From Heterodontus francisci (Eukaryota), in the NCBI RefSeq assembly GCF_036365525.1, contig NW_027142032.1, positions 434,001 through 498,000 on the forward strand: DNA of 64,000 bases. Reading direction: 5' to 3'. The position numbers and the translations under genes were made by a program. The notes beneath the pieces were generated by a model. The model searched no databases. It saw only the letters and a list, made by a program, of their open reading frames with translations, and was not told the origin of the DNA. Positions 1 to 64,000 of this stretch are shown one piece after another; position 1 is the first letter of the stretch, and every line of letters begins with the position of its first letter.

Positions 1-1454
1 TTCGAGTTTGGAAAGCTATTGCAGAAGAGGCTTCCTTGTTCTGACCTCTTAACCTCTCGATCTGCTGCCTTTGATTGACAGAGACAGAAATAAACTCATC
101 CTCGCATACAATAACACAAAGAGACAGATACCTATTGAATCCATCACTTATACAGAATCAGAGACTAATAGTCACAGAATGATTCCAACATTCACATACA
201 GTGCCAAACATTGTCAGTGTCAGAAAGAATCACACACTCAGACATCGCTACTGGAGACTGTCAGATGGAGAATGACACTCACACTGACATACAGTCTCAG
301 ATAGTAAAAAGCACACAGTTAATTTCAGTCATATACTGTAGCAGACAGTGGAAGAAACAGAATGTATCCCACACTCACGCACAGAACTTGAGAGTGTTAC
401 ATACAACATTTATGCGCCAAACATACACTCTGCTGGAGACTGACAGTTAGAGAAATAAACCAACACACACACATACAGTGCAATCGAGTGACAGGGACAG
501 GTTTCCTCCGACCTGTACACAGTGCCAGAGACTGACAGTTCAGAATTAAACCAGCACACACACGTCGTGCCATGAAGTGACACACACAGAAGTAATTCGA
601 CACAGGCATGCAATAGTCGAGACTGACAGATATGGACTCAATCTCACCCCCACGTGTGGGACAGTTGATTTAACACAAAAGTGCAACCAGCGTTGTTGTA
701 AAAAAATGTAATAACAGCTCGTCTCAATTCCTAGAATTTCTTAGTCCCAGCCGTCCAATGGAAGCTGAATAATGTTGTGTCTGTTGTGTCCCTCTCTGAT
801 CTGTAAACTTCGCTGTAACGCAGCGAGTTTGAGAACTGCAACGTAGCAGAGTGAATTTACACAGTCTGTCAGGGTTAAAGAAGCAGGCAATGTGAGAAAA
901 TAGTTTCTGCCTGTATTTTCTGCTCTCACATTGTTTCACATTGATATGCTGAAGAATAAATCAATCGATTGCTAATAAAAACAAAAGATTCCCTTCTTTA
1001 TTTGGCTATTTGTAAATATGCCCTGTTATATTTTACTCTTCAATGAACAGCATTTATGACTGATCTCTCACTTCAGATGAAGAAAACACAAACACACAAA
1101 GAACTGAGCACAACGCTGGGATTTTCACAGTGTTGCTCTTATTGAAGGATGAAACAATCCCTCTGGGAAGGAATGGATATTTAAATAAGGAACGTGAGCA
1201 GCGTAGGGAAAAAGATTCTGAGAGTCAATGAATTTTAGTGAATTCATGTAATTCTATAGGTGTTTCACTATATAGTTCAGGTCAGTTAAGAAATAACAAT
1301 ACAAAGGAGGAAATCTGAATTAAATGTATCGTGATGTGGGAATGAAAGCCACGTGAAGGATTTCCTTCCTTTGCACACGTTATCCATTCCAAAATGTTCA
1401 GGCTCCATTCCAACCTTTGAGCCTCAGAAGGACAGCGATCAATACATGTGAAGC

Positions 1455-1526
1455 TGCGATGGTCAGGAAATGAACTCGATTCAACTGCTTAAAACGACAG
1501 CTATGTTCACCACTATACACCATCGC
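1455..1526 (-). pseudogene. Degenerate tRNA-Gly(TCC)-like gene
   Basis: The minus strand reads GCGATGGTGTATAGTGGTGAACATAGCTGTCGTTTTAAGCAGTTGAATCGAGTTCATTTCCTGACCATCGCA. This is co-linear with vertebrate tRNA-Gly-TCC. The acceptor ends GCGATGG/CCATCGC pair and the A box is recognisable, but the anticodon loop and B box are corrupted. Confidence 0.75.
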
Positions 1527-2109
1527 CTGTCGCAATCAGACATTGTTGTGCTTCTGTTGAGTTCAGGACTGAGCAGCCAAATTTGAGCTTCTGTAACTTG
1601 ATACACACTCAATAGCGAATGTCATAAACATCAGTCTCTTAACAGACTGCTGGATTCCAATTTTATTTGAGCCAAGGATCCATTTCACAGCCCTGGCAGG
1701 TGGATTGTAGCGGTGTGTTACGAGGCTTAGTAGTATGTTTCACAGGAGCTGAAAAGGAAGGGAGACCATTGAGCATTCCTGGGAGAAAATCAACATTTAA
1801 TTCAGGAGCATAAATCAACCGAGAGAGAAATGATTTCAGAAAAACAATGTGCTTCACTGTAGCTGTTCCTTTTTTTCTGTCTCTGATCCAGTTTGATGGC
1901 AGTAAGTAATACTTATCGATAGGAAGGGATACAAATCACAAGGTAATCACTGTGAGGGAATCCCTTCAGTGGGGTGCTGTCTTACCGACAGATTGGTGAC
2001 TTTCCCCTATGTATCGTCACATAGTCGGCGAGTTTTTCAGTGGAAACGTGGGCTGCAGAGAATCGTTAGGAAATAAACTTCCTGATTGCAAAGAAGATTT
2101 ATTCAGTTA

Positions 2110-2353
2110 TTTAGAGATACAGCACTGAAACAGGCCCTTCGGCCCACCGAGTTTGTGCCGACCAACAACCACCCATTTATATTAATCCTACATTTACCTA
2201 TCAACCTGCAAGTCTTCGGCTGTGGGAGGAAACAGGAGCACCCGGCGAAAACCCATGCAGTCACAGGGCGAACTTGCAAACTCTGCACAGGCAGTACCTA
2301 GAACTGAATCCAGGTTGCTGGAGCTGTGAAGCTGCGGCGCTAACCACTGCGCC
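2110..2353 (-). mobile_element. tRNA-derived V-SINE (HE1-like)
   Basis: tRNA-like head (ggcgcagtggttagc), V-domain core (gagtttgcaagtt...gggtgctcc...tttcctcccaca) and 3' tail gggccgaagggcctgtttcagtgctgtatctcta shared with CR1 3' ends. Four more copies occur in the window. Confidence 0.9.
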
Positions 2354-2664
2354 CGAAACCGCAATTTTCGCTGCGAGCATGCTTGTGATGGTGGCAAGCA
2401 TGTAATCGGATTGGGTAACTAAACACAAGACATTGTGACATCACTCCAATTACACCCAGTCATCATGAAAACCGAAATTGGTGGGAATGCTCAGCAGCTC
2501 TGGTAGCAAATGTGGAGAGAGAAACACAGTGAACGTTTCAGGTCGATGACCCTTCCACACCATTGTCCCTGCCCACCATAACTATAGCCTGAGAGTTAAA
2601 GAATGAATCCTACAGTCACTACAGTATCAGAGTCTGCCAGATGCAGATTGAACCAGGCAACCAC

Positions 2665-3745
2665 ATAGAAAAATCAGAGAAAGTTTATGGCACAGAAAGA
2701 GGCTACTTGGCTCATTGTTTCTGCGGCGGCCAAAAAACGAGCCACGCAGCCTAATCCCAACTTCCAGCATTTGGCCCACAGCCCTGCAGGTTACTGCACT
2801 TGAAGTGCATATCCATAGACCTTGTTTAATGATTTGAGGCTTTCTGCCTCTACCACTTTTACAAGCAGTAAATTCCAGACTCCTACTGCCCTCCGGGTGA
2901 AAATAAGCTTTTCTCCTTTACCCACTAATCATTCTACCATCACGTTAACTCTATGCGCCCCAGTCACTGAGGTCTCTGCTAAGGTAAATAGGCCATTATT
3001 AGGCACTCTATCCAAGCCCCTAAGAACTTTGTACATTTCAATCCAATCTCCTCTCATCCTTTTATTTTCCAATGAAAACAACCGCAGCCTAACCAATCCT
3101 TCCTCATACCTGCATTCTTTCCAAACCTGGCAACATCCTCGTAAATCTTGTCTATAATCTGTCTTGTGCAATTACATCCTTTCTGTAATAAGGTGACCAC
3201 AACTGCACACAGTACTCAAGTTGAGGACGAACTAATGACTTATACAGTTCCACCATAACATCCCTGCTCTTATACCCTGTCCCTCGACGAATAAAGGAAA
3301 TGATTCCATATGCCCTCTTAAACACCTTAACAACCCTACCTTCAGGGATCTGTAGACATTAACGTCCTCCACACCTCTCAGTATTTTCCCATTAATTGTG
3401 TATTCCTTTGACTTGTTTCGCCTCCTCAAATGCATCATCTCACACTTCTCTGGGTTAAATTTCATTTGTCATTTTTCAGCCCACCTGACCAGTCTATTGA
3501 TATCTTACTGCAGCCGACAGCTATCCTCCTATCCATCAACCACATGACAAATGTTTGTGCGGTCATTAAACCTCTTGATCATGCCCCATGCACTTATATC
3601 CAAATCGTGAATATATTCCACGAAATGAGGGGCACCTGGTACTGAGCCGTGTGGGGCACCACTGGAAACTATGTTCCAGTCACCAATACACCGGACGACA
3701 ATTACCCTTTGTTTTCAGCCACTGAGTCAATTTTACATCCAGCTT
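2665..3745 (-). mobile_element. CR1 LINE 3' fragment (RT C-terminus and 3' UTR), degenerate
   Basis: Minus-strand ORF pieces MKFNPEKCEMMH and LRLFSLENKRMRGDWIEMYK are typical of CR1 ORF2. Confidence 0.9.
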
Positions 3746-4950
3746 GTTACATCAATGATTTAGACGTGAATATAGGATTTATGATCAGTAAATTTGCAGA
3801 TGACACGAAAAGTGGTGTTGTCATAGTGAGGATGAAAGCCTTAGATTACAAAAGATACACATGGGCTGGTAAGATGGGTGGAGCAGTGACAAATGGAATT
3901 TAATCCTGAGAAGTGTGAGGTGATGCATCTTTGGAGGACTAACAAGGCAAGGGAATATACAATGGGTAGTAGGAGCCGAGAGCGGCACAGTGGCGCAGTG
4001 GTTAGCACCGTAACCGCACAGCTCCAAGGATGCGGGTTCAATTCTGGGTACTGCCCGTGTGGAGTTTGCAAGTTCACCCTATGACCACGTGGGTTTTCGC
4101 CAGGTGGTCCGGTTTCCTCCCACAGCCAAAAGACTTGCAGGTAAATTGCCCTAGTGTAGGTCGGTGGTAGGGAATATGGGGTTACTGCCAGGTTAGTATA
4201 AATGGGTGGTTGTTTGTCGGCACGGACTCGGAGGACCGAAGGGCCTGTTTCAGTGATGTATCTCTTAAAAAGAACTGCAGAGGGACTTGGTGCACTTGTC
4301 TGCAGAAGGCAGCAGCACAGCTCGATAAGATGGTTTGGACGGGACATGGGATACTCGTCTTTATTAGCTGAGGCCGAGCAAATAAAAGTAGGGATGATAT
4401 TCTGGAACTGTGTAAAAAGCTAGTTAAGCCACAGCTGGAGAGCTGTGTATAGTTCTGGTCGTCACACTGTAGGAAGGATGTGATTGCACTGCAGAGGAGA
4501 TTGACGAGGATGTTGCCTGGGCTGGAGCATTTCAGTTACGAAAAGAGACTGCATAGGCTAGGGCTGTTTTCTTTTGCGCAGAGAAGGCTGAGGGGAGACC
4601 TGATTGGGGAATAGAAACTTATAAGGGGGGTAGATAAGAAGAAACGTTTTCCCTTATTGGAGGTGTCGCGAACCAGGGCATAGATTTCAGGTAAGAGGCA
4701 GCTGGTTTGGAGGAGATTTGAGGAAAACATGTTTCACTTAGAGGGTGGTTGGAATCTGGAACTCACTGCCTGAAGGGGATTTAGAGGCAAGAACCCTCCA
4801 AAATTGAAGTACTCAGATGAGCATTTGAGACGCCATCACATACAAGGCTAAGGGTAAAGTGCTGGAAAAAGGGATTAGAATAGATAGGTGCTTGATGGCT
4901 GACACAGACAAGATGGGCCAAAGGGTCTGTTTCTGTGTTGTATAACTCTA
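3746..4950 (+). mobile_element. CR1 LINE 3' fragment, interrupted by a V-SINE
   Basis: YINDLD...ISKFADDTK and MEFNPEKCEVMH motifs; CR1 3' tail gatgggccaaagggtctgtttctgtg. Confidence 0.9.
3982..4266 (+). mobile_element. V-SINE (HE1-like) nested in CR1
   Basis: gcggcacagtggcgcagtggttagcacc head, V core and CR1-like tail. Confidence 0.9.
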
Positions 4951-4954
4951 TGAC

Positions 4955-5820
4955 GATTGGTCCAGCTCATTCCCAAGAACCAGGTCTAGCAGTGCCTCAT
5001 TTGTTGTTGGCCTCGCAATATACTGTTGTGGACAGTTTTCCTGAACACACTCTGGAACTCTTGCACCTCACTGCCCTTTATATTACTATCATCCCAGTCG
5101 ATATTTGGATAATTAAATTCTCCCATTAAAACTACCCTACAATTTTTTCAGCTCTCTTAAATTTCGCTGCAAATGTGTTCCTCCACGTCCTTGCCAATAC
5201 CTGGTGGCCTATAGACAACACCGAGCAATGTAACTGCACATTTCTTGTTCCTTAGCTCTAGCCAAATTGATTATGCCCTCGACCTCTCTGGGAGATCCTT
5301 TATCTCCAGCACTGCAATGCTCTCCTTAATCACTACAGCTACCCCTCCCCCTTTTTCCCATTCCTATTTTTCCTGAATACCTTTTATCAAGGAATATTTA
5401 ACGATCAACCCTGCCCCTCTTTGAGCCAGGTTCTGTTATAGCCTCAACATCATATTTCCACGTGGCAATTTGCGCCTGTACCTCACCAAGCATGTTAAAC
5501 AGACTATGTGCATTCATATACATGCACATTAACCCCGATTCAGACTTTATTACTTTTCCCTTACTCTGACCCCACACAACTCCCTACTCTCGTGCTATCT
5601 ATCTCTTCAAATTTTCTGTGTACCTTGGTATTCCTCTCTAATACCTGTTCATGGTTCCCACACTCCTGACTAGTTACCAGATTTGCTTCCCTTCGGTCTG
5701 AACTCACTGTCAGGTTCTCACCCCCCTGACAATTTAGTTTAAACCGTCCCCAAACGCCCTAGCAAATCTCCATGTGAGGATATTCAACCAATTCTGCGAA
5801 GATGCAACCCGTCCATCATT
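4955..5820 (-). mobile_element. CR1 LINE endonuclease-region fragment, degenerate
   Basis: The minus strand matches the APE endonuclease region of other CR1 copies here (ggagaatttaattatccaaatatcgactggg, a GDFNxPxIDW-like motif). Confidence 0.75.
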
Positions 5821-5922
5821 TACATCAGAGTCAAAGTTGCTGATGTGATGTGTTCATTCAGGTGAGTGTAACTAATATCAATGATCAAGGGTATAAACGT
5901 GTCAGTGGAGACTTATCCATTG

Positions 5923-5928
5923 TATAAA
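5923..5928 (+). promoter_or_regulatory. Candidate TATA box of the GPCR gene
   Basis: TATAAA about 90 nt upstream of the exon-1 ATG at 6014; a second TATAAA lies at 5892. Confidence 0.35.
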
Positions 5929-6013
5929 TCAGGACGCATTGGAATGGATCAGCTCCGAGTGCCTGCTGGAGCTGCGGGTTCCAGGCTAGCAGAACTCTCT
6001 GTTTCTCACAGAA

Positions 6014-6083
6014 ATGGGATATCCAGTACTCTATCAGATAGAAGACATTTATTATCCTGTACTTGCAGCAACCGGAGTCCCTG
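6014..6083 (+). CDS. GPR139-like GPCR, coding exon 1
   Basis: Encodes MGYPVLYQIEDIYYPVLAATGVP plus 1 nt, then a GT donor (gtaaac). The phase-1 junction joins in frame to the acceptor at 10317 and supplies the N-terminus and start of TM1. Confidence 0.8.
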
Positions 6084-7409
6084 GTAAACCAATATGTCAG
6101 CTCTTAATGGTGTAACTCAATATTAACTGTGCTTCGCAGCTCGTTGTTATTTCCCACTGTGTGTTTTAAACAGCTGCCTGTTCTTCTCCAGCAATTTACT
6201 GATGGCAGCTCCTCACTGTCTCCTCTTTCAGTATTGCAGGAGTTCTGTTATGTCTTGAATGGTATTGGTTTAAGTACTCCTGGCATTGTTACTGGATTAT
6301 TTTGTGCATTGAATGTATTTGAATGGGATGTCTCGGTTAGGATCAAGGATCAGACCATCATGAGCTTTTAACAGTTTTTTGATGTGGATCGAACCTGCCT
6401 TGGAATATTTTTATGACTTTTTTTTTTCAGTGATTGCGAACGAGACATCTCACAGTCTCAGTGTTACAAGGGGACAGCACAATGTCCTCCTCCCCAATAA
6501 CATCGTTCCAATTAACTGGGATTTCATGTATTTATTGGTCATCACTGCTATAAAATATTATTTCATTCTGTTTGCGTCTGACGCTGTTCAGAGGTCTGGC
6601 GACTGAACTGAGTTTGCTGCTGACACTTTCACATCTCTTTCTCTGCTTCACAGTGTAACCTTCACAGCTACTGCACGACATTGTAAAATAGAGAGTATTG
6701 ATGTGATGCTTTATTGGTTTTCACTCGATTACCTGGAATCAAGAGTCTCCCATATATCTATGTATTGTCAGCTGCAGCGCTGATGTTGGTGTTTTATTAA
6801 TGAAACAATCCCACATTTTAACAGTGTACTTTATAATTCCACGAGAAGGAATGATTGTGAGGTTTGTCTGGAAGAAGGTAAACATTGATTGTTTAATCAA
6901 TGCATTGTAGATGAACTGCAGAGTGTAGGTGAACAGGTGGAGACTTCGGTCTTGGGTGAACAAACTGACTCTGACAATAGAGCCATTGGACGCCGGCCTG
7001 TTGAACAGAATAGAGGCGCTGACTGTTAGGAATAAATTGGATGTGAAAGGTGGCATAAAGTAACAGTATGCAGGGCGTGAGTACTCCAGAGAGATAGGGA
7101 AGGAGATATGAGCACGGAGAACGAAACCGAGGGGAAGAGATAAGCAAATGTAAAGAGAGAGAAGCAGCAGTGTGAATAATTCACCATCATAAAGTGCTGG
7201 AATGTCCAGAACAATTAGTGAGAGACACTGTGAGTTGAAGTTATCCGTTGTCAGATTGCGTTCATTGTCATTTTGGAGTTGATCCTTTGTATTTATTTCC
7301 GTCAGGTCCTCGTTTTCTTTTGTAGAAAGTTCCTATTCCTTATTTACGAACCGAATAAACATAACAGAATCAGTTATTCACTGATGATAACTCGCCCTTG
7401 AAACGGCAA

Positions 7410-9358
7410 GGAGGTGGTGGTGTGGTGGCATTGTCACTGTACTAATAACCCAAACACCCAGGGTATTCTTCTGGGCGATGACCATAAAATCATTGTCGAT
7501 TGCTGTAAAAAACCCATCTGGTTCACTAATGTCCTTCAGGGAAGGAAATTTGCTGTCCTTACCTGGTCTGGCCTACATGTAACACCAGATGCAGAGCAAT
7601 GTGGTTGACTCTTACATGCCCTCTGAAATGGCCTGGCAAGCAACTCAGTTGTATCTAACCGCTACGAAGTCAATAAAAAGGAATGAAACCGGACGGACCA
7701 CCCGGCATCGTCCTACGCACTGGAAACGACAACGGCAAACCCATCCCTGTTGACCCTGCAAAGTCCTCCTTACTAACATCTGGGGGCTTGTGCCAAAGTT
7801 GGGAGAGCTGTCCCACAGACTAGTTAAGCAACAGCCTGACATAGTCATACTCAAGGAATCATACCTGCTCCAGTACAGCTACAACACTGGCATCTACCCT
7901 GAAATGTGGACAACTGCCCAAGTATGTCCTGGACACAAAATCAGGACAAGTCCAACTCAACCAACTACCACCCCATCGACCTACTCTCAATCATCAGTCA
8001 AGTGATGGAAGGTGTCATCAACAGTGTCATGAAGCGGCACTTGTTCGTCATAACCTGCTGAGTGACGCTCAGTTTGTGTTCGGCTAGGGCTACTCAGCTC
8101 GTGACCTCACTACAGCTTTGGGTCAATCATGGACAAAAGAGCTCAACTCAAGAGGTGATCTGAGAATGACTGCCCTTGACATCAAGGCAACATTTGACCG
8201 AGTATGGCATAAAGGAGCCCTAGCAAAACTGAGGTCAATTGGAATCAGGGAGAAATCCACCCGCCCTGTTGGAGTCATACCTAGCACAAAGGAAGTTGGT
8301 TGTTGGAGGTCAACCATCTGAGCTCCAGAACATCTCTGCAGGAGCTCCTCAGGGTAGTGTCCGAGGCCCAAACATCTTCAGCTGCTTTATCAATAACCTT
8401 CCTTCAATCATTAGGTCAAAACTGGGATGTTCGCTGATGACTGCACAATCTTCAGCACAATTCATGACTCCTTAGATACTGAAGCAGTCCGTGTAGAAAT
8501 GTAGCAAGACTTGGACAGTATCCAGGCTTGGGCTGATAAGTGGCAACTCCCATTCGCGCCACACAAGTGCCAAGCAATGGCTATCTCCAACAAGAGACAA
8601 ACTAGCCATCTCTCCTTGACATTCAATAGCATTACCTTCGCTGAATCCTCCTCCCGCCCCCCAACTATCAACATCCTAGGGGCTACCATTAACCAGAAAC
8701 TCAACTGGAGTAGCCATATAAATACCGTGGCTACAAAAGGATGTCAGTGGCTAAGAATCCTGCGGCGAGTAACTCACCTCCTGACTCCCCAAAGCCTGTC
8801 CACCATCTACAAGGCACAAGTCAGGAGTGTGATGGAATACTCTCCACTTGCCTGGATGGATGCCGCTCCAACCACACTCAAGAAGCTCGATACCATCCAG
8901 GACAAAGCAGCCCATCTAGTGATGATCAAGTGATTGGCACCCCATCTACAAAGATTCACTCCCTCCACCACCGACACACAGTGGCCGCTGTGTGTACCAT
9001 CTACAAGATGCACTGCAGCAACGCACCAAGGCCTCCTTAGACATCCTACCTTCCAAACCCGCGATCTCTACCAACTCGAAGGACAAGGGAAACAAATGCA
9101 TGGGAACACCACCACCTGCTAGTTCCCCTCCCAGTCACACATCGGCCCTATTTGGAACTATATCACCGTTTCTTCATTGTAGCTGCCCCATAATCCTGGA
9201 ACCTTCCTAACAGCACTGTGAGTGTAGCTAACCCAGATGGACTGCAGCGGTTCAAGAAGGCAGCTCACCACCACCTTCTCAAGGGCCATTAGAGATGAAC
9301 AATAAATGCTGGCCTGGCCTGGCCAGCGACGCCCGCATCTCATGCTTGAATCAAAATA
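7410..9358 (+). mobile_element. L2/CR1-clade LINE (second family), internally deleted, with SINE-like 5' end
   Basis: Endonuclease N-terminus (NIWGLVPKLGELSHRLVKQQPDIVIL). RT motifs ALDIKATFDRVWH, GAPQGSV and IQAWADKWQLPFAPHKC. 3' tail caccaccttctcaaggg...aataaatgctggcc. Frameshifted. Confidence 0.85.
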
Positions 9359-10316
9359 ACATGTAAAAAAATCTGCTTTTTAAAATATCTGTGACTGCTG
9401 ATTTCAATAAACAGCAAGGCTGATATCAGAAATATGCTTAAATTTGTATTTAATTGCCCGGACGATCTAAATGTTTTTACTAAATGTTTATAACCACTGA
9501 ACTGTTCTCCAACACCAGCAACTACAGAGAATATTGTTGAATGTATTAATTGAGTTGTATTACTGGGATCGATAAATTCGATTTCCTCTGACAGTCTGCC
9601 TCGGTTTCTCCCTTTGAATCTCAGCCTCTCCTCTCACTGTATTGAATCCTTAGGAGCTTCATCCATTGCTTCAGTTTATCCACTTTCCCAAACCATCTGC
9701 TCCTGTTTCCCCTCCAGCTCCAACATCACCTTTTCCTTCACTCCCTCCCAATCTCACTCACAGGCTCCACCTCCAGCTGCCTCGTCCAAGCTGATAGGTA
9801 TACAGGAACATAGGAGCAGGAGGAGGCCATTCAGCCCTTCAGGCCTGCTTCGCCATTCTAGATCATGGCTGATACTCAAATACAGTTTTCAGCCCTTTCC
9901 CCATTGGTAACAGTCCCTGTCGGTTCTCTGAACCCAGAGCAACAACCAGCTGCACATCCCACTCTCCACAAGCATTCCCTACCAACAACCTGGAGAGGCA
10001 AACTCCCATTTAACCCATTGGATTCCATCTCTGTAAAACCCCTTCTCATTTCCCAACTGGCACTGCATCCTCTCTCAGTACTTCCAATAGATCCGGTGCT
10101 GACTTTATTCACTTTCTGTATCAATTTCCCAATTCGTTATTAATAATTGTGTTTTCAAACATTTCACTGTGGCAAAACACTGCCCAGATCAATGAATCAA
10201 TTTTCACAGTTCAATGCAGCAAGAAAGCTACAAATTTCAGCCCAGATCCTATCAAATTTCTGCTTTACCTCCAGCTCGATCAGTAATTTCTCTCCTTCCT
10301 TTTCTCTCTCTTACAG

Positions 10317-11221
10317 TTATTTTGGTGGCGATTGTGATCCTGGCCAGAGGAAAGTGCGGTCTCTCCAAATGTATCACTGTCCACCTGGTGGGAATGGCAG
10401 TGTCTGATCTCCTGGCCGTTATCACTGAACCCATATTGAGTTGGATTGTTTCACTTTATTTCTCAGATTCATTCCTGAGAATTACTCCTTTGTGTATTCT
10501 CACTGCCGTTCTGCTTTCTGCAGCCACAGGTGTTTCTGTGTGGCTGACAGTCGCTTTCACCTTTGATCGATTTGTGGCCATTTGTTGTGAGAAGCTGCAA
10601 AGAAAATATTGCACTGAGAAAACGGCGGCTGTGGTTGTGGGAACAGTGAGTGTGCTGGGCTGTTTAAGGTCAGTCCCCTGGGCACTTACATTTAAACCAA
10701 AGTACATTATTGATAATGTTCCCCTACGTTGTGTCCATAAGCCTAGCTACTATACTTCCCCTATATGGGGGGCATTTGAATTGTTTCACCTCATTTTAAC
10801 GCCCTGTGTCCCGTTCTTTCTGATTTTGCTGCTCAATGTTCTGACGGTCAGACGTATTTTATTAGCAAGTGAAGTCCGCAGGGGATTCCCGGGCCACAGC
10901 AACGGAGAGAATCACAAGGACCCAGAGATGGAGAATCGCAGAAAATCAATTATTCTACTCTTCAGTATATCCGACAGTTTTATACTGTTATGGGTGGCCT
11001 GGGTTGTGTATAACATTTATAGGCGAATTGCAGATATTCAGTATTATTACTCCACCACTGACCCTCGCTATATCACAGAACACACATCAAAGATGCTGCA
11101 GCTTCTCAGTACTTGCACCAATACCTGTATTTACACTGTGACCCAGACTAAATTCAGACAGGAGCTGAAGAAAGCGGTGAAATACCCTTTCAATCTCATT
11201 GTTAAACGAGTGAAATCATAG
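10317..11221 (+). CDS. GPR139-like class A GPCR, coding exon 2 (spliced product about 324 aa)
   Basis: Polypyrimidine tract and acceptor ttacag at 10316. Open frame with hydrophobic TM segments, MAVSDLL (TM2), FTFDRFVAIC (DRY-like), PCVPFFLILLLN (TM5) and TCTNTCIY..TQTKFRQEL (TM7/H8). These resemble the expanded 'probable GPR139' family of cartilaginous fishes. Confidence 0.9.
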
Positions 11222-12582
11222 AAAGAGCTGAAGGGTTTCGAACATTGGAACTAAATTCCATTGCATGTTCCATTCTTTACACTCCACACAGGACAAAAAT
11301 ACATTTTATATTCACAGCACTGAGCACTGAAATGCTTTTCAATCTGATTCTGAGATTATATTTTATTGATAATCTGACCTATTGATGCGGGACTTGTTCT
11401 GCAGAAGATTGAATTTATTTAATTTTGATTTTTTTTTAGTTTAATTTAATAAGATTCATGAATTGTTTCTCAAAAGTGCGGCATTGAAAAACTCATAAAG
11501 ATTCAACTAAACACACCCTGGACCCAGAGTTAATTGGACAAAGCTGCAAATCACAGTGATTGTGAGTAATGACCTGCTCGACTATAAAATTGAATCCCGA
11601 GCTGGGCCCGTCCTGACCACATCCACCCGAACCCGACCCGGCCCAATCCCTTTAATTTCACCTGCATCCGACCAGACTCAACTATCCTAATGAAGTTAAA
11701 GTTATCATAAAGGTTATTGTGCTCAACCTTGTCCAAATGTTGGATCTGGTTCATCCGTTCTCGCAGCAGGCTATTCCTGCAGATGGAGTTGTGGGGAATC
11801 TGGTCCTGATCCTGTCACCAGGAATCAATGCCCCCACCCCACCCCACCGAACACCCCGCCATCATACTTTTGCACACGAGCACGTTGTGTCCGATTTCAT
11901 TGGATAATGATCAGGGGTAGAAACTTAGGGATTTTATTACCCCCTCCCTTTTTCAGTTCACACAATTTTCGGAGTGTTGGTGGGATGTAGAGATTTGGAG
12001 CGGCGGCGGGGGTGGGGGCGAGGAGGAGGCGGGGCGGGGCGGGGGGATGCAAGGCCATGACGATTTGAACATGAGCAACACAGATGCCAATGATCATTTC
12101 CTTTCTGCTCTTCCTAAGCTCAGTGAATTCAATTCAGAGAGATTGGACTGGAAGCAAAACGTCAGTGAAAGGAAAGATTGATTGATTGGAAAAATGGCAG
12201 ATCAGATAGCAGGCTTTCCCAGTGCTGTTTTATTGTTCATGCACAGTACTGCAGATTCCCGGTGCTGTCTGATCATTCGTCTTATTTAATTAGGAGAGCG
12301 AAGAGGGGGCATGAAAACTCATTGGCAGACAAGATGAAGGAAATTCCCAAGGCGTTTTACAAGTATGTTAGAGGGAAGAGAATAACCAGGGAAAAAGTGG
12401 GGCCCATGAGGGGTCAAAGAGGCAATCTGTGAGTGGAGCCAGCGGCCATAGGTGAGGTTTTGAAACATTACTTTTCATCTGTGTTCACCATGGAGGGTGA
12501 CGATGTAGGTGAAGTGATCAGAGAAGGGGATTGTGATATACTTGAACATATTAGCATTGTAAAGGAGTAGCTATATAAGTAC

Positions 12583-13572
12583 TGAACTGGTGTAGCCATA
12601 TAAATACCGTGGCTACAAGAGCAGGTCAGAAGCTAGGAATCCTGAGGCGAGTAACTCACCTCCTGACACCCAAAGCCTGTCCACCATCTACAAGGCACAA
12701 GTCATGAGTGTGATGGAATACTCTCCACTTGCCTGGATGGGTGCAGTTCCAACAACACTCAAGAAGCTCGACACCGTCCAGGGCAAAGCAGCCCGCTTGA
12801 TTGGCACCCCATCTACAAACATTCACTCCCTCCACAACCGACGCACAGTGGCAGCAGTGTGTACCATCTACAAGATGCACTGCAGCAATGCACCAAGGTT
12901 GCTTAGACAGCACATTCCAAACAAAGAGCAAAGAACAGTACAGCACAAGGAACAGGCCATTCGGCCCTTCAAGCCTGCGCCGATCTTGATGCCTGCCGAA
13001 ACTAAAACCTTCTGCACTTCCAGGGACCGTATCGCTCTATTCTCATCCTATTCATGTATTTGTCAATTGCCTCTAAAACGTCATTATTGTACCTGCCTCC
13101 ACCATCTCCCCCGGCAGCAAGTTCCAGGCACACAGCACCCTCCATGTAAAGAACGTGACGTGCCTCGCACATCCCCTCTAAACTTTGCCCCTCTCACCTT
13201 AAACCTTTATCCCCTAGTAACTGACTCATCCACCCTGGGAAAAAGCTTATGACTATCCATTCTGTCCATGCCGCTCATAACCCGCGACCTCTACCAACTA
13301 GAAGGACAAGGGCAGCAAATGCATGGGAACACCACCACCTGCAAGTTCCCCTCCACACCATCCTGACTTGAAACTATATCGCCGTTTCTTCACTGTCGCT
13401 GGGTCAAAATCCTGGAACTCCTTTCATAACAGCACTGTGGGTATACCTACCCCAAATGGACTGCAGCGATGCAAGAAGGCAGATCGCCACCACATTCTCA
13501 AGGGCAATTAGGGATGGGCAATAAATGCTGGTCTGGCCCGCGTCGCCCACATCCCATGAATGAATAAAAAAA
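12583..13572 (+). mobile_element. L2/CR1-clade LINE (second family) 3' fragment nested in CR1
   Basis: SVMEYSPLAWMGAVPTTLKKLDTVQGKAARLIG, and the same 3' tail as 7410-9358, ending atgaatgaataaaaaaa. Confidence 0.9.
12923..13278 (-). mobile_element. Short CR1 3' end nested in the L2-like fragment
   Basis: Closely matches the CR1 3' end at 40800-41160 and interrupts the host sequence ccaaac|ccgcgacc. Confidence 0.85.
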
Positions 13573-14229
13573 CATGTATTAGCTGTATTAGCGGGCTTGA
13601 AGCTGGATAAATCTCCAAGCGCAGATGAGATGCATCCCAGGCTGCTATGTGAGTGCAAGGGAGAGATAGCTGGGGCTCTGACACAAATTTTCAGATCCTC
13701 TCTGGCCACAGGAGAGGTACCAGAGGATTTGATGGCAGAGAATGTGGTATCATTATTAATTACAGGCCAGTGAGTCTAGCATCGGTGGTAGGGAAATTAT
13801 TGGAAAAAAATCTGTGAGACAGGATTAATCTCCACTTGGAGAGGCAGGGATTAATCAGGGATAGTCAGCATGGCTTTGTCAGGGGAGATCATGCCGAACA
13901 AATTTGATTGAGTTTTCCGAGGACGTGACTGGAGGTGTAGATGAGAGTAAAGCAGTTGATGTAGTCTGTATGGACTTCATTAAGTGGTTTGATAAGGTCC
14001 CCCATGGGAGATTGGTTAGGAAAGTAAAAGCCCATGGGATCCATGGGAATTTGAGAACTTGGATTCAAAATTGGCTCAGTGCAAGAAGGCAGAGGGTGAT
14101 GGTAGAAGGTTATTGTGCGATTGGTAGCCTGTGACCAGTGGTGTAATGCAGGGATCGGTTCTGGGACCCTAACTGTTTGTAGTGCACATCAATGATTTAG
14201 CCGTGAATGTAGGAGGTATGATCAGTAAG

Positions 14230-15150
14230 TACGCAGACGACACTAAGATTGGTGGAGTAGCAGATAGTGAAGGGGACTGTCAGAGAATACAGCAGAATAT
14301 AGATAGACTGGAGAGTTGGGCAGAGAAATGGCAGATGGAGTTCAATCAGGGCAAATGCGAGGTGATGCATTTTGGAAGATCCAATTCAAGAGTGAACTAT
14401 ACAGTAAATGGAAAAGTCCTGGGGAAAATTGATGTACAGAGAGATTTGGGTGTTCAGGTCCATTGTTCCCTGAAGGTGGCCACGCAGGTTAATAGAGTGG
14501 TCAAGAAGGCATACGGCATGCTTTCCTTCATCGGACGGGGTATTGAGTACAAGAGTTGGCAGGTCATGTTAGAGTTGTATAGGACTTTGGTTCGGCCACA
14601 TTTGGAATACTGCGTGCAGTTCTGTTCGCCACATTACCAAAAGGATGTGGATGCTTTGGAGAGGGTGCAGAGGAGGTTCACCAGGATGTTGCCTGGTATG
14701 GAATGCGCTAGCTATGAAGAGAGGTTGAGTAGATTAGGATTATTTTCAGTAGAAAGATGGAGGTTGAGGGGGGACCTGATTGAGGTGTACAAAATCATGA
14801 GAGGTAGAGACAGGGTGGATAGCAAGAAGCTTTTTCCCAGAGTGGGGGATTCAATTACAAGGGGACACGAGTTCAAAGTGAAAGGAGAAAAGTTTAGGGG
14901 GGATATGCGTGGAAAGCTCTTTACGCAGAGGGTGGTGGGCGCCTGGAATGCATTGCCAGTGGAGGTGGTAGACGCGGGCACGATAGCATCTTTTAAGATG
15001 TATCTAGACAGATACATGAATGGGCAGGAAGTAAAGAGATACAGACCCTTCGAAAATAGGCGACATGTTTAGATAGAGGATTTGAAGCGGTGTAGGATTG
15101 GAGGGCCGAAGGGCCTGTTCCTGTGCTGTAATTTTCTTTGTTCTTTGTTC
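14230..15150 (+). mobile_element. Young CR1 LINE 3' end with open RT C-terminal frame
   Basis: Uninterrupted frame YADDTKIGG...RPHLEYCVQF...KRYRPFENRRHV* and (ttctttg)n tail. Nearly identical to the copy at 37822-38750. Confidence 0.9.
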
Positions 15151-16884
15151 CATAGACTCTAGGACGGTATAGATGGACTAATAAGATGGGCAGAGCACTG
15201 GAAAATTGAGTTTAATCCTGAGAACTTTGAGGTGATGCACTTTGGGAACTTCAAGAAGGCAATGGAATATTCAATGGATTGTAGGACACTACGGAGTACA
15301 AAGGGTCAAAGGGACCTTGGAGCGCTTGTCCATAGATCACTGAAGGCAGCAGCATATGTAAGTGGTTACGAAGGCACCAGGGATACTTGCCCTTATTGGC
15401 AGAGGCCAAGCATATAAGAGCTGGGAGGTTATGATGGAGCTTTATAAAACGCTAGTTAGGCCTTAGCTGGAAGTACTATGTGCAGTTCTGATCACCACAC
15501 TACAGGAAGGATCTAATTGCAGTGGAGAGGGTGCAGAGGGGATTTACCACGATGTTGCCTGGGCTGGAGCATTTCAGTTATGAAGACAGACTAGATGTGC
15601 AGGGGTTGTTTTCCTTGGAGCAGAAAAGGCTGAGGGGGGACCTGACTGAGTATGGCAAATTATGAGGGGCATTGATAGGATGGATAGGAAGAAACTTTTT
15701 CCCTTGGTGGAGGTGTCAATAACTCTCGGGCATAGATTTAAGGTAAGGGGCTGGAGGTCTAGAGGGGAGTTGAGGAAGAATTTCTTCACCCAGAGGGTGG
15801 TTGGAATCTGCAACACATTGCCTGAAGCAGTGGTAGAGGCAGGAATACTCACGACATTCAAGCAGTATATATATGAGCATTTGAAACACCATAACATACC
15901 CGCCTCCCCCACTTCCAGCATTTGGTCTGTAGCCATGCAGCTTATTGCACTTTACGTTCATATCCCGACTCCTTTATAATAAGTTGGGTCTCTGCCTCAA
16001 CTAACCTTTCAGACATTGAGTTCCAGACCATCACCAACCTCTGGGTGAAAACGTCTTTTCTCATCTCCCCTCCAATTTTTCTGCGAATCACTTTGAATAT
16101 ATGCTCGCACGTCCCTGACCTCTCTGCTAAGGAAAATATACCCTTCACCTCCATTCAATCTAGGCCCCTAAACATGTTGTTCATTTCACTTGAAGGAAAC
16201 AAGCTTGCTGCAGGGTGATGCCGATCAAACAGGAGAGTGAGTCTGATTGGATGATGAGATTATTTTGTCAACTTCAATTCAGTAATGGCTTTGCCATTTG
16301 TCGTTGGTGAAATGTTGCTGCAAAGTTGCAGAATTAAAACACAGGTGCAATTGAACATTGCGATAGCCAGAAACCGAAGGCGAGTCAAGGGCTTGGAAGG
16401 CAGTTACACTGACCCCTTTATTACCATTGCTTACTTTGTAAAGCTTCTCACACTTCATATATGGACCACACACATCCTAGCTGTTTGGAACTGGAATGTT
16501 TTGGATGAAATATTTAGCATCCATTTTAATCTGCACCTAAACACCACGTTCATGTTCCCATCATATGATGGAATGATAGAATGGTGACAGCGCCGAAAGC
16601 GGCCATTCGGCCCGTCGTGTCGGGTAGGCTCGCTGCAAGACCAGTTCACCTCGTCCCATTTCCCCACCTTTTCTCCATAGCTCTGCAGTTTTGTTTACTC
16701 TTGATTTAATTATCCAATTCTCTTTTTAAAGTCTCGTTTGAATCTGCCTCCAACATACTCAATGTTATTTCTCGATAATATAAAATATTTATGAAGGAAT
16801 GATTATTTTCCGCCAGGAGATGGCACTTGCCTAAAATCATTTCGATCTTGCAATTTGTTTTTGCACATCTTCATCGCAATGGAT

Positions 16885-17045
16885 CTGCTGCTGCGCGGGA
16901 AACTGGCCAAGCACGCCGTCTCGGCAGGTGCAAAGGCGACGACCAAGTACACCAGCTCCTTTTAGATCTCCACATTGTACAGAAATAAAGCACCAAACAC
17001 AACATCTCTTTCAAAGTCCACCGACAGTTTCTCTGAAAGAACTGC
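16885..17045 (+). pseudogene. Histone H2B C-terminal fragment with decayed stem-loop and downstream element
   Basis: Translates LLLRGKLAKHAVSAGAKATTKYTSSF*, versus H2B [26 protein letters not shown]. Followed by a degenerate histone stem-loop (caacatctctttcaaagtccacc) and HDE-like gaaagaactg. Confidence 0.85.
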
Positions 17046-17749
17046 GCCCATACCTCTCTTAAAGAATCGTTTTACTGTAATGATTTCAATAGCAACTCTT
17101 CAATTTTCAGACCAAGTTAATTTCCACTTCTCCGACAAGCATTTTCACTGACCGGCTCGATCGCTGCGTATTTTTTTAAAATTTTCCACAGTTTAACTAA
17201 ATATCCACCAATGATCTGCTCTCTCTCCCCCCCCCCCCCCACCCACCTCCCTTCCACCCCGCCACGTTGTCGGACTCAATCATTTGCTGTACCTGCACAC
17301 GGTTTGGATTTAATTGTATGAGTCAGATTGCTCCCATCTCCTTCACCATCTCCTGTACCTTTCTGTAATTATGTTTTGGAAGCAAATTCCCTTTATTAAC
17401 CCCAGACCCACCTACAACCCAGACTGGATCTTCTTACTGAGACCAGACATGGATTATTTTGCCGAGTCTTCCAGGGGTTGGGTTTTCACAGTGGTCTGAG
17501 ATCTGGTTTCAGTCCAACAGGAGGGCCTTTGGAAAGGGATGTGCGATAAAGTCTAATTGGTTATTTTTAGAAAGATTGAGCTGAAATACGTGGTGGTACA
17601 GGATCTGAACGGGGCTTTGTTCCTGTCCGTTACAGGCAGTTTGAAAGTGATCGGATTATCAACCTAACTTTAAAAATCAGTTTGAAGCTAAGTCTGTCAT
17701 TGGTGAGGAAAATGTGGAATCAAGAACAACAGATCACTAACATAACATA

Positions 17750-19160
17750 CGTACGAGTTAGGAGTGGGTGCAGGCCATTTGGCTGATACAATGTAGGGGG
17801 TACTTGACAGGGTTAATGCTGAGAGGATGTTTCCCCTTATGAGAGAGAACAGAACCGGGACACAGTTTAAACATAATTCATGGCAGATCAGTTTGTGGCC
17901 TCACCTCTATTTTCCTGTTTATCCCCTATACTTTAATACTCGCATGTCAAATAGGAATCTGTCTAACTCAGTCTTAAAGTTATGCAACGGCCCTGCTTCC
18001 ACTGCTCTCTGAGGAAGAAAATTCCACAGCCTGACGACCCTCTAAAAACAAAGAAACTCATCACCATATTTATTGGGTGATTCCTTATTTTGAAACTGTG
18101 TTCCCTGGGTCCAATGTCTCTTCGAACGGGAAACATCCTCTCAGCTTCCACCCTGCCAAGTGCCCTGAAGATCTAATATTTTTCAAGAAGATCACCTCTC
18201 ACTCTTCTTACCTCCAATGGATACAGGCCAACCTGTCCAACCTTTCCACATAAGATAACCTCTTCATCTTAAGCAATCAGTCGACTGAACCTTCTATGAA
18301 CTGCTTATAATGCAAGTTTATGTATTGGAGAGACCAAAGCTGTATACAGTACGACAAATGAACTCTCACCAACACCGTGTAAAACTGCAGCAAATCTTGC
18401 TTACTTTAATAGTTCATCCCCCTTGCAATTAATGACATCATTCTATTTGCCATCCCAATCACTTGTGCGTGCATACTAACAATTTGTGTTCCATGTACCA
18501 GGACACCCAACTCTTCCCCGCAGAGTTCTGCAATCTCTCTCCATTAAAATAATAACTGTTTGTCAATTCTGCCTGTCAAAGTGGACGAGTTCACATTTTC
18601 TCACATTCAACTCCATCTTCACAATTGTGACCACTCACTTAAAGTATCTAAATCCCTTTGCAGATTCCTTATATAGATCACAGAGCTTACTCTCTTACCT
18701 ATCCCTGTATCACCATTTAGCAATGATACATTTCTTCTTTTCATCCAAGTCATTAATAAAAGCTTGTAAATTATTATGGCCCGAGAAATCAATCCCGTGG
18801 CACTCCACTAGTTACAACTTGCCAACCCAAAAATAACACATTTATCCCTACTTTCTGTTTCTTGTTCAGTAACCAATTATCTTACAATGCTAAAATGTTA
18901 CCCCCAACACCATGAGCTCTTATTTAGTGTGGCACCTTGCCAAATGACATTTTGCATTCTAAGTACAGCACATAAAATATTCCCCTTTATTCACTTCGCT
19001 TGGTACATCCTCTTAAAGCTCTAATAATTAATTCAACATGATTTCCCTTTCACATGTTGACGCTGCCTGATTACTTCACGATTTTCTCGGCGCTCTGCTG
19101 GACCCTCTTTAATAATAGATCCAGCATTTTCCCTGTAACTGAAATAAGGCTACTTGCCAT
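17750..19160 (-). mobile_element. Old CR1 LINE remnant
   Basis: Degenerate CR1 3' region (EAERMFPV, FKIR, tcacattttctcacattcaactccatc). Confidence 0.7.
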
Positions 19161-19189
19161 GCACTCCCTGCTTTGGGGCGGTAGTGTAT

Positions 19190-19256
19190 TTATGTTATGT
19201 TATGTTATGTATTTGTGTGTGTGTGTGTGTGTATGTGTGCGTGTGAGTGTGTGTGC
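19190..19256. repeat. (TTATG)n/(GT)n microsatellite
   Basis: Direct inspection. Confidence 0.9.
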
Positions 19257-19450
19257 TTAGTTTTTTTTCTGCAGCTGATATGTTACCCCATCTACATCCA
19301 ACCCCTCGCATGTTCCTATCTGTTACATATAGTTAAAGTACCTAAAAATCCAGTTCCCTGCTGATTTCCAGTTGATATACTGTCAGTGAGTATCATATTT
19401 TCTGCTGTTTAATAACAGTCACAGTCGAAAGCTGATACTCATTTAGGTTG

Positions 19451-19451
19451 C

Positions 19452-19494
<43 letters not shown>
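19451..19494. repeat. (GT)n(GA)n compound microsatellite
   Basis: Direct inspection. Confidence 0.95.
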
Positions 19495-19502
<8 letters not shown>

Positions 19503-21234
19503 ATTTAGTAAGTGTCAGTCAGTGTCTGATCATTTATCTATTCTATGTCTCTCTGTGTTAATCTGTGTCAAGATGGGAAAATTTCTTTTATATTTTGCAG
19601 TCTGTATTTCTATGTGTTATTGTGGCAGTATTTTTAATCTCTGCCAACCTCTTCTGCTGTATATGAGTGTGTAACTATCAGTCTCAAGTAGTGCGAGAGA
19701 TTTAGATGAATGATTTAGCTCAAAGTCTCTGGTGCTTTAGGTCCCTGTGAAATTGGATCTATACGTGTCCACAAAGTGCTGTATGAGATTCTGGCCATCT
19801 ATTTTCAACCATTAGTCTCTGCTATTGTATGTAATGTGCCATTCATATTCTATCTGTTAACATGTGGTAGTATAAACGAGAACACAAGAACATAAGTAAT
19901 CGGAGCAGAAGTGAACCAGATGGCCCATCCAGTCTGCTGCGCCGTTTATCGATTCTAATTTCTTGTGCACAGACTTGATGGCATTGCATGTTTTTCTTTA
20001 CATTAAAGACAGAAGTGCTTGGAACAATCTCTCCCATTCAGGCGCTTCGTCTCATTGATAAAGAAACTGTGACATATGTTGTCTGCAGTTATTGTTCTTA
20101 AATTCTTAAAGCTGCTGGATCTCTTTAGGTGGCTTCAGTTCTCATGTGGCTTTAGAACCTACCGTCACCTGTTTAAAAGCAAAAAGAATCCATTGTGGCT
20201 ATGTCCCTGAACCAAATGGCTTAATTTGTCCAATTATTGTCTATTTAGAAACTTAAAATGTAATAATTTCCAAGCTGAAGCGGGATTAATTTCATTTTTT
20301 GTCTCCAAGGGGACGGAGCCAAAGATTCTCAGATGAGTCACTTCAAGTAACTTTTCGAACAAACTTTCTCGATTGAAAGAAAGGACGAAACACTATTTTA
20401 AACTGTTTTCCCCCCTAATTTTACTGGTATCCCTTTGGTTTAAAACAAGAAAATCTATAGCAACATACCCGTGTATATTGATTATAACAGGCACTTTGCA
20501 ACAAAATTACTGTCAGCTTCGGAATGTTGCTGATTTCATTTTAATCTAATGCAATGCAAAACCGACAGGAATATCAGAGCGAATGGCATCGCACTAAAGG
20601 AGCCCTCAGGATGGTTGCTTTGTCAAACAGCAGAACAATGATGGGTACAGTAGGGGGCAGTCTTTTGAGGTTTTTTTTGTTGAATCGCTTTGTTGCTGTC
20701 TTTTGTTGTCCTGCACATGACTTTGAGTGTTTGATGCTGACGCCGGGGGTATGAAGTGGGGACAGGTCTCTTCCTAGCACTGGAGTTCCTCTCCACGATG
20801 AGTGAAAAGCTTTCAAGCAAAGCTTTGTTTTGGAGTACTATTCTGGCAATTCGATCTATTCTGCCACCATTGTCCTGTGATCATTGTCTCATATTCAAAG
20901 TTTGCCATTTTGGACTTTGCAAAATTCTCATCCATATTTTTCGACATGTAGAAAACTCAGTGCTGCTGCTTTAATTGTGGCGACAACCTCACTTCCTCCC
21001 AGCCTCTGTTTCTCTCTCATTCAACACTTCCTGGTTTGAACTTATGGTGGTGGAGAAAAGGTATCTGTCGCTTCCTTGCAGCTGTCATGTCTCAGCGCAG
21101 CTGGCACGAAAACATGGACACATCCACCTTGTTGTTGCTGTTTGGTGAGTCATGAAGCAACTTTTGAGTAAAGCATAATTCAATGAGTTTGAACACATGT
21201 TTGCTTCTTATGCTCTGTTCGTACTATTAAGGGT

Positions 21235-21618
21235 TAAATTCCTCTTAGTCTGAAGTGAAGCGCTTCTGAGCTGAAACCACAGGTTTCCGTTGCAAGCACT
21301 TCCTTTACTGTAAACTGTATTCTTATATATTGCCAAATTCTTTATTCATCAGTATTTCATTGATCTTCCCCAATCCATACAGCTTACATCTAATTGTGGT
21401 GTTCGTCACGGTTGGTCAACTCTCTATTAAAGGACTGGTTTCCAGTGAATTCAAACTCCATTCGATACTAATTATTTAGATGGCACTTCCTCCTTCAGTC
21501 TGCTGGAGCTGGACATATCACTGAAATAGAGATCGGCACGGTGGGCGGAGACTCATGTCCATGAACAACACAGTGCAGCAGATGCCGCTTATTCTTAACA
21601 TTTATTACATATTCCCCA
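21235..21618 (+). promoter_or_regulatory. Promoter plus leader-exon module, copy 1 (putative 5' end of the Ig-receptor pseudogene)
   Basis: ETS-like TTCCTCT (21239), RUNX-like AAACCACA (21274) and PU.1-like CACTTCCTC (21484). ATG at 21555 gives MSMNNTVQQMPLILNIYYIFP with a phase-1 GT at 21619. Homologous to modules at 34.2-34.6, 42.8-43.2 and 45.0-45.4 kb. Confidence 0.55.
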
Positions 21619-21879
21619 GTATTTTCAATTCACAATTCCTAACCTTAGTCCAACCATCCATTCCATAAAGGAACTCCGACTCTTGCATCGACATTCTATT
21701 CCATGGTTCATTATTCCTGTACTTCTTTCCTGATTATAATGTAGCCTTTGTGGATATAGACCACACAAGCTTTCTCCAATTACTGTTCTCCATGCTCTGA
21801 CTGTTTCACACTCACCTCTATGTCTTCCCATCTTCCATCCCAGGAAGTTCAAAATATTCTTTAAGGCATTCCATTATAA

Positions 21880-22550
21880 GTTTTAACGTCCCTCTGTGTC
21901 TGAAAGGCTCCCCTCATTTCAACACTAGTTCTTTTAACAACTATTATAAATCCTTTAGCTCTGCTTACCCGCCCATTTGCCAGAGGGAAACCTTTCTACC
22001 TAGTTGTTCCACCAAAGGCCTCATAATTTTCAATCCCTCCATTAAATTTCTCTCCAACCTGCTTTGCTCTAAGGAGAACATTCCCAGATTGTTCAATTTA
22101 TCCACATAACTGAAACCTCTCATCCCGGCTACCTTTCCAGTAAATCTCCTCCACACCCTCTCCAAGGGTTGACATGCTTTCTAAAGTGTGGTGCCCAGAA
22201 CTGAACACAATACTCCAGCTGAGGCCTAACCATTGATCTGCATTTCCTTTAGAAGAGCCTCCAGTTCCTTTGTACTTTGCATCTTTGTTTTTCTAAACAC
22301 GGGCCTTATCAGTTTTTGTTTTTACAGATTAAACAACTTTTCTCGCTATCTTATATGACTCTTCTATGTGAAATCTGTTCCTGGCTGCCCTCGAATATTT
22401 TATCAATTACTTTCCTCATTCGTCCTCCCGTAATTCATCACTTCATATTTTTATGCATTAGATGTCATTTATCGTGTGTCTGCCTATTTCACCACTCTGC
22501 CTGAGCTGACCTGAAGTCTGCTACTGACCTCCTCACTGCTTACTACAATT
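21880..22550 (-). mobile_element. Old CR1 LINE 3' remnant
   Basis: MERVWRRFTGKVAGMRGFSYVDKLNNLGMFSLEQ. Confidence 0.8.
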
Positions 22551-22649
22551 TCAAATTTATTACATTGCCAACCGGGCGACAAGTTAACTTGCTTTTTTGA
22601 AGCAGAAAATTAGCGAGAGACTGAAAGACAGAAGAAACAAGAGTTAAAA

Positions 22650-25520
22650 CATGTGCAGCCCAGGAATTTGGCAGTGTTAAAGGGTATTTATTTAAATGCA
22701 AGGAGTATAGTAAATAAAGCCGATGGGCTGAGGACAGAGATGGAGACATGACAACACGATATCGTTTTTATAACGGAAACATGGTGTAAAAAGGAACAAG
22801 AATGGCAACTCAACATCCCTGGGTATTGAGTTTTCAGGCGGCATAGAAAGTCAGATAAAAACGTAAGGGTTGGAGCCTTATAAGCTAAGGAATCAATAAC
22901 AGCTTTGAGAAGGCATGATATGCGAAATTAATCATCAAATGAGGCCATATGTGTGGAGCTCAGAAATAAAAAAGGGACAGCCACACTATTAGGAGTGTAC
23001 TACGGACCCCCAAATAGAGAAAGGGAGGTAGAAGAACAAATATGTAGACGCATTTCTGAGTGCAAATCTATCGGGCAACAATAGTTGGGGATTTCAACTT
23101 CCCTGATATCAACTGGGATGCAAACAGTGTGAGGGGCCCAGAGGGGACAACATTCTTGAAATGTTTTCAAGAGAACTATTTTAGCCAGCACGTAACAGGT
23201 CCAAAGAGGCTTAATCCTAGATTTAGTCTTCAGTAAAGAATCTGGGCAAGTGGATGAAGTAACAGTGGGTGGCAATTTTGGAGATAGCGACCATCATGGT
23301 AAGTTTTAGCATGATCATGGAAAAGGACAAAGAACAAACAGGAGTGACAGTTCCCAAATTGGGGAAGGCAAATTTTACGAAACTCGGAGTTCACCTGGCC
23401 AAAGTGGACTGGATGCAACTACTTGAAGGATAATCAGTGGCAAACCAGTATGAGGCATTGAAAAGCGAGATACTACAGGCACAGTATCGGCATGTCCCCA
23501 AAAAGATAAAGGGTGGTACAGCCAAATCCAGAGCCCCCTAGTTATCTAGAAGCTGACAGGGTAAGTTAAAGCAGTAACAGAAAGCTTATGATGATCACCA
23601 AAACCTTAATACTTTCGAAAGCCTGGAGGAATATAGAAAGTGCAGGGATGAAGTTATAAAGGAAATTAGAAATGCAAAGAGAGGACATGAAAAATTATTG
23701 CCAGGTAAAATCAAGGAAAACCCGAAGATGTTTAATCAGTACATTAAGAGCAAAATATAAGTAAGGTAAGGAAGGGTAAGACCGATCAAAGATGTACAAG
23801 GGAACTTATGCAGGGATGCAGAAGATGTGGGCAGTGTTATTAATGAGTTTTTTTCCTCTGTCTTCACAAAGTAGAGGGCTGATGTAGATATTGTAGTTAA
23901 AAAGGTGGAGCGTGCATAATGAGAGAGGAAGTACCAGAGGGTCTGTCATCCTTGAAAGTGGATAAATCGCCAAGGCCAGATGAATTCTGTCCCAGCTTGT
24001 TAAAGGAAGCCAGGGAGGAAATAGCGGATGTGCTGAGGGACATCTTAAAATCATCACTAGATATAGATGATTGGAGTTTTGTGAACGTTGTGCCATTGTT
24101 TAAAAAGGGTGCGAGGGATAGGCCAAATAATTATAGGCTGGCCAGTCTGACCTCAGTGGCGGGTAAATAGTTAGAATCTATTCTGAGGGACAGGATAAAT
24201 TGCCACTTAAAAAGCCGTGGATTACACAGGGTTAGTCAGCATGGATCTTTTAAGGGAAGGTCATGTCTTGCTAACTGAATTGTTCTTTTGAGGAAGTAAT
24301 AAGGAGGATTGATGAATATAGTGCGTGGATTGGTCGATTTGGATTTTAGTAAGGCATTTGACAAGGTCCTGCATGGCAGACTGGTCATAAAAATGCAAGC
24401 CCATGGGATGCAGGGGAATGTGGCTGTTTGGAACCAGAGTTGGCTCAGGGACAGGAAACAAAGGGTAGTTGTCAACACATGTTTTGTAAATGGAAAACTG
24501 TTTCCAATAGCGTTCTCCAGGGCTGAATGTTGGGTCCCTTGCTGTTTGTGTTATATATTAATGTTTTGGACTTAAATGTGGGAAGAATGATTGTGAAACT
24601 TGCTGATGACACAAAGATTGGCCGTGTAGCTGAGAGTGAAGAGGATAGCTGTAGGCTCCATAATGATATCAATGGTAAGATTGAGTGGGCGGTGAAGTGG
24701 CAAATGGAATTCAATCCAGATAAGTGTGAGGTAATGCATTTGGAGAGGGCAAATAAAGCGAGGGGATGCACAGTAAACGGGAGGATATTATGAGGGGCAG
24801 AATAAGTGAGAGACCTTGGAGTGCATGTCTCCGGGTCTATGAAGGTGGTGGGACAGGTAGATGGAGTGTTAAAGAAGGTATATGCAATGCTTTCCTTTAT
24901 TGGCCGAAGTATAGGAAACAAAAGCAGGGATGTAAAGCTGGAACTGTATAAAACGCTGGTTAGGCCACAGCTGGAGTATTGCGTACAGTTCTGGTTACCA
25001 CATTACAGAAAAGACATAATTGCTCTGGAAAGAGTACAGAGGAGATTTACAAGAATGTTGCCAGGGCTCGAACGTTGCAGCTATGTGAAAAGATTGGATA
25101 GGCTAGGGCTGTTTTCCTTATAACAGAAGAGGCTGATGGGTGACTTAATTGAGATGTACCAAATTATGAGAGGCCGAGATAGAGTAGACAAGAAGGACCT
25201 GTTTCCCTTGGTGGAGAGGCCAGTTAGCAGGGGGCACAGATTTAAGGTTGATAGGTAGAAGGATTAGAGGGGACATGAGGAAAAACGTTTTCACCCAGAG
25301 GGTGTGGGTCTCTGGAATTCACTGCCAAGAACAGTGATTGGGACAAGAAACCTTCAATTCTTTCAAAAGGTATCTGGACCTGCAATTGAAGTGATATAAC
25401 CGGTAAGACTCTTGATTAGGTGCTGGAAGGAGGGATTAGATTGGCTAGTTTTCTTTTCAGCCGGCATGGACACGATGGACTGAATGGCCTCTGTCTGTGT
25501 TGTAATTTTCTATGGTTCTA
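22650..25520 (+). mobile_element. CR1 LINE, near-complete degenerate ORF2 (endonuclease + RT) and 3' UTR
   Basis: Endonuclease start (YLNARSIVNK), GDFNFPDINW, DKSPRPD, DFSKAFDKV, KLADDTK, RPQLEYCVQFW and a (ctatggtt) tail. Many stops and frameshifts. Confidence 0.92.
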
Positions 25521-25549
25521 ATATCAATGCGGAAACTGAAAATGAACCC

Positions 25550-26860
25550 CCAAACAGGAGGAGAGCTTTCAGGCCATCGAGCCTGCCCGCCGTGGTTAAC
25601 CTGTGATCGACCTCCGTATACTCACCTTTTCCCCATATCTCTTAGCATCTTTAGTTAACTAAAATCTATCAATTTCAGATTAGTATTAATAATTTATTGA
25701 GCATCGATTTCCAATTGCAGAAGAGATTTCCAAACTTGAACTACTTTTGCCTGTTAATATCGGCTAATTTCACACCTGAAAGCTCTAATCTTTGACTATG
25801 CCTCCTAGTCTTAGACTCAACAACCAGCGGAGGTAAATATGTTCAATCTACCCAATCTGTTACCATTCATATCTTAAAAACTTCGATCAAATCAACTGTT
25901 AACCTTCTAATTTCCAGGGAATGCAGTCATAGTTAGCCTGATCTTTCCTTGTAATTTGACCCTTGTAGTCCAGGTATCACTCTGGTAAACCTACACTTCA
26001 CTCAATGCCAATATATCCTTTCTAAGGTGTGGTGCCCAGAACTGTTCACACTAACTCCAGGTGTGGTCTAACCAGGGCTTTGCACAGCAGAAGCATGACA
26101 TCTACTCATTTGTATTTTAGTGTTCGAAATGTAAAGGTCACTGCCCTGCATCTAGTCAAAGGAGCAAGGGAACAGGAAGAGGCCATTTAACACCTGGAAT
26201 TTGTTTTGTCATTGAATCAGATTATGGCTGTTCTTCCTCGAACACAACATTTCCACTTTTTCCCCAAATCCGTCAATATATTTAATTAATCTCAGATTTG
26301 AAATTTAGAATTAACCTTGCATCAATTTCTAATACCCTGCACATGCAAAAGTGTTTCTCAGCTTCACTCCTGAAAGACCTGATTCCAAATGTTGACTATA
26401 TTCCAGAGTCCTTACCCTCAATTATGTGGAGCAAGGGGAGAAGCTGGGGTTAATCTCCTTAACACAGAGAAAACTAAGAGGAGATTTGATAGAGGTGGTC
26501 AAACTGCTTGAAGTTGTTGATGGAGTTGATAATGAAAACAGTTCCCAATGGCAGAAGTGCCGGTAATCAGAGGCCACCGATTTAACTTGACTGGTAAAAG
26601 AACCAGAGACAACATAACGAAATATTTTTTACACATCGTTATGTTGTGATCTGGAATGAGCTTCCTAAAATCAAGGTGGAAGCAGATTCAATAGTAATTT
26701 TTAACACATAATCCGATAAGTCCGTGAATAGTTACAACACAGCTATGGGAAAAGAGCAGGGGAATGAGATTGATTACATAGCTCTATCAAAGAGACACTA
26801 CTAGCATGATGGGCCGAACAGCTTTCATTCTGTGGTATATAATTTTATGATCCTATGAAA
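25550..26860. mobile_element. Several old CR1 3' fragments in both orientations
   Basis: ggtgtggtgcccagaactg (minus) at ~26030; gaggagatttgatagaggtg...gatgggccgaa (plus) at 26480-26820. Confidence 0.65.
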
Positions 26861-27299
26861 AGTAATGTTGTTTGTTTAATCACTTCATCTCTTTTTTGTG
26901 TTTTGTTTGTGATTCGGAAGAGCACTTCTCAAGTGCTAACATCCCTCTCTAAAATCCTGATAAGAAGGAACTAATATCCTGTACTGTTAAATAATTCAGT
27001 TTGTCTTTATCACATTTAATTTCTGTGGCTGTGTCTAATTGTGTTGTGACATTGATAGCGGTGATGCAGGCTGGCATCTCAGCAGCTGCCATTGGGAAGG
27101 CATTGTAAGAAATGTGATTATTTGTGGACATTTCATCCATTTCCTTTCTCTCTTGAGGGTTACAGCACTGCGCACAACACCCCAGGTGGTACCAGATCGA
27201 TACTCTATTGAATATTATCATTAATATTAGATTTCTCTCAGTTAGACACACAATTCCTGAAATATGTAAATATGCAAATTCAATTAATTAAAATAAATC

Positions 27300-27545
27300 G
27301 AGAATTAGAAGTTAGTATCAGTAATAATGTCATAAAACTGTCCATGGATCGTTCTAACCACCTATCTCGTTCTCTAATGTCCTCTAGGGAAGGAAATCTA
27401 CCGTCCTTACCTGGCCTGGCCTCCATATGACTTCAATGTGGTTTCCCATTAACTGAACTCTGAAATGGCCTAGCAAGCCACTAAATTTAAGGGCATTTCG
27501 GGAAGTGCAACAAATGCTTGTAATGCCAGTGGCGCCTGTAAGAAT
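27300..27545 (+). mobile_element. SINE (second family; tail shared with the L2-like LINE), degenerate
   Basis: Core gggaaggaaatctaccgtccttacctggcctggcc...ctctgaaatggcc and tail aagggcatttcgggaagtgcaacaaatgc. Confidence 0.75.
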
Positions 27546-28168
27546 GCTAAGAAAATATTTCATTTCTCTCGAACACCTCAATTACATCATGCATGAATCT
27601 TCTGGATGTTCCCTAATCTAGCGCTTGAATCCTTCGAGTGAATTTGTGCTGCACCTGCTCAATGGACAACATATCATTCCCGAGGTGTTGTGCCCAGCAT
27701 TGAATGTGGTCTAAACACAGCGACATTAAACTCGAGCACAACTTCAACCCTTTGTTTACCAGCCCCCTTGAATTTCAATATAATATTGCATTCGCTGTTT
27801 CCATTTATGGTGGATATTTACACTGTATTTTTAAATTGTTTCTTAGTGCAGGGCGATAAATGCCTTTGCTCTTATAATCTTCCAAGATTCTTTATTTCCT
27901 AAATTGCAGCATTGACTGCAGTTCACATCTACTTCATTGGCAGTGATGTGGTTTTGTCTCGTCTGATTTACTGAAAGGCGCTGGAGAAATGTAAATTTAC
28001 TTTCCCTTTTTTAATCAACTTCCAAAATCACTTATTGTGGAATCTGTGTGCCCAATGCAAACACTTCCTTTCAACATAGGGCAATCAGTATTGAGTTATC
28101 AACCTGCTACCGCAAATTAAATTCTGATAGTCCATTTCTAACTGTGCTGTCCATTTATTTTTGCACAG

Positions 28169-28462
28169 ATTGGCGAACACCACCAGTGACATTTCTTGAT
28201 CAACCAACTGGGGTGTATGCTGTTGCAGAGATGGTCGTCATTACCTGCACTGCGACCGGAGATAATCGGGATAAAACCATTTACTTTTACAGAGATGATC
28301 AACGGCTGTACACCGATCAAATCATCACAAAGGGCAACATTGGAACATTTCAGGTTGCTCGTGTAAACCAAGGAGGACGGTACCAATGTATATAGGTAAA
28401 ATACATCTAAGAGATGCTGTTAGGTTCCCAACTCAGAGAGGCTGTGACAGTGACTGTAGCAG
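28169..28462 (+). pseudogene. Ig-superfamily receptor pseudogene, Ig exon A
   Basis: Acceptor ttgcacag, then phase-1 DWRTPPVTFLDQPTGVYAVAEMVVITCTATG...TIYFYRD...GGRYQCI*VKYI*EMLLGSQLREAVTVTVA. Two Ig cysteines are present, with two in-frame stops and a lost donor. Confidence 0.8.
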
Positions 28463-28587
28463 CTTAGCAACAGAAAACATAATTTCTTAATATCTTCATG
28501 AAACACGCTTGCCATTTTCACAGATCCATATTTTATTCGCTGTAACAAAATTAAATGCTTAATATTAAGAGAGAGGAGTGTAACCCA

Positions 28588-29045
28588 ATGAGGTGACAGG
28601 AGGTCCTCAGTGGCTAACATTCTCACTCGGAGTCAGCAGGATGGAGGTTGAAGTCCCACTCCAGGACTGGAATAGACAAATCTATGCTCACACATCAGTG
28701 CAGTAGTGAAGGAGTGTGGCACTTTTGGAGGGGCAGTACTGAGGCAGCACTAGACTTTCAGAGGAGATGGTAAACCGAGGATCTATTTGGCCTCGCAGGT
28801 GGAAATCAAAGTTCCCACGGCCACTCTTTGGAGAAAGAGCAGGGGAATTTTTCTGCAGGGTCCGCGTGTCAATATTTATCCATCAATCAACATCACAGAA
28901 ACAGATAATCTGGTCATAATCACATTGCTGCTTGTGGGATCTTGCTGTGCACATTAGAACAGCGCCTGCATTACAAAAAAGTACTTTATTGAATGTAAAG
29001 TGCTTTGAAATGTGGTCAGAAAAGGTGCTATATGAATGCTGCAGT
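28588..29045 (+). mobile_element. Deu-domain SINE (SacSINE1/AmnSINE-like), old
   Basis: Deu core gatggtaaaccgagg...gagcagggga...aatatttatccatcaatcaacatcac...ctggtcataatcacattgctg..tgtgggatcttgctgtgc, with an L2-like tail. Confidence 0.8.
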
Positions 29046-29621
29046 CAACACTTGACTGCATCGCTGTAACAGTCGGACCCCCAATTCACCCACTCTGCAT
29101 CTACTGCCAGCAGCAGTATTACTTAGATATCGTGATTGAACAAAAAGTCTCTGGCAATGGAAGTGAATTAGACGCCTGCTCTTCCAACTGTTGTTCAATT
29201 GGAGGCAAAATAAATGAAAATCTGGCTGTGTGCAATATCAGCTAGTGATGAGATATTGGCGGATTTAGGCTGCTGCCAAAGAGGAGTATGTAGCCCATTG
29301 TCTCCGAATTTGGGGACGTAAACCCCGCCCAACCAATGAACTCACACCTCATGGTGACATTGGCGGTCAATTTTAATCAAATCCACTTAGTGTAAAGAAA
29401 GGGATTTGGGTCCGCCACACGATATAAACCCTGCCAGATTTTAACCTCCATTTACGTTAATGCAGCATAAAATGCGGATTGGCTGATCACTTCGCAACCT
29501 GCTGGAATTTACTTTAACATGACTTCAAGGTCAGTAAATTCAGCTGCAGTGAAAAGCAGGCGGTGATCACGTTCCCAGTCAGCGAGTTTTTGTGCTAACA
29601 TGAATGTGTTGCCTTGCTCTT

Positions 29622-29676
29622 ATTACCTCCAAAAACCATCAATATCCCTGGACCTTCCAGATAGAGTATTTGTGAA
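29622..29676 (+). pseudogene. Ig exon B, 5' half (cut by a transposon)
   Basis: YLQKPSISLDLPDRVFV is an Ig A-strand motif paralogous to the start of exon A. It ends at ATTTGTGAA where the transposon begins and continues in frame into 63368-63110 (-). Confidence 0.75.
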
Positions 29677-30707
29677 CAAAGTGATTCCTGACAACGCTGG
29701 CCAGCGCCGACGTCATCAGGCTGTGCCACGGTGCGCAGATGCGCAGACGGACTCCTGCACTCTGCGCATCCGCTGTGTTCCGGCTTGTCAGGACCCGTTT
29801 GCGCATGCGCTGGTGGCGTCATCGCGTTACGTTGTCTTCCTCGGACAACGGGCCAGGTTGGACTCTGCGCATGCGCTTCATGCAACGCCACCGGATATTC
29901 ACGCATGCGTCAATCTTCCGATATTCATGCATACGGAGCTGGAGGGAAAGGCTGAATGGAGAGGGCCGAATGGGAGAGGCCGTAGAGAGCCGCGGGGAGC
30001 GAGCGGCCGAAGACCTTGGTGTCGCCGGGTGCAGGGACTGGCCGCTAAGTCTTTTGCTGTTGTGTTTATGGCGCATGCACAGAAACGGGCATTCCTCTTC
30101 CGCTCCGCTGCTCCCCCCCACTCTCTCCCCTCCCCCCCGCTCCCTCCCTCTCTCTCCCTCCCTCTCTCTCCCTCCCTCTCTCAGCTCTTCCCCCTCCCTC
30201 CCTCAGCTCACCCCCTCAGCTCTCCCCCTCCCTCCCCAGCTCTCCCCCTCCCTCCCTTAGCTCTCCCCCTCCATCCCTCTCTCTCTCCCTCCCTCAGCTC
30301 TCCCCCTCCCTCCCTCAGCTCTCCCCCTCAGCTCTCCCCCTTCCCTCCCACAGCTCTCCCCTTCCCTCCCTCAGCTCTCCCCCTCAATCCCTCAGCTCTC
30401 CCCCACTTCCCTCCCTCCCTCAGCTCTGTCCCACCCATCCCCAACCCTCGTCGCCGCCACTGCTATCCCCGCGCTGGTCTCCCCGCCCCCCGCGCTGCTC
30501 ACCCCGGCCCGCTCCACTATCTCACTCCGGCCATTGTTTGCTGCCACGTATTTGTTAGGTTGCCTCTGTGTGGTTCTTCGACCAGCGGCATCTTGAGTCC
30601 TGGCAGCTGCTACAGTCGCAAGCTGTGACGTTTTAGTGGCACATGCTGTATTTGCGCATGTGCCAAAACAGCGCTACCTACCGATAGCGTTGTCAACAAA
30701 TGCAGTC
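29677..30707 (+). mobile_element. Non-autonomous DNA transposon with subterminal inverted repeats (Zisupton- or MULE-like), copy 1
   Basis: TGACAACGCT (29689) and AGCGTTGTCA (30686) each lie about 12 nt inside the ends. CpG-rich, with repeated GCGCATGCGC-like palindromes and an internal C-rich minisatellite. A second inverted copy starts at 63369, and an 8-9 bp TSD is recoverable from the split exon. Confidence 0.8.
30110..30430 (+). repeat. C-rich minisatellite (ccctcagctctccccct)n inside the transposon
   Basis: Direct inspection; the complementary G-rich array is at 63650-63980. Confidence 0.9.
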
Positions 30708-32520
30708 CATTGAAATTGGCCTTCCCCCAATTCAGTACCTTTATTTCCGGCCCGTCTTTGTCCTTTTCCATAACTAACTTAAATCTTACTGAATTTTGGT
30801 CACTGTCACCTAAATGCACCCCACCGACACTTCTGCCATTTGTCCAGCTTCGTATCCGAGGATTAGGTCCACGACTGCCCCTTCTCTTGTAGGACTTTCT
30901 ACGTACTGGCTCAAAAAGCTCTCCTGGATGCATTTTAACAACTCTGCCCCCTTTAAGCCTTTTACACTAAAACTATACCATTAAATATTCAGAAAGTTGA
31001 AATCCCCTGCTATTATTACCATATTATTATTGCACATCTCTGAAATTTGCCTCCATATCTGCTCCTCTATCTCACCCTGAATGTTTGGAGGCCTGTAGTG
31101 CACCCGCAGCCAACTGATTGCCCCCTTTTTGTTTTTAACTTCTACCTATACGGCCTCATTTGAGGAACCTTCAATGATATCGTCCCTCCTTACTGCAGTA
31201 ATTGACTCCTTGATCAGCAGTGCAACACCACCTCCTCTTTTATCCCCTCACCTTTCACGCCTAAAGTTTCGATATCCTGGAATATTAAGCTGCCAATCCT
31301 GCCCCTTTCTCAACCCTGTCTCTGTGATAGCATCAATATCATAATGCCATGTGCAAATCAACGCGCTCTATTCATCTGCCTTGCTAGCAAAACTCCTTGC
31401 ATTGAAATAGATGTAATCCAGCCTTACACTTTTCCCTTGTGCCTTAACAGGTCGATATTTGTTCTGCCTTCCAGCCTGACTCGGTTCTCTTCTGTATATG
31501 ACGGTGCATCACCCCCTACTGTACCTCCAGTCTGTATCCCATTCACCTGCCAAATGAGTTTAACCGCTCCCACCCCCAACCCCCCACCCACCACTTCCGT
31601 CACAGCACTAGCAAACCTCCACGCAAAAATGTTGGTCCCGTTCTGGTTCAGGTGCGACCCGTCCATCTTTTTCTTGACCACCTTTGCCAGAAACAGATTC
31701 AGTGATCCAGGAAACTAAAGCTCTCCCTCCTGCACCATCTCTTCAGCCACGTATACGTCTGCTCTATCCTCCTATTCTAATACTCCCTAGCACCTGGCTC
31801 CGGGGGTAATTCAGCGATTGCAACCTTTGAGGTCCTGCTTTTGAATCTGCTACCTAGCTCCCTAAATTCTTGCTGCAGGGCCTCATGCCACTTTCTACCT
31901 ATGTCATTGATAGCAATGTGAACCTCTGACTGTTCACCCTCCTCCTTTAGAATGTCCTGCAGCCTCTCCATGACATCCTTGACCCTAGCATCAGGGAGGC
32001 AACATATCATCCTGGAATGAAGTTTGCGGCCACACAAACTCCTATCTGTACCCCTTGAGATAGAACCCCCATCACTGCAGCACTTCCACTCTTTTTTTCT
32101 TCCCTGCTGTGCAGAAGAGCCATCCGTGGTGCCACGATCTTGGTTATTGCTGCTTTCCCCTGGGAGGTCACGCCCCCCAAACAGTATCCAAAGCGGTAGC
32201 GGTTTGAGAGGGGGATGGCCACAGGGGACTCCTGCACTACCTGCCTGCGTCAACTACTCTTCCTGGTAGTCACCCATCCATTTTCTGCCTGTGCAGCCTT
32301 TAGCTGCGGTGTGACCACCTCACTAAACGTGCTATCCACGACGTCCTCAATATCGCAGATGCTCCACGGTGAATCCACCTGCAACTCCAGCTCAGTAATG
32401 CGGGTAGCAAGTAGCTGCAGCTGGATCTACTTCCTACACACATCGTCGTCAGGGACACTGGAAGCTTTTCCCACATAGTGCAAAAGGGAAATATTACGAG
32501 GCTGAGCTGTCCTGCCATGA
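30708..32520 (-). mobile_element. CR1 LINE 5' half (ORF1 zinc-finger/esterase plus ORF2 endonuclease), truncated at the transposon end
   Basis: ORF1 MAGQLSLV..CTMWE and the esterase-like RGTDRSLCGRK..RMICCLPDARVKDV..NDIGRK. ORF2 HLGDSDQNSVRFKLVMEKDK..LNWGKANFNG stops exactly at 30708. Confidence 0.9.
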
Positions 32521-32827
32521 CTTACCCTTAGATTAATTAGTTACTCCCTTAATTAAAAAGATACTAATTACACAAAGGGCCTTGTTGTATTCCAAACGTT
32601 ACCCACTACAATCTAAATTACACTAATTAAAAAACAAAACAAACAAGGGTATTACTCACTTGAAGTCTTTTTTCAAACAAAAAAAAAACACTTTCTCTTA
32701 CTTTTTTTAGCTCTTATAATTGACTAGCAGCTGTTACTTACCCAACCAATCACATTGCAGATTTCCAGGGATGTTACTGTAAGTCTTTTTTCCCCTCTTC
32801 TTTGGAGTCTCAGAGCGTGCCCAGAGA

Positions 32828-33450
32828 CACATATAAATAGCGGGGCTACAAGAGCAGGTCAGAGGCTGGGAATACTGCGATGAGTAACTCACCTCCTGAA
32901 TCCCCAAAGCCTCTCCACAATCTACAAGGCACAAGTCAGAAGTGTGACGAAATGCTCTCCACTTGCCTGGGTGGGTGCAGCTCCAACAACACGCAAGAGG
33001 CTCGACACCATCCAGGACAAAGCAGCCCGTTTGATTGGCACCCCATCGCCACCTTCAAAATGCACCCCCTCCACCACGAATACACAATGGCAGCAGTATG
33101 TTCCTTTTACAAGATGCACTGTAGCAATCACCGAGGATCCTTCAACAGCACCGCCCAAGCCTGCGACCTCTACCACCTAGAAGGGCTAGGACCGCAGATG
33201 TATGGAAACACCACCACCTGAAAGTTTCCCTCCAAGGCACACACCATTCTGATATGGAGCTATATCGGGCATTGCTTCACTGTCACTGGGTCAAAATGCA
33301 AGAACTCCCTTCCTGACAGCACTCTGGGTGTACCTACCCCACACAGACTGCTGCGGTTCAAGAAGGCAGCTCACCACCATCTTCTCAAGGGCAATTAGGG
33401 ATGGGCAAAAAATACTGGCCTCGTCAGCGACGCCCACATCCCATGAAATA
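32828..33450 (+). mobile_element. L2/CR1-clade LINE (second family) 3' fragment
   Basis: SPLAWVGAAPTTRKRLDTIQDKAARLIG and the family 3' tail. Confidence 0.9.
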
Positions 33451-34059
33451 ATAGGGAAAGTAAAGCAATAGGCCATTCGCTCCAACTAGTCAGTACCATT
33501 GTTTGCACTCCACACCAGTCTCTTCCCACACTTTACACCTCATGTCTGCTTTTTACCCAGTCCTTCCACTCCATTGTCTCTCAGGCAATCACCCAAGATC
33601 AACTGGAATGAAGCTAAACAACTTCCTTCAACCACTTTCTGTGGTTGTGTGTTCCTCCTAGAAAAAAGGAGGAATATGTTTCCAATGACATGTCCGTTTT
33701 AACCACATTTAGAAACTGTAACTCACTGACAAAAGAACTAGAAGTGAAATGTGGAGAATAGTTTGACTCAGAGTGATGTTATGATCTGGAACTGAAAAGC
33801 CGGTGGAATCACATTCCATAGGAAGTTTCAAAAGGTGATTGAAAATGTGCTGGAAAAGTATGCAGGGATATGGGCAAATAAAAAGGATGTTGGACTAAAT
33901 TTGACAACTCTTAGACAGAGCAGAGGCTGTGAGATTCAATGATTCTAATAAAATGAGTACTTCGAGACGTCCATTTCTACATAGTATCAATAATCCATGG
34001 CGAATACCAAGACATGCTCTTGGTATGACACAAAACTGAGCTTCAGGTTGTTCAACTAC

Positions 34060-34630
34060 ATGGAGCATCCCATTTATGGCTAAATGACACTGTCCCTGGA
34101 ACAGAAAGGAAAGGTGCTGGCTGAAGTGTGTGTAAAAACGCTATGAATATTTACAGGTCCCCACACGCGGCCACACAATGGGAATCGGAGCTCAATTCGG
34201 GAATAGATGGAAGCCTTAATGGTGGGAATTGTGACTGTAAAATATGGAGATTCAGTGAACACATTAGACAGCAACAACACTGTGTTTGTTGAAGGGCATT
34301 CGTCTCGGCCCACTCTGCAGATCTATATCTCAGAGATGTGCTCACATCTATCAGACTGAATGAGGAAGTGGAGTTAATATAGATTCCTAGATGTGGACAC
34401 TAACTGAATTAATTACCAGAAACGTTTACTTGTACAGACAGTACAACCACACGCTCACAAATATCATAAAGAGCCTTAAGTCGAATATAAATTGGAAAAG
34501 AGACTGCAAATTAAGCTAACAGTCTGAAAATCGCCAGTATTAAAGAGTGCAGTAATAGCAAGAAGGCATCATAGTGGAGGCAGCGGTTTCAACTGGAAGG
34601 CGCTTCAGTTTCAAGAAACAGGAAATGAGT
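34060..34630 (-). promoter_or_regulatory. Promoter plus leader module, copy 2, with candidate 36-nt mini-exon (34060-34095)
   Basis: The minus strand aligns with 21235-21700 (aactgaagcgccttccagttgaaaccgc; ccacttcctcattcagtc). ATG at 34299 gives MPFNKHSVVAV*. Downstream is acceptor tttcctttctgttccag, 36 nt, then gtagtt. Confidence 0.5.
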
Positions 34631-34869
34631 CACTGACAGTGACGCAGTGACTCAGAACCAACGGAGTCTGAAAATATATTCATTAGAATATCCACAGCCT
34701 TTGTAGCTAAATCTCTCCCCCTAATTTCTGTCTCCAAATCTCTTGAAAATGGTAATTCCCCAATGCCACCGCCCCCCCCACCCCCCTCCCACCACAGCCA
34801 CCATGAAGAAAAGCCCACCCCTCTATCTGATCATCTTTGAGTGCTGGTATTGTGTGAGTTAGATGTTTC

Positions 34870-37566
34870 AGTAAGAACAGAGAAGATGGTAAAAGGGGGG
34901 GGGGGGCGTTGTGGCTTTGTTAATCAAGGAGGGTATTGCAGCGGCAGAAAGGACGTTTGAGGACTCGTCTACTGAGGTAGTGTGGGCCGAGGTTAGAAAC
35001 AAGAGAGGGGAGGTCACCCTGTTGGGAGTTTTCTATAGACCTCCGAATAGTTCCAGAGATGTAGAGGAAAGGATAGCGAAGATGATTCTCGACAGGAACG
35101 AGAGTAACAGGCTACTTGTTATGGGGGACTTTAACTTTCCAAATATTGACTGGAAATACTATAGTTCGAGTACTTTAGATGGGTCAGTTTTTGTCCAGTG
35201 TGTGCAGGAGGGTTTTCTGACACAGTATGTAGACAGGCCAACCAGGGGCGATGCCACATTGGATTTGGTACTGGGTAATGAACCCGGCCAGGTGTCAGAT
35301 TTAGATGCAGGTGAGCACTTTGGTGATAGTGATCACAATTCGGTTAGGTTTACCTTAGCGATGGGTAGGGACAAGTATATACCGCAGGGCATGAATTATA
35401 GCTGGGGGAAAGGAAATTGTGATGCGATTAGGCAAGATTTAGGATGCGTTGGATGGGGAATGAAACTGCAGGGAATGGGCACAATCGAAATGTGGAGCTT
35501 ATTCAAGGAGCAGCTACTGCGTGTCCTTGACAAGTGTGTACCTGTCAGGCAGGGAGGAAGTTGTTGAGCGAAGGGAGCCGTGGTTTACCAAATAAGTTGA
35601 AGCGCATGTCAAGAGGAAGAAGAAGGCTTATGTTAGGATGAGACGTGAAGGCTCAGTTAGGGCGCTTGAGAGTTACAAGCAAGCCAGGAAATATCTAAAG
35701 GGAGAGCGAAGAAGAGCGAGGAGAGGACACGAGAAGTCATTGGCGGATAGGATCAAGGAAAACCCTAAGGCTTTCTATAGGTATATAAGGAATAAAAGAA
35801 TGACTCGAGTGAGATTAGGGCCAATCAAGGATAGTAGTGGGAAGTTGTGTGTGGAATCAGAGGAGATAGGGGAAGCGTTAAATGAATATTTCTCGTCAGT
35901 ATTTACAGTAGAGAAAGAAAATATTGTCGAGGAGAATACTGAGATACAGACTACTAGGCTAGATGGTATTGAGGTTCACAAGGAGGAGGTGTTAGCAATT
36001 TTGGAAAGTGCGAAAATAGATAAGTCCCCTGGGCCAAATGGGATTTATCCTAGGATTCTCTGGGAAGCCAGGGAGGAGATTGCAAAGCCTTTGTCCTTGA
36101 TCTTTATGTCGTCATTGTCGACAGGAATAGTGCTGGAAGACTGGAGTATAGCAAATGTTGTCCCCTTGTTCAAGAAGGGGAGTAGAGACAGCCCTGGTAA
36201 TTATAGACCTGTGAGCCTCACTTTGGTTGTGGGTAAAATGTTGGAAAAGGTTATAAGAGATAGGATTTATAATCATCTTGAAAAGAATAAGTTCATTAGC
36301 GATAGTCAGCACGGTTTTGTGAAGGGTAGGTCGTGCCTCACAAACCTTATTGAGTTTTTCGAGAAGGTGACCATACAGGTGGATGAGGGTAAAGCCGTGG
36401 ATGTGGTGTATATGGTTTTCAGTAAGGCGTTTGGTAAGGTTCCCCACGGTAGGCTATTGCAGAAAATATGGAAGTATGGGATTGAAGGTGATTTAGAGCT
36501 TTGGATCAGAAATTGGTGAGCTGAAAGACAGAGGGTGGTGGTTGATGGCAAATGTTCATCCTGGAGTTTAGTTACAAGTGGTGTACCGCAAGGATCTGTT
36601 TTGGGGCCACTGCTGTTTGTCATTTTTATAAATGACCTGGATGAGGGTGTAGAAGGGTGGGTTACTAAACTTACGGATGACACGAAGGTCGGTGGAGTTG
36701 TGGATAGTGCAGAAGGATGTTGTAGGTGAGAGAGGGACATAGATAGGCTGCAGAGCTGGGCTGAGAGATGGCAAATGGAGTTTAATGCGGAAAAGTGTGA
36801 GGTGATTCAGTTTGGAAGGAGTAACAGGAATGCAGAGTACTGGGCTAATGGGAAGATTCTTGGTGGTGTAGATGAGCAGAGAGATCTAGGTGTCCAGGTA
36901 CATAAATCCCTGAAAGTTGCCACAAAGGTTAATAGGGGTGTTAAGAAGGCATATGGTGTGTTAGCTTTTATTAGTAGGGGGATCGAGTTTCGGAGCCACG
37001 AGGTCATGCTGCCGCTGCACAAAACTCTGGTGAGGCCGCACCTGGAGTATTACGTGTAGTTCTGGTCACCAAATTATAGGAAGGATGGGGAAGCTTTGGA
37101 AAGGGTGCAGAGGAGATTTAATAGGATGTTGCGTGGTATGGAGGGAAGGTCTTACGAGGAAAGGCTGAGGGACTTGAGGTTGTTTTCGTTAGAGGGAAGG
37201 AGGAGGAGAGGTGACTTAATAGAGACATATAAGATAATCAGAGGGTTAGATAGGGTGGATAGTGAGAGTCTATTTCCCCGGATGGTGATGACAAACACGG
37301 GGGGACATAGCTTTAGGTTGAGGGGTGATAGATATCGGGCAGATGTTAGAGGTAGTTTCTTTACTCAGAGAGTAAAAGGGGCGTGGAACGCCCTGCCTGC
37401 AACAGTAGTGGACTCGCCAACTTTAAGGGCATATAAGTGGTCATTGGATAGACATAAGGATGAAAATGGAATATTGTAGGTCAGATGGTTTCACAGGTCG
37501 GCCCAACGTCGAGGGCCGAAGGGCCTGTACTGCGCTGTAATGCTCTATGTTCTATGTTCTATGTTA
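34870..37566 (+). mobile_element. CR1 LINE, 5'-truncated, relatively young ORF2 (endonuclease + RT)
   Basis: Long ORF pieces: [57 protein letters not shown] and TDDTK. Ends in a (ctatgtt)n tail. Confidence 0.95.
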
Positions 37567-37821
37567 CTTGACCTGACGTCAGCAGGTGCTAACTGGAACG
37601 TCAGCAATCCAACAGGCTCACATGTCCTCCTGATAAAATGCACCATCCTCCAAATCATGTACATTGGCAAAATTGAACAGTGGGTTATAAAGCTGACATA
37701 TCAGCATTTACTTCAACTTATCCAACAAGGAATTCAGGAGACAATTCTTCAAAGAGTGGTCAGAAAGTGGAACATAATAGAACATGTGACATGAAGGCAG
37801 ATTAGAAATACAATAAAAATT

Positions 37822-40445
37822 AGAACAAAGAACAAATAACGAAGAAAATTGCAGCACAGGAACAGGCCTTTCGGCCCTCCAAGACTGCGCCAATCCAGAT
37901 CCTCTATCTAAACATGTCGCCTATTTTCTAAGGGTCTGTATCTCTTTGCTTCCTGTCCATTCATGTATCTGTCTAGATACATCTTAAAAGACGCTATCGT
38001 GCCCTCGTCTACCACCTCTGCTGGCAACGCATTCCAGGCACCCACCACCCTCTGCGTAAAGAACTTTCCACGCATATCCCCCCTAACCTTTTCCCCTCTC
38101 ACTTTGAACTCTTGACCCCAAGTAATTGAATTCCCCACTCTGGGAAAAAGCTTCTTGCTATCCACCTTATCTATACCTCTCATGATTTTGTACACCTCAA
38201 TCAGGTCCCCCCCTCAACCTCTGTCTTTCTAATGAAACTAATCCTAATCTACTCAACCTCTCTTCATAGCTAGCGCCCTCCATACCAGGCAACATCCTGG
38301 TGAACCTCCTCTGCACCCTCTCCAAAGCATCCACATCCTTTTGGTAATGTGGCGACCAGAACTGCACGCAGTATTCCAAATGTGGCCGAACCAAAGTCCT
38401 ATACAACTGTAACATGATCTGCCAAACCTTCTACTCAATACCCCGTCCGATGAAGGAAAGCATGCCGTATGCCTTCTTGACCACTCTATTGACCTGCGTT
38501 GCCACCTTCAGGGAACAATGGACCTGAACACCCAAATCTCTCTGTACATCAATTTTCCCCAGGACTTTTCCATTTACTGTATAGTTCACACTTGAATTGG
38601 ATCTTCCAAAATGCATCACCTCGCATTTGCCCTGATTGAACTCCATCTGCCATTTCTCTGCCCTACTCTCCAATCTACCCAAATTCTGCTGTATTCTCTG
38701 ACAGTCACCTTCACTATCTGCTATCCACCAATCTTAGTGTCTTCTGCAAACTTGCTAATCAGACCACCTATACTTTCCTCCAAATCATTAATGTATATCA
38801 CAAACAACAGTGGTCCCAGCACGGATCCCTGTGGAACACCACTGGCCACACGTCTCCATTTAGAGAAACTCCCGTCCACTGCTACTCTCTGTCTTCTGTT
38901 GCCCAACCAGTTCTTTATCCATCCAGCTAGTACACACTGGACCCCATTCCCCTTCACTTTCTCCATCAGCCTACCATGGGGATCCTTATCAAACGCCTTA
39001 CTGAAGTCCATGTATATGACATCTACAGCCCTTCCCTCATCAATAAACCTTGTCACTTCCTCAAAGAATTCTATTAAGTTGGTAAGACATGACCTTCCCT
39101 GCACAAAACCATGTTGCCGATCAGTGATAAGCCCATTTTCTTCCAAATGGGAATAGATCCTATCCCTCAGTATCTTCTCCAGCAGCTTCCCTACCACGGA
39201 CGTCAGGCTCACCGGTCTATAATTAACAGGATTCTCCCTGCAACCCTTCTTAAACAAGGGGACAACATTAGCAATTCTCCAGTCCTCTGGGACCTCACCC
39301 GTGTTTTAGGATGCTTCAAAGATATCTGTTAAGGCCCCAGCTATTTCCTCTCTCGGTTCCCTCAGCAACCTGGGATAGATCCCATCCGGACCTGGGGACT
39401 TGTCCACCTTTATGCATTTTCGATTAACCAGCACTTCCTCCCTCCTTATGCCGACTTGACCTAGAGTAATCGAACATCTGTCCCTAACCTCTACATCTGT
39501 CATGTCCCTCTCCTCGGTGAATACCGATGCAAAGTGCTCGTTTAGCATCTCACCCATTTTCTTTGACTCCACGCATAACTTTCCTCCTTTGTCCTTGAGT
39601 GGGCCAATCCTTTCTCTGGTCACCCTTTTGCTCCTTATATATGAATAAAAGGCTTTGGGATTTTCCTTAACCCTGTTTGCTAAAGATATTTCATGACCCC
39701 TTTTAGCCCTCTTAATTCCTCGTTTCAGATTGGCCCTTCATTCCCGATATTCTTTCAAAGCTTCGTCTTTCATCAGCCGCCTAGACCTTATGTATGCTTC
39801 CTTTATCCTCTTTGCCACACTCACAATTTCTTCTCTTATCCATGGTTCCCTGATCTTGCCATTTCTATCCCTCATTTTCACAGGATCATGTCTCTCCTGC
39901 ACACTAATCAACCTCTCTTTAAAAGCCGACCACATATCACATGTGGATTTACCTTCAAACAGCTGCTCCCAATCTACATTCCCCAGCTCCTGCCGAATTT
40001 TGGTATAGTTGGCCTTCCCCCAATTTAGCACTCTTCCTTTAGGACCACTCTCGTCTTTATCCATGAGTATTCTAAAACGTCCGGAATTGTGATCACTATT
40101 CTCAAAGTGGTCCCCGACTAAAATTTCAACCACCTGGCCGGGCTCATTCCCCAACACCAGGTCGAGTATGGCCCCTTCCCGAGTTGGACTATTTACATAC
40201 TGCTCTAGAAAACCCTCCTGGATGCTCCTTACAAATTCTGCTCCATCTAGACCTCTAACACTAAGTTAAACCCAGTCAATGTTGGGAAAATTAAAATCTC
40301 CTATCACCACCACCCTGTTGCTCCTACATCTTTCCATAATCTGTTTACATATTTGTACCTCTATCTCACGCTCGCTGTTGGGAGGCCTGTAGTATAGCCC
40401 CAACATTGTTACCGCACCTTTCCTATTTCGGAGTTCTGCCCATAT
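37822..40445 (-). mobile_element. CR1 LINE, 5'-truncated
   Basis: Minus-strand ORF2 pieces from the endonuclease to KRYRPLENRRHV*. Same subfamily as 14230-15150. Confidence 0.95.
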
Positions 40446-40797
40446 TTCAGACTGATGTTAGTGACATCAAATGCTTAAACTTGCATAAACACTTAACCTC
40501 AGACAAATAGGAAATTAGCCCCTAACAGTAAGAACAGTGCATGTGAACCAAGAGTATGTTTAAACAGATAACATTAAAATGTACTGTGACAATCTTTCTT
40601 TCATTTTTTTTTCAACCGAAGCTCATAGTAATGAATTCCGAAGGCCACCACAATTAGAGAAATAACAAATCTTACTCCCAGGCAATTATTTACTGATAAT
40701 ATTGCATTCAAATAATTTGAGATAGGTAGAAATATTTAATATTCCATCTGATTGATTTTAAACCATAAAGAAGTAGACTTATTTAGGAAACCGTGTC

Positions 40798-42710
40798 AAG
40801 AACAAACAAAGAACAAAGAACAGTACAGCACAGGAACAGGCCATTCGGCGCTCCAAGCCTGCGCCGATCTTGATGCCTGCCGAAACTAACACCTTCTGCA
40901 CTTCCGGGTCCCATATCCCGCTATTCCCTTCTTATTCAAATATTTGTCAATATGTCTCTTAAACGTCGCTATCGTACCTGCTTGCAGCACCTCCCCGGCA
41001 TCAAGTTCCAGGCACTCACCACCCTCTGTGTAAAAATCTTCCTCGCACATCCCCTCTAAACTTTGCCCCTTGCACCGGAAACCTATGTCTCCTAGTAACT
41101 GACTCTTCCACCCTGGGAAAAAAGCTTCTGACTATCCACTCTGTCCATGCCGCTCATAACTTTATAAACCTCTATCATGTCGCCCCTCCACCTCCGTCGA
41201 TCCAGTACAAACAATCCGAGTTTTTCCAACCTCTCCTCATAGCTAATGCCCTCCAGACCAGGCAACATCCCGGTAAACCTCATCTGTACCCTCTCCAGAG
41301 CCTCCACGTCCTTCTGGTAGTGTGGCGACCATAATTGAATGCGATATTCTAAGTGTGGCCTAACTAAGATTCTGTACAGCTGCAACATGACTTGCCAATT
41401 TTTATACTCGGTGCCCCAACTGATGAAGGCAAGCATGCCGTATGCCTTCTTGACTACCTTATCCACCTGCGTTGCCACTTTCAGTGACCTGTGGACCTGT
41501 CCAACCAGATCTCTCTGCCTGTCAATACTCCTAAGGGTTCTGCCATTTCCTGTATACTTCCCACCTGCATTAGATCTTCCAAAATGCATTACCTCACATT
41601 TGTCCGGATTAAACTCCATCTGCCATTTCTCTGCCCAAGTCTCCAACTGATCTATATCCTGCTGTATCCTCTGACAATCCTCATCACTATCTGCAACTCC
41701 ACTCACCTTTGTGTCGTCCGCAAACCTACCAATCAGACCAGCTAGATTTTCCTCCAAATCATTTATATATACTACAAAGAGCAAAGTTCCCAGCACTGAT
41801 CCCTGCGGAACACCACTAGTCACATCCCTCCATTCAGAAAAATACCCATCCACTGTTTCCCTCTGTTTTCTGTGACTGAGCCAGTTTGTATCCATCTTGC
41901 CAGCTCACCTCTCATCCCGTGTGACTTCACCTTTTGCACCAGTCTGCCATGCGGGACCTTGTCAAAGGCTTTACTAAAGTCCATATAGACAACATCCACC
42001 GCACATCCCTCATCAATCATCTTCGTCACTTCCTCAAAAAACTCAATCAAATTATTAAGACACGACCTCCCTTCACAAAACCATGTTGTCTCTCGCTAAT
42101 AAGTTCGTTTGTTTCCAAATGGGAGTAAATCCTGTCCCGAAGAACCCTCTCCAATAGTTTCCCTACCACTGACGTAAGGCTCACCGGCTTATAATTTCCT
42201 GGATTATCCTTGCCACCCTTCCTATCAAAGGAACAACATTGGCTATTCTCCAGTCCTCTGGGACCTCACCTGTTGCCAATGAGGATGCAAAGATTTCTGT
42301 CAAGGCCCCAGCAATTTCTTCCCTTGCCTCCCTCGGTATTCTATGGTCGATCCCATCGGACCCTGGGGACTTATCTACCTTAATGCTTTGCAACACACCC
42401 AACACGTCTTCCTTTTTGACAATGAGATGACTGAGACTATCTGCACTCCCTTCGCTAGGCTGATCATCCACCAAGTCCTTCTCCTTGGTGAATACTGATG
42501 CAAAGTAATCATTTAGCACCTCGCCCATTTCCTCTGACTCCACGCATAGCTTCCCATCTCTGTCCTTGAGTGGGCCAACCCTTTCCATGGTTACCCTCTT
42601 GCTCTTTATGTATGCATAAAAAGCCTTGGGATTTTCCTTAATCCTGTTTGCCTATGACTTTTCATGACCCTTTTTAGCCCTCCTAACTCCTTTCTTAAGT
42701 TCCTTCCTGA
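40798..42710 (-). mobile_element. CR1 LINE, 5'-truncated
   Basis: 267-aa RT frame ([21 protein letters not shown]) and (ttctttg)n tail. Confidence 0.95.
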
Positions 42711-42765
42711 GAGATTGGATAATGCATACAAACCGCACTGCAGTTTGAACAGAGGAGGGCAGTGC

Positions 42766-43165
42766 CTGAGCGGATTAAGATACATTTTGAGAACAAAGGC
42801 AGCAACAGCACTGAGCTTATTTAAGGACATTCGTACACCCCACTCTGCTGATCTATGTCTCAGTGAAATTCTCAACCCTAGCAGGCTGAATGAGGATGTG
42901 GCATTAACATAAATTCCTAGATCTGAAATCCGCCTGAATTATTCACCAGAAGGGTTTTGTTGTTGCAGACAGTACACGCAGGCATTCACAAATATGACCA
43001 AGCACCAGAAATTCGGATGCAACATGGAAAATGAAATGATAAATAAGCAACCAAGTGGAAAATGCTCAGCACTGAACAGAACAGTAACAGCAGTTCGGTG
43101 TTATAAAAAAGGGCTGTGGTTTCCACTTGTAGGAGAGTTAGTACAAAGAAAGAGGAACTTAGCGT
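42766..43165 (-). promoter_or_regulatory. Promoter plus leader module, copy 3
   Basis: ATG at 42830 gives MSLNKLSAVAAFVLKMYLNPL. RUNX-like TGTGGTTT at 43115 and ETS-like AGAGGAAC at 43151 have the same spacing as in copy 1. Confidence 0.55.
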
Positions 43166-44413
43166 CCAGCAGAAAGGGCAGTGCCAGTGCAAAATATCTC
43201 AATATATATTTACTGGAATATCCACTGACTACGTATATTTTCCCAATGGATGCCGAACATTGCATGCTGCATTTTTTATAGAAAAGATTTACAGAATCTT
43301 GCAGCACAGAAGCAGGCCACCCACCCGTTGTGCCCATGCTGGTTCCTTGAAACAGCTGTCCAATATGCTCCTACATCCCAACGTAATCCCCATTAACCAG
43401 ACAAATCAGTTCCCTTCAAGTTCAAATCCAGTTGTCTTTTCAAAGTCCTGATGGAATCTGCTTCCACCATTTCTTTAGGTCGTACATTCCAGACCGCACT
43501 AGCACTCAGTGTGAGAATGATTCTTCTCATTTCACCTCCAGTTCTTTTCCAAATACATTAAATAGTTGACTCGTGGTTACTGAGCAACATGTAACTGGAA
43601 CGACCTAATAATTATGAATATCTCTGTTCGATCTCTCCTTAGCCTCCTCTGTTCTACCGAGAACAAATCCCGTTTCTATAGATCCCCCAAAGTAACTGAA
43701 GTGTTTCATCTCTGGTACCAATCACAGGTCGAACAATATTTAACTCAACGCATCTGGAAAATCTCAAAGCCCATCAACTTAAATGGTGCATCACCCGACA
43801 CAATGAGACACAAATAACACTGTTTGACTTCCATTGCTCCATCCTATCCAACATTCACCTCACAAGTACGGGGACATCTTGATATTCTCATGGAATATCA
43901 AATTTCATTCTGGGAGGTCTTTAATCGCCCTCTATTCCGCCATGTTATTCACTCTTCATAAACTGGACTAGTAATCCAGAGGCTGATGATGATGAGCCTT
44001 GAATTCATAATCCGACCTGGGCAGCTGTGGCCATTTATTCTCAATGAATAAATAAACATGGAACAATAATGATTTAAAAATCTACATCAGTAATGGTGAC
44101 GCTGAACATGCCAGCTTATAATTTCAACCCATATGGTTCACTAATGTCTTTCGGGGAAGGAGAACTGCCGTCCTTACTTGATAATTGGATACAAAATTAG
44201 CTTGGTGATCGGTAGTGGAGGGTTGTTTTTCAGATTGGGGCTGGTGGCCAGTGTTGTGCCGTGGGGGTCAGTGATTGGCCCTCTGTTGTTTGTCATATAT
44301 ATTAATGACTTGGATGTGAATGTAGGGGGCATGATTAGTAAGTTTTCAGATTACACCAAAATTGGTGGTAGACAGTGAAGAAGGTTGTTTAAGGTATCAA
44401 CAGGATACAGATC

Positions 44414-44415
<2 letters not shown>

Positions 44416-44460
<45 letters not shown>
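44416..44460. repeat. (CT)n microsatellite
   Basis: Direct inspection. Confidence 0.95.
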
Positions 44461-44463
<3 letters not shown>

Positions 44464-44656
44464 CCCAATCAACTTAAATCGCACATCATCCAAAAATAAT
44501 CATACACAGATAAAACTGATTTGCTTCCATTGCTCCATCCTATCTAACATTCAACTCACAAGTATGGGAACATTAAATATCATTCTGGGAGATCATTAAT
44601 CGCCCTCTATTCCGCCGGGTTATTCACTCTTCATAAACAAGACTAATAATCCAGAG

Positions 44657-44755
44657 ATAAAAACAAGAAATGCTGGAACCACTCAGCAGGTCTGGCAGCA
44701 TCTGTGAAAAGAGAAGCAGAGTTAACGTTTCGGGTCACTGACCCTTCTTCGGAAC
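44657..44755 (-). mobile_element. Penelope-like element 3' terminal fragment
   Basis: Near-exact reverse complement of 55092-55190. Confidence 0.85.
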
Positions 44756-44956
44756 GTTTCTGCTAATTGAAGGCAGATTTGAAATACAATGTTAATTAGA
44801 AAGGAAATGGAAGATATTTCATACTGTTGATAGCAGTGACATTATTTCACTAATAATGTTGTATTCAACCAATTTAAAAGTGATAGAGATAGTTACTACT
44901 TCATCTAATTGATTTTTAAACATAAACCACACTAGTTTTACACGGGATGACAGTAC

Positions 44957-45405
44957 CTGAGGGGGTTGAGAGATAAATTGTGAGCACAAAGGCAGCTGCA
45001 GCACTGTGTTTATTGAAGGATATTTGACTCCACACCCACCCACCCACCCCCACCACCGCACCCCCCACCCGCACCCCTCACCCCACACTGCAGATCTATG
45101 TCTCAGTAAAATGCTGAACTCGAAAAGGCTGAATGAGGAAGTGGAATGAATATCAATTCCGACATCTGAAAGCTGCGTGATATATTCACCAGCAGGATTT
45201 AGTTGTTGCAGACAATGCAGACACACGCTCAGAAATGTGACAAAGTGCCTGAAATTCGGATGTACGAGGGGAAAAGGAATGACAAATAAGCAAACAAGCG
45301 GTAATGGTCAGCACTGAACAGAAAAGTAACAGCAGTTAGGTGTTATAAAGAAAGGTTTTGGTTTCCACTTGTAGAAGAATTAGTTCAAAGAAAGAGGGAC
45401 TTAGT
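44957..45405 (-). promoter_or_regulatory. Promoter plus leader module, copy 4
   Basis: Start mutated (ATA at 45023), then SFNKHSAAAAFVLTIYLSTPS with phase-1 donor g|gtactg. Upstream CACTTCCTC is present. Tandem paralog of 42.7-43.9 kb. Confidence 0.55.
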
Positions 45406-46090
45406 GTCGAGCAGAAAGGGCAGTTTCACCATACAAAATATCTAAATATATATTTACTAGAATATCCACTGACTATATATTTTCCCAATGGATGTCGAGC
45501 ATTGCATGCTGCATTTATTTATAGAATAGATTTACAGAATCTTACAGCACAGAAGGATTCACACTTCTTCCACATGCTTGCTCCTTGAAACAGCTTCCCA
45601 ATATCCTCCCACATCCCAGCTTCATTCCCATAGCCATATAAATCAGTCCCTTTCAAGAACATATCCAGTTGCCTTTTCAAAGTCCTGATGGAATCTGCTT
45701 GCACCATTCATTCAGGTAGTACATCCCAAATCACACTAACCATCAATATGAGAATAGTTCTGCTTATTTCCCCTCTAGTTCTTCTACCAATATTTTAAAT
45801 CGTTGACCATTGGTCAGTGACCCACTTTTGATTGGAAGCAGTTTATCTCTGTTTTCTCCAACACACGCCCTAGTAATTGTGAATAGCTCAGTTAGGTCTC
45901 TCCTTAGCCTCCGCTGCTCTACAGAGAACAGACCCAGTTTCTATACTCTCCCAAAGTAACTGAAGTATTTCATCTCTGGTACCAATCAAAACATCGGCAA
46001 TCACCGATGGAACAGTATTTAACTCAACTTAATGCCTCTGGGAAACCTCAAATCCCATCAACTTAAATCATGCATCATACAAAATAATCA

Positions 46091-46426
46091 GCCACAGTGG
46101 CACAATGGTTAGCACCGCAGCTTCACAGCTCCAGCGACCCAGGTTCAAATCTGGGTACTGCCTGTGTGGAGTTTGCAAGTTCTCCCTGTGTCTGTGTGGG
46201 TTTTCTCCGGGTGTTCCGGTTTCCTCCCACATGCCAAAGACTTGCAGTTTGATAGGCAAATTGGCCATTATAAATTGCCCCTAGTACAGGTAGATGGTAG
46301 GGAAAAAAGGGTAGGTGGGGATGTGGTAGGAATATGGAATTAGTGTGGGATTAGTATAAATGAGTGTTTGATTGTCGGCACAGACTCGAAGGGCCTGTTT
46401 CAGTGCTGTATCTCTAAATAAATAAA
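46091..46426 (+). mobile_element. V-SINE (HE1-like)
   Basis: Head, V core and CR1-like tail as in the other copies. Confidence 0.92.
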
Positions 46427-48149
46427 ACTGTTTTACTTCCATTGTTCCTTCCCATTCCTCTCCTGAGAGGCAAATTCCCCTGGAAGTTAGTTCTAAGGAC
46501 AGCGACTCTCTGCCTTGTCTTGATCAGAATGGACAGTTGCAGTGTTTGAGCTCAGACACTGTTTGTCTGTGAACAGTCTGATTAAAGAAGGCGAAAACAT
46601 AGTCCCTAACAGTATCCTCAGCGGACATCCATTCACCAACACTTTACAATAGGGCCACCAGGTCACTATGAGCAGTGGCCACTATCTCTGCTTCTTGCCC
46701 TGACCTCAATCACTCCGCTTTCCTGAAAACTCATCCCACTCTCACTCCCTCATCGTTACTCACTGAGAATTGAGCACAGTCAAGCATCTGCTCCAATAGC
46801 TTTCCACTTTCGACTGCTGCACACCAAACTAGCTCTGGAGTTCATCGACTGAGCTACTGGAGATTGGACACCTCAGTCCCACTCTCCCACTGCCATCTGC
46901 CCACTCAGCTACTTCACAGATCCGAAATCCAGTCACATTGGTATAAAATTGTATCACCACTCACCAAATAGCAGTGTTATGGCGGCTCTGTCCATTTTCT
47001 AATGGTAGCTGCTTCGAGAGATAAGGGCTGTAAGCAACCACCACTGAGTCTCTTTCGACAGCTCACAGAATTTGAAACCATAAAGCTTTGAATGGGAGTG
47101 GATGCAGAGGCTGGGAGGAAATGAAGTGGTCGTCCCAGTTAAAGCCACAACACTGAGTTATGCACAATAGTGAGTAAGATAGTGATGTGAACATTACAAG
47201 ATCCAAAATGAAAGTCTTTGAATATTAGGCAATGATGACAGGATGAAGGAGCTGGAATAGACTCCGCACTCAGAACAACACAGAAGCAAATGTATGTTTG
47301 GTTGGGACCTTGCTTTCATCGTGGTTCGGAGTCTCATATTGGGAAGACCCTATCCCCACTTCGTGTCAACATAATACACTCAAAGGGCATGAGCAAGACA
47401 ACAAAATGCAGCACAGCAAAATCGCACACAGAGCGCCCCATCCTGTATCAATCATTGCTTTGCTGTAGTCAATGTGCACGGCGATGTTTCATGTGATCCC
47501 CATATTGACCCGGATGACTGTTGGTAATAATTATTTGAGCTCGACAATCTTCCTCCAACACCATCACATCGATCCTGAGCAATGAAGCCAGGAACTAATC
47601 TCATGATACGAAAGTACTGTGTTCCACCTCTCCTCAGTAGAACCGAACTGGATGAAATCTTCTAGCCTTTGATGAAATGTTCGACACAGTTAATGATAGT
47701 GTAGAAACGCGTCATGTTCATTTGGAACATTTGAATTAAGTTCGAGATGAGAATCTGTACAGATATGTTCCTTTCCATCTCCTTTTTAAACTCAAGTGCC
47801 TTGTGTATCAATGTCAGCAATTGACTGGGAGCTCATATTCCCCGAAGAGAAGGGACGTAGGGTGGAATTGAATAAATGCAGTTATAACCCTCACTCAAAA
47901 TCAGAGGCAATTTAATCAAGAACCAAAATCTCCCTGTTAGATCAGGAACTTCACCGAGTGTGAAGCTTAAGTAATAATCACAAAACCCAGAAACATTTGC
48001 AAAAATGGCTGAGTTTAATACTTAATCCATTTTATTTTCAGTGAAGAATCTGTCAGTGCCTTGACTGGAAGTTAAAATGAACTGTTCCAATTAACTGAAC
48101 TGAACCTGATACATTGTGTGTCTCGTTACCTGTCCATCAGCAACAAAGT

Positions 48150-48550
48150 GTGTTTATAAAGCACCATCTGGGCAGTTCATCGTCCCACAGCGTTTTACAG
48201 GATGGATCATCAAACAGAATTTCACCCCGAGATATGTTAAGGGATATTAGAACAGGTGAGCAAATTATTTTCAAACGGTCAGACAATCAGGAGAGTCTTG
48301 AAGGAGGAGAGAATGTTATAGAGGTTGCGAGGTTCAGGGAGGGAATTCCAGAGCTTAGGGTCCCAGACAGCTGAGGGAACGGCCGACTATGGTAAGTGAT
48401 CATATTGGGGATATGGAATCGGCCAGAATTCCAGGGGCACAGAGATCTCAGAGGGTTGTATGGGCTGAAGGAGGTTCCTGATGTAGCGATAGGCGTGTCC
48501 CTGTAGGGAGTTGCACAAGGCTGAGAATTCGAAGATGCAGATCATTGGAT
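48150..48550 (-). mobile_element. Old L2-type LINE 3' remnant
   Basis: gggagggaattccagagcttagggtcccagacagctgagg and tttataaagcacc...cccacagcgttttaca match L2-type 3' ends. Confidence 0.55.
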
Positions 48551-50232
48551 TTGTGATCTAATAATCATCCTTTCCTGTTCCAATTAGCAGAAGCATCTAC
48601 AATTCGATCAGAGTTGTGTGAGTTAATCATCGAATTCAGGAGAGGGTTTTCAATGTGTAAGTGACAATGTTCATCATTGAACTGTCACTGTGCAGCTTAA
48701 TTGGGATGAGAAAGACATGTTTTATTGTGGAAAGGCCAAACGTTTCAACCGGTGATTGGGACTGACATCAGTCTGTCATTTTCAGGTGTAGCCTTTTTGG
48801 ATAGTTTGATTTGTCAATACTTCCAATCACAATCCTATTGGTGAAATAATTTAACCATTGCTGCAACTGTCAATATGTTTTCAATGCAGCTGAATACAGT
48901 TTATATTCGAAAGCAAAATATGGAGAATGCTGGAAATCTGAAAGGGAAACATCCCATGTTGGAATTATTCAACCAACAAGCAGCATATGTGGAGAAACAG
49001 AGTTGTCTTTTCAGCGTGAGGATCTCCACATTGAACTGGTAGAAGTTGGAGATTTAAATAATTAGAAACACATATTTTGCCAGTTTATAAACAAGCACAG
49101 TATTCTGGCTCTTGATAAACTGTTAAATCTCTAACTTCCGACGAATGTTCATCAGTATCAAACCTTCAAGCTCTTTCTCACTCCATGGATGCTGCCTAAT
49201 CTGTGAGATTTTCCAGCATTTTCAAAGTTCATGTTCACATAATTAACAAACAAAACGCAGTGACATCTTCATGAATTTAGCACATTTTTATTTCTCAGTC
49301 CTTTACAGTGTATTAACAGTTGGTATATACAGTGAGCTGCTTTAGATATGTTTTATAATTTGAATTAGTTCAGCTCTGAAATGAATCATTTGCAATAATG
49401 AATAGCTAATAACAGTTTTGCCTATATAGGCAAATAAAACCCTTTTGAGTAGCCAACATAATCTATTTATCTGGTTAAATTGTGGCCCTCAATGAAGTCG
49501 GTATTATCCACCTCGTGGTAACTGTGGGGCGCTTTGTGTAGAATGAACAACACACAGGGGAAATACCATAATGCAATGAGGGCACTGAGAATGGCGATTT
49601 TTTTATCATTAATTCAATTAAAAGCACATCACAGCACTGAGCGATATATCAATTCTTCAATTTGGGGGACGGATTTGTGCAGAATGTCGATGAATTTAGG
49701 AAGATTCGATTCTGTAAACCAAATATAATTTGCAACTGGATCCTTTCATTGTGTTATCCCAATTGCTTGACACATGCAACGTCACTAAGCTTTCGACATA
49801 TGGAGCAATAAACAAAGTGACCCAGTTTCCCCTCTGAATACAAATGTAACTATCATCGAACCATTAGTTTACCTCTCCCTCTGCCACCTGTGAAGGGAAG
49901 TTAAATATCTTCCTTCTTCTAGTTACACACATGGTCTGAAATGTTTTATTGCATCCTGATAATCGCCATTGTGAACAGGACACCAAGAAATCAATTAGTT
50001 CCTACGCAACATCAAATTCCAACCTGTCTGCTCACCTGGCACATTTTTGGCATCTTGGGCCATCTATTATCTCAATCCATTGGCCAACTTTAGTCAAACA
50101 GAATCGAGTTAAACAGCACCGTTAACTAAACTGCACCCTGATGTATTAGCCTTAAGTATTCTTCAAATTAACAAATTTAAACACTTCATTACTTCTAGCT
50201 GCAGTGCGTGTATCCACCTATCTACATTTCTG

Positions 50233-50387
50233 NNNNNNNNNNNNNNNNNNNNNNNNNNNNNNNNNNNNNNNNNNNNNNNNNNNNNNNNNNNNNNNNNNNN
50301 NNNNNNNNNNNNNNNNNNNNNNNNNNNNNNNNNNNNNNNNNNNNNNNNNNNNNNNNNNNNNNNNNNNNNNNNNNNNNNNNNNNNNNN
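50233..50387. other. Assembly gap (N run)
   Basis: Run of 155 N. Confidence 1.
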
Positions 50388-50999
50388 ATCTACTCATCTC
50401 TCTGTCTATCGCCCGATGTAAATGCAGTAGAACACATGTCATATAATTTACCAACTAGATTTTTGCCAACTCAAATCTGATGTAAATATATGCAAATTCA
50501 AACCAATAGCAATTCCAATAAAATGACAGTAAAGTAAAACTAAACTATGGGCTCAGCTCCAGGAAATCGGGACAGGTCAATTTTCTGCAAGCATTGCGAA
50601 ACAAATTTGTTCCCTAACACAGATGCAGTGCAACAATTCAACTGCATTTGAGAAATTCCAAAACTGACTACTATCAAAATTAACATATCAGTTTGGATAT
50701 GTATCATTCTGTATGATGACTCTGTCTATCTCTCTCAGACACATACCTTGAAAAATATCCATAGAGTGAGGTAGACATATTGATGTAACGTTATCTGACA
50801 TCGATATCAGTTATTTCCTGTCTGGGGCAACAGCAAACTCTGCTCTGTAAAAAGCTTTCACGTTTACATAGCATCTTAAATCTAGGATATTCGCACTTCA
50901 GTCTCTTCATCACCACTGAGGAGAGAATACATTTCATCAGTAAAATAGCCTCTCAAAAGAAAAAAGAAAATGGTTATCAACAAGACTACTCAAGCATAT

Positions 51000-51752
51000 A
51001 GAGTCATACAGTTATACATCACAGTTACAGGCCCTTCGGCCCATCGTTTCTGTGCCGGCCATCACATCCATTCTGATTCCATTGTCCAGCACTTGGCCCG
51101 CAGTCTTGTTGCTATGGCGTTTCAAGTGCTCGTCTAAATATTCCTAAATGTTATGAGAGTTCCTGCCTCACCATCTCTTCAGGAAGTGCGTTACAGATTC
51201 CAACCAGCCTCTAAGTGATTTTTCCCCTCAAAACGCCACTAAACCCCCTGCCACTTGCCTTAAATCTATGCCCCCTGTTTGTTGACCCCTTCGCTAAGGC
51301 AAAAAAATGTTTCTTCCTATCTAACCTACCAATGCCCCTCATAATTTTGTATACCTCAATCATGTCCCCCTCAGCCTTTTCTGCTCGAAGGAAAACAACC
51401 CTAGCCTTTTCAATCTCTCTTCATAGCTGAAATACTCCAGCCCAGGCAGCATCCTGCTGGATTTCCTCTGCACCATCTCCAGTGCAATCCAATCCTTCCT
51501 ATAGTGCAGTGCCCAGAATTGAACACAGTACTCCAGTTGTGGCCTAACTAGTGTTTTATACAGCTCCATCATAACGTTCCTGCTGTTACATTATATGCCT
51601 TTGCTAATAAAGGCAAGTATTCCATATGCCTTCTGAACCATCTTGTCGACCTGTTCTGCCTTCAGTGATCTGTGGACAAGTACACCAAGGTCCTTCTGAC
51701 CATCTGTACTTCCTAGGGTCCTACCATCTATTGTATATTCCCTTGCCTTGAT
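51000..51752 (-). mobile_element. CR1 LINE 3' fragment
   Basis: ELYKTLVRPQLEYCVQFWALHYRKD and CR1 tail. Confidence 0.9.
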
Positions 51753-53313
51753 GGATTACCACTGATATCTTACTGACATTAATAGCCTTTATAGCTATAC
51801 ATTATTGGAAAAAAAATCTTCCTGAGGGGGCCTAATTCCCTTTTCTATAACTGTTTTACAGTGTGTACATTTTTCAGCGAGCGTTCTGTGCGAAGCTTTG
51901 CTGTGACAATTTGCTATATGATTATTTCCCATTCAATTTTGCCATGTCAGTGTAATGACGCAGTTGCAGGTTTTGGCCACGAGTTAGCGCTCTGAAATAA
52001 AATTATATCTTCACTGAGGATAGGTCCCAGACCTGAAGTATTAACTCCACTTCTCTCTCCACAGATGCTGCCAGACCTGATGAGTATTTCCAGCACTTTC
52101 CATTTTAATTTCGGATTTCCATCTTCTGCAGTATTTTGCTGTATTATCTACCTTCACTTTCCCGAGTGAAAAGACTTCTTTAAGCCTCTCTAAACAACGT
52201 GTATCATCTGTTTACAGGGAATCCCCACTAATTATTGCCTCCCTTTATTAAAACCCCTATTTGTGTGTGAATTTTCAGTGCAGTTTCCAGTTGTCAGGAT
52301 TTTAGACCACACTACTGTGGTGGCATTTAACACAGCAACTAACTATGGAAGCAGTTACTTGTAATCATGAAAGTAGGGAAGCCTGGCTTGTCGTTATTAG
52401 GCATGTAGAATAACTGTTTATACTCTGTTGTGTTGTAGAATATGAAAAAAAAATTTGCAGCACCTGATGGTGTGCGGATTGGTGGCAATTAGTTCGTGAT
52501 GTCAAAGGTATGTTTTTTTTTCTCATTCTGTGTTTATCTGGTACTCTCAGAAACTCTGTCTTAGTTTTCTTCTCCCTGCCTGAAACAGTTAATGATTTAA
52601 TACATGCTAATGGATGAATTCCGTCATCAGGAATTCCTGCTTGAATTTTACTGAACTTCCTCTATTGGGATGATTTACATCGAGTCAATAAATATGGCTG
52701 TGTTGAAATCTTTTGGGGAGCCGAAGTGATTGTCACGATTTAATCTGTTTTTTAAAATATAAATATCATTCCAGATTCAGTACAGGATTGAAATGGATTT
52801 GAAGAATGTTGCAAATAGATGTAGGAGGGAACATAGACAACGCGTATTGGTGGAAACTGGGATGAAGTGTAAACTCTCAGGATTCTGTCGCAAGTGATAA
52901 TTGTAACTTGTTCTGTCAATATTAATAGAGTGAAAGATAATGTCATACAGATATGATCTGTGTTGACCATTTAAAGGGATTTGGAGATGGTCAATCTGAA
53001 TGAATTTAATTTGGCTATTATTTACAACTCTATAACTTTTAGATAGTTTCACCAATAGCCATCTTTCTGCTACGAATAATGAGTGAGGAATTAATGTATA
53101 TATCTTATGTTGAAGAGGAAAGTTACACAGCCCTTGATCTTTAGCATCAGGACAACCTTTAATTATAATGGTGACATTTAATAATGTCAAATTAATACTG
53201 CTTTATAGAATGGCGTGTAAAACAAGATCTTTCCCCTTCTGTATTTATTCCAATATGAAACTTTGCAGATATTCAGCAATTCGTCTATCATACCTTTGCT
53301 ATATTTCTTTGTC

Positions 53314-53669
53314 TTTTTTTTAGATTAGAGATACAGCACTGAAACAGGCCCTTCGGCCCACCGAGTCTGTGCCGAACATCAACCACCCATTTATACTAAT
53401 CCTACACTAATCCCATATTCCAACCAAACATCCCCACCTGTCCCTATATTTCCCTACCACCTACCTATACTAGTGACAATTTATCATGGCCAATTAACCT
53501 ATCAACCTGCAAGTCTTTTGGCTTGTAGGAGGAAACCGGAGCACCCGGAGAAAACCCACGCAGACACAGGGAGAACTTGCAAACTCCACACAGGCAGTAC
53601 CCGGAATCGAACCCGGGTCCCTGGAGCTGTGAGGCTGCGGTGCTAACCACTGCGCCACTGTGCCGCCCC
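53314..53669 (-). mobile_element. V-SINE (HE1-like), well preserved
   Basis: Complete head with A/B boxes (tggcgcagtgg; ggttcgattcc), V core, tail and terminal A run. Confidence 0.95.
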
Positions 53670-53711
53670 TTTTTAGCAATATTGATTCCACCTCCAGTTA
53701 ATATATCATGT

Positions 53712-53803
53712 TTAATCTATTCCCAGGATAACTGCAGTCTCAAAGAGGATGAAAGCGGAGAGACACAGACGATTTGGGATTGAATTGGATTTTAAAGAGA
53801 AAC
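53712..53803 (-). pseudogene. Candidate transmembrane exon of the Ig receptor (Arg-containing TM)
   Basis: Strong acceptor ttctgttccttctatattcttccag, then phase-1 GFSLKSNSIPNRLCLSAFILFETAVILGID*. Same strand and phase as the upstream Ig exons. Confidence 0.45.
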
Positions 53804-54210
53804 CTGGAAGAATATAGAAGGAACAGAATGTTAATGTGAATTTTCTCATACTTCCACCGCAATGACTAATAGAGACTTTTTCGGAAATCCTTTATAACAT
53901 TCAACGCACAAAGACAGGAATACCCTGATATTCGGAGGGAACATGAATGATCATTTTTTGGCAGATCTTTAATCTCCCTCTATTTCTCGTTGTCATTCAC
54001 TCTGCACAAACTGGAGTAATAATCCGGAAGCCTGTAACCAATGGTCCAGAGATATGAACTCATAACCCTCCAGAGAAGCTGTGAGAATTTAAATTCAATG
54101 ACTACATAAACCTGGAATAAAAATGTTTGTATCAGTAATGGGGATGGTGAAAATACCAGCTTGTAATAAAAGCCCATCTAGTTAACTGATGTTAGTGAGG
54201 GAATGAAAAC

Positions 54211-55228
54211 AGCATTCCGAAGGGATCGTTCCCTCCGCGACACCCTGGACCACTCCTCCATTACCCCCACCACCTCGTCCCCGTCCCAGGGCACCTTCCC
54301 CTGCAATCGCAGGAGGTGTAATACCTGCCCATTTACCTCCTCTCTCCTCACTATCCCAGGCCCCAAACACTCCTTTCAGGTGAAGCAGCGATTTACTTGT
54401 ACTTCTTTCAATGTAGTATACTGTATTCGCTGCTCACAGTGTGGTCTCCTCTACATTGGGGAGACCAAGCGCAGACTGGGTGACCGCTTTGCGGAACATC
54501 TCCGCTCAGTCCGCATGCAGGACCCTGAGCTTCCGGTTGCTTGCCATTTCAACACTCCCCCCTGCTCTCATGCTCACATCTCTGTCCTGGGATTGCTGCA
54601 GTGTTCCAGTGAACATCAACGCAAGATCCAGGAACAGCATCTCATCTACCGATTAGGCACACTACAGCCTGCAGGACTGAACATTGAGTTCAATAATTTC
54701 AGAGCATGACAGCCCCCCATTGTACTTTCATTTTTAGTCATTTTTAGTTATTTTTTCTTCCTTTTTTTTACATTCCTTTTTACATTTTTTACAATTTGTT
54801 TTGCATTAATTTCATTTCATCTTAGTTTGTTCAGTTTGCTTACCCACTGTTTTTTTTCAGGTTGTTTTTCTTCAGGTTTGCACTTGCTGCTGTTCAATAT
54901 TCAGTGTATTCACACCTAATCTGTACTAATGCTTTGTCTTTCAACACACCATTAACATATTGTTTGCCTTTGCTCCGTGACCTTTTGGTCAGCTATGTGG
55001 CCTGGTCCAATCTGCACCTTCTCCTTTGTTATCTCTTGCCCAACCCCCACCTCACTTGTTTATAATCTGTGACTTTTCTAATATTTGTCAGTTCCGAAGA
55101 AGGGTCACTGACCCGAAACGTTAACTCTGCTTCTCTTTCCACAGATGCTGCCAGACCTGCTGAGTGATTCCAGCATTTCTTGTTTTTGTTTCAGATTTCC
55201 AGCAGCCGCAGTATTTTGCTTCTATTTT
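54211..55228 (+). mobile_element. Penelope-like element 3' portion with open GIY-YIG endonuclease frame, inserted in a SINE
   Basis: ORF to 54709 reads CNRRRCNTC...VVYCIRCSQCGLLYIGETKRRLGDRFAEH...GLNIEF. Flanked by direct repeats AATGAAAAC (54202-54210 and 55229-55237). Confidence 0.92.
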
Positions 55229-56704
55229 AATGAAAACTGCCAACCTGGCTTGGTCTGGCCGACATGTGCCACGGTTCCAGAACAATGACTTTGACTCTCA
55301 ACTACCCTCCTAAATGGCCAAGCAAGTCACTCAGTGATGGACAATAAATGCTGGTTTTGTCAACGAGGCTCATCACACCCCACAATTTAAATTAAAATAG
55401 CGAGAGCGAGGCAGCTCACAAAATCTCCATTTTGTTGGTGGTAAAATCAAATTTGTATCACAGTGACAACACCGCCTTCATAGATTCCATGTTCAATGGA
55501 TAACTACGATCTTATTTGATGGAAATTGCTCCCATAAATATTTGGACAACAAATATAAGATTTACTGCACAAACAATTTCTCAAAATTTAAATAGTTTCA
55601 GGGAGAGGGCAGTTGACTGACTCCTACATTTAACAACAATTTAATACCTGCCTCTCAACGAAATTAGCAAGTAATTGACAACACATACTACAGTCTAGAG
55701 TGCTAATGGGAAAATGTAATAACCGAATGAGAGTAGTTCCTTCAATTCTGTAACACATCACATCATTGAATGTGGCTTATATTCTCTGCCTTGGTTCTTA
55801 AATGTAAGTATCCCAAATGCCTTCCTTACCACCTTATCACCCTGTGCAGCTGCCTTCAGTGATCTATGGACATGTACACCAAGATCCCTCTGACCCTCTG
55901 TACTTCCTCGGGTCCTACCATCCATTGCATATTTCCTTGCCCTTTTAGTCCTCCCAAAATTAAACCTTACGTTTCTCAGGATTAAATTCCATTAATTTTC
56001 ATTTGTTATTTGGGGTGATGTATAAGTATAGGAAGGAAGCACATTCATGTTAAAACAAAAGACACATGCTGGCGTAAATTTAGCCAAATGCACAATGCGG
56101 AAACAGGATGAGATCCGGTCGGCCGCCCATTTTACGCCCGACCCAATTTTCTGCTGACTATCAGTTGCTGCCTACAATGGGCGGCTGAGCTAAAAGCTCC
56201 CTTTTTGTGGCACCACCAGAGAAGGCTTTCGAGCCCAGAAGGTCCCTGAATTACATCACTACTCAGTGGGTCTCTCAGATGTGGAATACAGCATTCCTTC
56301 AGTACTGACTTATAATAGCAGTTGTAACAATCACAAGTTTAAACTCGATTAAAGTCAATGGAGGGTAAAATCTGATGGCGATGAAACTGGACACAGAGCA
56401 GAATTCACCTCGTTCCTGTTTGAAGGGTTTGGTTAAGATCTCTGCCCAGACTGTGATCTCATGTTCCTCGTCGGGTATCAATTCACAGAATTCCAGCGCA
56501 ATGCAGTACACATTTTAACAATACCCTATAATGGGCGTTAATTACTATGATACTGTTTTAAATGTCAGAGAATATTCCATTCCAATGCCTTTGATGGGAA
56601 ATAATGGAACAGGACGTAGAACAGTCGACTGATTCACCTTCAACCTCCTCTGCCTCCTCCTGCAGTCACCAGCATAACAGATGCCAGTCTTCAGCCAATC
56701 CTAT

Positions 56705-59257
56705 TCATAGAAACATAGAAAATAGGAGTAGGAGTCGGCCATTCGGTCCTCAGAGCCTGCTCCGCCATTCATTATGATCATGGCTGATCATTCAACTCAA
56801 TAACCTGTTCCCGCTTTCCCGCCACTTCCTCTGATCCCTTTCGCCCCAAGAGCTGTATCTAACTCCTTTTTGAAAACATGCAATGTTTTGTCCTCAACTA
56901 CTTTCTGAAGTAGCGAATTGCACAGGCTCACCGCTCTCTGGGTGAAGAAATTTCTCCTCATCTCAGTCCTGAAAGGTTTATCCCGTATCCTTAGATTACG
57001 ACCCCTGGTTCTGGACAACCCCACCATCGGGAACATCCTTCCTGCATATACCCTGTCAGGTCCTGTTAGAATTTTATAGGTTTCAATGAGATCACACTCA
57101 GTCTTCTGAACGCCAGCGAATATAATCCTAACTCACTCAATCTCTCCTCATACGTCAGTCTGGCCATCCCAGGAATCAACCTGCACTGCACTCCCACTAT
57201 AGCAAGAACATCCTTCCTCAGGTAAGGAGACCAAAACTACGCACAATATTTCAGGTGTGGCCTCACCAAGGCCCTGTATAATTGCAGCAATACATCCCTT
57301 GTCCTGTACTTGAATCCTCTCGCTGTGGAGGCCAACATATCATTTGTTCTTTTTACCACCTGTTGCACCTGCATGCTTACCTTCAGCGACTGGTGTACGA
57401 GAACACCCAGGTCTCGTTGCATATTCCTCTCTCTCAGATAATAGCCGTTCAGATAATAATCTGCCTTCCTGTTTTTGCTACCAAAGTGGATTACCACTTA
57501 TCCACATTATACTGCATCTTCCTGCATTTGCCTACTCTCTCAACTTGTCCAAATCACCCTGAAGCCTCTCTGCACCCTCCTCACAACTCACTCTCCCACC
57601 CAGTTTTGTGTCATCTGCAAATTTAGAGATATTACATTTAGTTCCCTCATCTAAATCATTAATGTATATTGTGATTAGCTGGGGTCATTGCACCGATTCC
57701 TTATGGCACCCCACAAGCCATTCGGAAAAAGACAAGTATTTTTCCCACTCTTTGTTTCCTGTCTGCCAAACAATTTTCCATCCATCGCAATGCACTGCCC
57801 CAATCCCATGCGATTTAATCTTATGTGGGTCTTTGTCGAAAGCCTTCTGAAAGTCCAAATGAACCACATCCACTGGCATCCCCTCATCAACTCTACTCGT
57901 TACATCCTCGAAGAGTTCTTGTAGATTTGTCAAGCATGATTTCCCTTTCATAAATCCGTGCTGACTCTGTCCGATTCGACCACTGTTCTCCAACTGCTCT
58001 GCTATAAAATCTTTGATAATGGAATCTAGAATTTTCCTCACTACTGACGTCAGGCTGACTGGTCTATAATTCCCCGTTTTCCCTTTCCCTCCCTTTGTAA
58101 TTAGTAAGGTTACATTAGCTTCCTGCCAATCTGTAGGAACTGTCCCAGAGTCTATAGAATCATGAAAGATGACCACCAATGCATCCATTATTTCTCAGAC
58201 AACTTCCTTAAGTACACAAGGTTGTAGATTATCAGGTCCTGGGGATTTATCGGCCTTCAATCCCATCAATTTCCCCAACACAATTTCTCTACCAATATTG
58301 ATTTCTTTCAGTCAGGGAGACAGTGGCGTAATGGTAATCTCATTGGACTGGTTGCCCAGGATAATGCTCTTGGGAAGTGTTATCGAATCCCACCACGGTA
58401 GATGGTGAAATTCGAATTCAATTAATAAATTTGGAATTAAAAAGCTAGTCCAGTGTGACCTTGGAATCGTTGTCGATTGTTGTAAAAATCCATCTCGCTC
58501 ACTAATGCCCTTTATGGAAGAAAATCTGCTGTGCTTACCTGGTCTGGCCTATATGTGATGACAGGTACACAGCAATGTGGTTGACTCTTAAAATGCACTC
58601 TGAAGTGGTCTCTCAGGCAATTAGGGATGGGAAGTAAATGCTGGCCAAGCCAGCGACGCCCATATCCCATGAACGAATAAAAAAAAGTTCCTCCCTCTCA
58701 TTAAACCCTGTGTTCCCCAACAGTTCTGGGATGTTATTTGTGTCCTCGTTTGTGAAGACAGAACCAAAGTATGCATTTTTTTGTTCGGCAATTTCTTTGT
58801 TCCCCATAATAAATTCCCCTGTTTATGACTGTAAGGGACCTATATATGTCTTCACCAATCTTTTTCTCTTCACATACCTATAGAAACATTTACTGTCAGT
58901 GTTTATGTTCCCCACAAGCTCACTCTCGTACTCTATTTTCCCCTTCGTAATCAATCCCTTGCTCCTCCTTTGCTGAATTCTAAACGGCTCCCAATCCTCA
59001 GATCTAATGTTATCTCTAGTTTCTCTTGTGAGCCATCGTTTGGCTATCTTTCCCGTTTTACTTTTGCACCAGACAGGAATAAACAATTGTTGCAATTCAT
59101 CCATGCTCTCTTTGAATGTTTGCCATTGCCTATCCACCGTAATCCCTTTAAGTAACGTTTCCCAATCCCTCATAGGCAACTCGCGCCTCATACCTTCATA
59201 GTTTCCTTTACTAAGATTCTGGACCGTAGTCTCAGAATCAACTACATCACTCTCCAT
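56705..59257 (-). mobile_element. CR1 LINE (another subfamily), degenerate, interrupted by a SINE
   Basis: GNYRPVSLTSVV, QHGFMKGKSCLTNL, LDFQKAFDK, RPHLKYC and RRNFFTQR. Confidence 0.92.
58313..58687 (+). mobile_element. SINE (second family), near full length
   Basis: tRNA-like head gggagacagtggcgtaatggt...tcgaatccc, core ggaagaaaatctgctgtgcttacctggtctggcc, tail identical in type to the L2-like LINE 3' end, and an A run. Confidence 0.88.
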
Positions 59258-59260
59258 ATT

Positions 59261-59606
59261 GGTGGCACAGTAGCGCAGTCGTTAGCACCACAGCCTCACA
59301 GCTCCAGCGACCTGGGTTCAAATCTGGGTACTGCCTGTGTGGAGTTTGCAAGTTCTCCCTGTGTCTGCGTGGGTTTTCTCCGGGTGCTCCGGTTTCCTCC
59401 CACAAGCCAAATGACTTGCAGGTTGGTAGGTAAATTGGCCATTATAAATTGCCCCTAGTATAGGTAGCTGGCAAGGAAATATAGGGACAGGTTGGGATGT
59501 GGTAGGAATATGGGATTAGTGTAGGATTAGTATAAATGGGTGGTTGATGGTCAGCACACACTCGGTGGGCCGAAGGGCCTGTTTCAGTGCTGTATCTCTA
59601 AACTAA
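59261..59606 (+). mobile_element. V-SINE (HE1-like)
   Basis: Head, V core and tail. Confidence 0.93.
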
Positions 59607-59620
59607 ATTCTGTCATATTA

Positions 59621-61058
59621 CTCACGTGATACCAAGAAACGTCTGAAAGCACTGTTTACTGCAAAAGCTATGGGCCCTAACAACATTCTAGCAATATTAC
59701 TGAAGACCTGTGCTCCAGATCTAGCCTCACCTCTAGCCAAACAGTTGAAGTACCACGAAAACACTGTCATCGACCTGCAAATGTAGAAAATCGTCCAGGG
59801 ATGCCCTGTGCACAAAAAGCAGGACAAATCCAATCTGGCCAATTACATCCCCATCAGTCAACTCTAAATGATCAGTGAAGTGTTGGAAGCTGCCATTAAC
59901 AGTGCTATCAAGCAGCATTTGCTTAGCAAGAACCTATTCTGTGACGCTCAGTTAGGGTTCCGCCAGGACCACCCAGCTCCTCACATCATTACCGCCTTGG
60001 TTCAAACATGAACACACGATATTAACTCAAGGGGCGAGGTGCGAGAGACTGCCCTTGACATCAAGGCAGCATTTGACTGAGTATGAGGGTGCGGTTATTG
60101 GAGGTCAATCATCTCAGCTCCAGGAAATCACTGCAGGGTTTCCTCAGGGTAGTACCCTGGTCCCAACCATCTTCAGCTGCTTCATCAATGACCTTCCTTC
60201 AATCATAAGGACAGAAGTAGGGATGTCAGCTGATGATTGCACAATGGTCAACACCAGTCACGACTACTCAAATGCTGAAGCAGCCCATGTCCATATGCAG
60301 CAAGACCTGGACAACAATCAGTCTTGGTGTGACAAGTGGCAAGTAACATTCGCGCCACACAAGTGCCAGGCAATGGCCATCTCCATAAAAAGGGAATCTA
60401 ACCATCTCCCCTTGACATTCAATGGCATTGCAATCACTGAATCGCCCTCCACCAACATCTTGGGGTTAAGCATTGACCTGCAACTGAACTGCACCAGCCA
60501 TATTAATACCATGGCGAGGAATCCTGCTGCAACTAACTCATCCCTGACTGCTCAAAGCCTATGCACCATCTACAATGCACAAGTCAGGAGTGTGATGGAG
60601 ACTCTCCACTTGCTTGGATGGGTGCAGCTCCAGAAACATTCAAGGAGCTCGATACCATCCAGGACAAAGCAGAACGCTTGATTGGCTCCCCATCCACAAT
60701 CGTTCACTCCCTCCCCCACCGACGCACTATAGCAACACACCAAGAGTCCTTCGACAGCATGTTCCAAACACACAACCTCCAGCAGCCAGAAGGACAAGGG
60801 CAGCAGATGCAAGGGAACACAAACAGCTCCAAGTTCCCCTCCAAGGTGCACACCATCCTGACCTGGAACTATATCATCGATCGTTCACTGTCGCTGGGTC
60901 AAAATTCTGGAACTCCCTTCCGAACAGCACTGTGCATGTATGTGCCCCACATGACTGCAGCAGTTTGAGAAGGAAACGCACCACCACCTTCTCAAGGGCA
61001 GTAAGGGAAGAGCAATAAATGCTGGTCTAACCAATGATGCCCACATCCCATCAATGAA
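59621..61058 (+). mobile_element. L2/CR1-clade LINE (second family) RT and 3' end, degenerate
   Basis: GFPQGSTLVPTIFSCFINDLP..MSADDCT, WCDKWQVTFAPHKC and the family tail. Confidence 0.9.
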
Positions 61059-61315
61059 TACAAAATCAGTTTTCTCTGGTTCCCGGGATGCATTTCCCCC
61101 CTCAAACCCTTATCAGCTGTAGATTGCCATCGGTTGAATTTAGACCCAATGTGACAGGGCTCAGATCGAAAGTTAAGCTTTGAGTTAAAAAAAAAAAACT
61201 TCCACTGTATTGTTCTCACTTCATATTAAACCATTGATTGTGTTACAGTGAATGCAGCATGACTTTTGGAAAATATTAACATCTTTGAGAAAGGTTATCG
61301 ATTCTCTTTACTCAC

Positions 61316-61590
61316 CTGTTATAGTCACCCTCACAGCCTCGCTGAGTTGGGATACTAACCGCTTTCCATTGATGGATGTTTCGTATTTGTATTGGTACTG
61401 CCCTCGGAGATACATTCAGCAAACTCTGAGTTCCACAGGTTGCCCTTGGTGATGACAGCATTCGGCTCTTTCTGTAAAAGTGGAACGTTCTTTGGTGATA
61501 ATCTCGGGTCATGATGCAGGTAGTGCTCCTCTCCTGTTACATACACCCCAGTCCGTTGATTAAGAGATATCACAGGCATTGTTTGCGGAT
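61316..61590 (-). pseudogene. Ig exon C (paralog of exon A), frameshifted
   Basis: Acceptor tttgctacag, then DPQTMPVISLNQRTGVYVTGE/TTCIMTRDYHQRTFHFYRK/VITKGN/GQYQYKYETSINGKRLVSQLSEAVRVTIT, ending at g|gtgag. Phase 1 at both ends. Confidence 0.8.
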
Positions 61591-62399
61591 CTGTAGCAAA
61601 ATAAAATGAAAGAAGAGTAACAAATGGATGTTTGAATTTTCAAGTACAGTACATATTGATAAAACAATACCGAGTGCACTGCATTGAAGGGAAGTGGGCT
61701 GAGATTCAACAGAAGGAGTTTTCAAGATTTGTTACAAATGAAACGAAAAAACAGAGTTTGCATTTCTGTAGCTCATCCCATGAACTCAGAAGGTCCCAAA
61801 GCACTTTACAGCTAAGTTAGGTAGTTAGGTTGTTAGGTCATGAATTTTAAGATTTTGATCTATCAGCGATGATGCTAGAATGATACATATCTAATTCAGG
61901 ACGGTGTGTGACTTGGAGGGGAACGTTAAGGTGATGGTGTTCCTCTGCATCTGCTGCCCTTGCCCTTCTTGGTGTTGGAGGTCGCGTGTTTTGGAGGTGC
62001 TGCTAAAATGCAATCTCCTGAGATACATGGAAACACCCCAATGTAATGACATTAAAATATTGGGCTTTGCGAGATAATTTTGAAAATCTCGGTCTACAGA
62101 TTCCCTTCGCTAACAGAGGAACCTGTGGTCGGATCAGGGCACACAGAATGGAGGTGACTCTTGAAATAACACTGCACAAAGAGGGATTTAATCCCTGTTG
62201 CCGTGTTGTCAGTGTGAACCTAAATGTTGATAATTCAGACATGTCGGGGTAAAATTGGTCTTGGACCAATTTGGAGCGGATTGTAATAATTCGGTTTTAC
62301 ATTCCTATTTCAATTGTAAACACAGTCAGGTGGTGTCTAAGACGGGCAGCAGAATCATTACCCCCCACTTTGCAATAGACTTAGCAGACATTTCAGCAT

Positions 62400-63045
62400 C
62401 GGATATTGTCAGAGCAAACAATTAAGAAGGTAGAGGGTATGTTGTAATTTGGTTCAACGGGATTGGAGTACAAGAATAAAGGAATCGTACTGCAATTTTA
62501 CAGGGCATTTCAGAGGCACACCTGGATTACCGCGTGCAGTCTTGGACTATTTACTTAAGAAGGGATAGACCTGTCCTACAGGGTGGGCGATGAAGGTCCA
62601 CTAGACTGGCTGATGGGTGAGGAGATTGTCCAATGTGAAGAGATTGAGTCGACTAGACAGGAGTTTAGGATAAGAAGAGGCGATCTCCCTGAAACTGAAA
62701 TGTCTTAAGCTGCTGCACATTATAGGTGCTGAGGGAATGTTTACCCAGGCTGGAGAATCTAGACAAAGTGTCACAGTCACAAAATACATGATCAGCCATT
62801 CCACAGTGAGATGAGGAACACTTTCGTCACCCAGAGTGTTGTGAATCTTTGTAATTCTCTACCCCAGAGGTTTGTGGATGGTTAGTCATTGACTATATTC
62901 AAACAGAGGTCGATAGATTTTTGGGTACTGAGGGAATTAAGGGATATGGGCAGAGTGTGGGAAGGTGGAGTTGAGTAGAAGATCAGCCATGCGCAAATTG
63001 AATGACAGAGCAAGCTGGAAGCACCGAAGAACCTCCTCCTGCTCC
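62400..63045 (+). mobile_element. Old CR1 LINE 3' remnant
   Basis: cacctggattaccgcgtgcagtcttgg and gagatgaggaacactttcgtcacccagagtgttgtgaatct. Confidence 0.75.
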
Positions 63046-63109
63046 AATACGTATGTTTTTATGTTCAACAATGTCCTATGTTATTAGCGTGAAAGATATT
63101 GAACCTCAC

Positions 63110-63368
63110 CCGCAACCGGTAACTTCACGGTATCGCTTAGATCTGAGATGATCTCCCTTCTGACACTGTCTTTCTGTAAACACAGCAGTAATCTACTGAC
63201 CCGGGAGACACCAGGTCTGTGATGTCAAAGATAACCCAATATGCAGATAGATTGGCTGTGCCTGTTCTGATTAGCTCTTTTTGGCTTCCTATGTACAAAG
63301 AGAATCTGCTTCCTGAATCTGAAGACGTTGCTTCACAGGTAAACCTGACTGACTCTCCTTTCACAAAT
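63110..63368 (-). pseudogene. Ig exon B, 3' half
   Basis: FVKGESVRFTCEATSSDSGSRFSLYIG...VIFDITDLVSPGSVDYCCVYRKTVSEG/IISDLSDTVKLPVA, ending at g|gtgag, with one frameshift. Begins with ATTTGTGAA directly after the transposon end. Confidence 0.82.
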
Positions 63369-64000
63369 GACTGCATTTGTTGACAACGCTATCGGTAGGT
63401 AGCGCTGTTTTGGCACATGCGCAAATACAGCATGTGCCACTAAAACGTCACAGCTTGCGACTGTAGCAGCTGCCAGGACTAAAGATGCCGCTGGTCAAAG
63501 AACCACACAGAGGCAACCTAACAAATCCGTGGCAGCATACAATGGCCGGAGTGAGATAGTGGAGCGGGCCGGGGTGAGCAGCGCGAGGGGCGGGGAGACC
63601 AGCGCGGGGATAGCAGCGGCGGTGACGAGGGTTGGTATATGGGTGGGACAGAGCTGAGGGAGGGAGTGAAGTGGGGGAGAGCTGAGGGAGGGAGGGGGAG
63701 AGCTGAGGGAGGGAAGGGGAGAGCTGAAGGAGGGAAGGGGGAGAGCTGAGGGGGAGAGCTGAGGGAGGGAGGGGGAGAGCTGAGGGAGGGAGAGAGAGAG
63801 GGAGGGAGAGAGAGAGGGAGGGAGGGGGAGAGCTGAGGGAGGGAGGGGGAGAGCTGAGGGAGGGAGGGGCAGAGCTGGGGGGGTGAGCTGAGGGAGGGAG
63901 CGGGAAGAGCTGAGAGAGGGAGAGAGAGAGGGAGGGAGAGAGAGGGAGGGAGCGGGGGAGGGGAGAGAATGGGGGGGAGCAGCGGAGCGGAAGAGGAATG
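63369..64000 (-). mobile_element. Non-autonomous DNA transposon, copy 2 (inverted; runs off the window)
   Basis: Reverse complement of 30090-30707. The terminal ~110 nt are identical, there are roughly ten differences over the next ~180 nt, and the minisatellite units differ. Confidence 0.9.

Follow-up and report, generated by a model that had tools for sequence, protein, structure and literature searches.

We found that a 64,000-nucleotide stretch of the Heterodontus francisci genome (hereafter the window; contig C1986, positions 434001-498000, within an assembly of 6.0 Gb) carries a broken, likely activating member of a large family of paired immunoglobulin (Ig) receptors of sharks and rays, which probably belongs to the lineage of the leukocyte receptor complex (LRC; LILR, OSCAR and KIR). 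Three genuine Ig exons and a genuine transmembrane (TM) exon that encodes an Arg make up one pseudogene. The locus itself is an ordinary dead gene, and its importance rests with the family.

Exons and lesions of the window gene

Six-frame reading verified Ig exon A, both pieces of exon B, exon C and the TM exon (Table 1) at the positions given by a first-pass annotation of the same DNA, together with the peptide motifs quoted there; the TM Arg and the inverted exon order that it described were also present. Exon A reached the Pfam Ig_3 family at cut-off (31.1 bits). Because of this match, and because a collinear uninverted copy of the gene lies on contig C45, the exon matches of the window are not due to chance. 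Exons A and C, proposed earlier to be paralogs, shared 67% DNA identity across 411 bp (E 1e-25). The stops in exon A, the split and 1-nt deletion in exon B and the frame-breaking indels in exon C bore out the view that the gene is now a pseudogene, and the window copy had no open frame with the splice sites of a functional gene. The window TM peptide matched nothing in PDB or Pfam.

No E-type (membrane-proximal) domain exon was found between exon C and the TM exon in the window. Since an E-type domain preceded the TM in all five TM-bearing paralog regions read, we infer that the window gene likely lost its D and E exons. The three Ig exons of the annotation therefore stand, but the gene probably once had more than three.

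Repeats resembling LINEs and SINEs were dense at window positions 2100-16200, 22000-26100, 30713-46400 and 51000-61100, many of them in several copies inside the window, and a stretch of N occupied positions 50233-50387.

Table 1. Features of the window, with positions counted from its first nucleotide.
Feature	Position	Strand	Description
Signal-peptide exon 1	21114-21144	+	Intact; 31 coding nt ending in phase 1, with a GTGAGT donor
Signal-peptide exon 2	26901-26933	+	33 nt; both splice sites lost in the window
Ig exon A, C2-type	28169-28462	+	Stops at 28393 and 28408; no GT donor
Ig exon B, 5' piece	29622-29676	+	AG acceptor lost
Inserted element, copy 1	29677-30707	+	1031 bp; splits exon B; absent from the C45 duplicate
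Inverted segment	30708-63368	-	32.7 kb; flanked by the two element copies
Exon 1 of the next family gene	46995-46965	-	Separated by the distal breakpoint from the remaining exons of that gene
TM exon	53803-53712	-	Arg, acidic end and directly following stop; intact acceptor; has lost the Asn of NxxR
Ig exon C, A-type paralog	61590-61316	-	AG and GT intact; several frame-breaking indels relative to an open paralog
Ig exon B, 3' piece	63368-63110	-	1-nt deletion; donor intact
Inserted element, copy 2	63369-64000	-	94.6% identical to copy 1; runs about 410 bases beyond the window

Signal-peptide exons

The first signal-peptide exon was located by a genome search with the N-terminus of full-length relatives, and it matched the N-terminus of the database proteins P0009 and P0010. 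Its GTGAGT donor was present in all eight distinct copies, and the AG and GT of the second exon were intact in two of the four paralogs examined. This split leader replaces the one that the annotation had placed at 21555-21618 (+), which is not a conserved exon: its GT donor was present in only 4 of 18 distinct aligned copies, namely the window and its closest duplicates, its ATG was present in 10 of the 18, and the position was unaligned in 5. The segment is part of intronic or upstream sequence that is repeated near family genes.

The surroundings of this false leader (window 21400-21680) were tandemly repeated near family genes, including those at C45:16.83-17.03 Mb, with a spacing of about 2.3 kb on C45 and five copies in the stretch L113. 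The repeat carries ACTTCCT motifs, which we take to be like ETS/PU.1 sites, and it is possibly regulatory.

The C45 counterpart of the severed exon 1 in the inverted segment preceded a five-Ig gene. Another intact-looking family exon 1 lay at C1986:433813-433843, some 160-190 bases ahead of the start of the window, and the interval from there to window position 21114 yielded no Ig exon.

Insertion, inversion and duplication of the window segment

The inserted element is likely a non-autonomous DNA transposon; in copy 1, an inverted motif of 10 bp lies 12 nt in from either end. A 9-bp target duplication, ATTTGTGAA, ended the 5' piece of exon B (29668-29676) and started the 3' piece; this length presumably points to a Mutator-like element. 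An uninverted duplicate at C45:19947194-19964186 matched the window at 91.5-95.3% in the exon-holding blocks. It contained no element, a single copy of the 9-mer and a contiguous exon B, and all of its exons lay on one strand in the order leader-A-B-C-TM, although this copy is itself broken too.

The window segment 30708-63368 was collinear with the C45 copy from 19955887 down to 19925010, with 19925010 corresponding to window position 30709, indicating that the segment is inverted. The element split exon B first, and the 32.7 kb were inverted afterwards. Either transposition or recombination between two separate insertions may have produced the inversion. A clean reciprocal inversion was unsupported, because the DNA beyond element copy 2 did not continue the C45 sequence and no clear second target duplication was seen. 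An arrangement of two gene copies head to head was also rejected, given that the 9 kb following the window showed no exon A or 5' piece of exon B and that the collinear C45 copy contradicts it.

The inverted form occurred at seven places, which were 97.3-99.7% alike and some of which may be haplotypic duplicates. An assembly artefact is therefore unlikely, and the element insertion and the inversion appear to predate these duplications. The window copy would thus have died before its segment was duplicated to the seven places.

The receptor family in the Heterodontus genome

In genome searches with the B-, A- and E-type domains, 150 of 236, 383 and 502 candidates, respectively, were scored, and 147, 150 and 150 of the 150 matched. 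Each query thus recovered the multigene family suggested by the annotation, with no fewer than 147-150 matching exons; these counts are lower bounds, and many of the matches contain stops or are duplicated. The matches were distributed over contigs C19, C21, C22, C23, C39, C41, C42, C45, C46, C50 and C51 and over unplaced contigs.

Paralogs with open frames, which the annotation had thought possible elsewhere in the genome, were found as well. The gene at C1986:551-574 kb (about 55-75 kb past the window end) had seven open Ig exons with AG/GT splice sites and in phase, one broken exon among them, and an NLIR-containing TM exon after the Ig exons; its leader was not located. The gene adjoining the C45 duplicate had exons A-B-C-D-E and a TM exon with NLIR, and some of its splice sites were damaged. 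The NLIR form was found in these two genes and in the duplicates of the C1986 gene, and the window TM is without the Asn. In these paralogs a homologous Arg TM exon followed the Ig exons; neither an unrelated TM or a secreted form among the paralogs nor clustering of the domains with non-immune Ig-superfamily (IgSF) proteins was observed. Uncharged TM exons and a first tail exon were also present, so that both TM types (Arg and uncharged) exist in this genome.

Many open, divergent Ig exons of like type formed long arrays at C45:2.9, 3.7, 8.2-8.7 and 14.9-15.1 Mb and on C619. These divergent arrays are further undescribed subfamilies.

Relatives in other sharks and rays

Relatives were found in eight genera of sharks and rays (Heptranchias, Cetorhinus, Scyliorhinus, Mustelus, Carcharodon, Mobula, Pristis and Hemitrygon), a range that accords with the origin of the window DNA from a cartilaginous fish. 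Within this one family the automatic names of P0007-P0041 were inconsistent (FCRL5, LILRA3, KIR3DL1, OSCAR-like and IGSF1-like), and excerpts of PMC6557307 describe such names as unreliable for receptor families of this kind. These relatives showed 64-66% identity in the E domain and had leader, TM and tail types alike; B-type domains occurred in few of them, and none of the 218 candidates passed in a search for long proteins with the B domain. A TM was present in 25 of the 35 relatives, of the Arg type in 4 of these 25 and accompanied by ITIM-like tails in 13. All four Arg TMs kept the Arg, but without the Asn of NxxR, and the window TM was 61% identical to that of P0010 over 23 residues. Judged from these sequences, the family is paired, with putatively activating (Arg TM) and putatively inhibitory (ITIM) forms that share ectodomains. 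The annotation's activating-receptor family is accordingly right as to the Arg-TM members, but the family is not activating only.

Several relatives (P0047, P0062, P0086, P0093, P0120, P0126 and others) appeared by eye to start with an SRCR-like part joined to Ig domains, and P0115 and P0120 had an Arg TM with an acidic end.

Synteny with LRC markers

LRC marker names were inferred from Pfam families. Nine of twelve marker searches located a marker, and one of these nine markers lay near a family gene; the searches for RPS9, DNAAF3 and CCDC106 were blank and are uninformative. The marker near a family gene was a tweety gene on C45, at a distance of 130 kb. Three tweety genes were present, on C24, C26 and C45. 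By eye, the C24 gene corresponds to TTYH3 and the C26 gene to TTYH2; the latter adjoins a CDC42EP gene and TMC genes, neighbours that we would expect of TTYH2. The C45 gene is TTYH1 by elimination only, and of the three tweety types TTYH1 is the one to which its two exons score lowest, behind TTYH3 and TTYH2. C45 also carries many divergent clusters of like Ig exons between 2.9 and 15.1 Mb.

Matches of the LENG8, LENG9 and CDC42EP types lay on the unplaced contig C813, arranged as at the centre of the human LRC (gene order from excerpts of PMC8562567). A TSEN34-type match lay on C637, PRPF31 and TMC on C275 (both unplaced), CNOT3 on C41 and RPL28 on C47. No Ig exon was found in 16 stretches of C637, which holds TSEN34, CDC42EP and LENG9, and the stretches read showed no family receptors in the interval from TSEN34 to CDC42EP/LENG9. 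C813 showed no overlap with C45:16.29-16.47 Mb, where a run of N occupies C45:16452261-16452460. LENG9- and CDC42EP-type genes occurred on both C637 and C813 with equal scores, and TSEN34-type exons occurred twice on C637; this doubling is either a duplication or haplotype overlap.

Lineage of the domains

Fold and sequence searches favored LILR, PIR, OSCAR and KIR for two of the three domain types and FCRL5 for the third. In a PDB search with the E domain, the six best matches were PIR-B, LILRB1 (twice), LILRA6, LILRB3 and LILRB2 (E 1e-6 to 5e-5). For a model of the B-type domain (pLDDT 81), OSCAR held ranks 1, 2 and 8 in the fold search at modest E-values (1.5e-4 and up), and LILRA5, LILRB4, CHIR-AB1, LAIR1 and LILRB1 stood in the first 17 among nanobodies and PECAM-1; no Fc receptor was among the rows listed to rank 50. 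For a model of P0010 (pLDDT 71), PirB and LILR took 9 of the first 10 ranks and Fc-gamma-RI came at rank 11, with all TM-scores low. By sequence, on the other hand, FCRL5, CSF1R and Fc-epsilon-RI were ahead of KIR for the B domain. RNase matches of the B profile in PDB were taken as spurious; FCRL4 came next.

Other features of the TM and tail were in keeping with an LRC family. Excerpts of PMC6557307 describe the LRC activating TM as having an Arg, an Asn three residues before it and an acidic C-terminal end, and treat NxxR as the most conserved LRC element, common also to Xenopus FCRL and SLAM receptors. The NLIR paralogs have such a TM, a feature that is not specific to the LRC, and the 13 ITIM-bearing relatives represent the paired inhibitory forms of an LRC-type family. 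The LRC-like identity given in the annotation is therefore retained in part: the closest experimental structures belong to immune receptors, chiefly those of the LRC, but LRC membership is likely rather than proven, because the A-type profile is best to FCRL5 and the NxxR TM is not LRC-specific.

The tree comprised 93 domains from 13 chosen proteins, the genome exons and the window A and B pieces, with exon C omitted and with no bona fide FCRL reference. The window domains fell in shark-only clades (100/95 and 98/97), deep forks were open, and the E-type and opossum domains grouped at 90/83, below the support threshold. These clades, like the scatter of the family across many contigs, would suit an independent expansion within elasmobranchs, starting from a C2-type ancestor that predates the LRC/FCRL split (HIDE1/C19orf38-like), mosaic and orthologous to neither group. 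All three domain types passed the Pfam HIDE1 Ig cut-off, and the Atlas neighbours were a mix of MILR1, OSCAR, HIDE1 and LILRA. We nevertheless regard this reading as unlikely in view of the consistent LRC ranking by fold, the tweety linkage on C45 and the results of a B-profile search of 1.84 billion proteins. That search gave 491 matches at E 0.001; ten matches named from the best 150 of them came from two rays, two sharks, two teleosts, a frog, two turtles and an opossum, with five named IGSF1-like, among them the opossum protein, and one named FCRL5.

Similarly improbable is an origin of the same pseudogene and paired design in the FCRL/LITR lineage, with an NxxR TM like that of Xenopus XFL (excerpts of PMC2413239). 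The A-type profile was best to FCRL5 in PDB (81.7 bits, against 58.5 for titin and only about 20 for CHIR-AB1 and LILRA2), FCRL5 and Fc-epsilon-RI led the sequence comparison of the B type, and many relatives are automatically named FCRL5. Yet the FCRL5 scores add up contributions from many domains of one chain, the automatic names are of the unreliable kind noted above, and the E domain and the fold searches put LILR, PIR and other LRC members first. In addition, the leader of 31 + 33 nt differs from the 30 + 21 bp of FcR-family leader exons, to which, according to the available text of PMC2413239, only a fraction of XFL genes conform.

A non-immune adhesion or secreted IgSF protein, with the hydrophobic exon a chance match, is very improbable and largely refuted: Robo2 and SYG-2 came first in single-sequence searches with the window A piece and titin was high in profile searches, but the paired Arg-TM and ITIM forms, the birth-and-death multigene pattern and the homology of the TM exon to the TM of full-length proteins all argue against it.

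Adaptor chain and proposed signalling

FcR-gamma was not found by two genome searches, in which a short divergent exon could be missed, and excerpts of PMC4016189 likewise report that none was found in sharks. The single zeta/gamma-type TM exon found (C10:79534735-79534836; 1 of 59 and 1 of 1 candidates) scored 44.7 bits to CD3-zeta, its nearer relation, and 35.3 bits to FcR-gamma. In catfish, LITR 2.6b binds both FcR-gamma and a CD3-zeta-like chain (excerpts of PMC4810170), and XFL NxxR receptors associate with FcR-gamma (excerpts of PMC2413239). Given the failure to find FcR-gamma, the one CD3-zeta-like exon and the catfish precedent, we propose a zeta-like chain as the likeliest partner. 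The annotation's comparison with FcR-gamma-coupled receptors holds for the Arg and the near-absent tail of the TM, but coupling to FcR-gamma itself is doubtful.

The pairing of Arg TMs with ITAM adaptors is established for LILRA, FCAR, GPVI and NKp46. By analogy, intact Arg-TM members of the LRC-like shark family would sit on leukocytes and bind ligand through their Ig domains, and the TM Arg may hold an ITAM adaptor of the zeta/gamma family, most likely a CD3-zeta-like chain. Their ITIM-bearing twins would bind like ligands and recruit phosphatases of the SHP type (SHP-1/2), and the family would turn over by birth and death.

Discussion

The shark family and the LRC receptors (LILRA/LILRB, PIR, OSCAR, KIR, CHIR and Xenopus LRC-related receptors) are alike in being multigene and paired, with C2-type Ig domains that are each encoded by a single phase-1 exon, a two-exon leader, an Arg TM with an acidic end and a short tail, NxxR in the paralogs of this genome and two-ITIM inhibitory forms, and LRC members are the best fold matches. 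The shark family differs in its shark-specific domain subtypes at about 20-25% identity, the better score of its A type to FCRL5, the lack of a DYT motif, the FcR-gamma searches that found none, and a second leader exon of 33 nt, whereas that of LILR and KIR has 36 nt. With FCRL, XFL and LITR it has in common the paired design, a variable number of Ig domains and A and B domains similar to FCRL5; the FCRL type differs in its 30/21 leader and in folds that rank below LRC members. The NxxR TM is shared with XFL (excerpts of PMC2413239), and the stimulatory LITR 2.6b has a Lys in place of the Arg (excerpts of PMC4810170).

Excerpts of a 2014 report (PMC4016189) state that neither LRC-type genes nor FcR-gamma were found in sharks, and those of PMC8562567 date the LILR system from ray-finned fish. 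Sharks are not mentioned in the available portion of PMC6557307, and the text matches in that of PMC4701786 were author names alone. No description of the shark/ray paired family was found in the literature, with partial coverage of subscription journals; family proteins are already in databases under automatic LRC or FCRL names. A 2021 study in Immunogenetics reportedly treated LRC- and FcR-like regions in fish and may bear on novelty.

We advance one further scheme tentatively, as a possibility that is less likely than not to be right in full: cartilaginous fishes may have a true TTYH1-linked LRC on C45 with divergent subfamilies, one of which spread to hundreds of paired-receptor exons, and NxxR receptors may be older than FcR-gamma, signalling via CD3-zeta or an unduplicated zeta/gamma chain. 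If this is true, both the LRC and the TM that typifies it go back to the earliest jawed vertebrates, contrary to the 2014 report as excerpted (PMC4016189).

The shark/ray paired family, with its NxxR and ITIM forms, provides clonable candidates and raises the adaptor question of CD3-zeta in place of FcR-gamma. It addresses the question of the germline NK/myeloid receptors of sharks and offers a handle on the LRC/FCRL split. An LRC-like paired family in these fishes would trace immune control of this kind back to the time when jawed vertebrates arose.

Follow-up and report, generated by a model that had tools for sequence, protein, structure and literature searches.

Two opposed copies of a small transposable element flank a candidate 33-kb inversion at a shark Ig-like receptor locus

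The window, the whole stretch of DNA analysed here, comprises 64,000 nt of Heterodontus francisci (contig NW_027142032.1, positions 434,001 to 498,000 of the forward strand). Gene 1 begins with a promoter-proximal region and leader exon 1 (20627..21164, + strand; coding 21114-21144, with a phase-1 donor). In a six-frame scan this exon is the top match for the leader of the shark protein P0002, and the region as a whole gives a 66% DNA match to 47466-46945, the equivalent promoter-proximal stretch of a paralogous gene 2 (46945..47466, - strand), which includes that gene's leader exon 1 (coding 46965-46995). Just downstream of leader 1 lies a conserved non-coding module with no convincing reading frame (21201..21682, +), and three further copies of it are found on the - strand (34182..34705, 42780..43235 and 45077..45479), inside the interval that separates the two transposable element copies discussed below. 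The first-pass annotation had counted three leader modules in that interval; what is there is a single leader exon (46965-46995, -) together with the three non-coding copies, and a reading of the modules themselves as leader exons is unsupported.

Ig exon A (28169..28462, +) has two premature stops and has lost its donor GT. It matches Pfam Ig_3 (E 1.4e-6) and is identical to domain 2 of P0003 at 48 of 99 positions. Its paralog, Ig exon C (61316..61590, -), carries two frameshifts between intact splice sites. Exon B is in two pieces: a 5' half (29625..29676, +), whose expected acceptor lacks AG, and a 3' half (63110..63368, -) with an intact donor and one frameshift near its end. A decayed TM-like exon (53692..53803, -), assigned with moderate confidence, retains an acceptor and contains two stops; among six-frame matches to the TM segment of P0005 it ranks best, scoring 50 with the runner-up at 32, and it is not the top match for the TM segments of P0002-P0004. 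Lesions beyond the split are thus present in all four Ig and TM exons. (The Pfam scan covered 242 of 369 stop-to-stop frames of at least 60 aa, mostly LINE-overlapping and low-complexity frames being omitted; it detected a single Ig exon, a single 7TM frame and LINE domains, plus a weak match to GIY-YIG.) Positions 10196-11218 hold an open receptor frame of 341 codons; exact look-up of this ORF in the protein collection, starting at 10196 or at 10214, retrieved neither form.

FcRL/LRC-type receptors have a signal peptide split over two exons and, in activating forms, a TM segment with an NxxR motif (PMC2413239). The Ig exons of gene 1 are of this type, each encoding a single domain in phase 1. 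The 31-nt first leader exon is present, and six-frame scans of the window found no second leader exon, no Ig domain of first or last type and no cytoplasmic exon; the TM-like exon has an Arg at the start of its hydrophobic stretch, the exact NxxR motif being absent. Shark proteins called FcRL5-like and IGSF1-like (P0002-P0005, from Mustelus, Pristiophorus and Heptranchias; the names are automatic source labels and not functional assignments) resemble the gene in their Ig domain types and leader, P0003 in its A-B-A' order and P0005 in its TM segment. They differ from the gene in the window, none of whose Ig and TM exons is undamaged and for which the scans found neither a second leader exon nor a first-type domain. 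Gene 1 is a multiply broken FcRL/IGSF1-like shark pseudogene.

The death of gene 1 probably predates the divergence of the element copies from one another. In a simple neutral simulation, which leaves frameshifts and splice-site losses uncounted and takes two of its four stops from the less certain TM exon, four stops in ~335 codons have a probability of 0.006 at a divergence of 0.016, and of 0.07 at 0.033. This stop count disfavors insertion of the element as the event that killed gene 1, and no effect of the rearrangement on that gene is to be expected, since it was probably already dead.

The element is present as two copies in head-on orientation: copy 1 (29677..30707, +; 1,031 bp) is non-coding and CpG-rich, and copy 2 runs inverted from 63369 to the window end (63369..64000, -), which cuts off ~413 bp of it. 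Between them lies the candidate inverted interval, 30708-63368 (~33 kb). Copy 1 contains an internal pyrimidine minisatellite (30111-30449) and a 10-bp subterminal inverted repeat (29689-29698 and 30686-30695) that starts 12 nt in from each end; the ends themselves form no terminal inverted repeats, their first 12 nt being mismatched. A Pfam scan of five frames situated entirely or largely within the unique left part of copy 1 gave no match, and the window contains no third full copy. The CpG observed/expected ratio of the element is 0.87-1.06, against 0.43 for the window.

The sequence a (29668-29676, +), a 9-mer that directly precedes copy 1 and ends the 5' half of exon B, matches 63368-63360 (-) at 9 of 9 positions; there it starts the 3' half, so that it lies beyond opposite ends of the two copies. 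(The first-pass annotation had placed the copies and this 9-mer correctly.) An exact match at one given position has p ~6.6e-6; on both strands of the window the 9-mer occurs three times, the third at 42985 within a non-coding module. The same annotation had described swapped target-site duplications. Exchange of site a is directly visible, making one of two; the candidate 9-mer b on the LINE side has a single visible copy (30708-30716), and its exchanged counterpart would be expected ~413 bp beyond the window.

Comparison with intact homologous proteins shows that a single Ig exon has been divided between the two flanks. Placed in fixed register against P0003, the 5' half scores at a level reached by only 2 of 127,900 16-mers in the window, itself included. 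When the exon is rejoined with 0, 1 or 2 copies of the 9-mer, the scores are 152, 168 and 155 against P0003, and 165, 193 and 183 against P0020 (probably a chondrichthyan protein, judging by its 56% identity to the exon), and the join is gapless against these homologs only with one copy. (The 3' half gave 43 matches in an exhaustive protein search; in a word-index search of longer proteins, 0 of 35 candidates passed.) It is this alignment that discriminates, and not the seamless reading frame to which weight had earlier been attached: 9 bp are three codons, so 0, 1 or 2 copies all remain in frame, and that argument is dropped.

The far side of copy 1 abuts, as previously noted, a CR1-type LINE on the - strand (30708..32830), with a 5' region, a decayed ORF1 and the endonuclease part of ORF2, which ends abruptly at the element. 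Three paralogous LINEs align with its last 493 bp (61-65%), and the two whose alignments come as close as 8 bp or less to the junction continue beyond it. The LINE looks cut by a break, since it keeps its 5' end and stops in mid-ORF2; the usual truncation of LINEs shows the opposite pattern, loss of the 5' and not of the 3' end.

Re-inverting 30708-63368 places A, B and C on one strand and in that order, ~1.2 and 1.5 kb apart. The domains of P0003 run A-type, B-type, A-type, and in P0020 a B domain is followed by one of A-type; the ancestral A-B-C gene order is known in this indirect way, through the domain order of homologs. Relative to such a gene, an inversion of 30708-63368 with breaks within the two element copies is supported by the homologous domain order, the gapless junction and the 3'-cut LINE. 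The exon-side breakpoint shows neither deletion nor duplication (it is gapless against P0003 and P0020); the LINE-side breakpoint is compared on one side only. Strand orientation had also been offered as independent evidence. Exon C is on the - strand and A on the + strand; the TM-like exon has no counterpart in the window outside the interval. In favor of the inversion, leader 2 and the three modules are on the - strand inside the interval and their counterparts on the + strand outside it. The module copies, being duplicates of one another, do not count as separate indicators of orientation. At the breakpoints, GC skew was uninformative.

As the sequence on the far side of copy 2 falls outside the window, an inverted duplication is also to be considered: copy 2 would be situated within a complete exon B of a - strand gene continuing past the window, and the + strand block of leader, A and B 5' half would be a partial duplicate ending in the element. 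Other local duplications do exist in the cluster (for example 42836-43812 with 45079-46096, 77.5%). We nevertheless consider this very unlikely, as it requires an extra event to cut the LINE exactly at the end of copy 1, and the two halves of B share nothing but the 9-mer. C is in any case not a simple mirror duplicate of A, because the neighboring B half comes before C but after A.

On balance, the inversion was probably made by ectopic recombination between two element insertions, the best of the mechanisms considered and the one that the first-pass annotation had proposed. A tandem cluster of shark Ig-like receptor genes would have received two independent insertions of one small non-autonomous element, in opposite orientation and ~33 kb apart. 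One of them would have hit exon B of gene 1, by then in decay, and the other an old CR1 LINE on the downstream side of the gene 2 leader. A same-chromatid crossover between the copies would then have flipped everything between them, with the consequence that each copy would now bear one target site from each insertion.

Divergence between the copies bears on this. Copy 1 (30090-30707) and copy 2 (64000-63369) are 93.4% identical over 636 columns including indels; 20 of 614 ungapped columns are substituted (3.3%), which fits two separate insertions. By contrast, in an aberrant transposition (hybrid element insertion) a single element would have inserted, and its sister-chromatid ends would jointly have attacked a site 33 kb away, yielding in one step an inversion that has the element on both sides and its target sites swapped. 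According to PMC2775673, the outcome differs little from that of ectopic recombination, apart from the two copies being identical when they form. A local partner site, as found here, would be expected of such events, but the substitutions and indels would then all have to be later decay. A long decay of identical copies is poorly supported, because CpG remains high and CpG sites hold no significant excess of the differences (3/42 against 6/236, p 0.14; a weak test). Aberrant transposition is accordingly a doubtful explanation.

That an assembly error would yield the same sequence was recognized at the outset, and we agree: two ordinary, un-inverted insertions would have been crossed over by an assembler or scaffolder within the inverted repeat. 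Two features could have invited this. The inner-end 112 bp are identical in both copies, with 10 differences in the preceding 166 columns; such a run has a probability of 0.19 anywhere and 0.01 at the terminus (a boundary picked post hoc), and fits a conversion tract or terminal constraint, but a collapsed repeat as well. Within the interval there is also a run of 155 N (50233..50387), non-round in length, which suggests a scaffolded assembly, though it could also be masking. Against a mis-join, the assembly separates the two copies, each with its own substitutions and minisatellite length, and both junctions are free of gaps. Long reads or mate pairs readily bridge a repeat of ~1 kb at ~95% identity, and base accuracy looks good, since the 341-codon receptor frame is open. 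Among the human and chimpanzee inversions reported in PMC2603318, one locus was dropped as an assembly error, against 33 verified by PCR. We regard a mis-join as unlikely, if a real concern, and infer that the arrangement is present in the animal.

Inversion by recombination between two insertions would here be a well-documented mechanism acting on a pseudogene, and the locus is a tidy example rather than a source of new understanding of such inversions. If real, it shows cleanly and at base level how a pair of transposons has reshaped an Ig-receptor cluster of a cartilaginous fish, with a break that can be reconstructed from one sequence; if artefactual, it marks a local mis-join by which annotation of the cluster would be misled. 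The points of value are the element family and the fate of gene 2, whose leader now faces away from whatever followed it. It is rather improbable, but would be of greater consequence, that the element represents an unclassified young shark DNA-transposon family (9-bp site, subterminal repeats only) and that a real, perhaps polymorphic inversion has severed the promoter and leader of a functional gene 2 from Ig exons past the window. A transposon would then have created a null allele within a shark paired-receptor cluster, and one step in the birth-and-death evolution of a little-described family of immune genes would be directly visible. A search of literature titles, from which no absence from print is claimed, found none on this locus or on a comparable shark inversion.

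By its described features the element fits none of the superfamilies with which it was compared. Its target site is likely 9 bp rather than 8 bp (judged from one site, 8 bp being possible but less likely), and with 9 bp the subterminal repeats become symmetric. MuDR/MULE elements have a 9-bp target site and terminal inverted repeats, although members devoid of these exist; the 9 bp agree, with 8 bp also possible from one site, and the terminal repeats are missing from the shark element. Zisupton has an 8-bp target site and terminal inverted repeats (PMC12730594), and is rejected on the latter count, an 8-bp site being the less likely one. Kyakuja has a 7-bp target site, CA..TG ends and no terminal inverted repeats (PMC12730594); the shark element starts with CA but ends with TC, and its target site is 8-9 bp. 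Dada transposons (PMC3706591) lack terminal inverted repeats, have short subterminal ones and insert into small RNA genes, where their target sites are 6-7 bp long. The shark element shares the first two properties (its 10-bp repeats lie 12 nt inward), but its 9- (or 8-) bp site is in an Ig exon and a LINE, not in a small RNA gene; an Rfam scan of the window gave 0 matches.

As to the rearrangement, inversion 2z3 of Drosophila buzzatii (PMC2775673) has oppositely oriented copies of Galileo at its breakpoints and exchanged target sites. The shark locus likewise has opposed copies at the breakpoints, an exchanged target site and no loss of sequence at the testable junction. It differs in host (shark, not Drosophila), in scale (33 kb, against a cytological inversion) and in that its element lacks the long terminal inverted repeats of Galileo; the comparison here covers one target-site pair. 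Closer in scale are the Alu/L1 recombination-mediated inversions of human and chimpanzee, 166-81,189 bp in length, some of which invert exons and whose ancestral state was inferred from mismatched target sites (PMC2603318). The shark element is neither Alu nor L1, and one breakpoint element lies within a pseudogene exon; otherwise, the candidate shark inversion is like these cases in being vertebrate, local, within their size range, and in having mismatched target sites that point to the ancestral state.

The element is present as two oppositely oriented copies, a 1,031-bp copy 1 (29677-30707, +) and a copy 2 that begins at 63369 on the - strand. Over their overlap the two are 93.4% identical (636 columns), with 20 substitutions in 614 ungapped columns (3.3%). 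The 9-mer on the left of copy 1 (29668-29676) recurs exactly at 63368-63360 on the minus strand, just outside the opposite end of copy 2, and the sequence on the right of copy 1 is LINE, differing from that left flank. (An exact 9-mer match at one given position has a chance of 6.6e-6; the window holds three occurrences of this 9-mer.) Coordinates and matches bear out what the first-pass annotation described, an element, its inverted copy and a shared 9-mer. It also claimed swapped target-site duplications: one swap is visible, and the second is not because copy 2 extends ~413 bp beyond the window end.

That Ig exon B is split between 29625-29676 (+) and 63110-63368 (-) had been argued from the restored reading frame, a weak argument since 9 bp is three codons; the split is settled instead by homologous proteins. 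A search with exon A (28169-28462, +) gave four matches among six candidates, all shark proteins that their sources name FcRL5-like or IGSF1-like, from which the window is taken to be shark DNA (receptor anatomy is treated in the excerpted part of PMC2413239). One such shark protein, P0003 of Pristiophorus, has consecutive A-type, B-type and A-type domains, and joined exon B aligns with its third domain gaplessly only if the 9-mer is retained once (scores of 152, 168 and 155 with 0, 1 and 2 copies). The outcome is the same (165, 193 and 183) with P0020, an unnamed protein, 56% identical, that was a new match among the 43 from an exhaustive search with the exon B 3' half and was chosen for a second join test; in P0020 an A-type domain directly follows B. 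The score of the 16-residue 5' half in fixed register is reached by 2 of 127,900 16-mers of the window, itself included. Re-inversion of 30708-63368 brings A, B and C (61316-61590, now -) onto the same strand, ordered like domains 2-4 of P0003 and spaced by ~1.2 and ~1.5 kb. The likeness of A and C runs into their introns (27929-28574 vs 61824-61214, 64%), so they would be products of an old exon duplication within this gene (gene 1).

At the inner junction of copy 1, a LINE (30708-32830, -), presumably of CR1 type, stops where the element begins; it retains its 5' region, ORF1 in decayed form and, of ORF2, the endonuclease part. Of three paralogous LINEs that can be aligned with its last 493 bp, the two whose alignment comes within 8 bp of the junction continue beyond it. 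LINEs are usually truncated at the 5' end, so the absence of the 3' part speaks for a break at this junction. (Pfam matches on the paralogous copies are to endonuclease and RT domains only.) Homolog order, gapless join and cut LINE together make the proposed inversion of 30708-63368, with the A-B-C gene rearranged and its breaks inside the two elements, well supported. That the arrangement is instead an inverted duplication is very improbable. Two further LINEs, ~62% identical, are arranged tail to tail (34.9-37.6 kb, +; 37.8-40.4 kb, -); a third (40.8-42.7 kb, -) is 76% identical to the latter, and a 3' fragment (12918-13281, 86% identical to 40803-41160) is nested in a LINE at 12581-13578.

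The 31-nt leader exon of gene 1 (21114-21144, +) and a non-coding module at 21201-21682 (+) lie outside the interval; the paralogous leader of gene 2 (46965-46995) and three module copies lie inside it, all minus. The strand contrast drawn earlier stands for leader and modules, except that the inside modules, being duplicates of one another, are not independent markers; nor are they leader exons, although three promoter/leader modules had been proposed. Two of them are borne by an old local tandem duplication (42730-43981 / 44457-46096, ~77%). A decayed TM-like exon (53692-53803, -) is the site that best matches the TM of the shark protein P0005 (score 50, next site 32), but three further TMs used as queries do not have their best match there. 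With the inversion undone, two tandem genes result: leader 1, A, B, C and TM, then leader 2 with modules, then the LINE. A joint reading in which gene 2 was live and lost its head to the distal break, and the element represents an undescribed family, is doubtful.

A SINE-like family of ~340 bp (46093-46430, 53314-53667, 59261-59608, 2107-2353) shows 87-92% identity among three full copies, the 53.3-kb copy being on the strand opposite to the 46- and 59-kb copies. Near 55091-55187 lies a short repeat with 97% identity to 44659-44755. The frame at 54182-54706 (+) has a weak GIY-YIG match (E 4e-4) and is possibly a Penelope-like element. An open rhodopsin-family 7TM frame (10196-11221, +; Pfam 7tm_1, E 8e-18; weak PDB matches to GPR15, CCKBR and GPR139) probably represents a second exon whose acceptor lies near 10318, and we take it to resemble a shark GPR139-like expansion. 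The stretch at 16861-16962 (+), presumably like the histone H2B C-terminus, has no Pfam match.

Gene 1 is dead: exon A has two stops and lacks a GT donor, B lacks an acceptor and has one frameshift, and two frameshifts disrupt C and two stops the TM-like exon. Simple neutral simulation gives four stops in ~335 codons (two of them in the less certain TM exon) a probability of 0.006 for a divergence of 0.016 and of 0.07 for one of 0.033. CpG o/e is 0.87-1.06 in the element, 0.43 in the window and 0.44 in the LINE. With wide error, these figures suggest an element younger than the decay, so that neither insertion nor inversion probably killed the gene.

Copies 1 and 2 are identical over 112 bp at their inner ends (30596-30707 / 63369-63480); the preceding 166 columns hold 10 differences. 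(Such a run has a chance of 0.19 anywhere and 0.01 at the terminus, for a boundary picked post hoc.) A conversion tract or terminal constraint may lie behind the run, as may a collapsed repeat at an assembly seam, which would fit a mis-join. A 155-N run inside the interval (50233-50387), flanked by short degenerate GATA-like repeats, likewise hints at scaffolding from short reads, and could be masking. Each copy is, however, resolved with its own variants, neither junction has a gap and a 341-codon frame elsewhere in the window is open, and a mis-join is unlikely.

The element has no terminal inverted repeats, and contains an internal pyrimidine minisatellite; its left part (29677-30090) is 61% GC with CpG o/e 1.06 and several short palindromes. 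Pfam gives no match in the frames scanned. With a 9-bp target site, each end carries, 12 nt inward, one arm of a perfect 10-bp inverted repeat, a symmetry that favours 9 over 8. We take a 9-bp target to suggest MuDR. From target site and ends we infer a DNA transposon. As regards superfamily, the comparison is with published descriptions, as excerpted from PMC3706591, PMC12730594 and PMC4455052. Subterminal repeats are common to the element and Dada (PMC3706591), from which it differs in target length and type, and its ends do not fit Zisupton or Kyakuja (PMC12730594); it is left unclassified.

Among the titles listed by literature searches, none concerns this locus. Ectopic recombination between the two copies, which would generate the inversion, is the rather probable mechanism; the event would be a further inversion by a known TE mechanism, located in a pseudogene. 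Hybrid element insertion, an aberrant transposition, differs in the excerpt of PMC2775673 only by leaving identical copies, and is quite unlikely here: the 3.3% difference between still CpG-rich copies favours two insertions, on a weak test (differences at 3/42 CpG vs 6/236 elsewhere, p 0.14). In the parts of the respective sources at hand, TE-mediated ectopic recombination is treated as general across vertebrates, though the events analysed are insertions and deletions (PMC13320814), and human and chimpanzee differ by 49 inversions of this kind, 166-81,189 bp in size, 33 verified by PCR and one locus removed as an assembly error (PMC2603318). The marks of ectopic recombination given in the excerpt of PMC2775673 are opposite orientation, exchanged target sites and chimeric copies; here the copies are oppositely oriented, and half of the target-site exchange is seen.

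Follow-up and report, generated by a model that had tools for sequence, protein, structure and literature searches.

Two copies, A and B, of a short non-coding DNA transposon lie in opposite orientation at the two ends of a 32,661-nt segment of the Heterodontus francisci genome, and ectopic recombination between these inverted copies probably flipped the intervening 32.7 kb (a reading to which we assign a probability of roughly 0.65). The window, i.e. the whole stretch of DNA that was analysed (64,000 nucleotides), presents in its assembled form a rearranged order in which one half of an immunoglobulin (Ig) domain exon is followed by copy A and a truncated LINE, and the other half of the exon is found at the far end of the segment, followed by copy B (Ig half, A, LINE ... 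Ig half, B). Homologous copies in opposite orientation are thus present at both breakpoints. The features on which this reading is based are the following:

29677..30707, plus strand: copy A, non-autonomous DNA transposon (start at 29676 if the target-site duplication, TSD, is of 8 bp), delimited by the rise in contig depth and by the divergence of A and B directly after 30707
63369..64000, minus strand: copy B, oriented opposite to A and extending past the window end, matching A from 30090 to 30707
30708..63368, no strand: putatively inverted segment of 32,661 nt, recognised by the exchanged TSD 1, the split exon and the cut LINE
50233..50387, no strand: assembly gap of 155 N inside this segment, seen in the window sequence
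29668..29676, plus strand: left copy of TSD 1, ATTTGTGAA, adjoining the left end of copy A
63360..63368, minus strand: right copy of TSD 1, ATTTGTGAA, at the right end of copy B
30708..30716, plus strand: predicted TSD 2, CATTGAAAT, in the right flank of A, its partner being expected left of copy B, beyond the window
29627..29676, plus strand: 5' part of the interrupted Ig-domain exon of type b, which precedes the 3'-half match in register in 38 of 44 homologs
63114..63368, minus strand: 3' part of the interrupted Ig-domain exon, frameshifted close to its end (45 matches, tblastn pieces)
28168..28461, plus strand: upstream Ig exon (domain type a) with two stops (Pfam Ig_3, 3.6e-7)
61314..61594, minus strand: Ig exon of domain type a on the downstream side, spread over three frames, recognised by homolog comparison
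30708..31450, minus strand: fragment of a LINE ORF2 endonuclease ending at the element, recognised by tblastx to the LINE piece at 34893-35429

Sequences flanking the two copies

The sequence ATTTGTGAA is present to the left of copy A (29668-29676) and to the right of copy B (63360-63368), and not on both sides of A: ATTTGTGA(A) stands left of copy A only, the right flank of A being CATTGAAAT. The match extends over exactly 9 nt (10 fails); at a given fixed position, this 9-mer is expected by chance with a probability of 6.6e-6, and the window contains it three times. The first-pass annotation had credited copy A with a TSD of its own, which combined the flanks of two different copies into one duplication, and for this reason it missed the probable inversion with the two copies as its breakpoints. 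Exchanged TSDs on inverted copies constitute the defining signature of a transposon-made inversion according to the excerpted text of PMC2775673. Only one of the two TSD pairs falls inside the window, and TSD 2 is seen once only because the left end of copy B lies beyond it. The two target sites (29668-29676 and 30708-30716) have TTG in common at positions 3-5, as well as an A at position 8, a sample of two being too small to define a preference.

The TSD reads as either 8 or 9 bp. Among the contig ends listed for the sequencing runs described below, 8 contigs in run X2 and 8 in run X4 have loose ends before 29677 with a non-matching base ahead, and a further 9 and 10 contigs have loose ends before 29675, the sequence being mixed and AT-rich at both points. 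Since an element start at 29676 would leave few contigs starting at 29677, these ends favour a TSD of 9 bp over one of 8 bp, though they do not prove it.

The reading frame to the right of copy B returned 45 protein matches in a HMMER search (best E of 4.6e-33), six of which were looked up and are annotated as Fc receptor-like 5, IGSF1-like or alpha-1B-glycoprotein-like; the closest five named homologs among these six are from sharks and the sixth is from a skate. In a register test, the 14 residues left of copy A were scored against the residues upstream of the right-half match in each homolog, 44 of the 45 being usable and one unusable. The left half placed in register beats all 10 shifted registers in 38 of the 44 (mean of 14.5 versus 1.5), the register not being favoured in the other six. 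Against the paralogous exon at 28168, the continuation across the B flank lifts the score from 21 to 52, a value that none of 2000 shuffles reaches; with the frameshifted paralog at 61590 the result is weak, 72 of 2000 shuffles doing as well. The 9-mer is found on both exon halves, and the corresponding residues are present once in the homologs; homologs P0009 and P0024 have the domain order a-b-a, which the locus shows only once 30708-63368 has been flipped back. Judged by these protein comparisons, the flanks left of A and right of B are the halves of one pseudogene exon of an FcRL5/IGSF1-like gene. Considering the two stops in the first exon and the frameshifts in the other two, this gene was probably dead already before the insertion. 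A word-indexed protein search with the exon half retrieved nothing among 35 candidates, a PDB search returned a weak generic Ig match only, and an Atlas search returned generic chordate Ig clusters.

A second-copy remnant of the intron and exon start preceding the broken exon, cut by a LINE piece, is located at 56004-56374 (minus strand) and suggests that the a-b domain pair has been tandemly duplicated. One contig in each run (depth 17-23) matches from 29630 onward and also a stretch ending at 29568, lacking the 61 nt between the two, and probably represents an Ig-exon paralog elsewhere in the genome.

At the other junction, the LINE fragment, which we take to be of the CR1 type, ends at 30708, while its relatives in the window continue past the corresponding point; the related piece at 34893-35429 carries the Pfam family Exo_endo_phos. 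No continuation of this LINE adjoins the left end of copy A, the downstream part of one relative giving two weak matches within 27500-30700, one in the minisatellite and one ~2 kb from the element.

The window contains several further features. A SINE-like repeat of ~345 nt is present in three copies of 87-92% identity (46093-46427, 53314-53667 and 59261-59608) and in partial copies at 2107-2353 and 3982-4277. A GIY-YIG fragment below the Pfam cut-off (54182-54709, plus strand) is presumably the end of a Penelope-like element. At 10196-11221 (plus strand) there is an open single-exon frame of 341 aa for a rhodopsin-family GPCR (Pfam 7tm_1, 8e-18), which we take to resemble the GPR139-like genes that are expanded in sharks.

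Origin of the rearranged order

According to the preferred reading, one copy inserted into the Ig exon of the FcRL5/IGSF1-like gene and duplicated ATTTGTGAA, as the sequence shows, while a close sister copy, which is found ~33 kb away in the LINE and in opposite orientation, may have arisen by local duplication; a crossover between the two would then have flipped the 32.7 kb and exchanged their TSDs. For such a reciprocal inversion, the left flank of copy B (minus strand) would end CATTGAAAT before CAAAGTG in the 9-bp case, or CATTGAAA before ACAAAGTG in the 8-bp case, and LINE ORF2 would continue in frame left of copy B. In inversion 2z3 of Drosophila buzzatii, attributed to Galileo in the excerpted text of PMC2775673, opposite transposon copies are likewise present at the breakpoints and their TSDs are exchanged; the locus described here differs from it in its 32.7-kb segment and shark-like host, in its 1-kb copies without long terminal inverted repeats (TIRs) and in having one TSD pair visible.

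The relation between the two copies bears on how they came to be there. Copy B is represented in the window by the part that matches A 30090-30707, its left 413 nt being located beyond position 64000, and shows 93.4% identity to A when gaps are counted, with 20 substitutions in 618 nt (3.2%) plus indels, so that the 'near identity' reported earlier was an overstatement. Over their final 112 nt the two copies do not differ at all, with a P of 0.014-0.018 under uniform decay. At 30092-30093, both copies carry a T (CATTCC) where the family loose-end consensus reads CACTCC, and at least 29 of the first 414 positions of copy A (~7%, left part) depart from the family majority, a figure that is not strictly comparable with the 3.2% between A and B because the two come from different regions. 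A and B look like fairly young sisters rather than identical copies, and the presence of 112 identical terminal nucleotides amid 20 substitutions fits a later exchange between them better than an even decay of copies that were identical from the start.

Among the competing explanations, the one that survives best, while being unlikely, is an assembly artefact, in which A and B would be ordinary insertions, each with its own TSDs, and the assembler would have taken the wrong path through the inverted repeats. The terminal stretch of 112 identical nt is a place where an assembler could switch copies, the 155-N gap lies within the segment, and no placed contig crosses the element; given that no contig or read placed on 29380-30090 crosses a whole copy, the phase of the flanks of copy A rests on the assembly. 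The junction between flank and element (29542-29703) is covered by single contigs in all three runs. Such a switch is opposed by the 20 differences in 618 positions and the indels that distinguish A from B, and also by the length of the repeat, a sequence of 1 kb being short enough to be spanned by mate pairs or long reads.

Hybrid element insertion, whereby ends from each sister chromatid of one donor would have inserted 33 kb away in one step, is ranked behind the artefact and is improbable. It would leave the same TSD pattern, with identical copies (PMC2775673, in excerpt), and the sister-like appearance of A and B (the shared T at 30092-30093, and 3.2% versus ~7% in different regions) is in its favour. 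It predicts, however, that identical copies decay evenly, which is at odds with substitutions that avoid the last 112 nt. Ectopic recombination between the inverted copies is accordingly retained as the preferred reading.

Structure and abundance of the element

The element itself is a 1031-nt, multi-copy, non-coding sequence that carries a 10-bp inverted repeat exactly 12 nt from both termini, with CAAAGTGATTCC at its left end and, as reverse complement, GACTGCATTTGT at its right end. Its internal features are:

29689..29698, plus strand: left subterminal inverted repeat, 12 nt inside the end, forming a perfect 10-bp pair with the right repeat
30686..30695, minus strand: right subterminal inverted repeat, 12 nt inside the end, forming a perfect 10-bp pair with the left repeat
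29830..29850, no strand: internal inverted pair with the 7-nt core GACAACG of the subterminal repeat (folding z = -1.95, weak)
30111..30421, plus strand: CT-rich minisatellite, the length of which differs between copies A and B in their comparison
30637..30665, no strand: hairpin lying inside the right subterminal repeat, its arms being 10 bp and its loop 9 nt long

The structural description given in the first-pass annotation is borne out in most respects. The ends are asymmetric, matching at 14 of 22 positions of which the outer 12 contribute only 4 and the next ten all 10, so that the 10-bp subterminal pair is indeed perfect. The 12/12 symmetry of this pair requires the element to start at 29677. 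When random 1031-nt stretches of the window were drawn, a match of at least 10 in the same register was obtained in 1 of 20000 draws, and a match in any register in 4 of 3000 stretches. The hairpin was found as described, with its 10-bp arms and 9-nt loop, and the last 83 nt of the element have a folding z of -3.74. Coding capacity is absent, as had been stated: among the 150 longest of the 239 stop-to-stop ORFs of at least 70 aa, those overlapping the element contain zero Pfam families, and Rfam gave zero matches across 29600-30800. A 353-aa frame that runs across the element was rejected as a gene, being devoid of a Pfam family and beginning in the flank. High CpG retention was likewise confirmed, the two unique parts of the element having observed/expected ratios of 1.06 and 0.89 versus 0.43 in the window. 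The motifs TGCGCA and GCGCATGCG are abundant in the element (29732-30078 and 30653), six of the ten TGCGCA sites of the window falling within copy A; we presume from their sequence that they resemble NRF1 sites.

The number of copies was approached by placing the contigs of three runs (one sample) and the reads of one other run on 29380-30090. In all three contig sets, depth increases from ~30-60 to 2500-5000 at 29668-29715, which puts it at 141-163 times the flank, a ratio that reaches 554-702 near 29980-30003; this ratio is not a copy number and is taken only as 'many copies'. The sharp left boundary at 29675-29677 is common to many copies, while loose ends behind 29719 and before 29929, together with skipped segments, represent sibling forms with other internal sequence. 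Words of the element were present at 62-67% in 4 of 24 runs (one sample, one study) and at 4-5% in 16 others, the latter being counted as no evidence, and the exact 22-nt left end was found in zero stretches of metagenome contigs. In the reads of run X21, depth across 29929-30090 is ~3000-4000 versus 40-80 at the left end, and ~1900 reads have another sequence ahead of 29929; this segment is shared either with a more abundant sibling family or with a capture-enriched repeat.

Affiliation of the element and its significance

These properties support the classification of the element as a non-autonomous, fairly young cut-and-paste DNA transposon of cartilaginous fish. A transposase encoded elsewhere would bind the 10-bp repeats recessed by 12 nt and cut at the ends, and insertion through a staggered cut would duplicate 9 (possibly 8) bp of AT-rich target. 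No transposase family was detected by Pfam among the 150 longest ORFs of the window, and the element, which behaves as a cut-and-paste transposon with a long TSD, is assigned to no superfamily, the mobilising enzyme being considered here from the ends and the TSD.

A Mutator-like enzyme is the foremost candidate, tentatively held, as a 9-bp TSD fits Mutator-like elements slightly better than Zisupton/KDZ elements (7-8 bp). In the excerpted text of PMC6446971, Mutator-like elements (MULEs) have TSDs of 8-11 bp, several groups having 9 bp, and TIRs that are long, short or absent; the 8-9 bp of the present element fall within that range. Its ends are comparable to those of the non-TIR Vandal and Rehavkus MULEs, in which TIRs are absent or short and degenerate, while a typical MULE has terminal TIRs of 14-500 bp; with 14 of 22 positions matching, and only 4 in the outer 12, the element fails the typical form and fits the degenerate one (PMC6446971, same excerpt). 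That excerpt doubts, as an open question, that true MULE transposases are present in vertebrates, and human Ricksha is listed as MuDR in Repbase (PMC5753468, in part).

The first-pass annotation had proposed a Zisupton-like non-autonomous family in a chondrichthyan, of which the non-autonomous nature, the fairly young age and the cartilaginous host stand, whereas Zisupton itself, with its 8-bp TSD, agrees less well with the favoured 9 bp. A derivative of KDZ/Zisupton with an 8-bp TSD and a start at A29676 is the second candidate and quite possible. Fish Zisupton is said to have short subterminal repeats, a feature that the 10-bp pair 12 nt inside the ends possesses. In the parts consulted of the KDZ literature, a likeness also exists in that these are fish DNA transposons with long TSDs, Kyakuja being without TIRs, and a difference in that the reported TSDs are of 7-8 bp versus 9 bp here. 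The excerpted text of PMC12730594 gives 8-bp TSDs for Zisupton and 7-bp TSDs without TIRs for Kyakuja, and the fungal KDZ consensus starts with C or G in 15 of 15 listed rows, like both ends of the element under the 9-bp reading. Against the 8-bp Zisupton reading are the 8 listed contigs in each of two runs that begin at 29677, the 12/12 symmetry with the same start, and the statement that teleosts are the only vertebrates having Zisupton (PMC4350176, in excerpt). A cichlid element with TSDs of 7-8 bp has been tentatively tied to Zisupton (PMC13652916, in excerpt), and KDZ1 of Cryptococcus has an 8-bp TSD and 236-bp TIRs (bioRxiv 10.1101/2024.08.15.608186, in part). The available parts of PMC7599744, PMC3424704 and bioRxiv 10.1101/2024.04.05.588311 held nothing further on the ends. 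An enzyme of any other kind is the least favoured of the three and rather unlikely.

Among other classes, a Helentron/DINE-1-like rolling-circle element is highly improbable. DINE-1 features are present in the form of subterminal repeats, an internal partial repeat, a microsatellite and a hairpin, but Helentrons leave the target site unmodified and terminate in T runs (PMC4067079, in excerpt), whereas here 8-9 bp of exon are duplicated, neither end is a T run, the hairpin is located inside the right subterminal repeat and a terminal stem-loop is absent; the TSD refutes this affiliation unless the duplication arose independently. Dada elements resemble the present one in having no TIRs, 9-bp subterminal inverted repeats and some copies with flanks from different loci (PMC3706591 and PMC8869645, in excerpt). 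A target-specific Dada was rejected, the TSD in those excerpts being of 6-7 bp within snRNA/tRNA genes versus 8-9 bp, an Ig exon and a LINE here, with no Rfam match. A solo LTR (TG...CA at the inner repeats) was rejected because both copies share the 12 nt that lie beyond the right repeat and the boundary lies at 29675-29677, and a SINE or LINE because a tail is absent at both ends.

A literature search, with Repbase and Dfam outside its scope, found no description of such an element in sharks, and the non-autonomous family is real and, by that literature, apparently undescribed. Both the family and the probable transposon-made inversion are known kinds of thing, and the mechanism is textbook. 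We consider it doubtful that the ends reflect a recently active transposase lineage new to cartilaginous fishes, be it a true vertebrate Mutator, a KDZ with a 9-bp TSD or an unnamed superfamily reading nothing but a 10-bp site recessed by 12 nt from dissimilar ends, with hundreds of copies rearranging an immune-receptor cluster. Few DNA transposons are described for the elephant shark, and Zisupton is reported only in teleosts (PMC4350176 and PMC5381603, in excerpt), and a fairly young multi-copy family of cartilaginous fish is therefore worth recording. As the gene was probably dead already, the biological effect of the rearrangement is likely small; the locus also offers, at base resolution, an example of a shark FcRL/IGSF1-like gene rearranged by two transposon copies. 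Used as bait, the element ends make testable both the restriction of Zisupton to teleosts (PMC4350176, in excerpt) and the possible absence of true MULEs from vertebrates (PMC6446971, in excerpt), and an assignment to either Mutator-like elements or Zisupton, if true, would extend the published host range.
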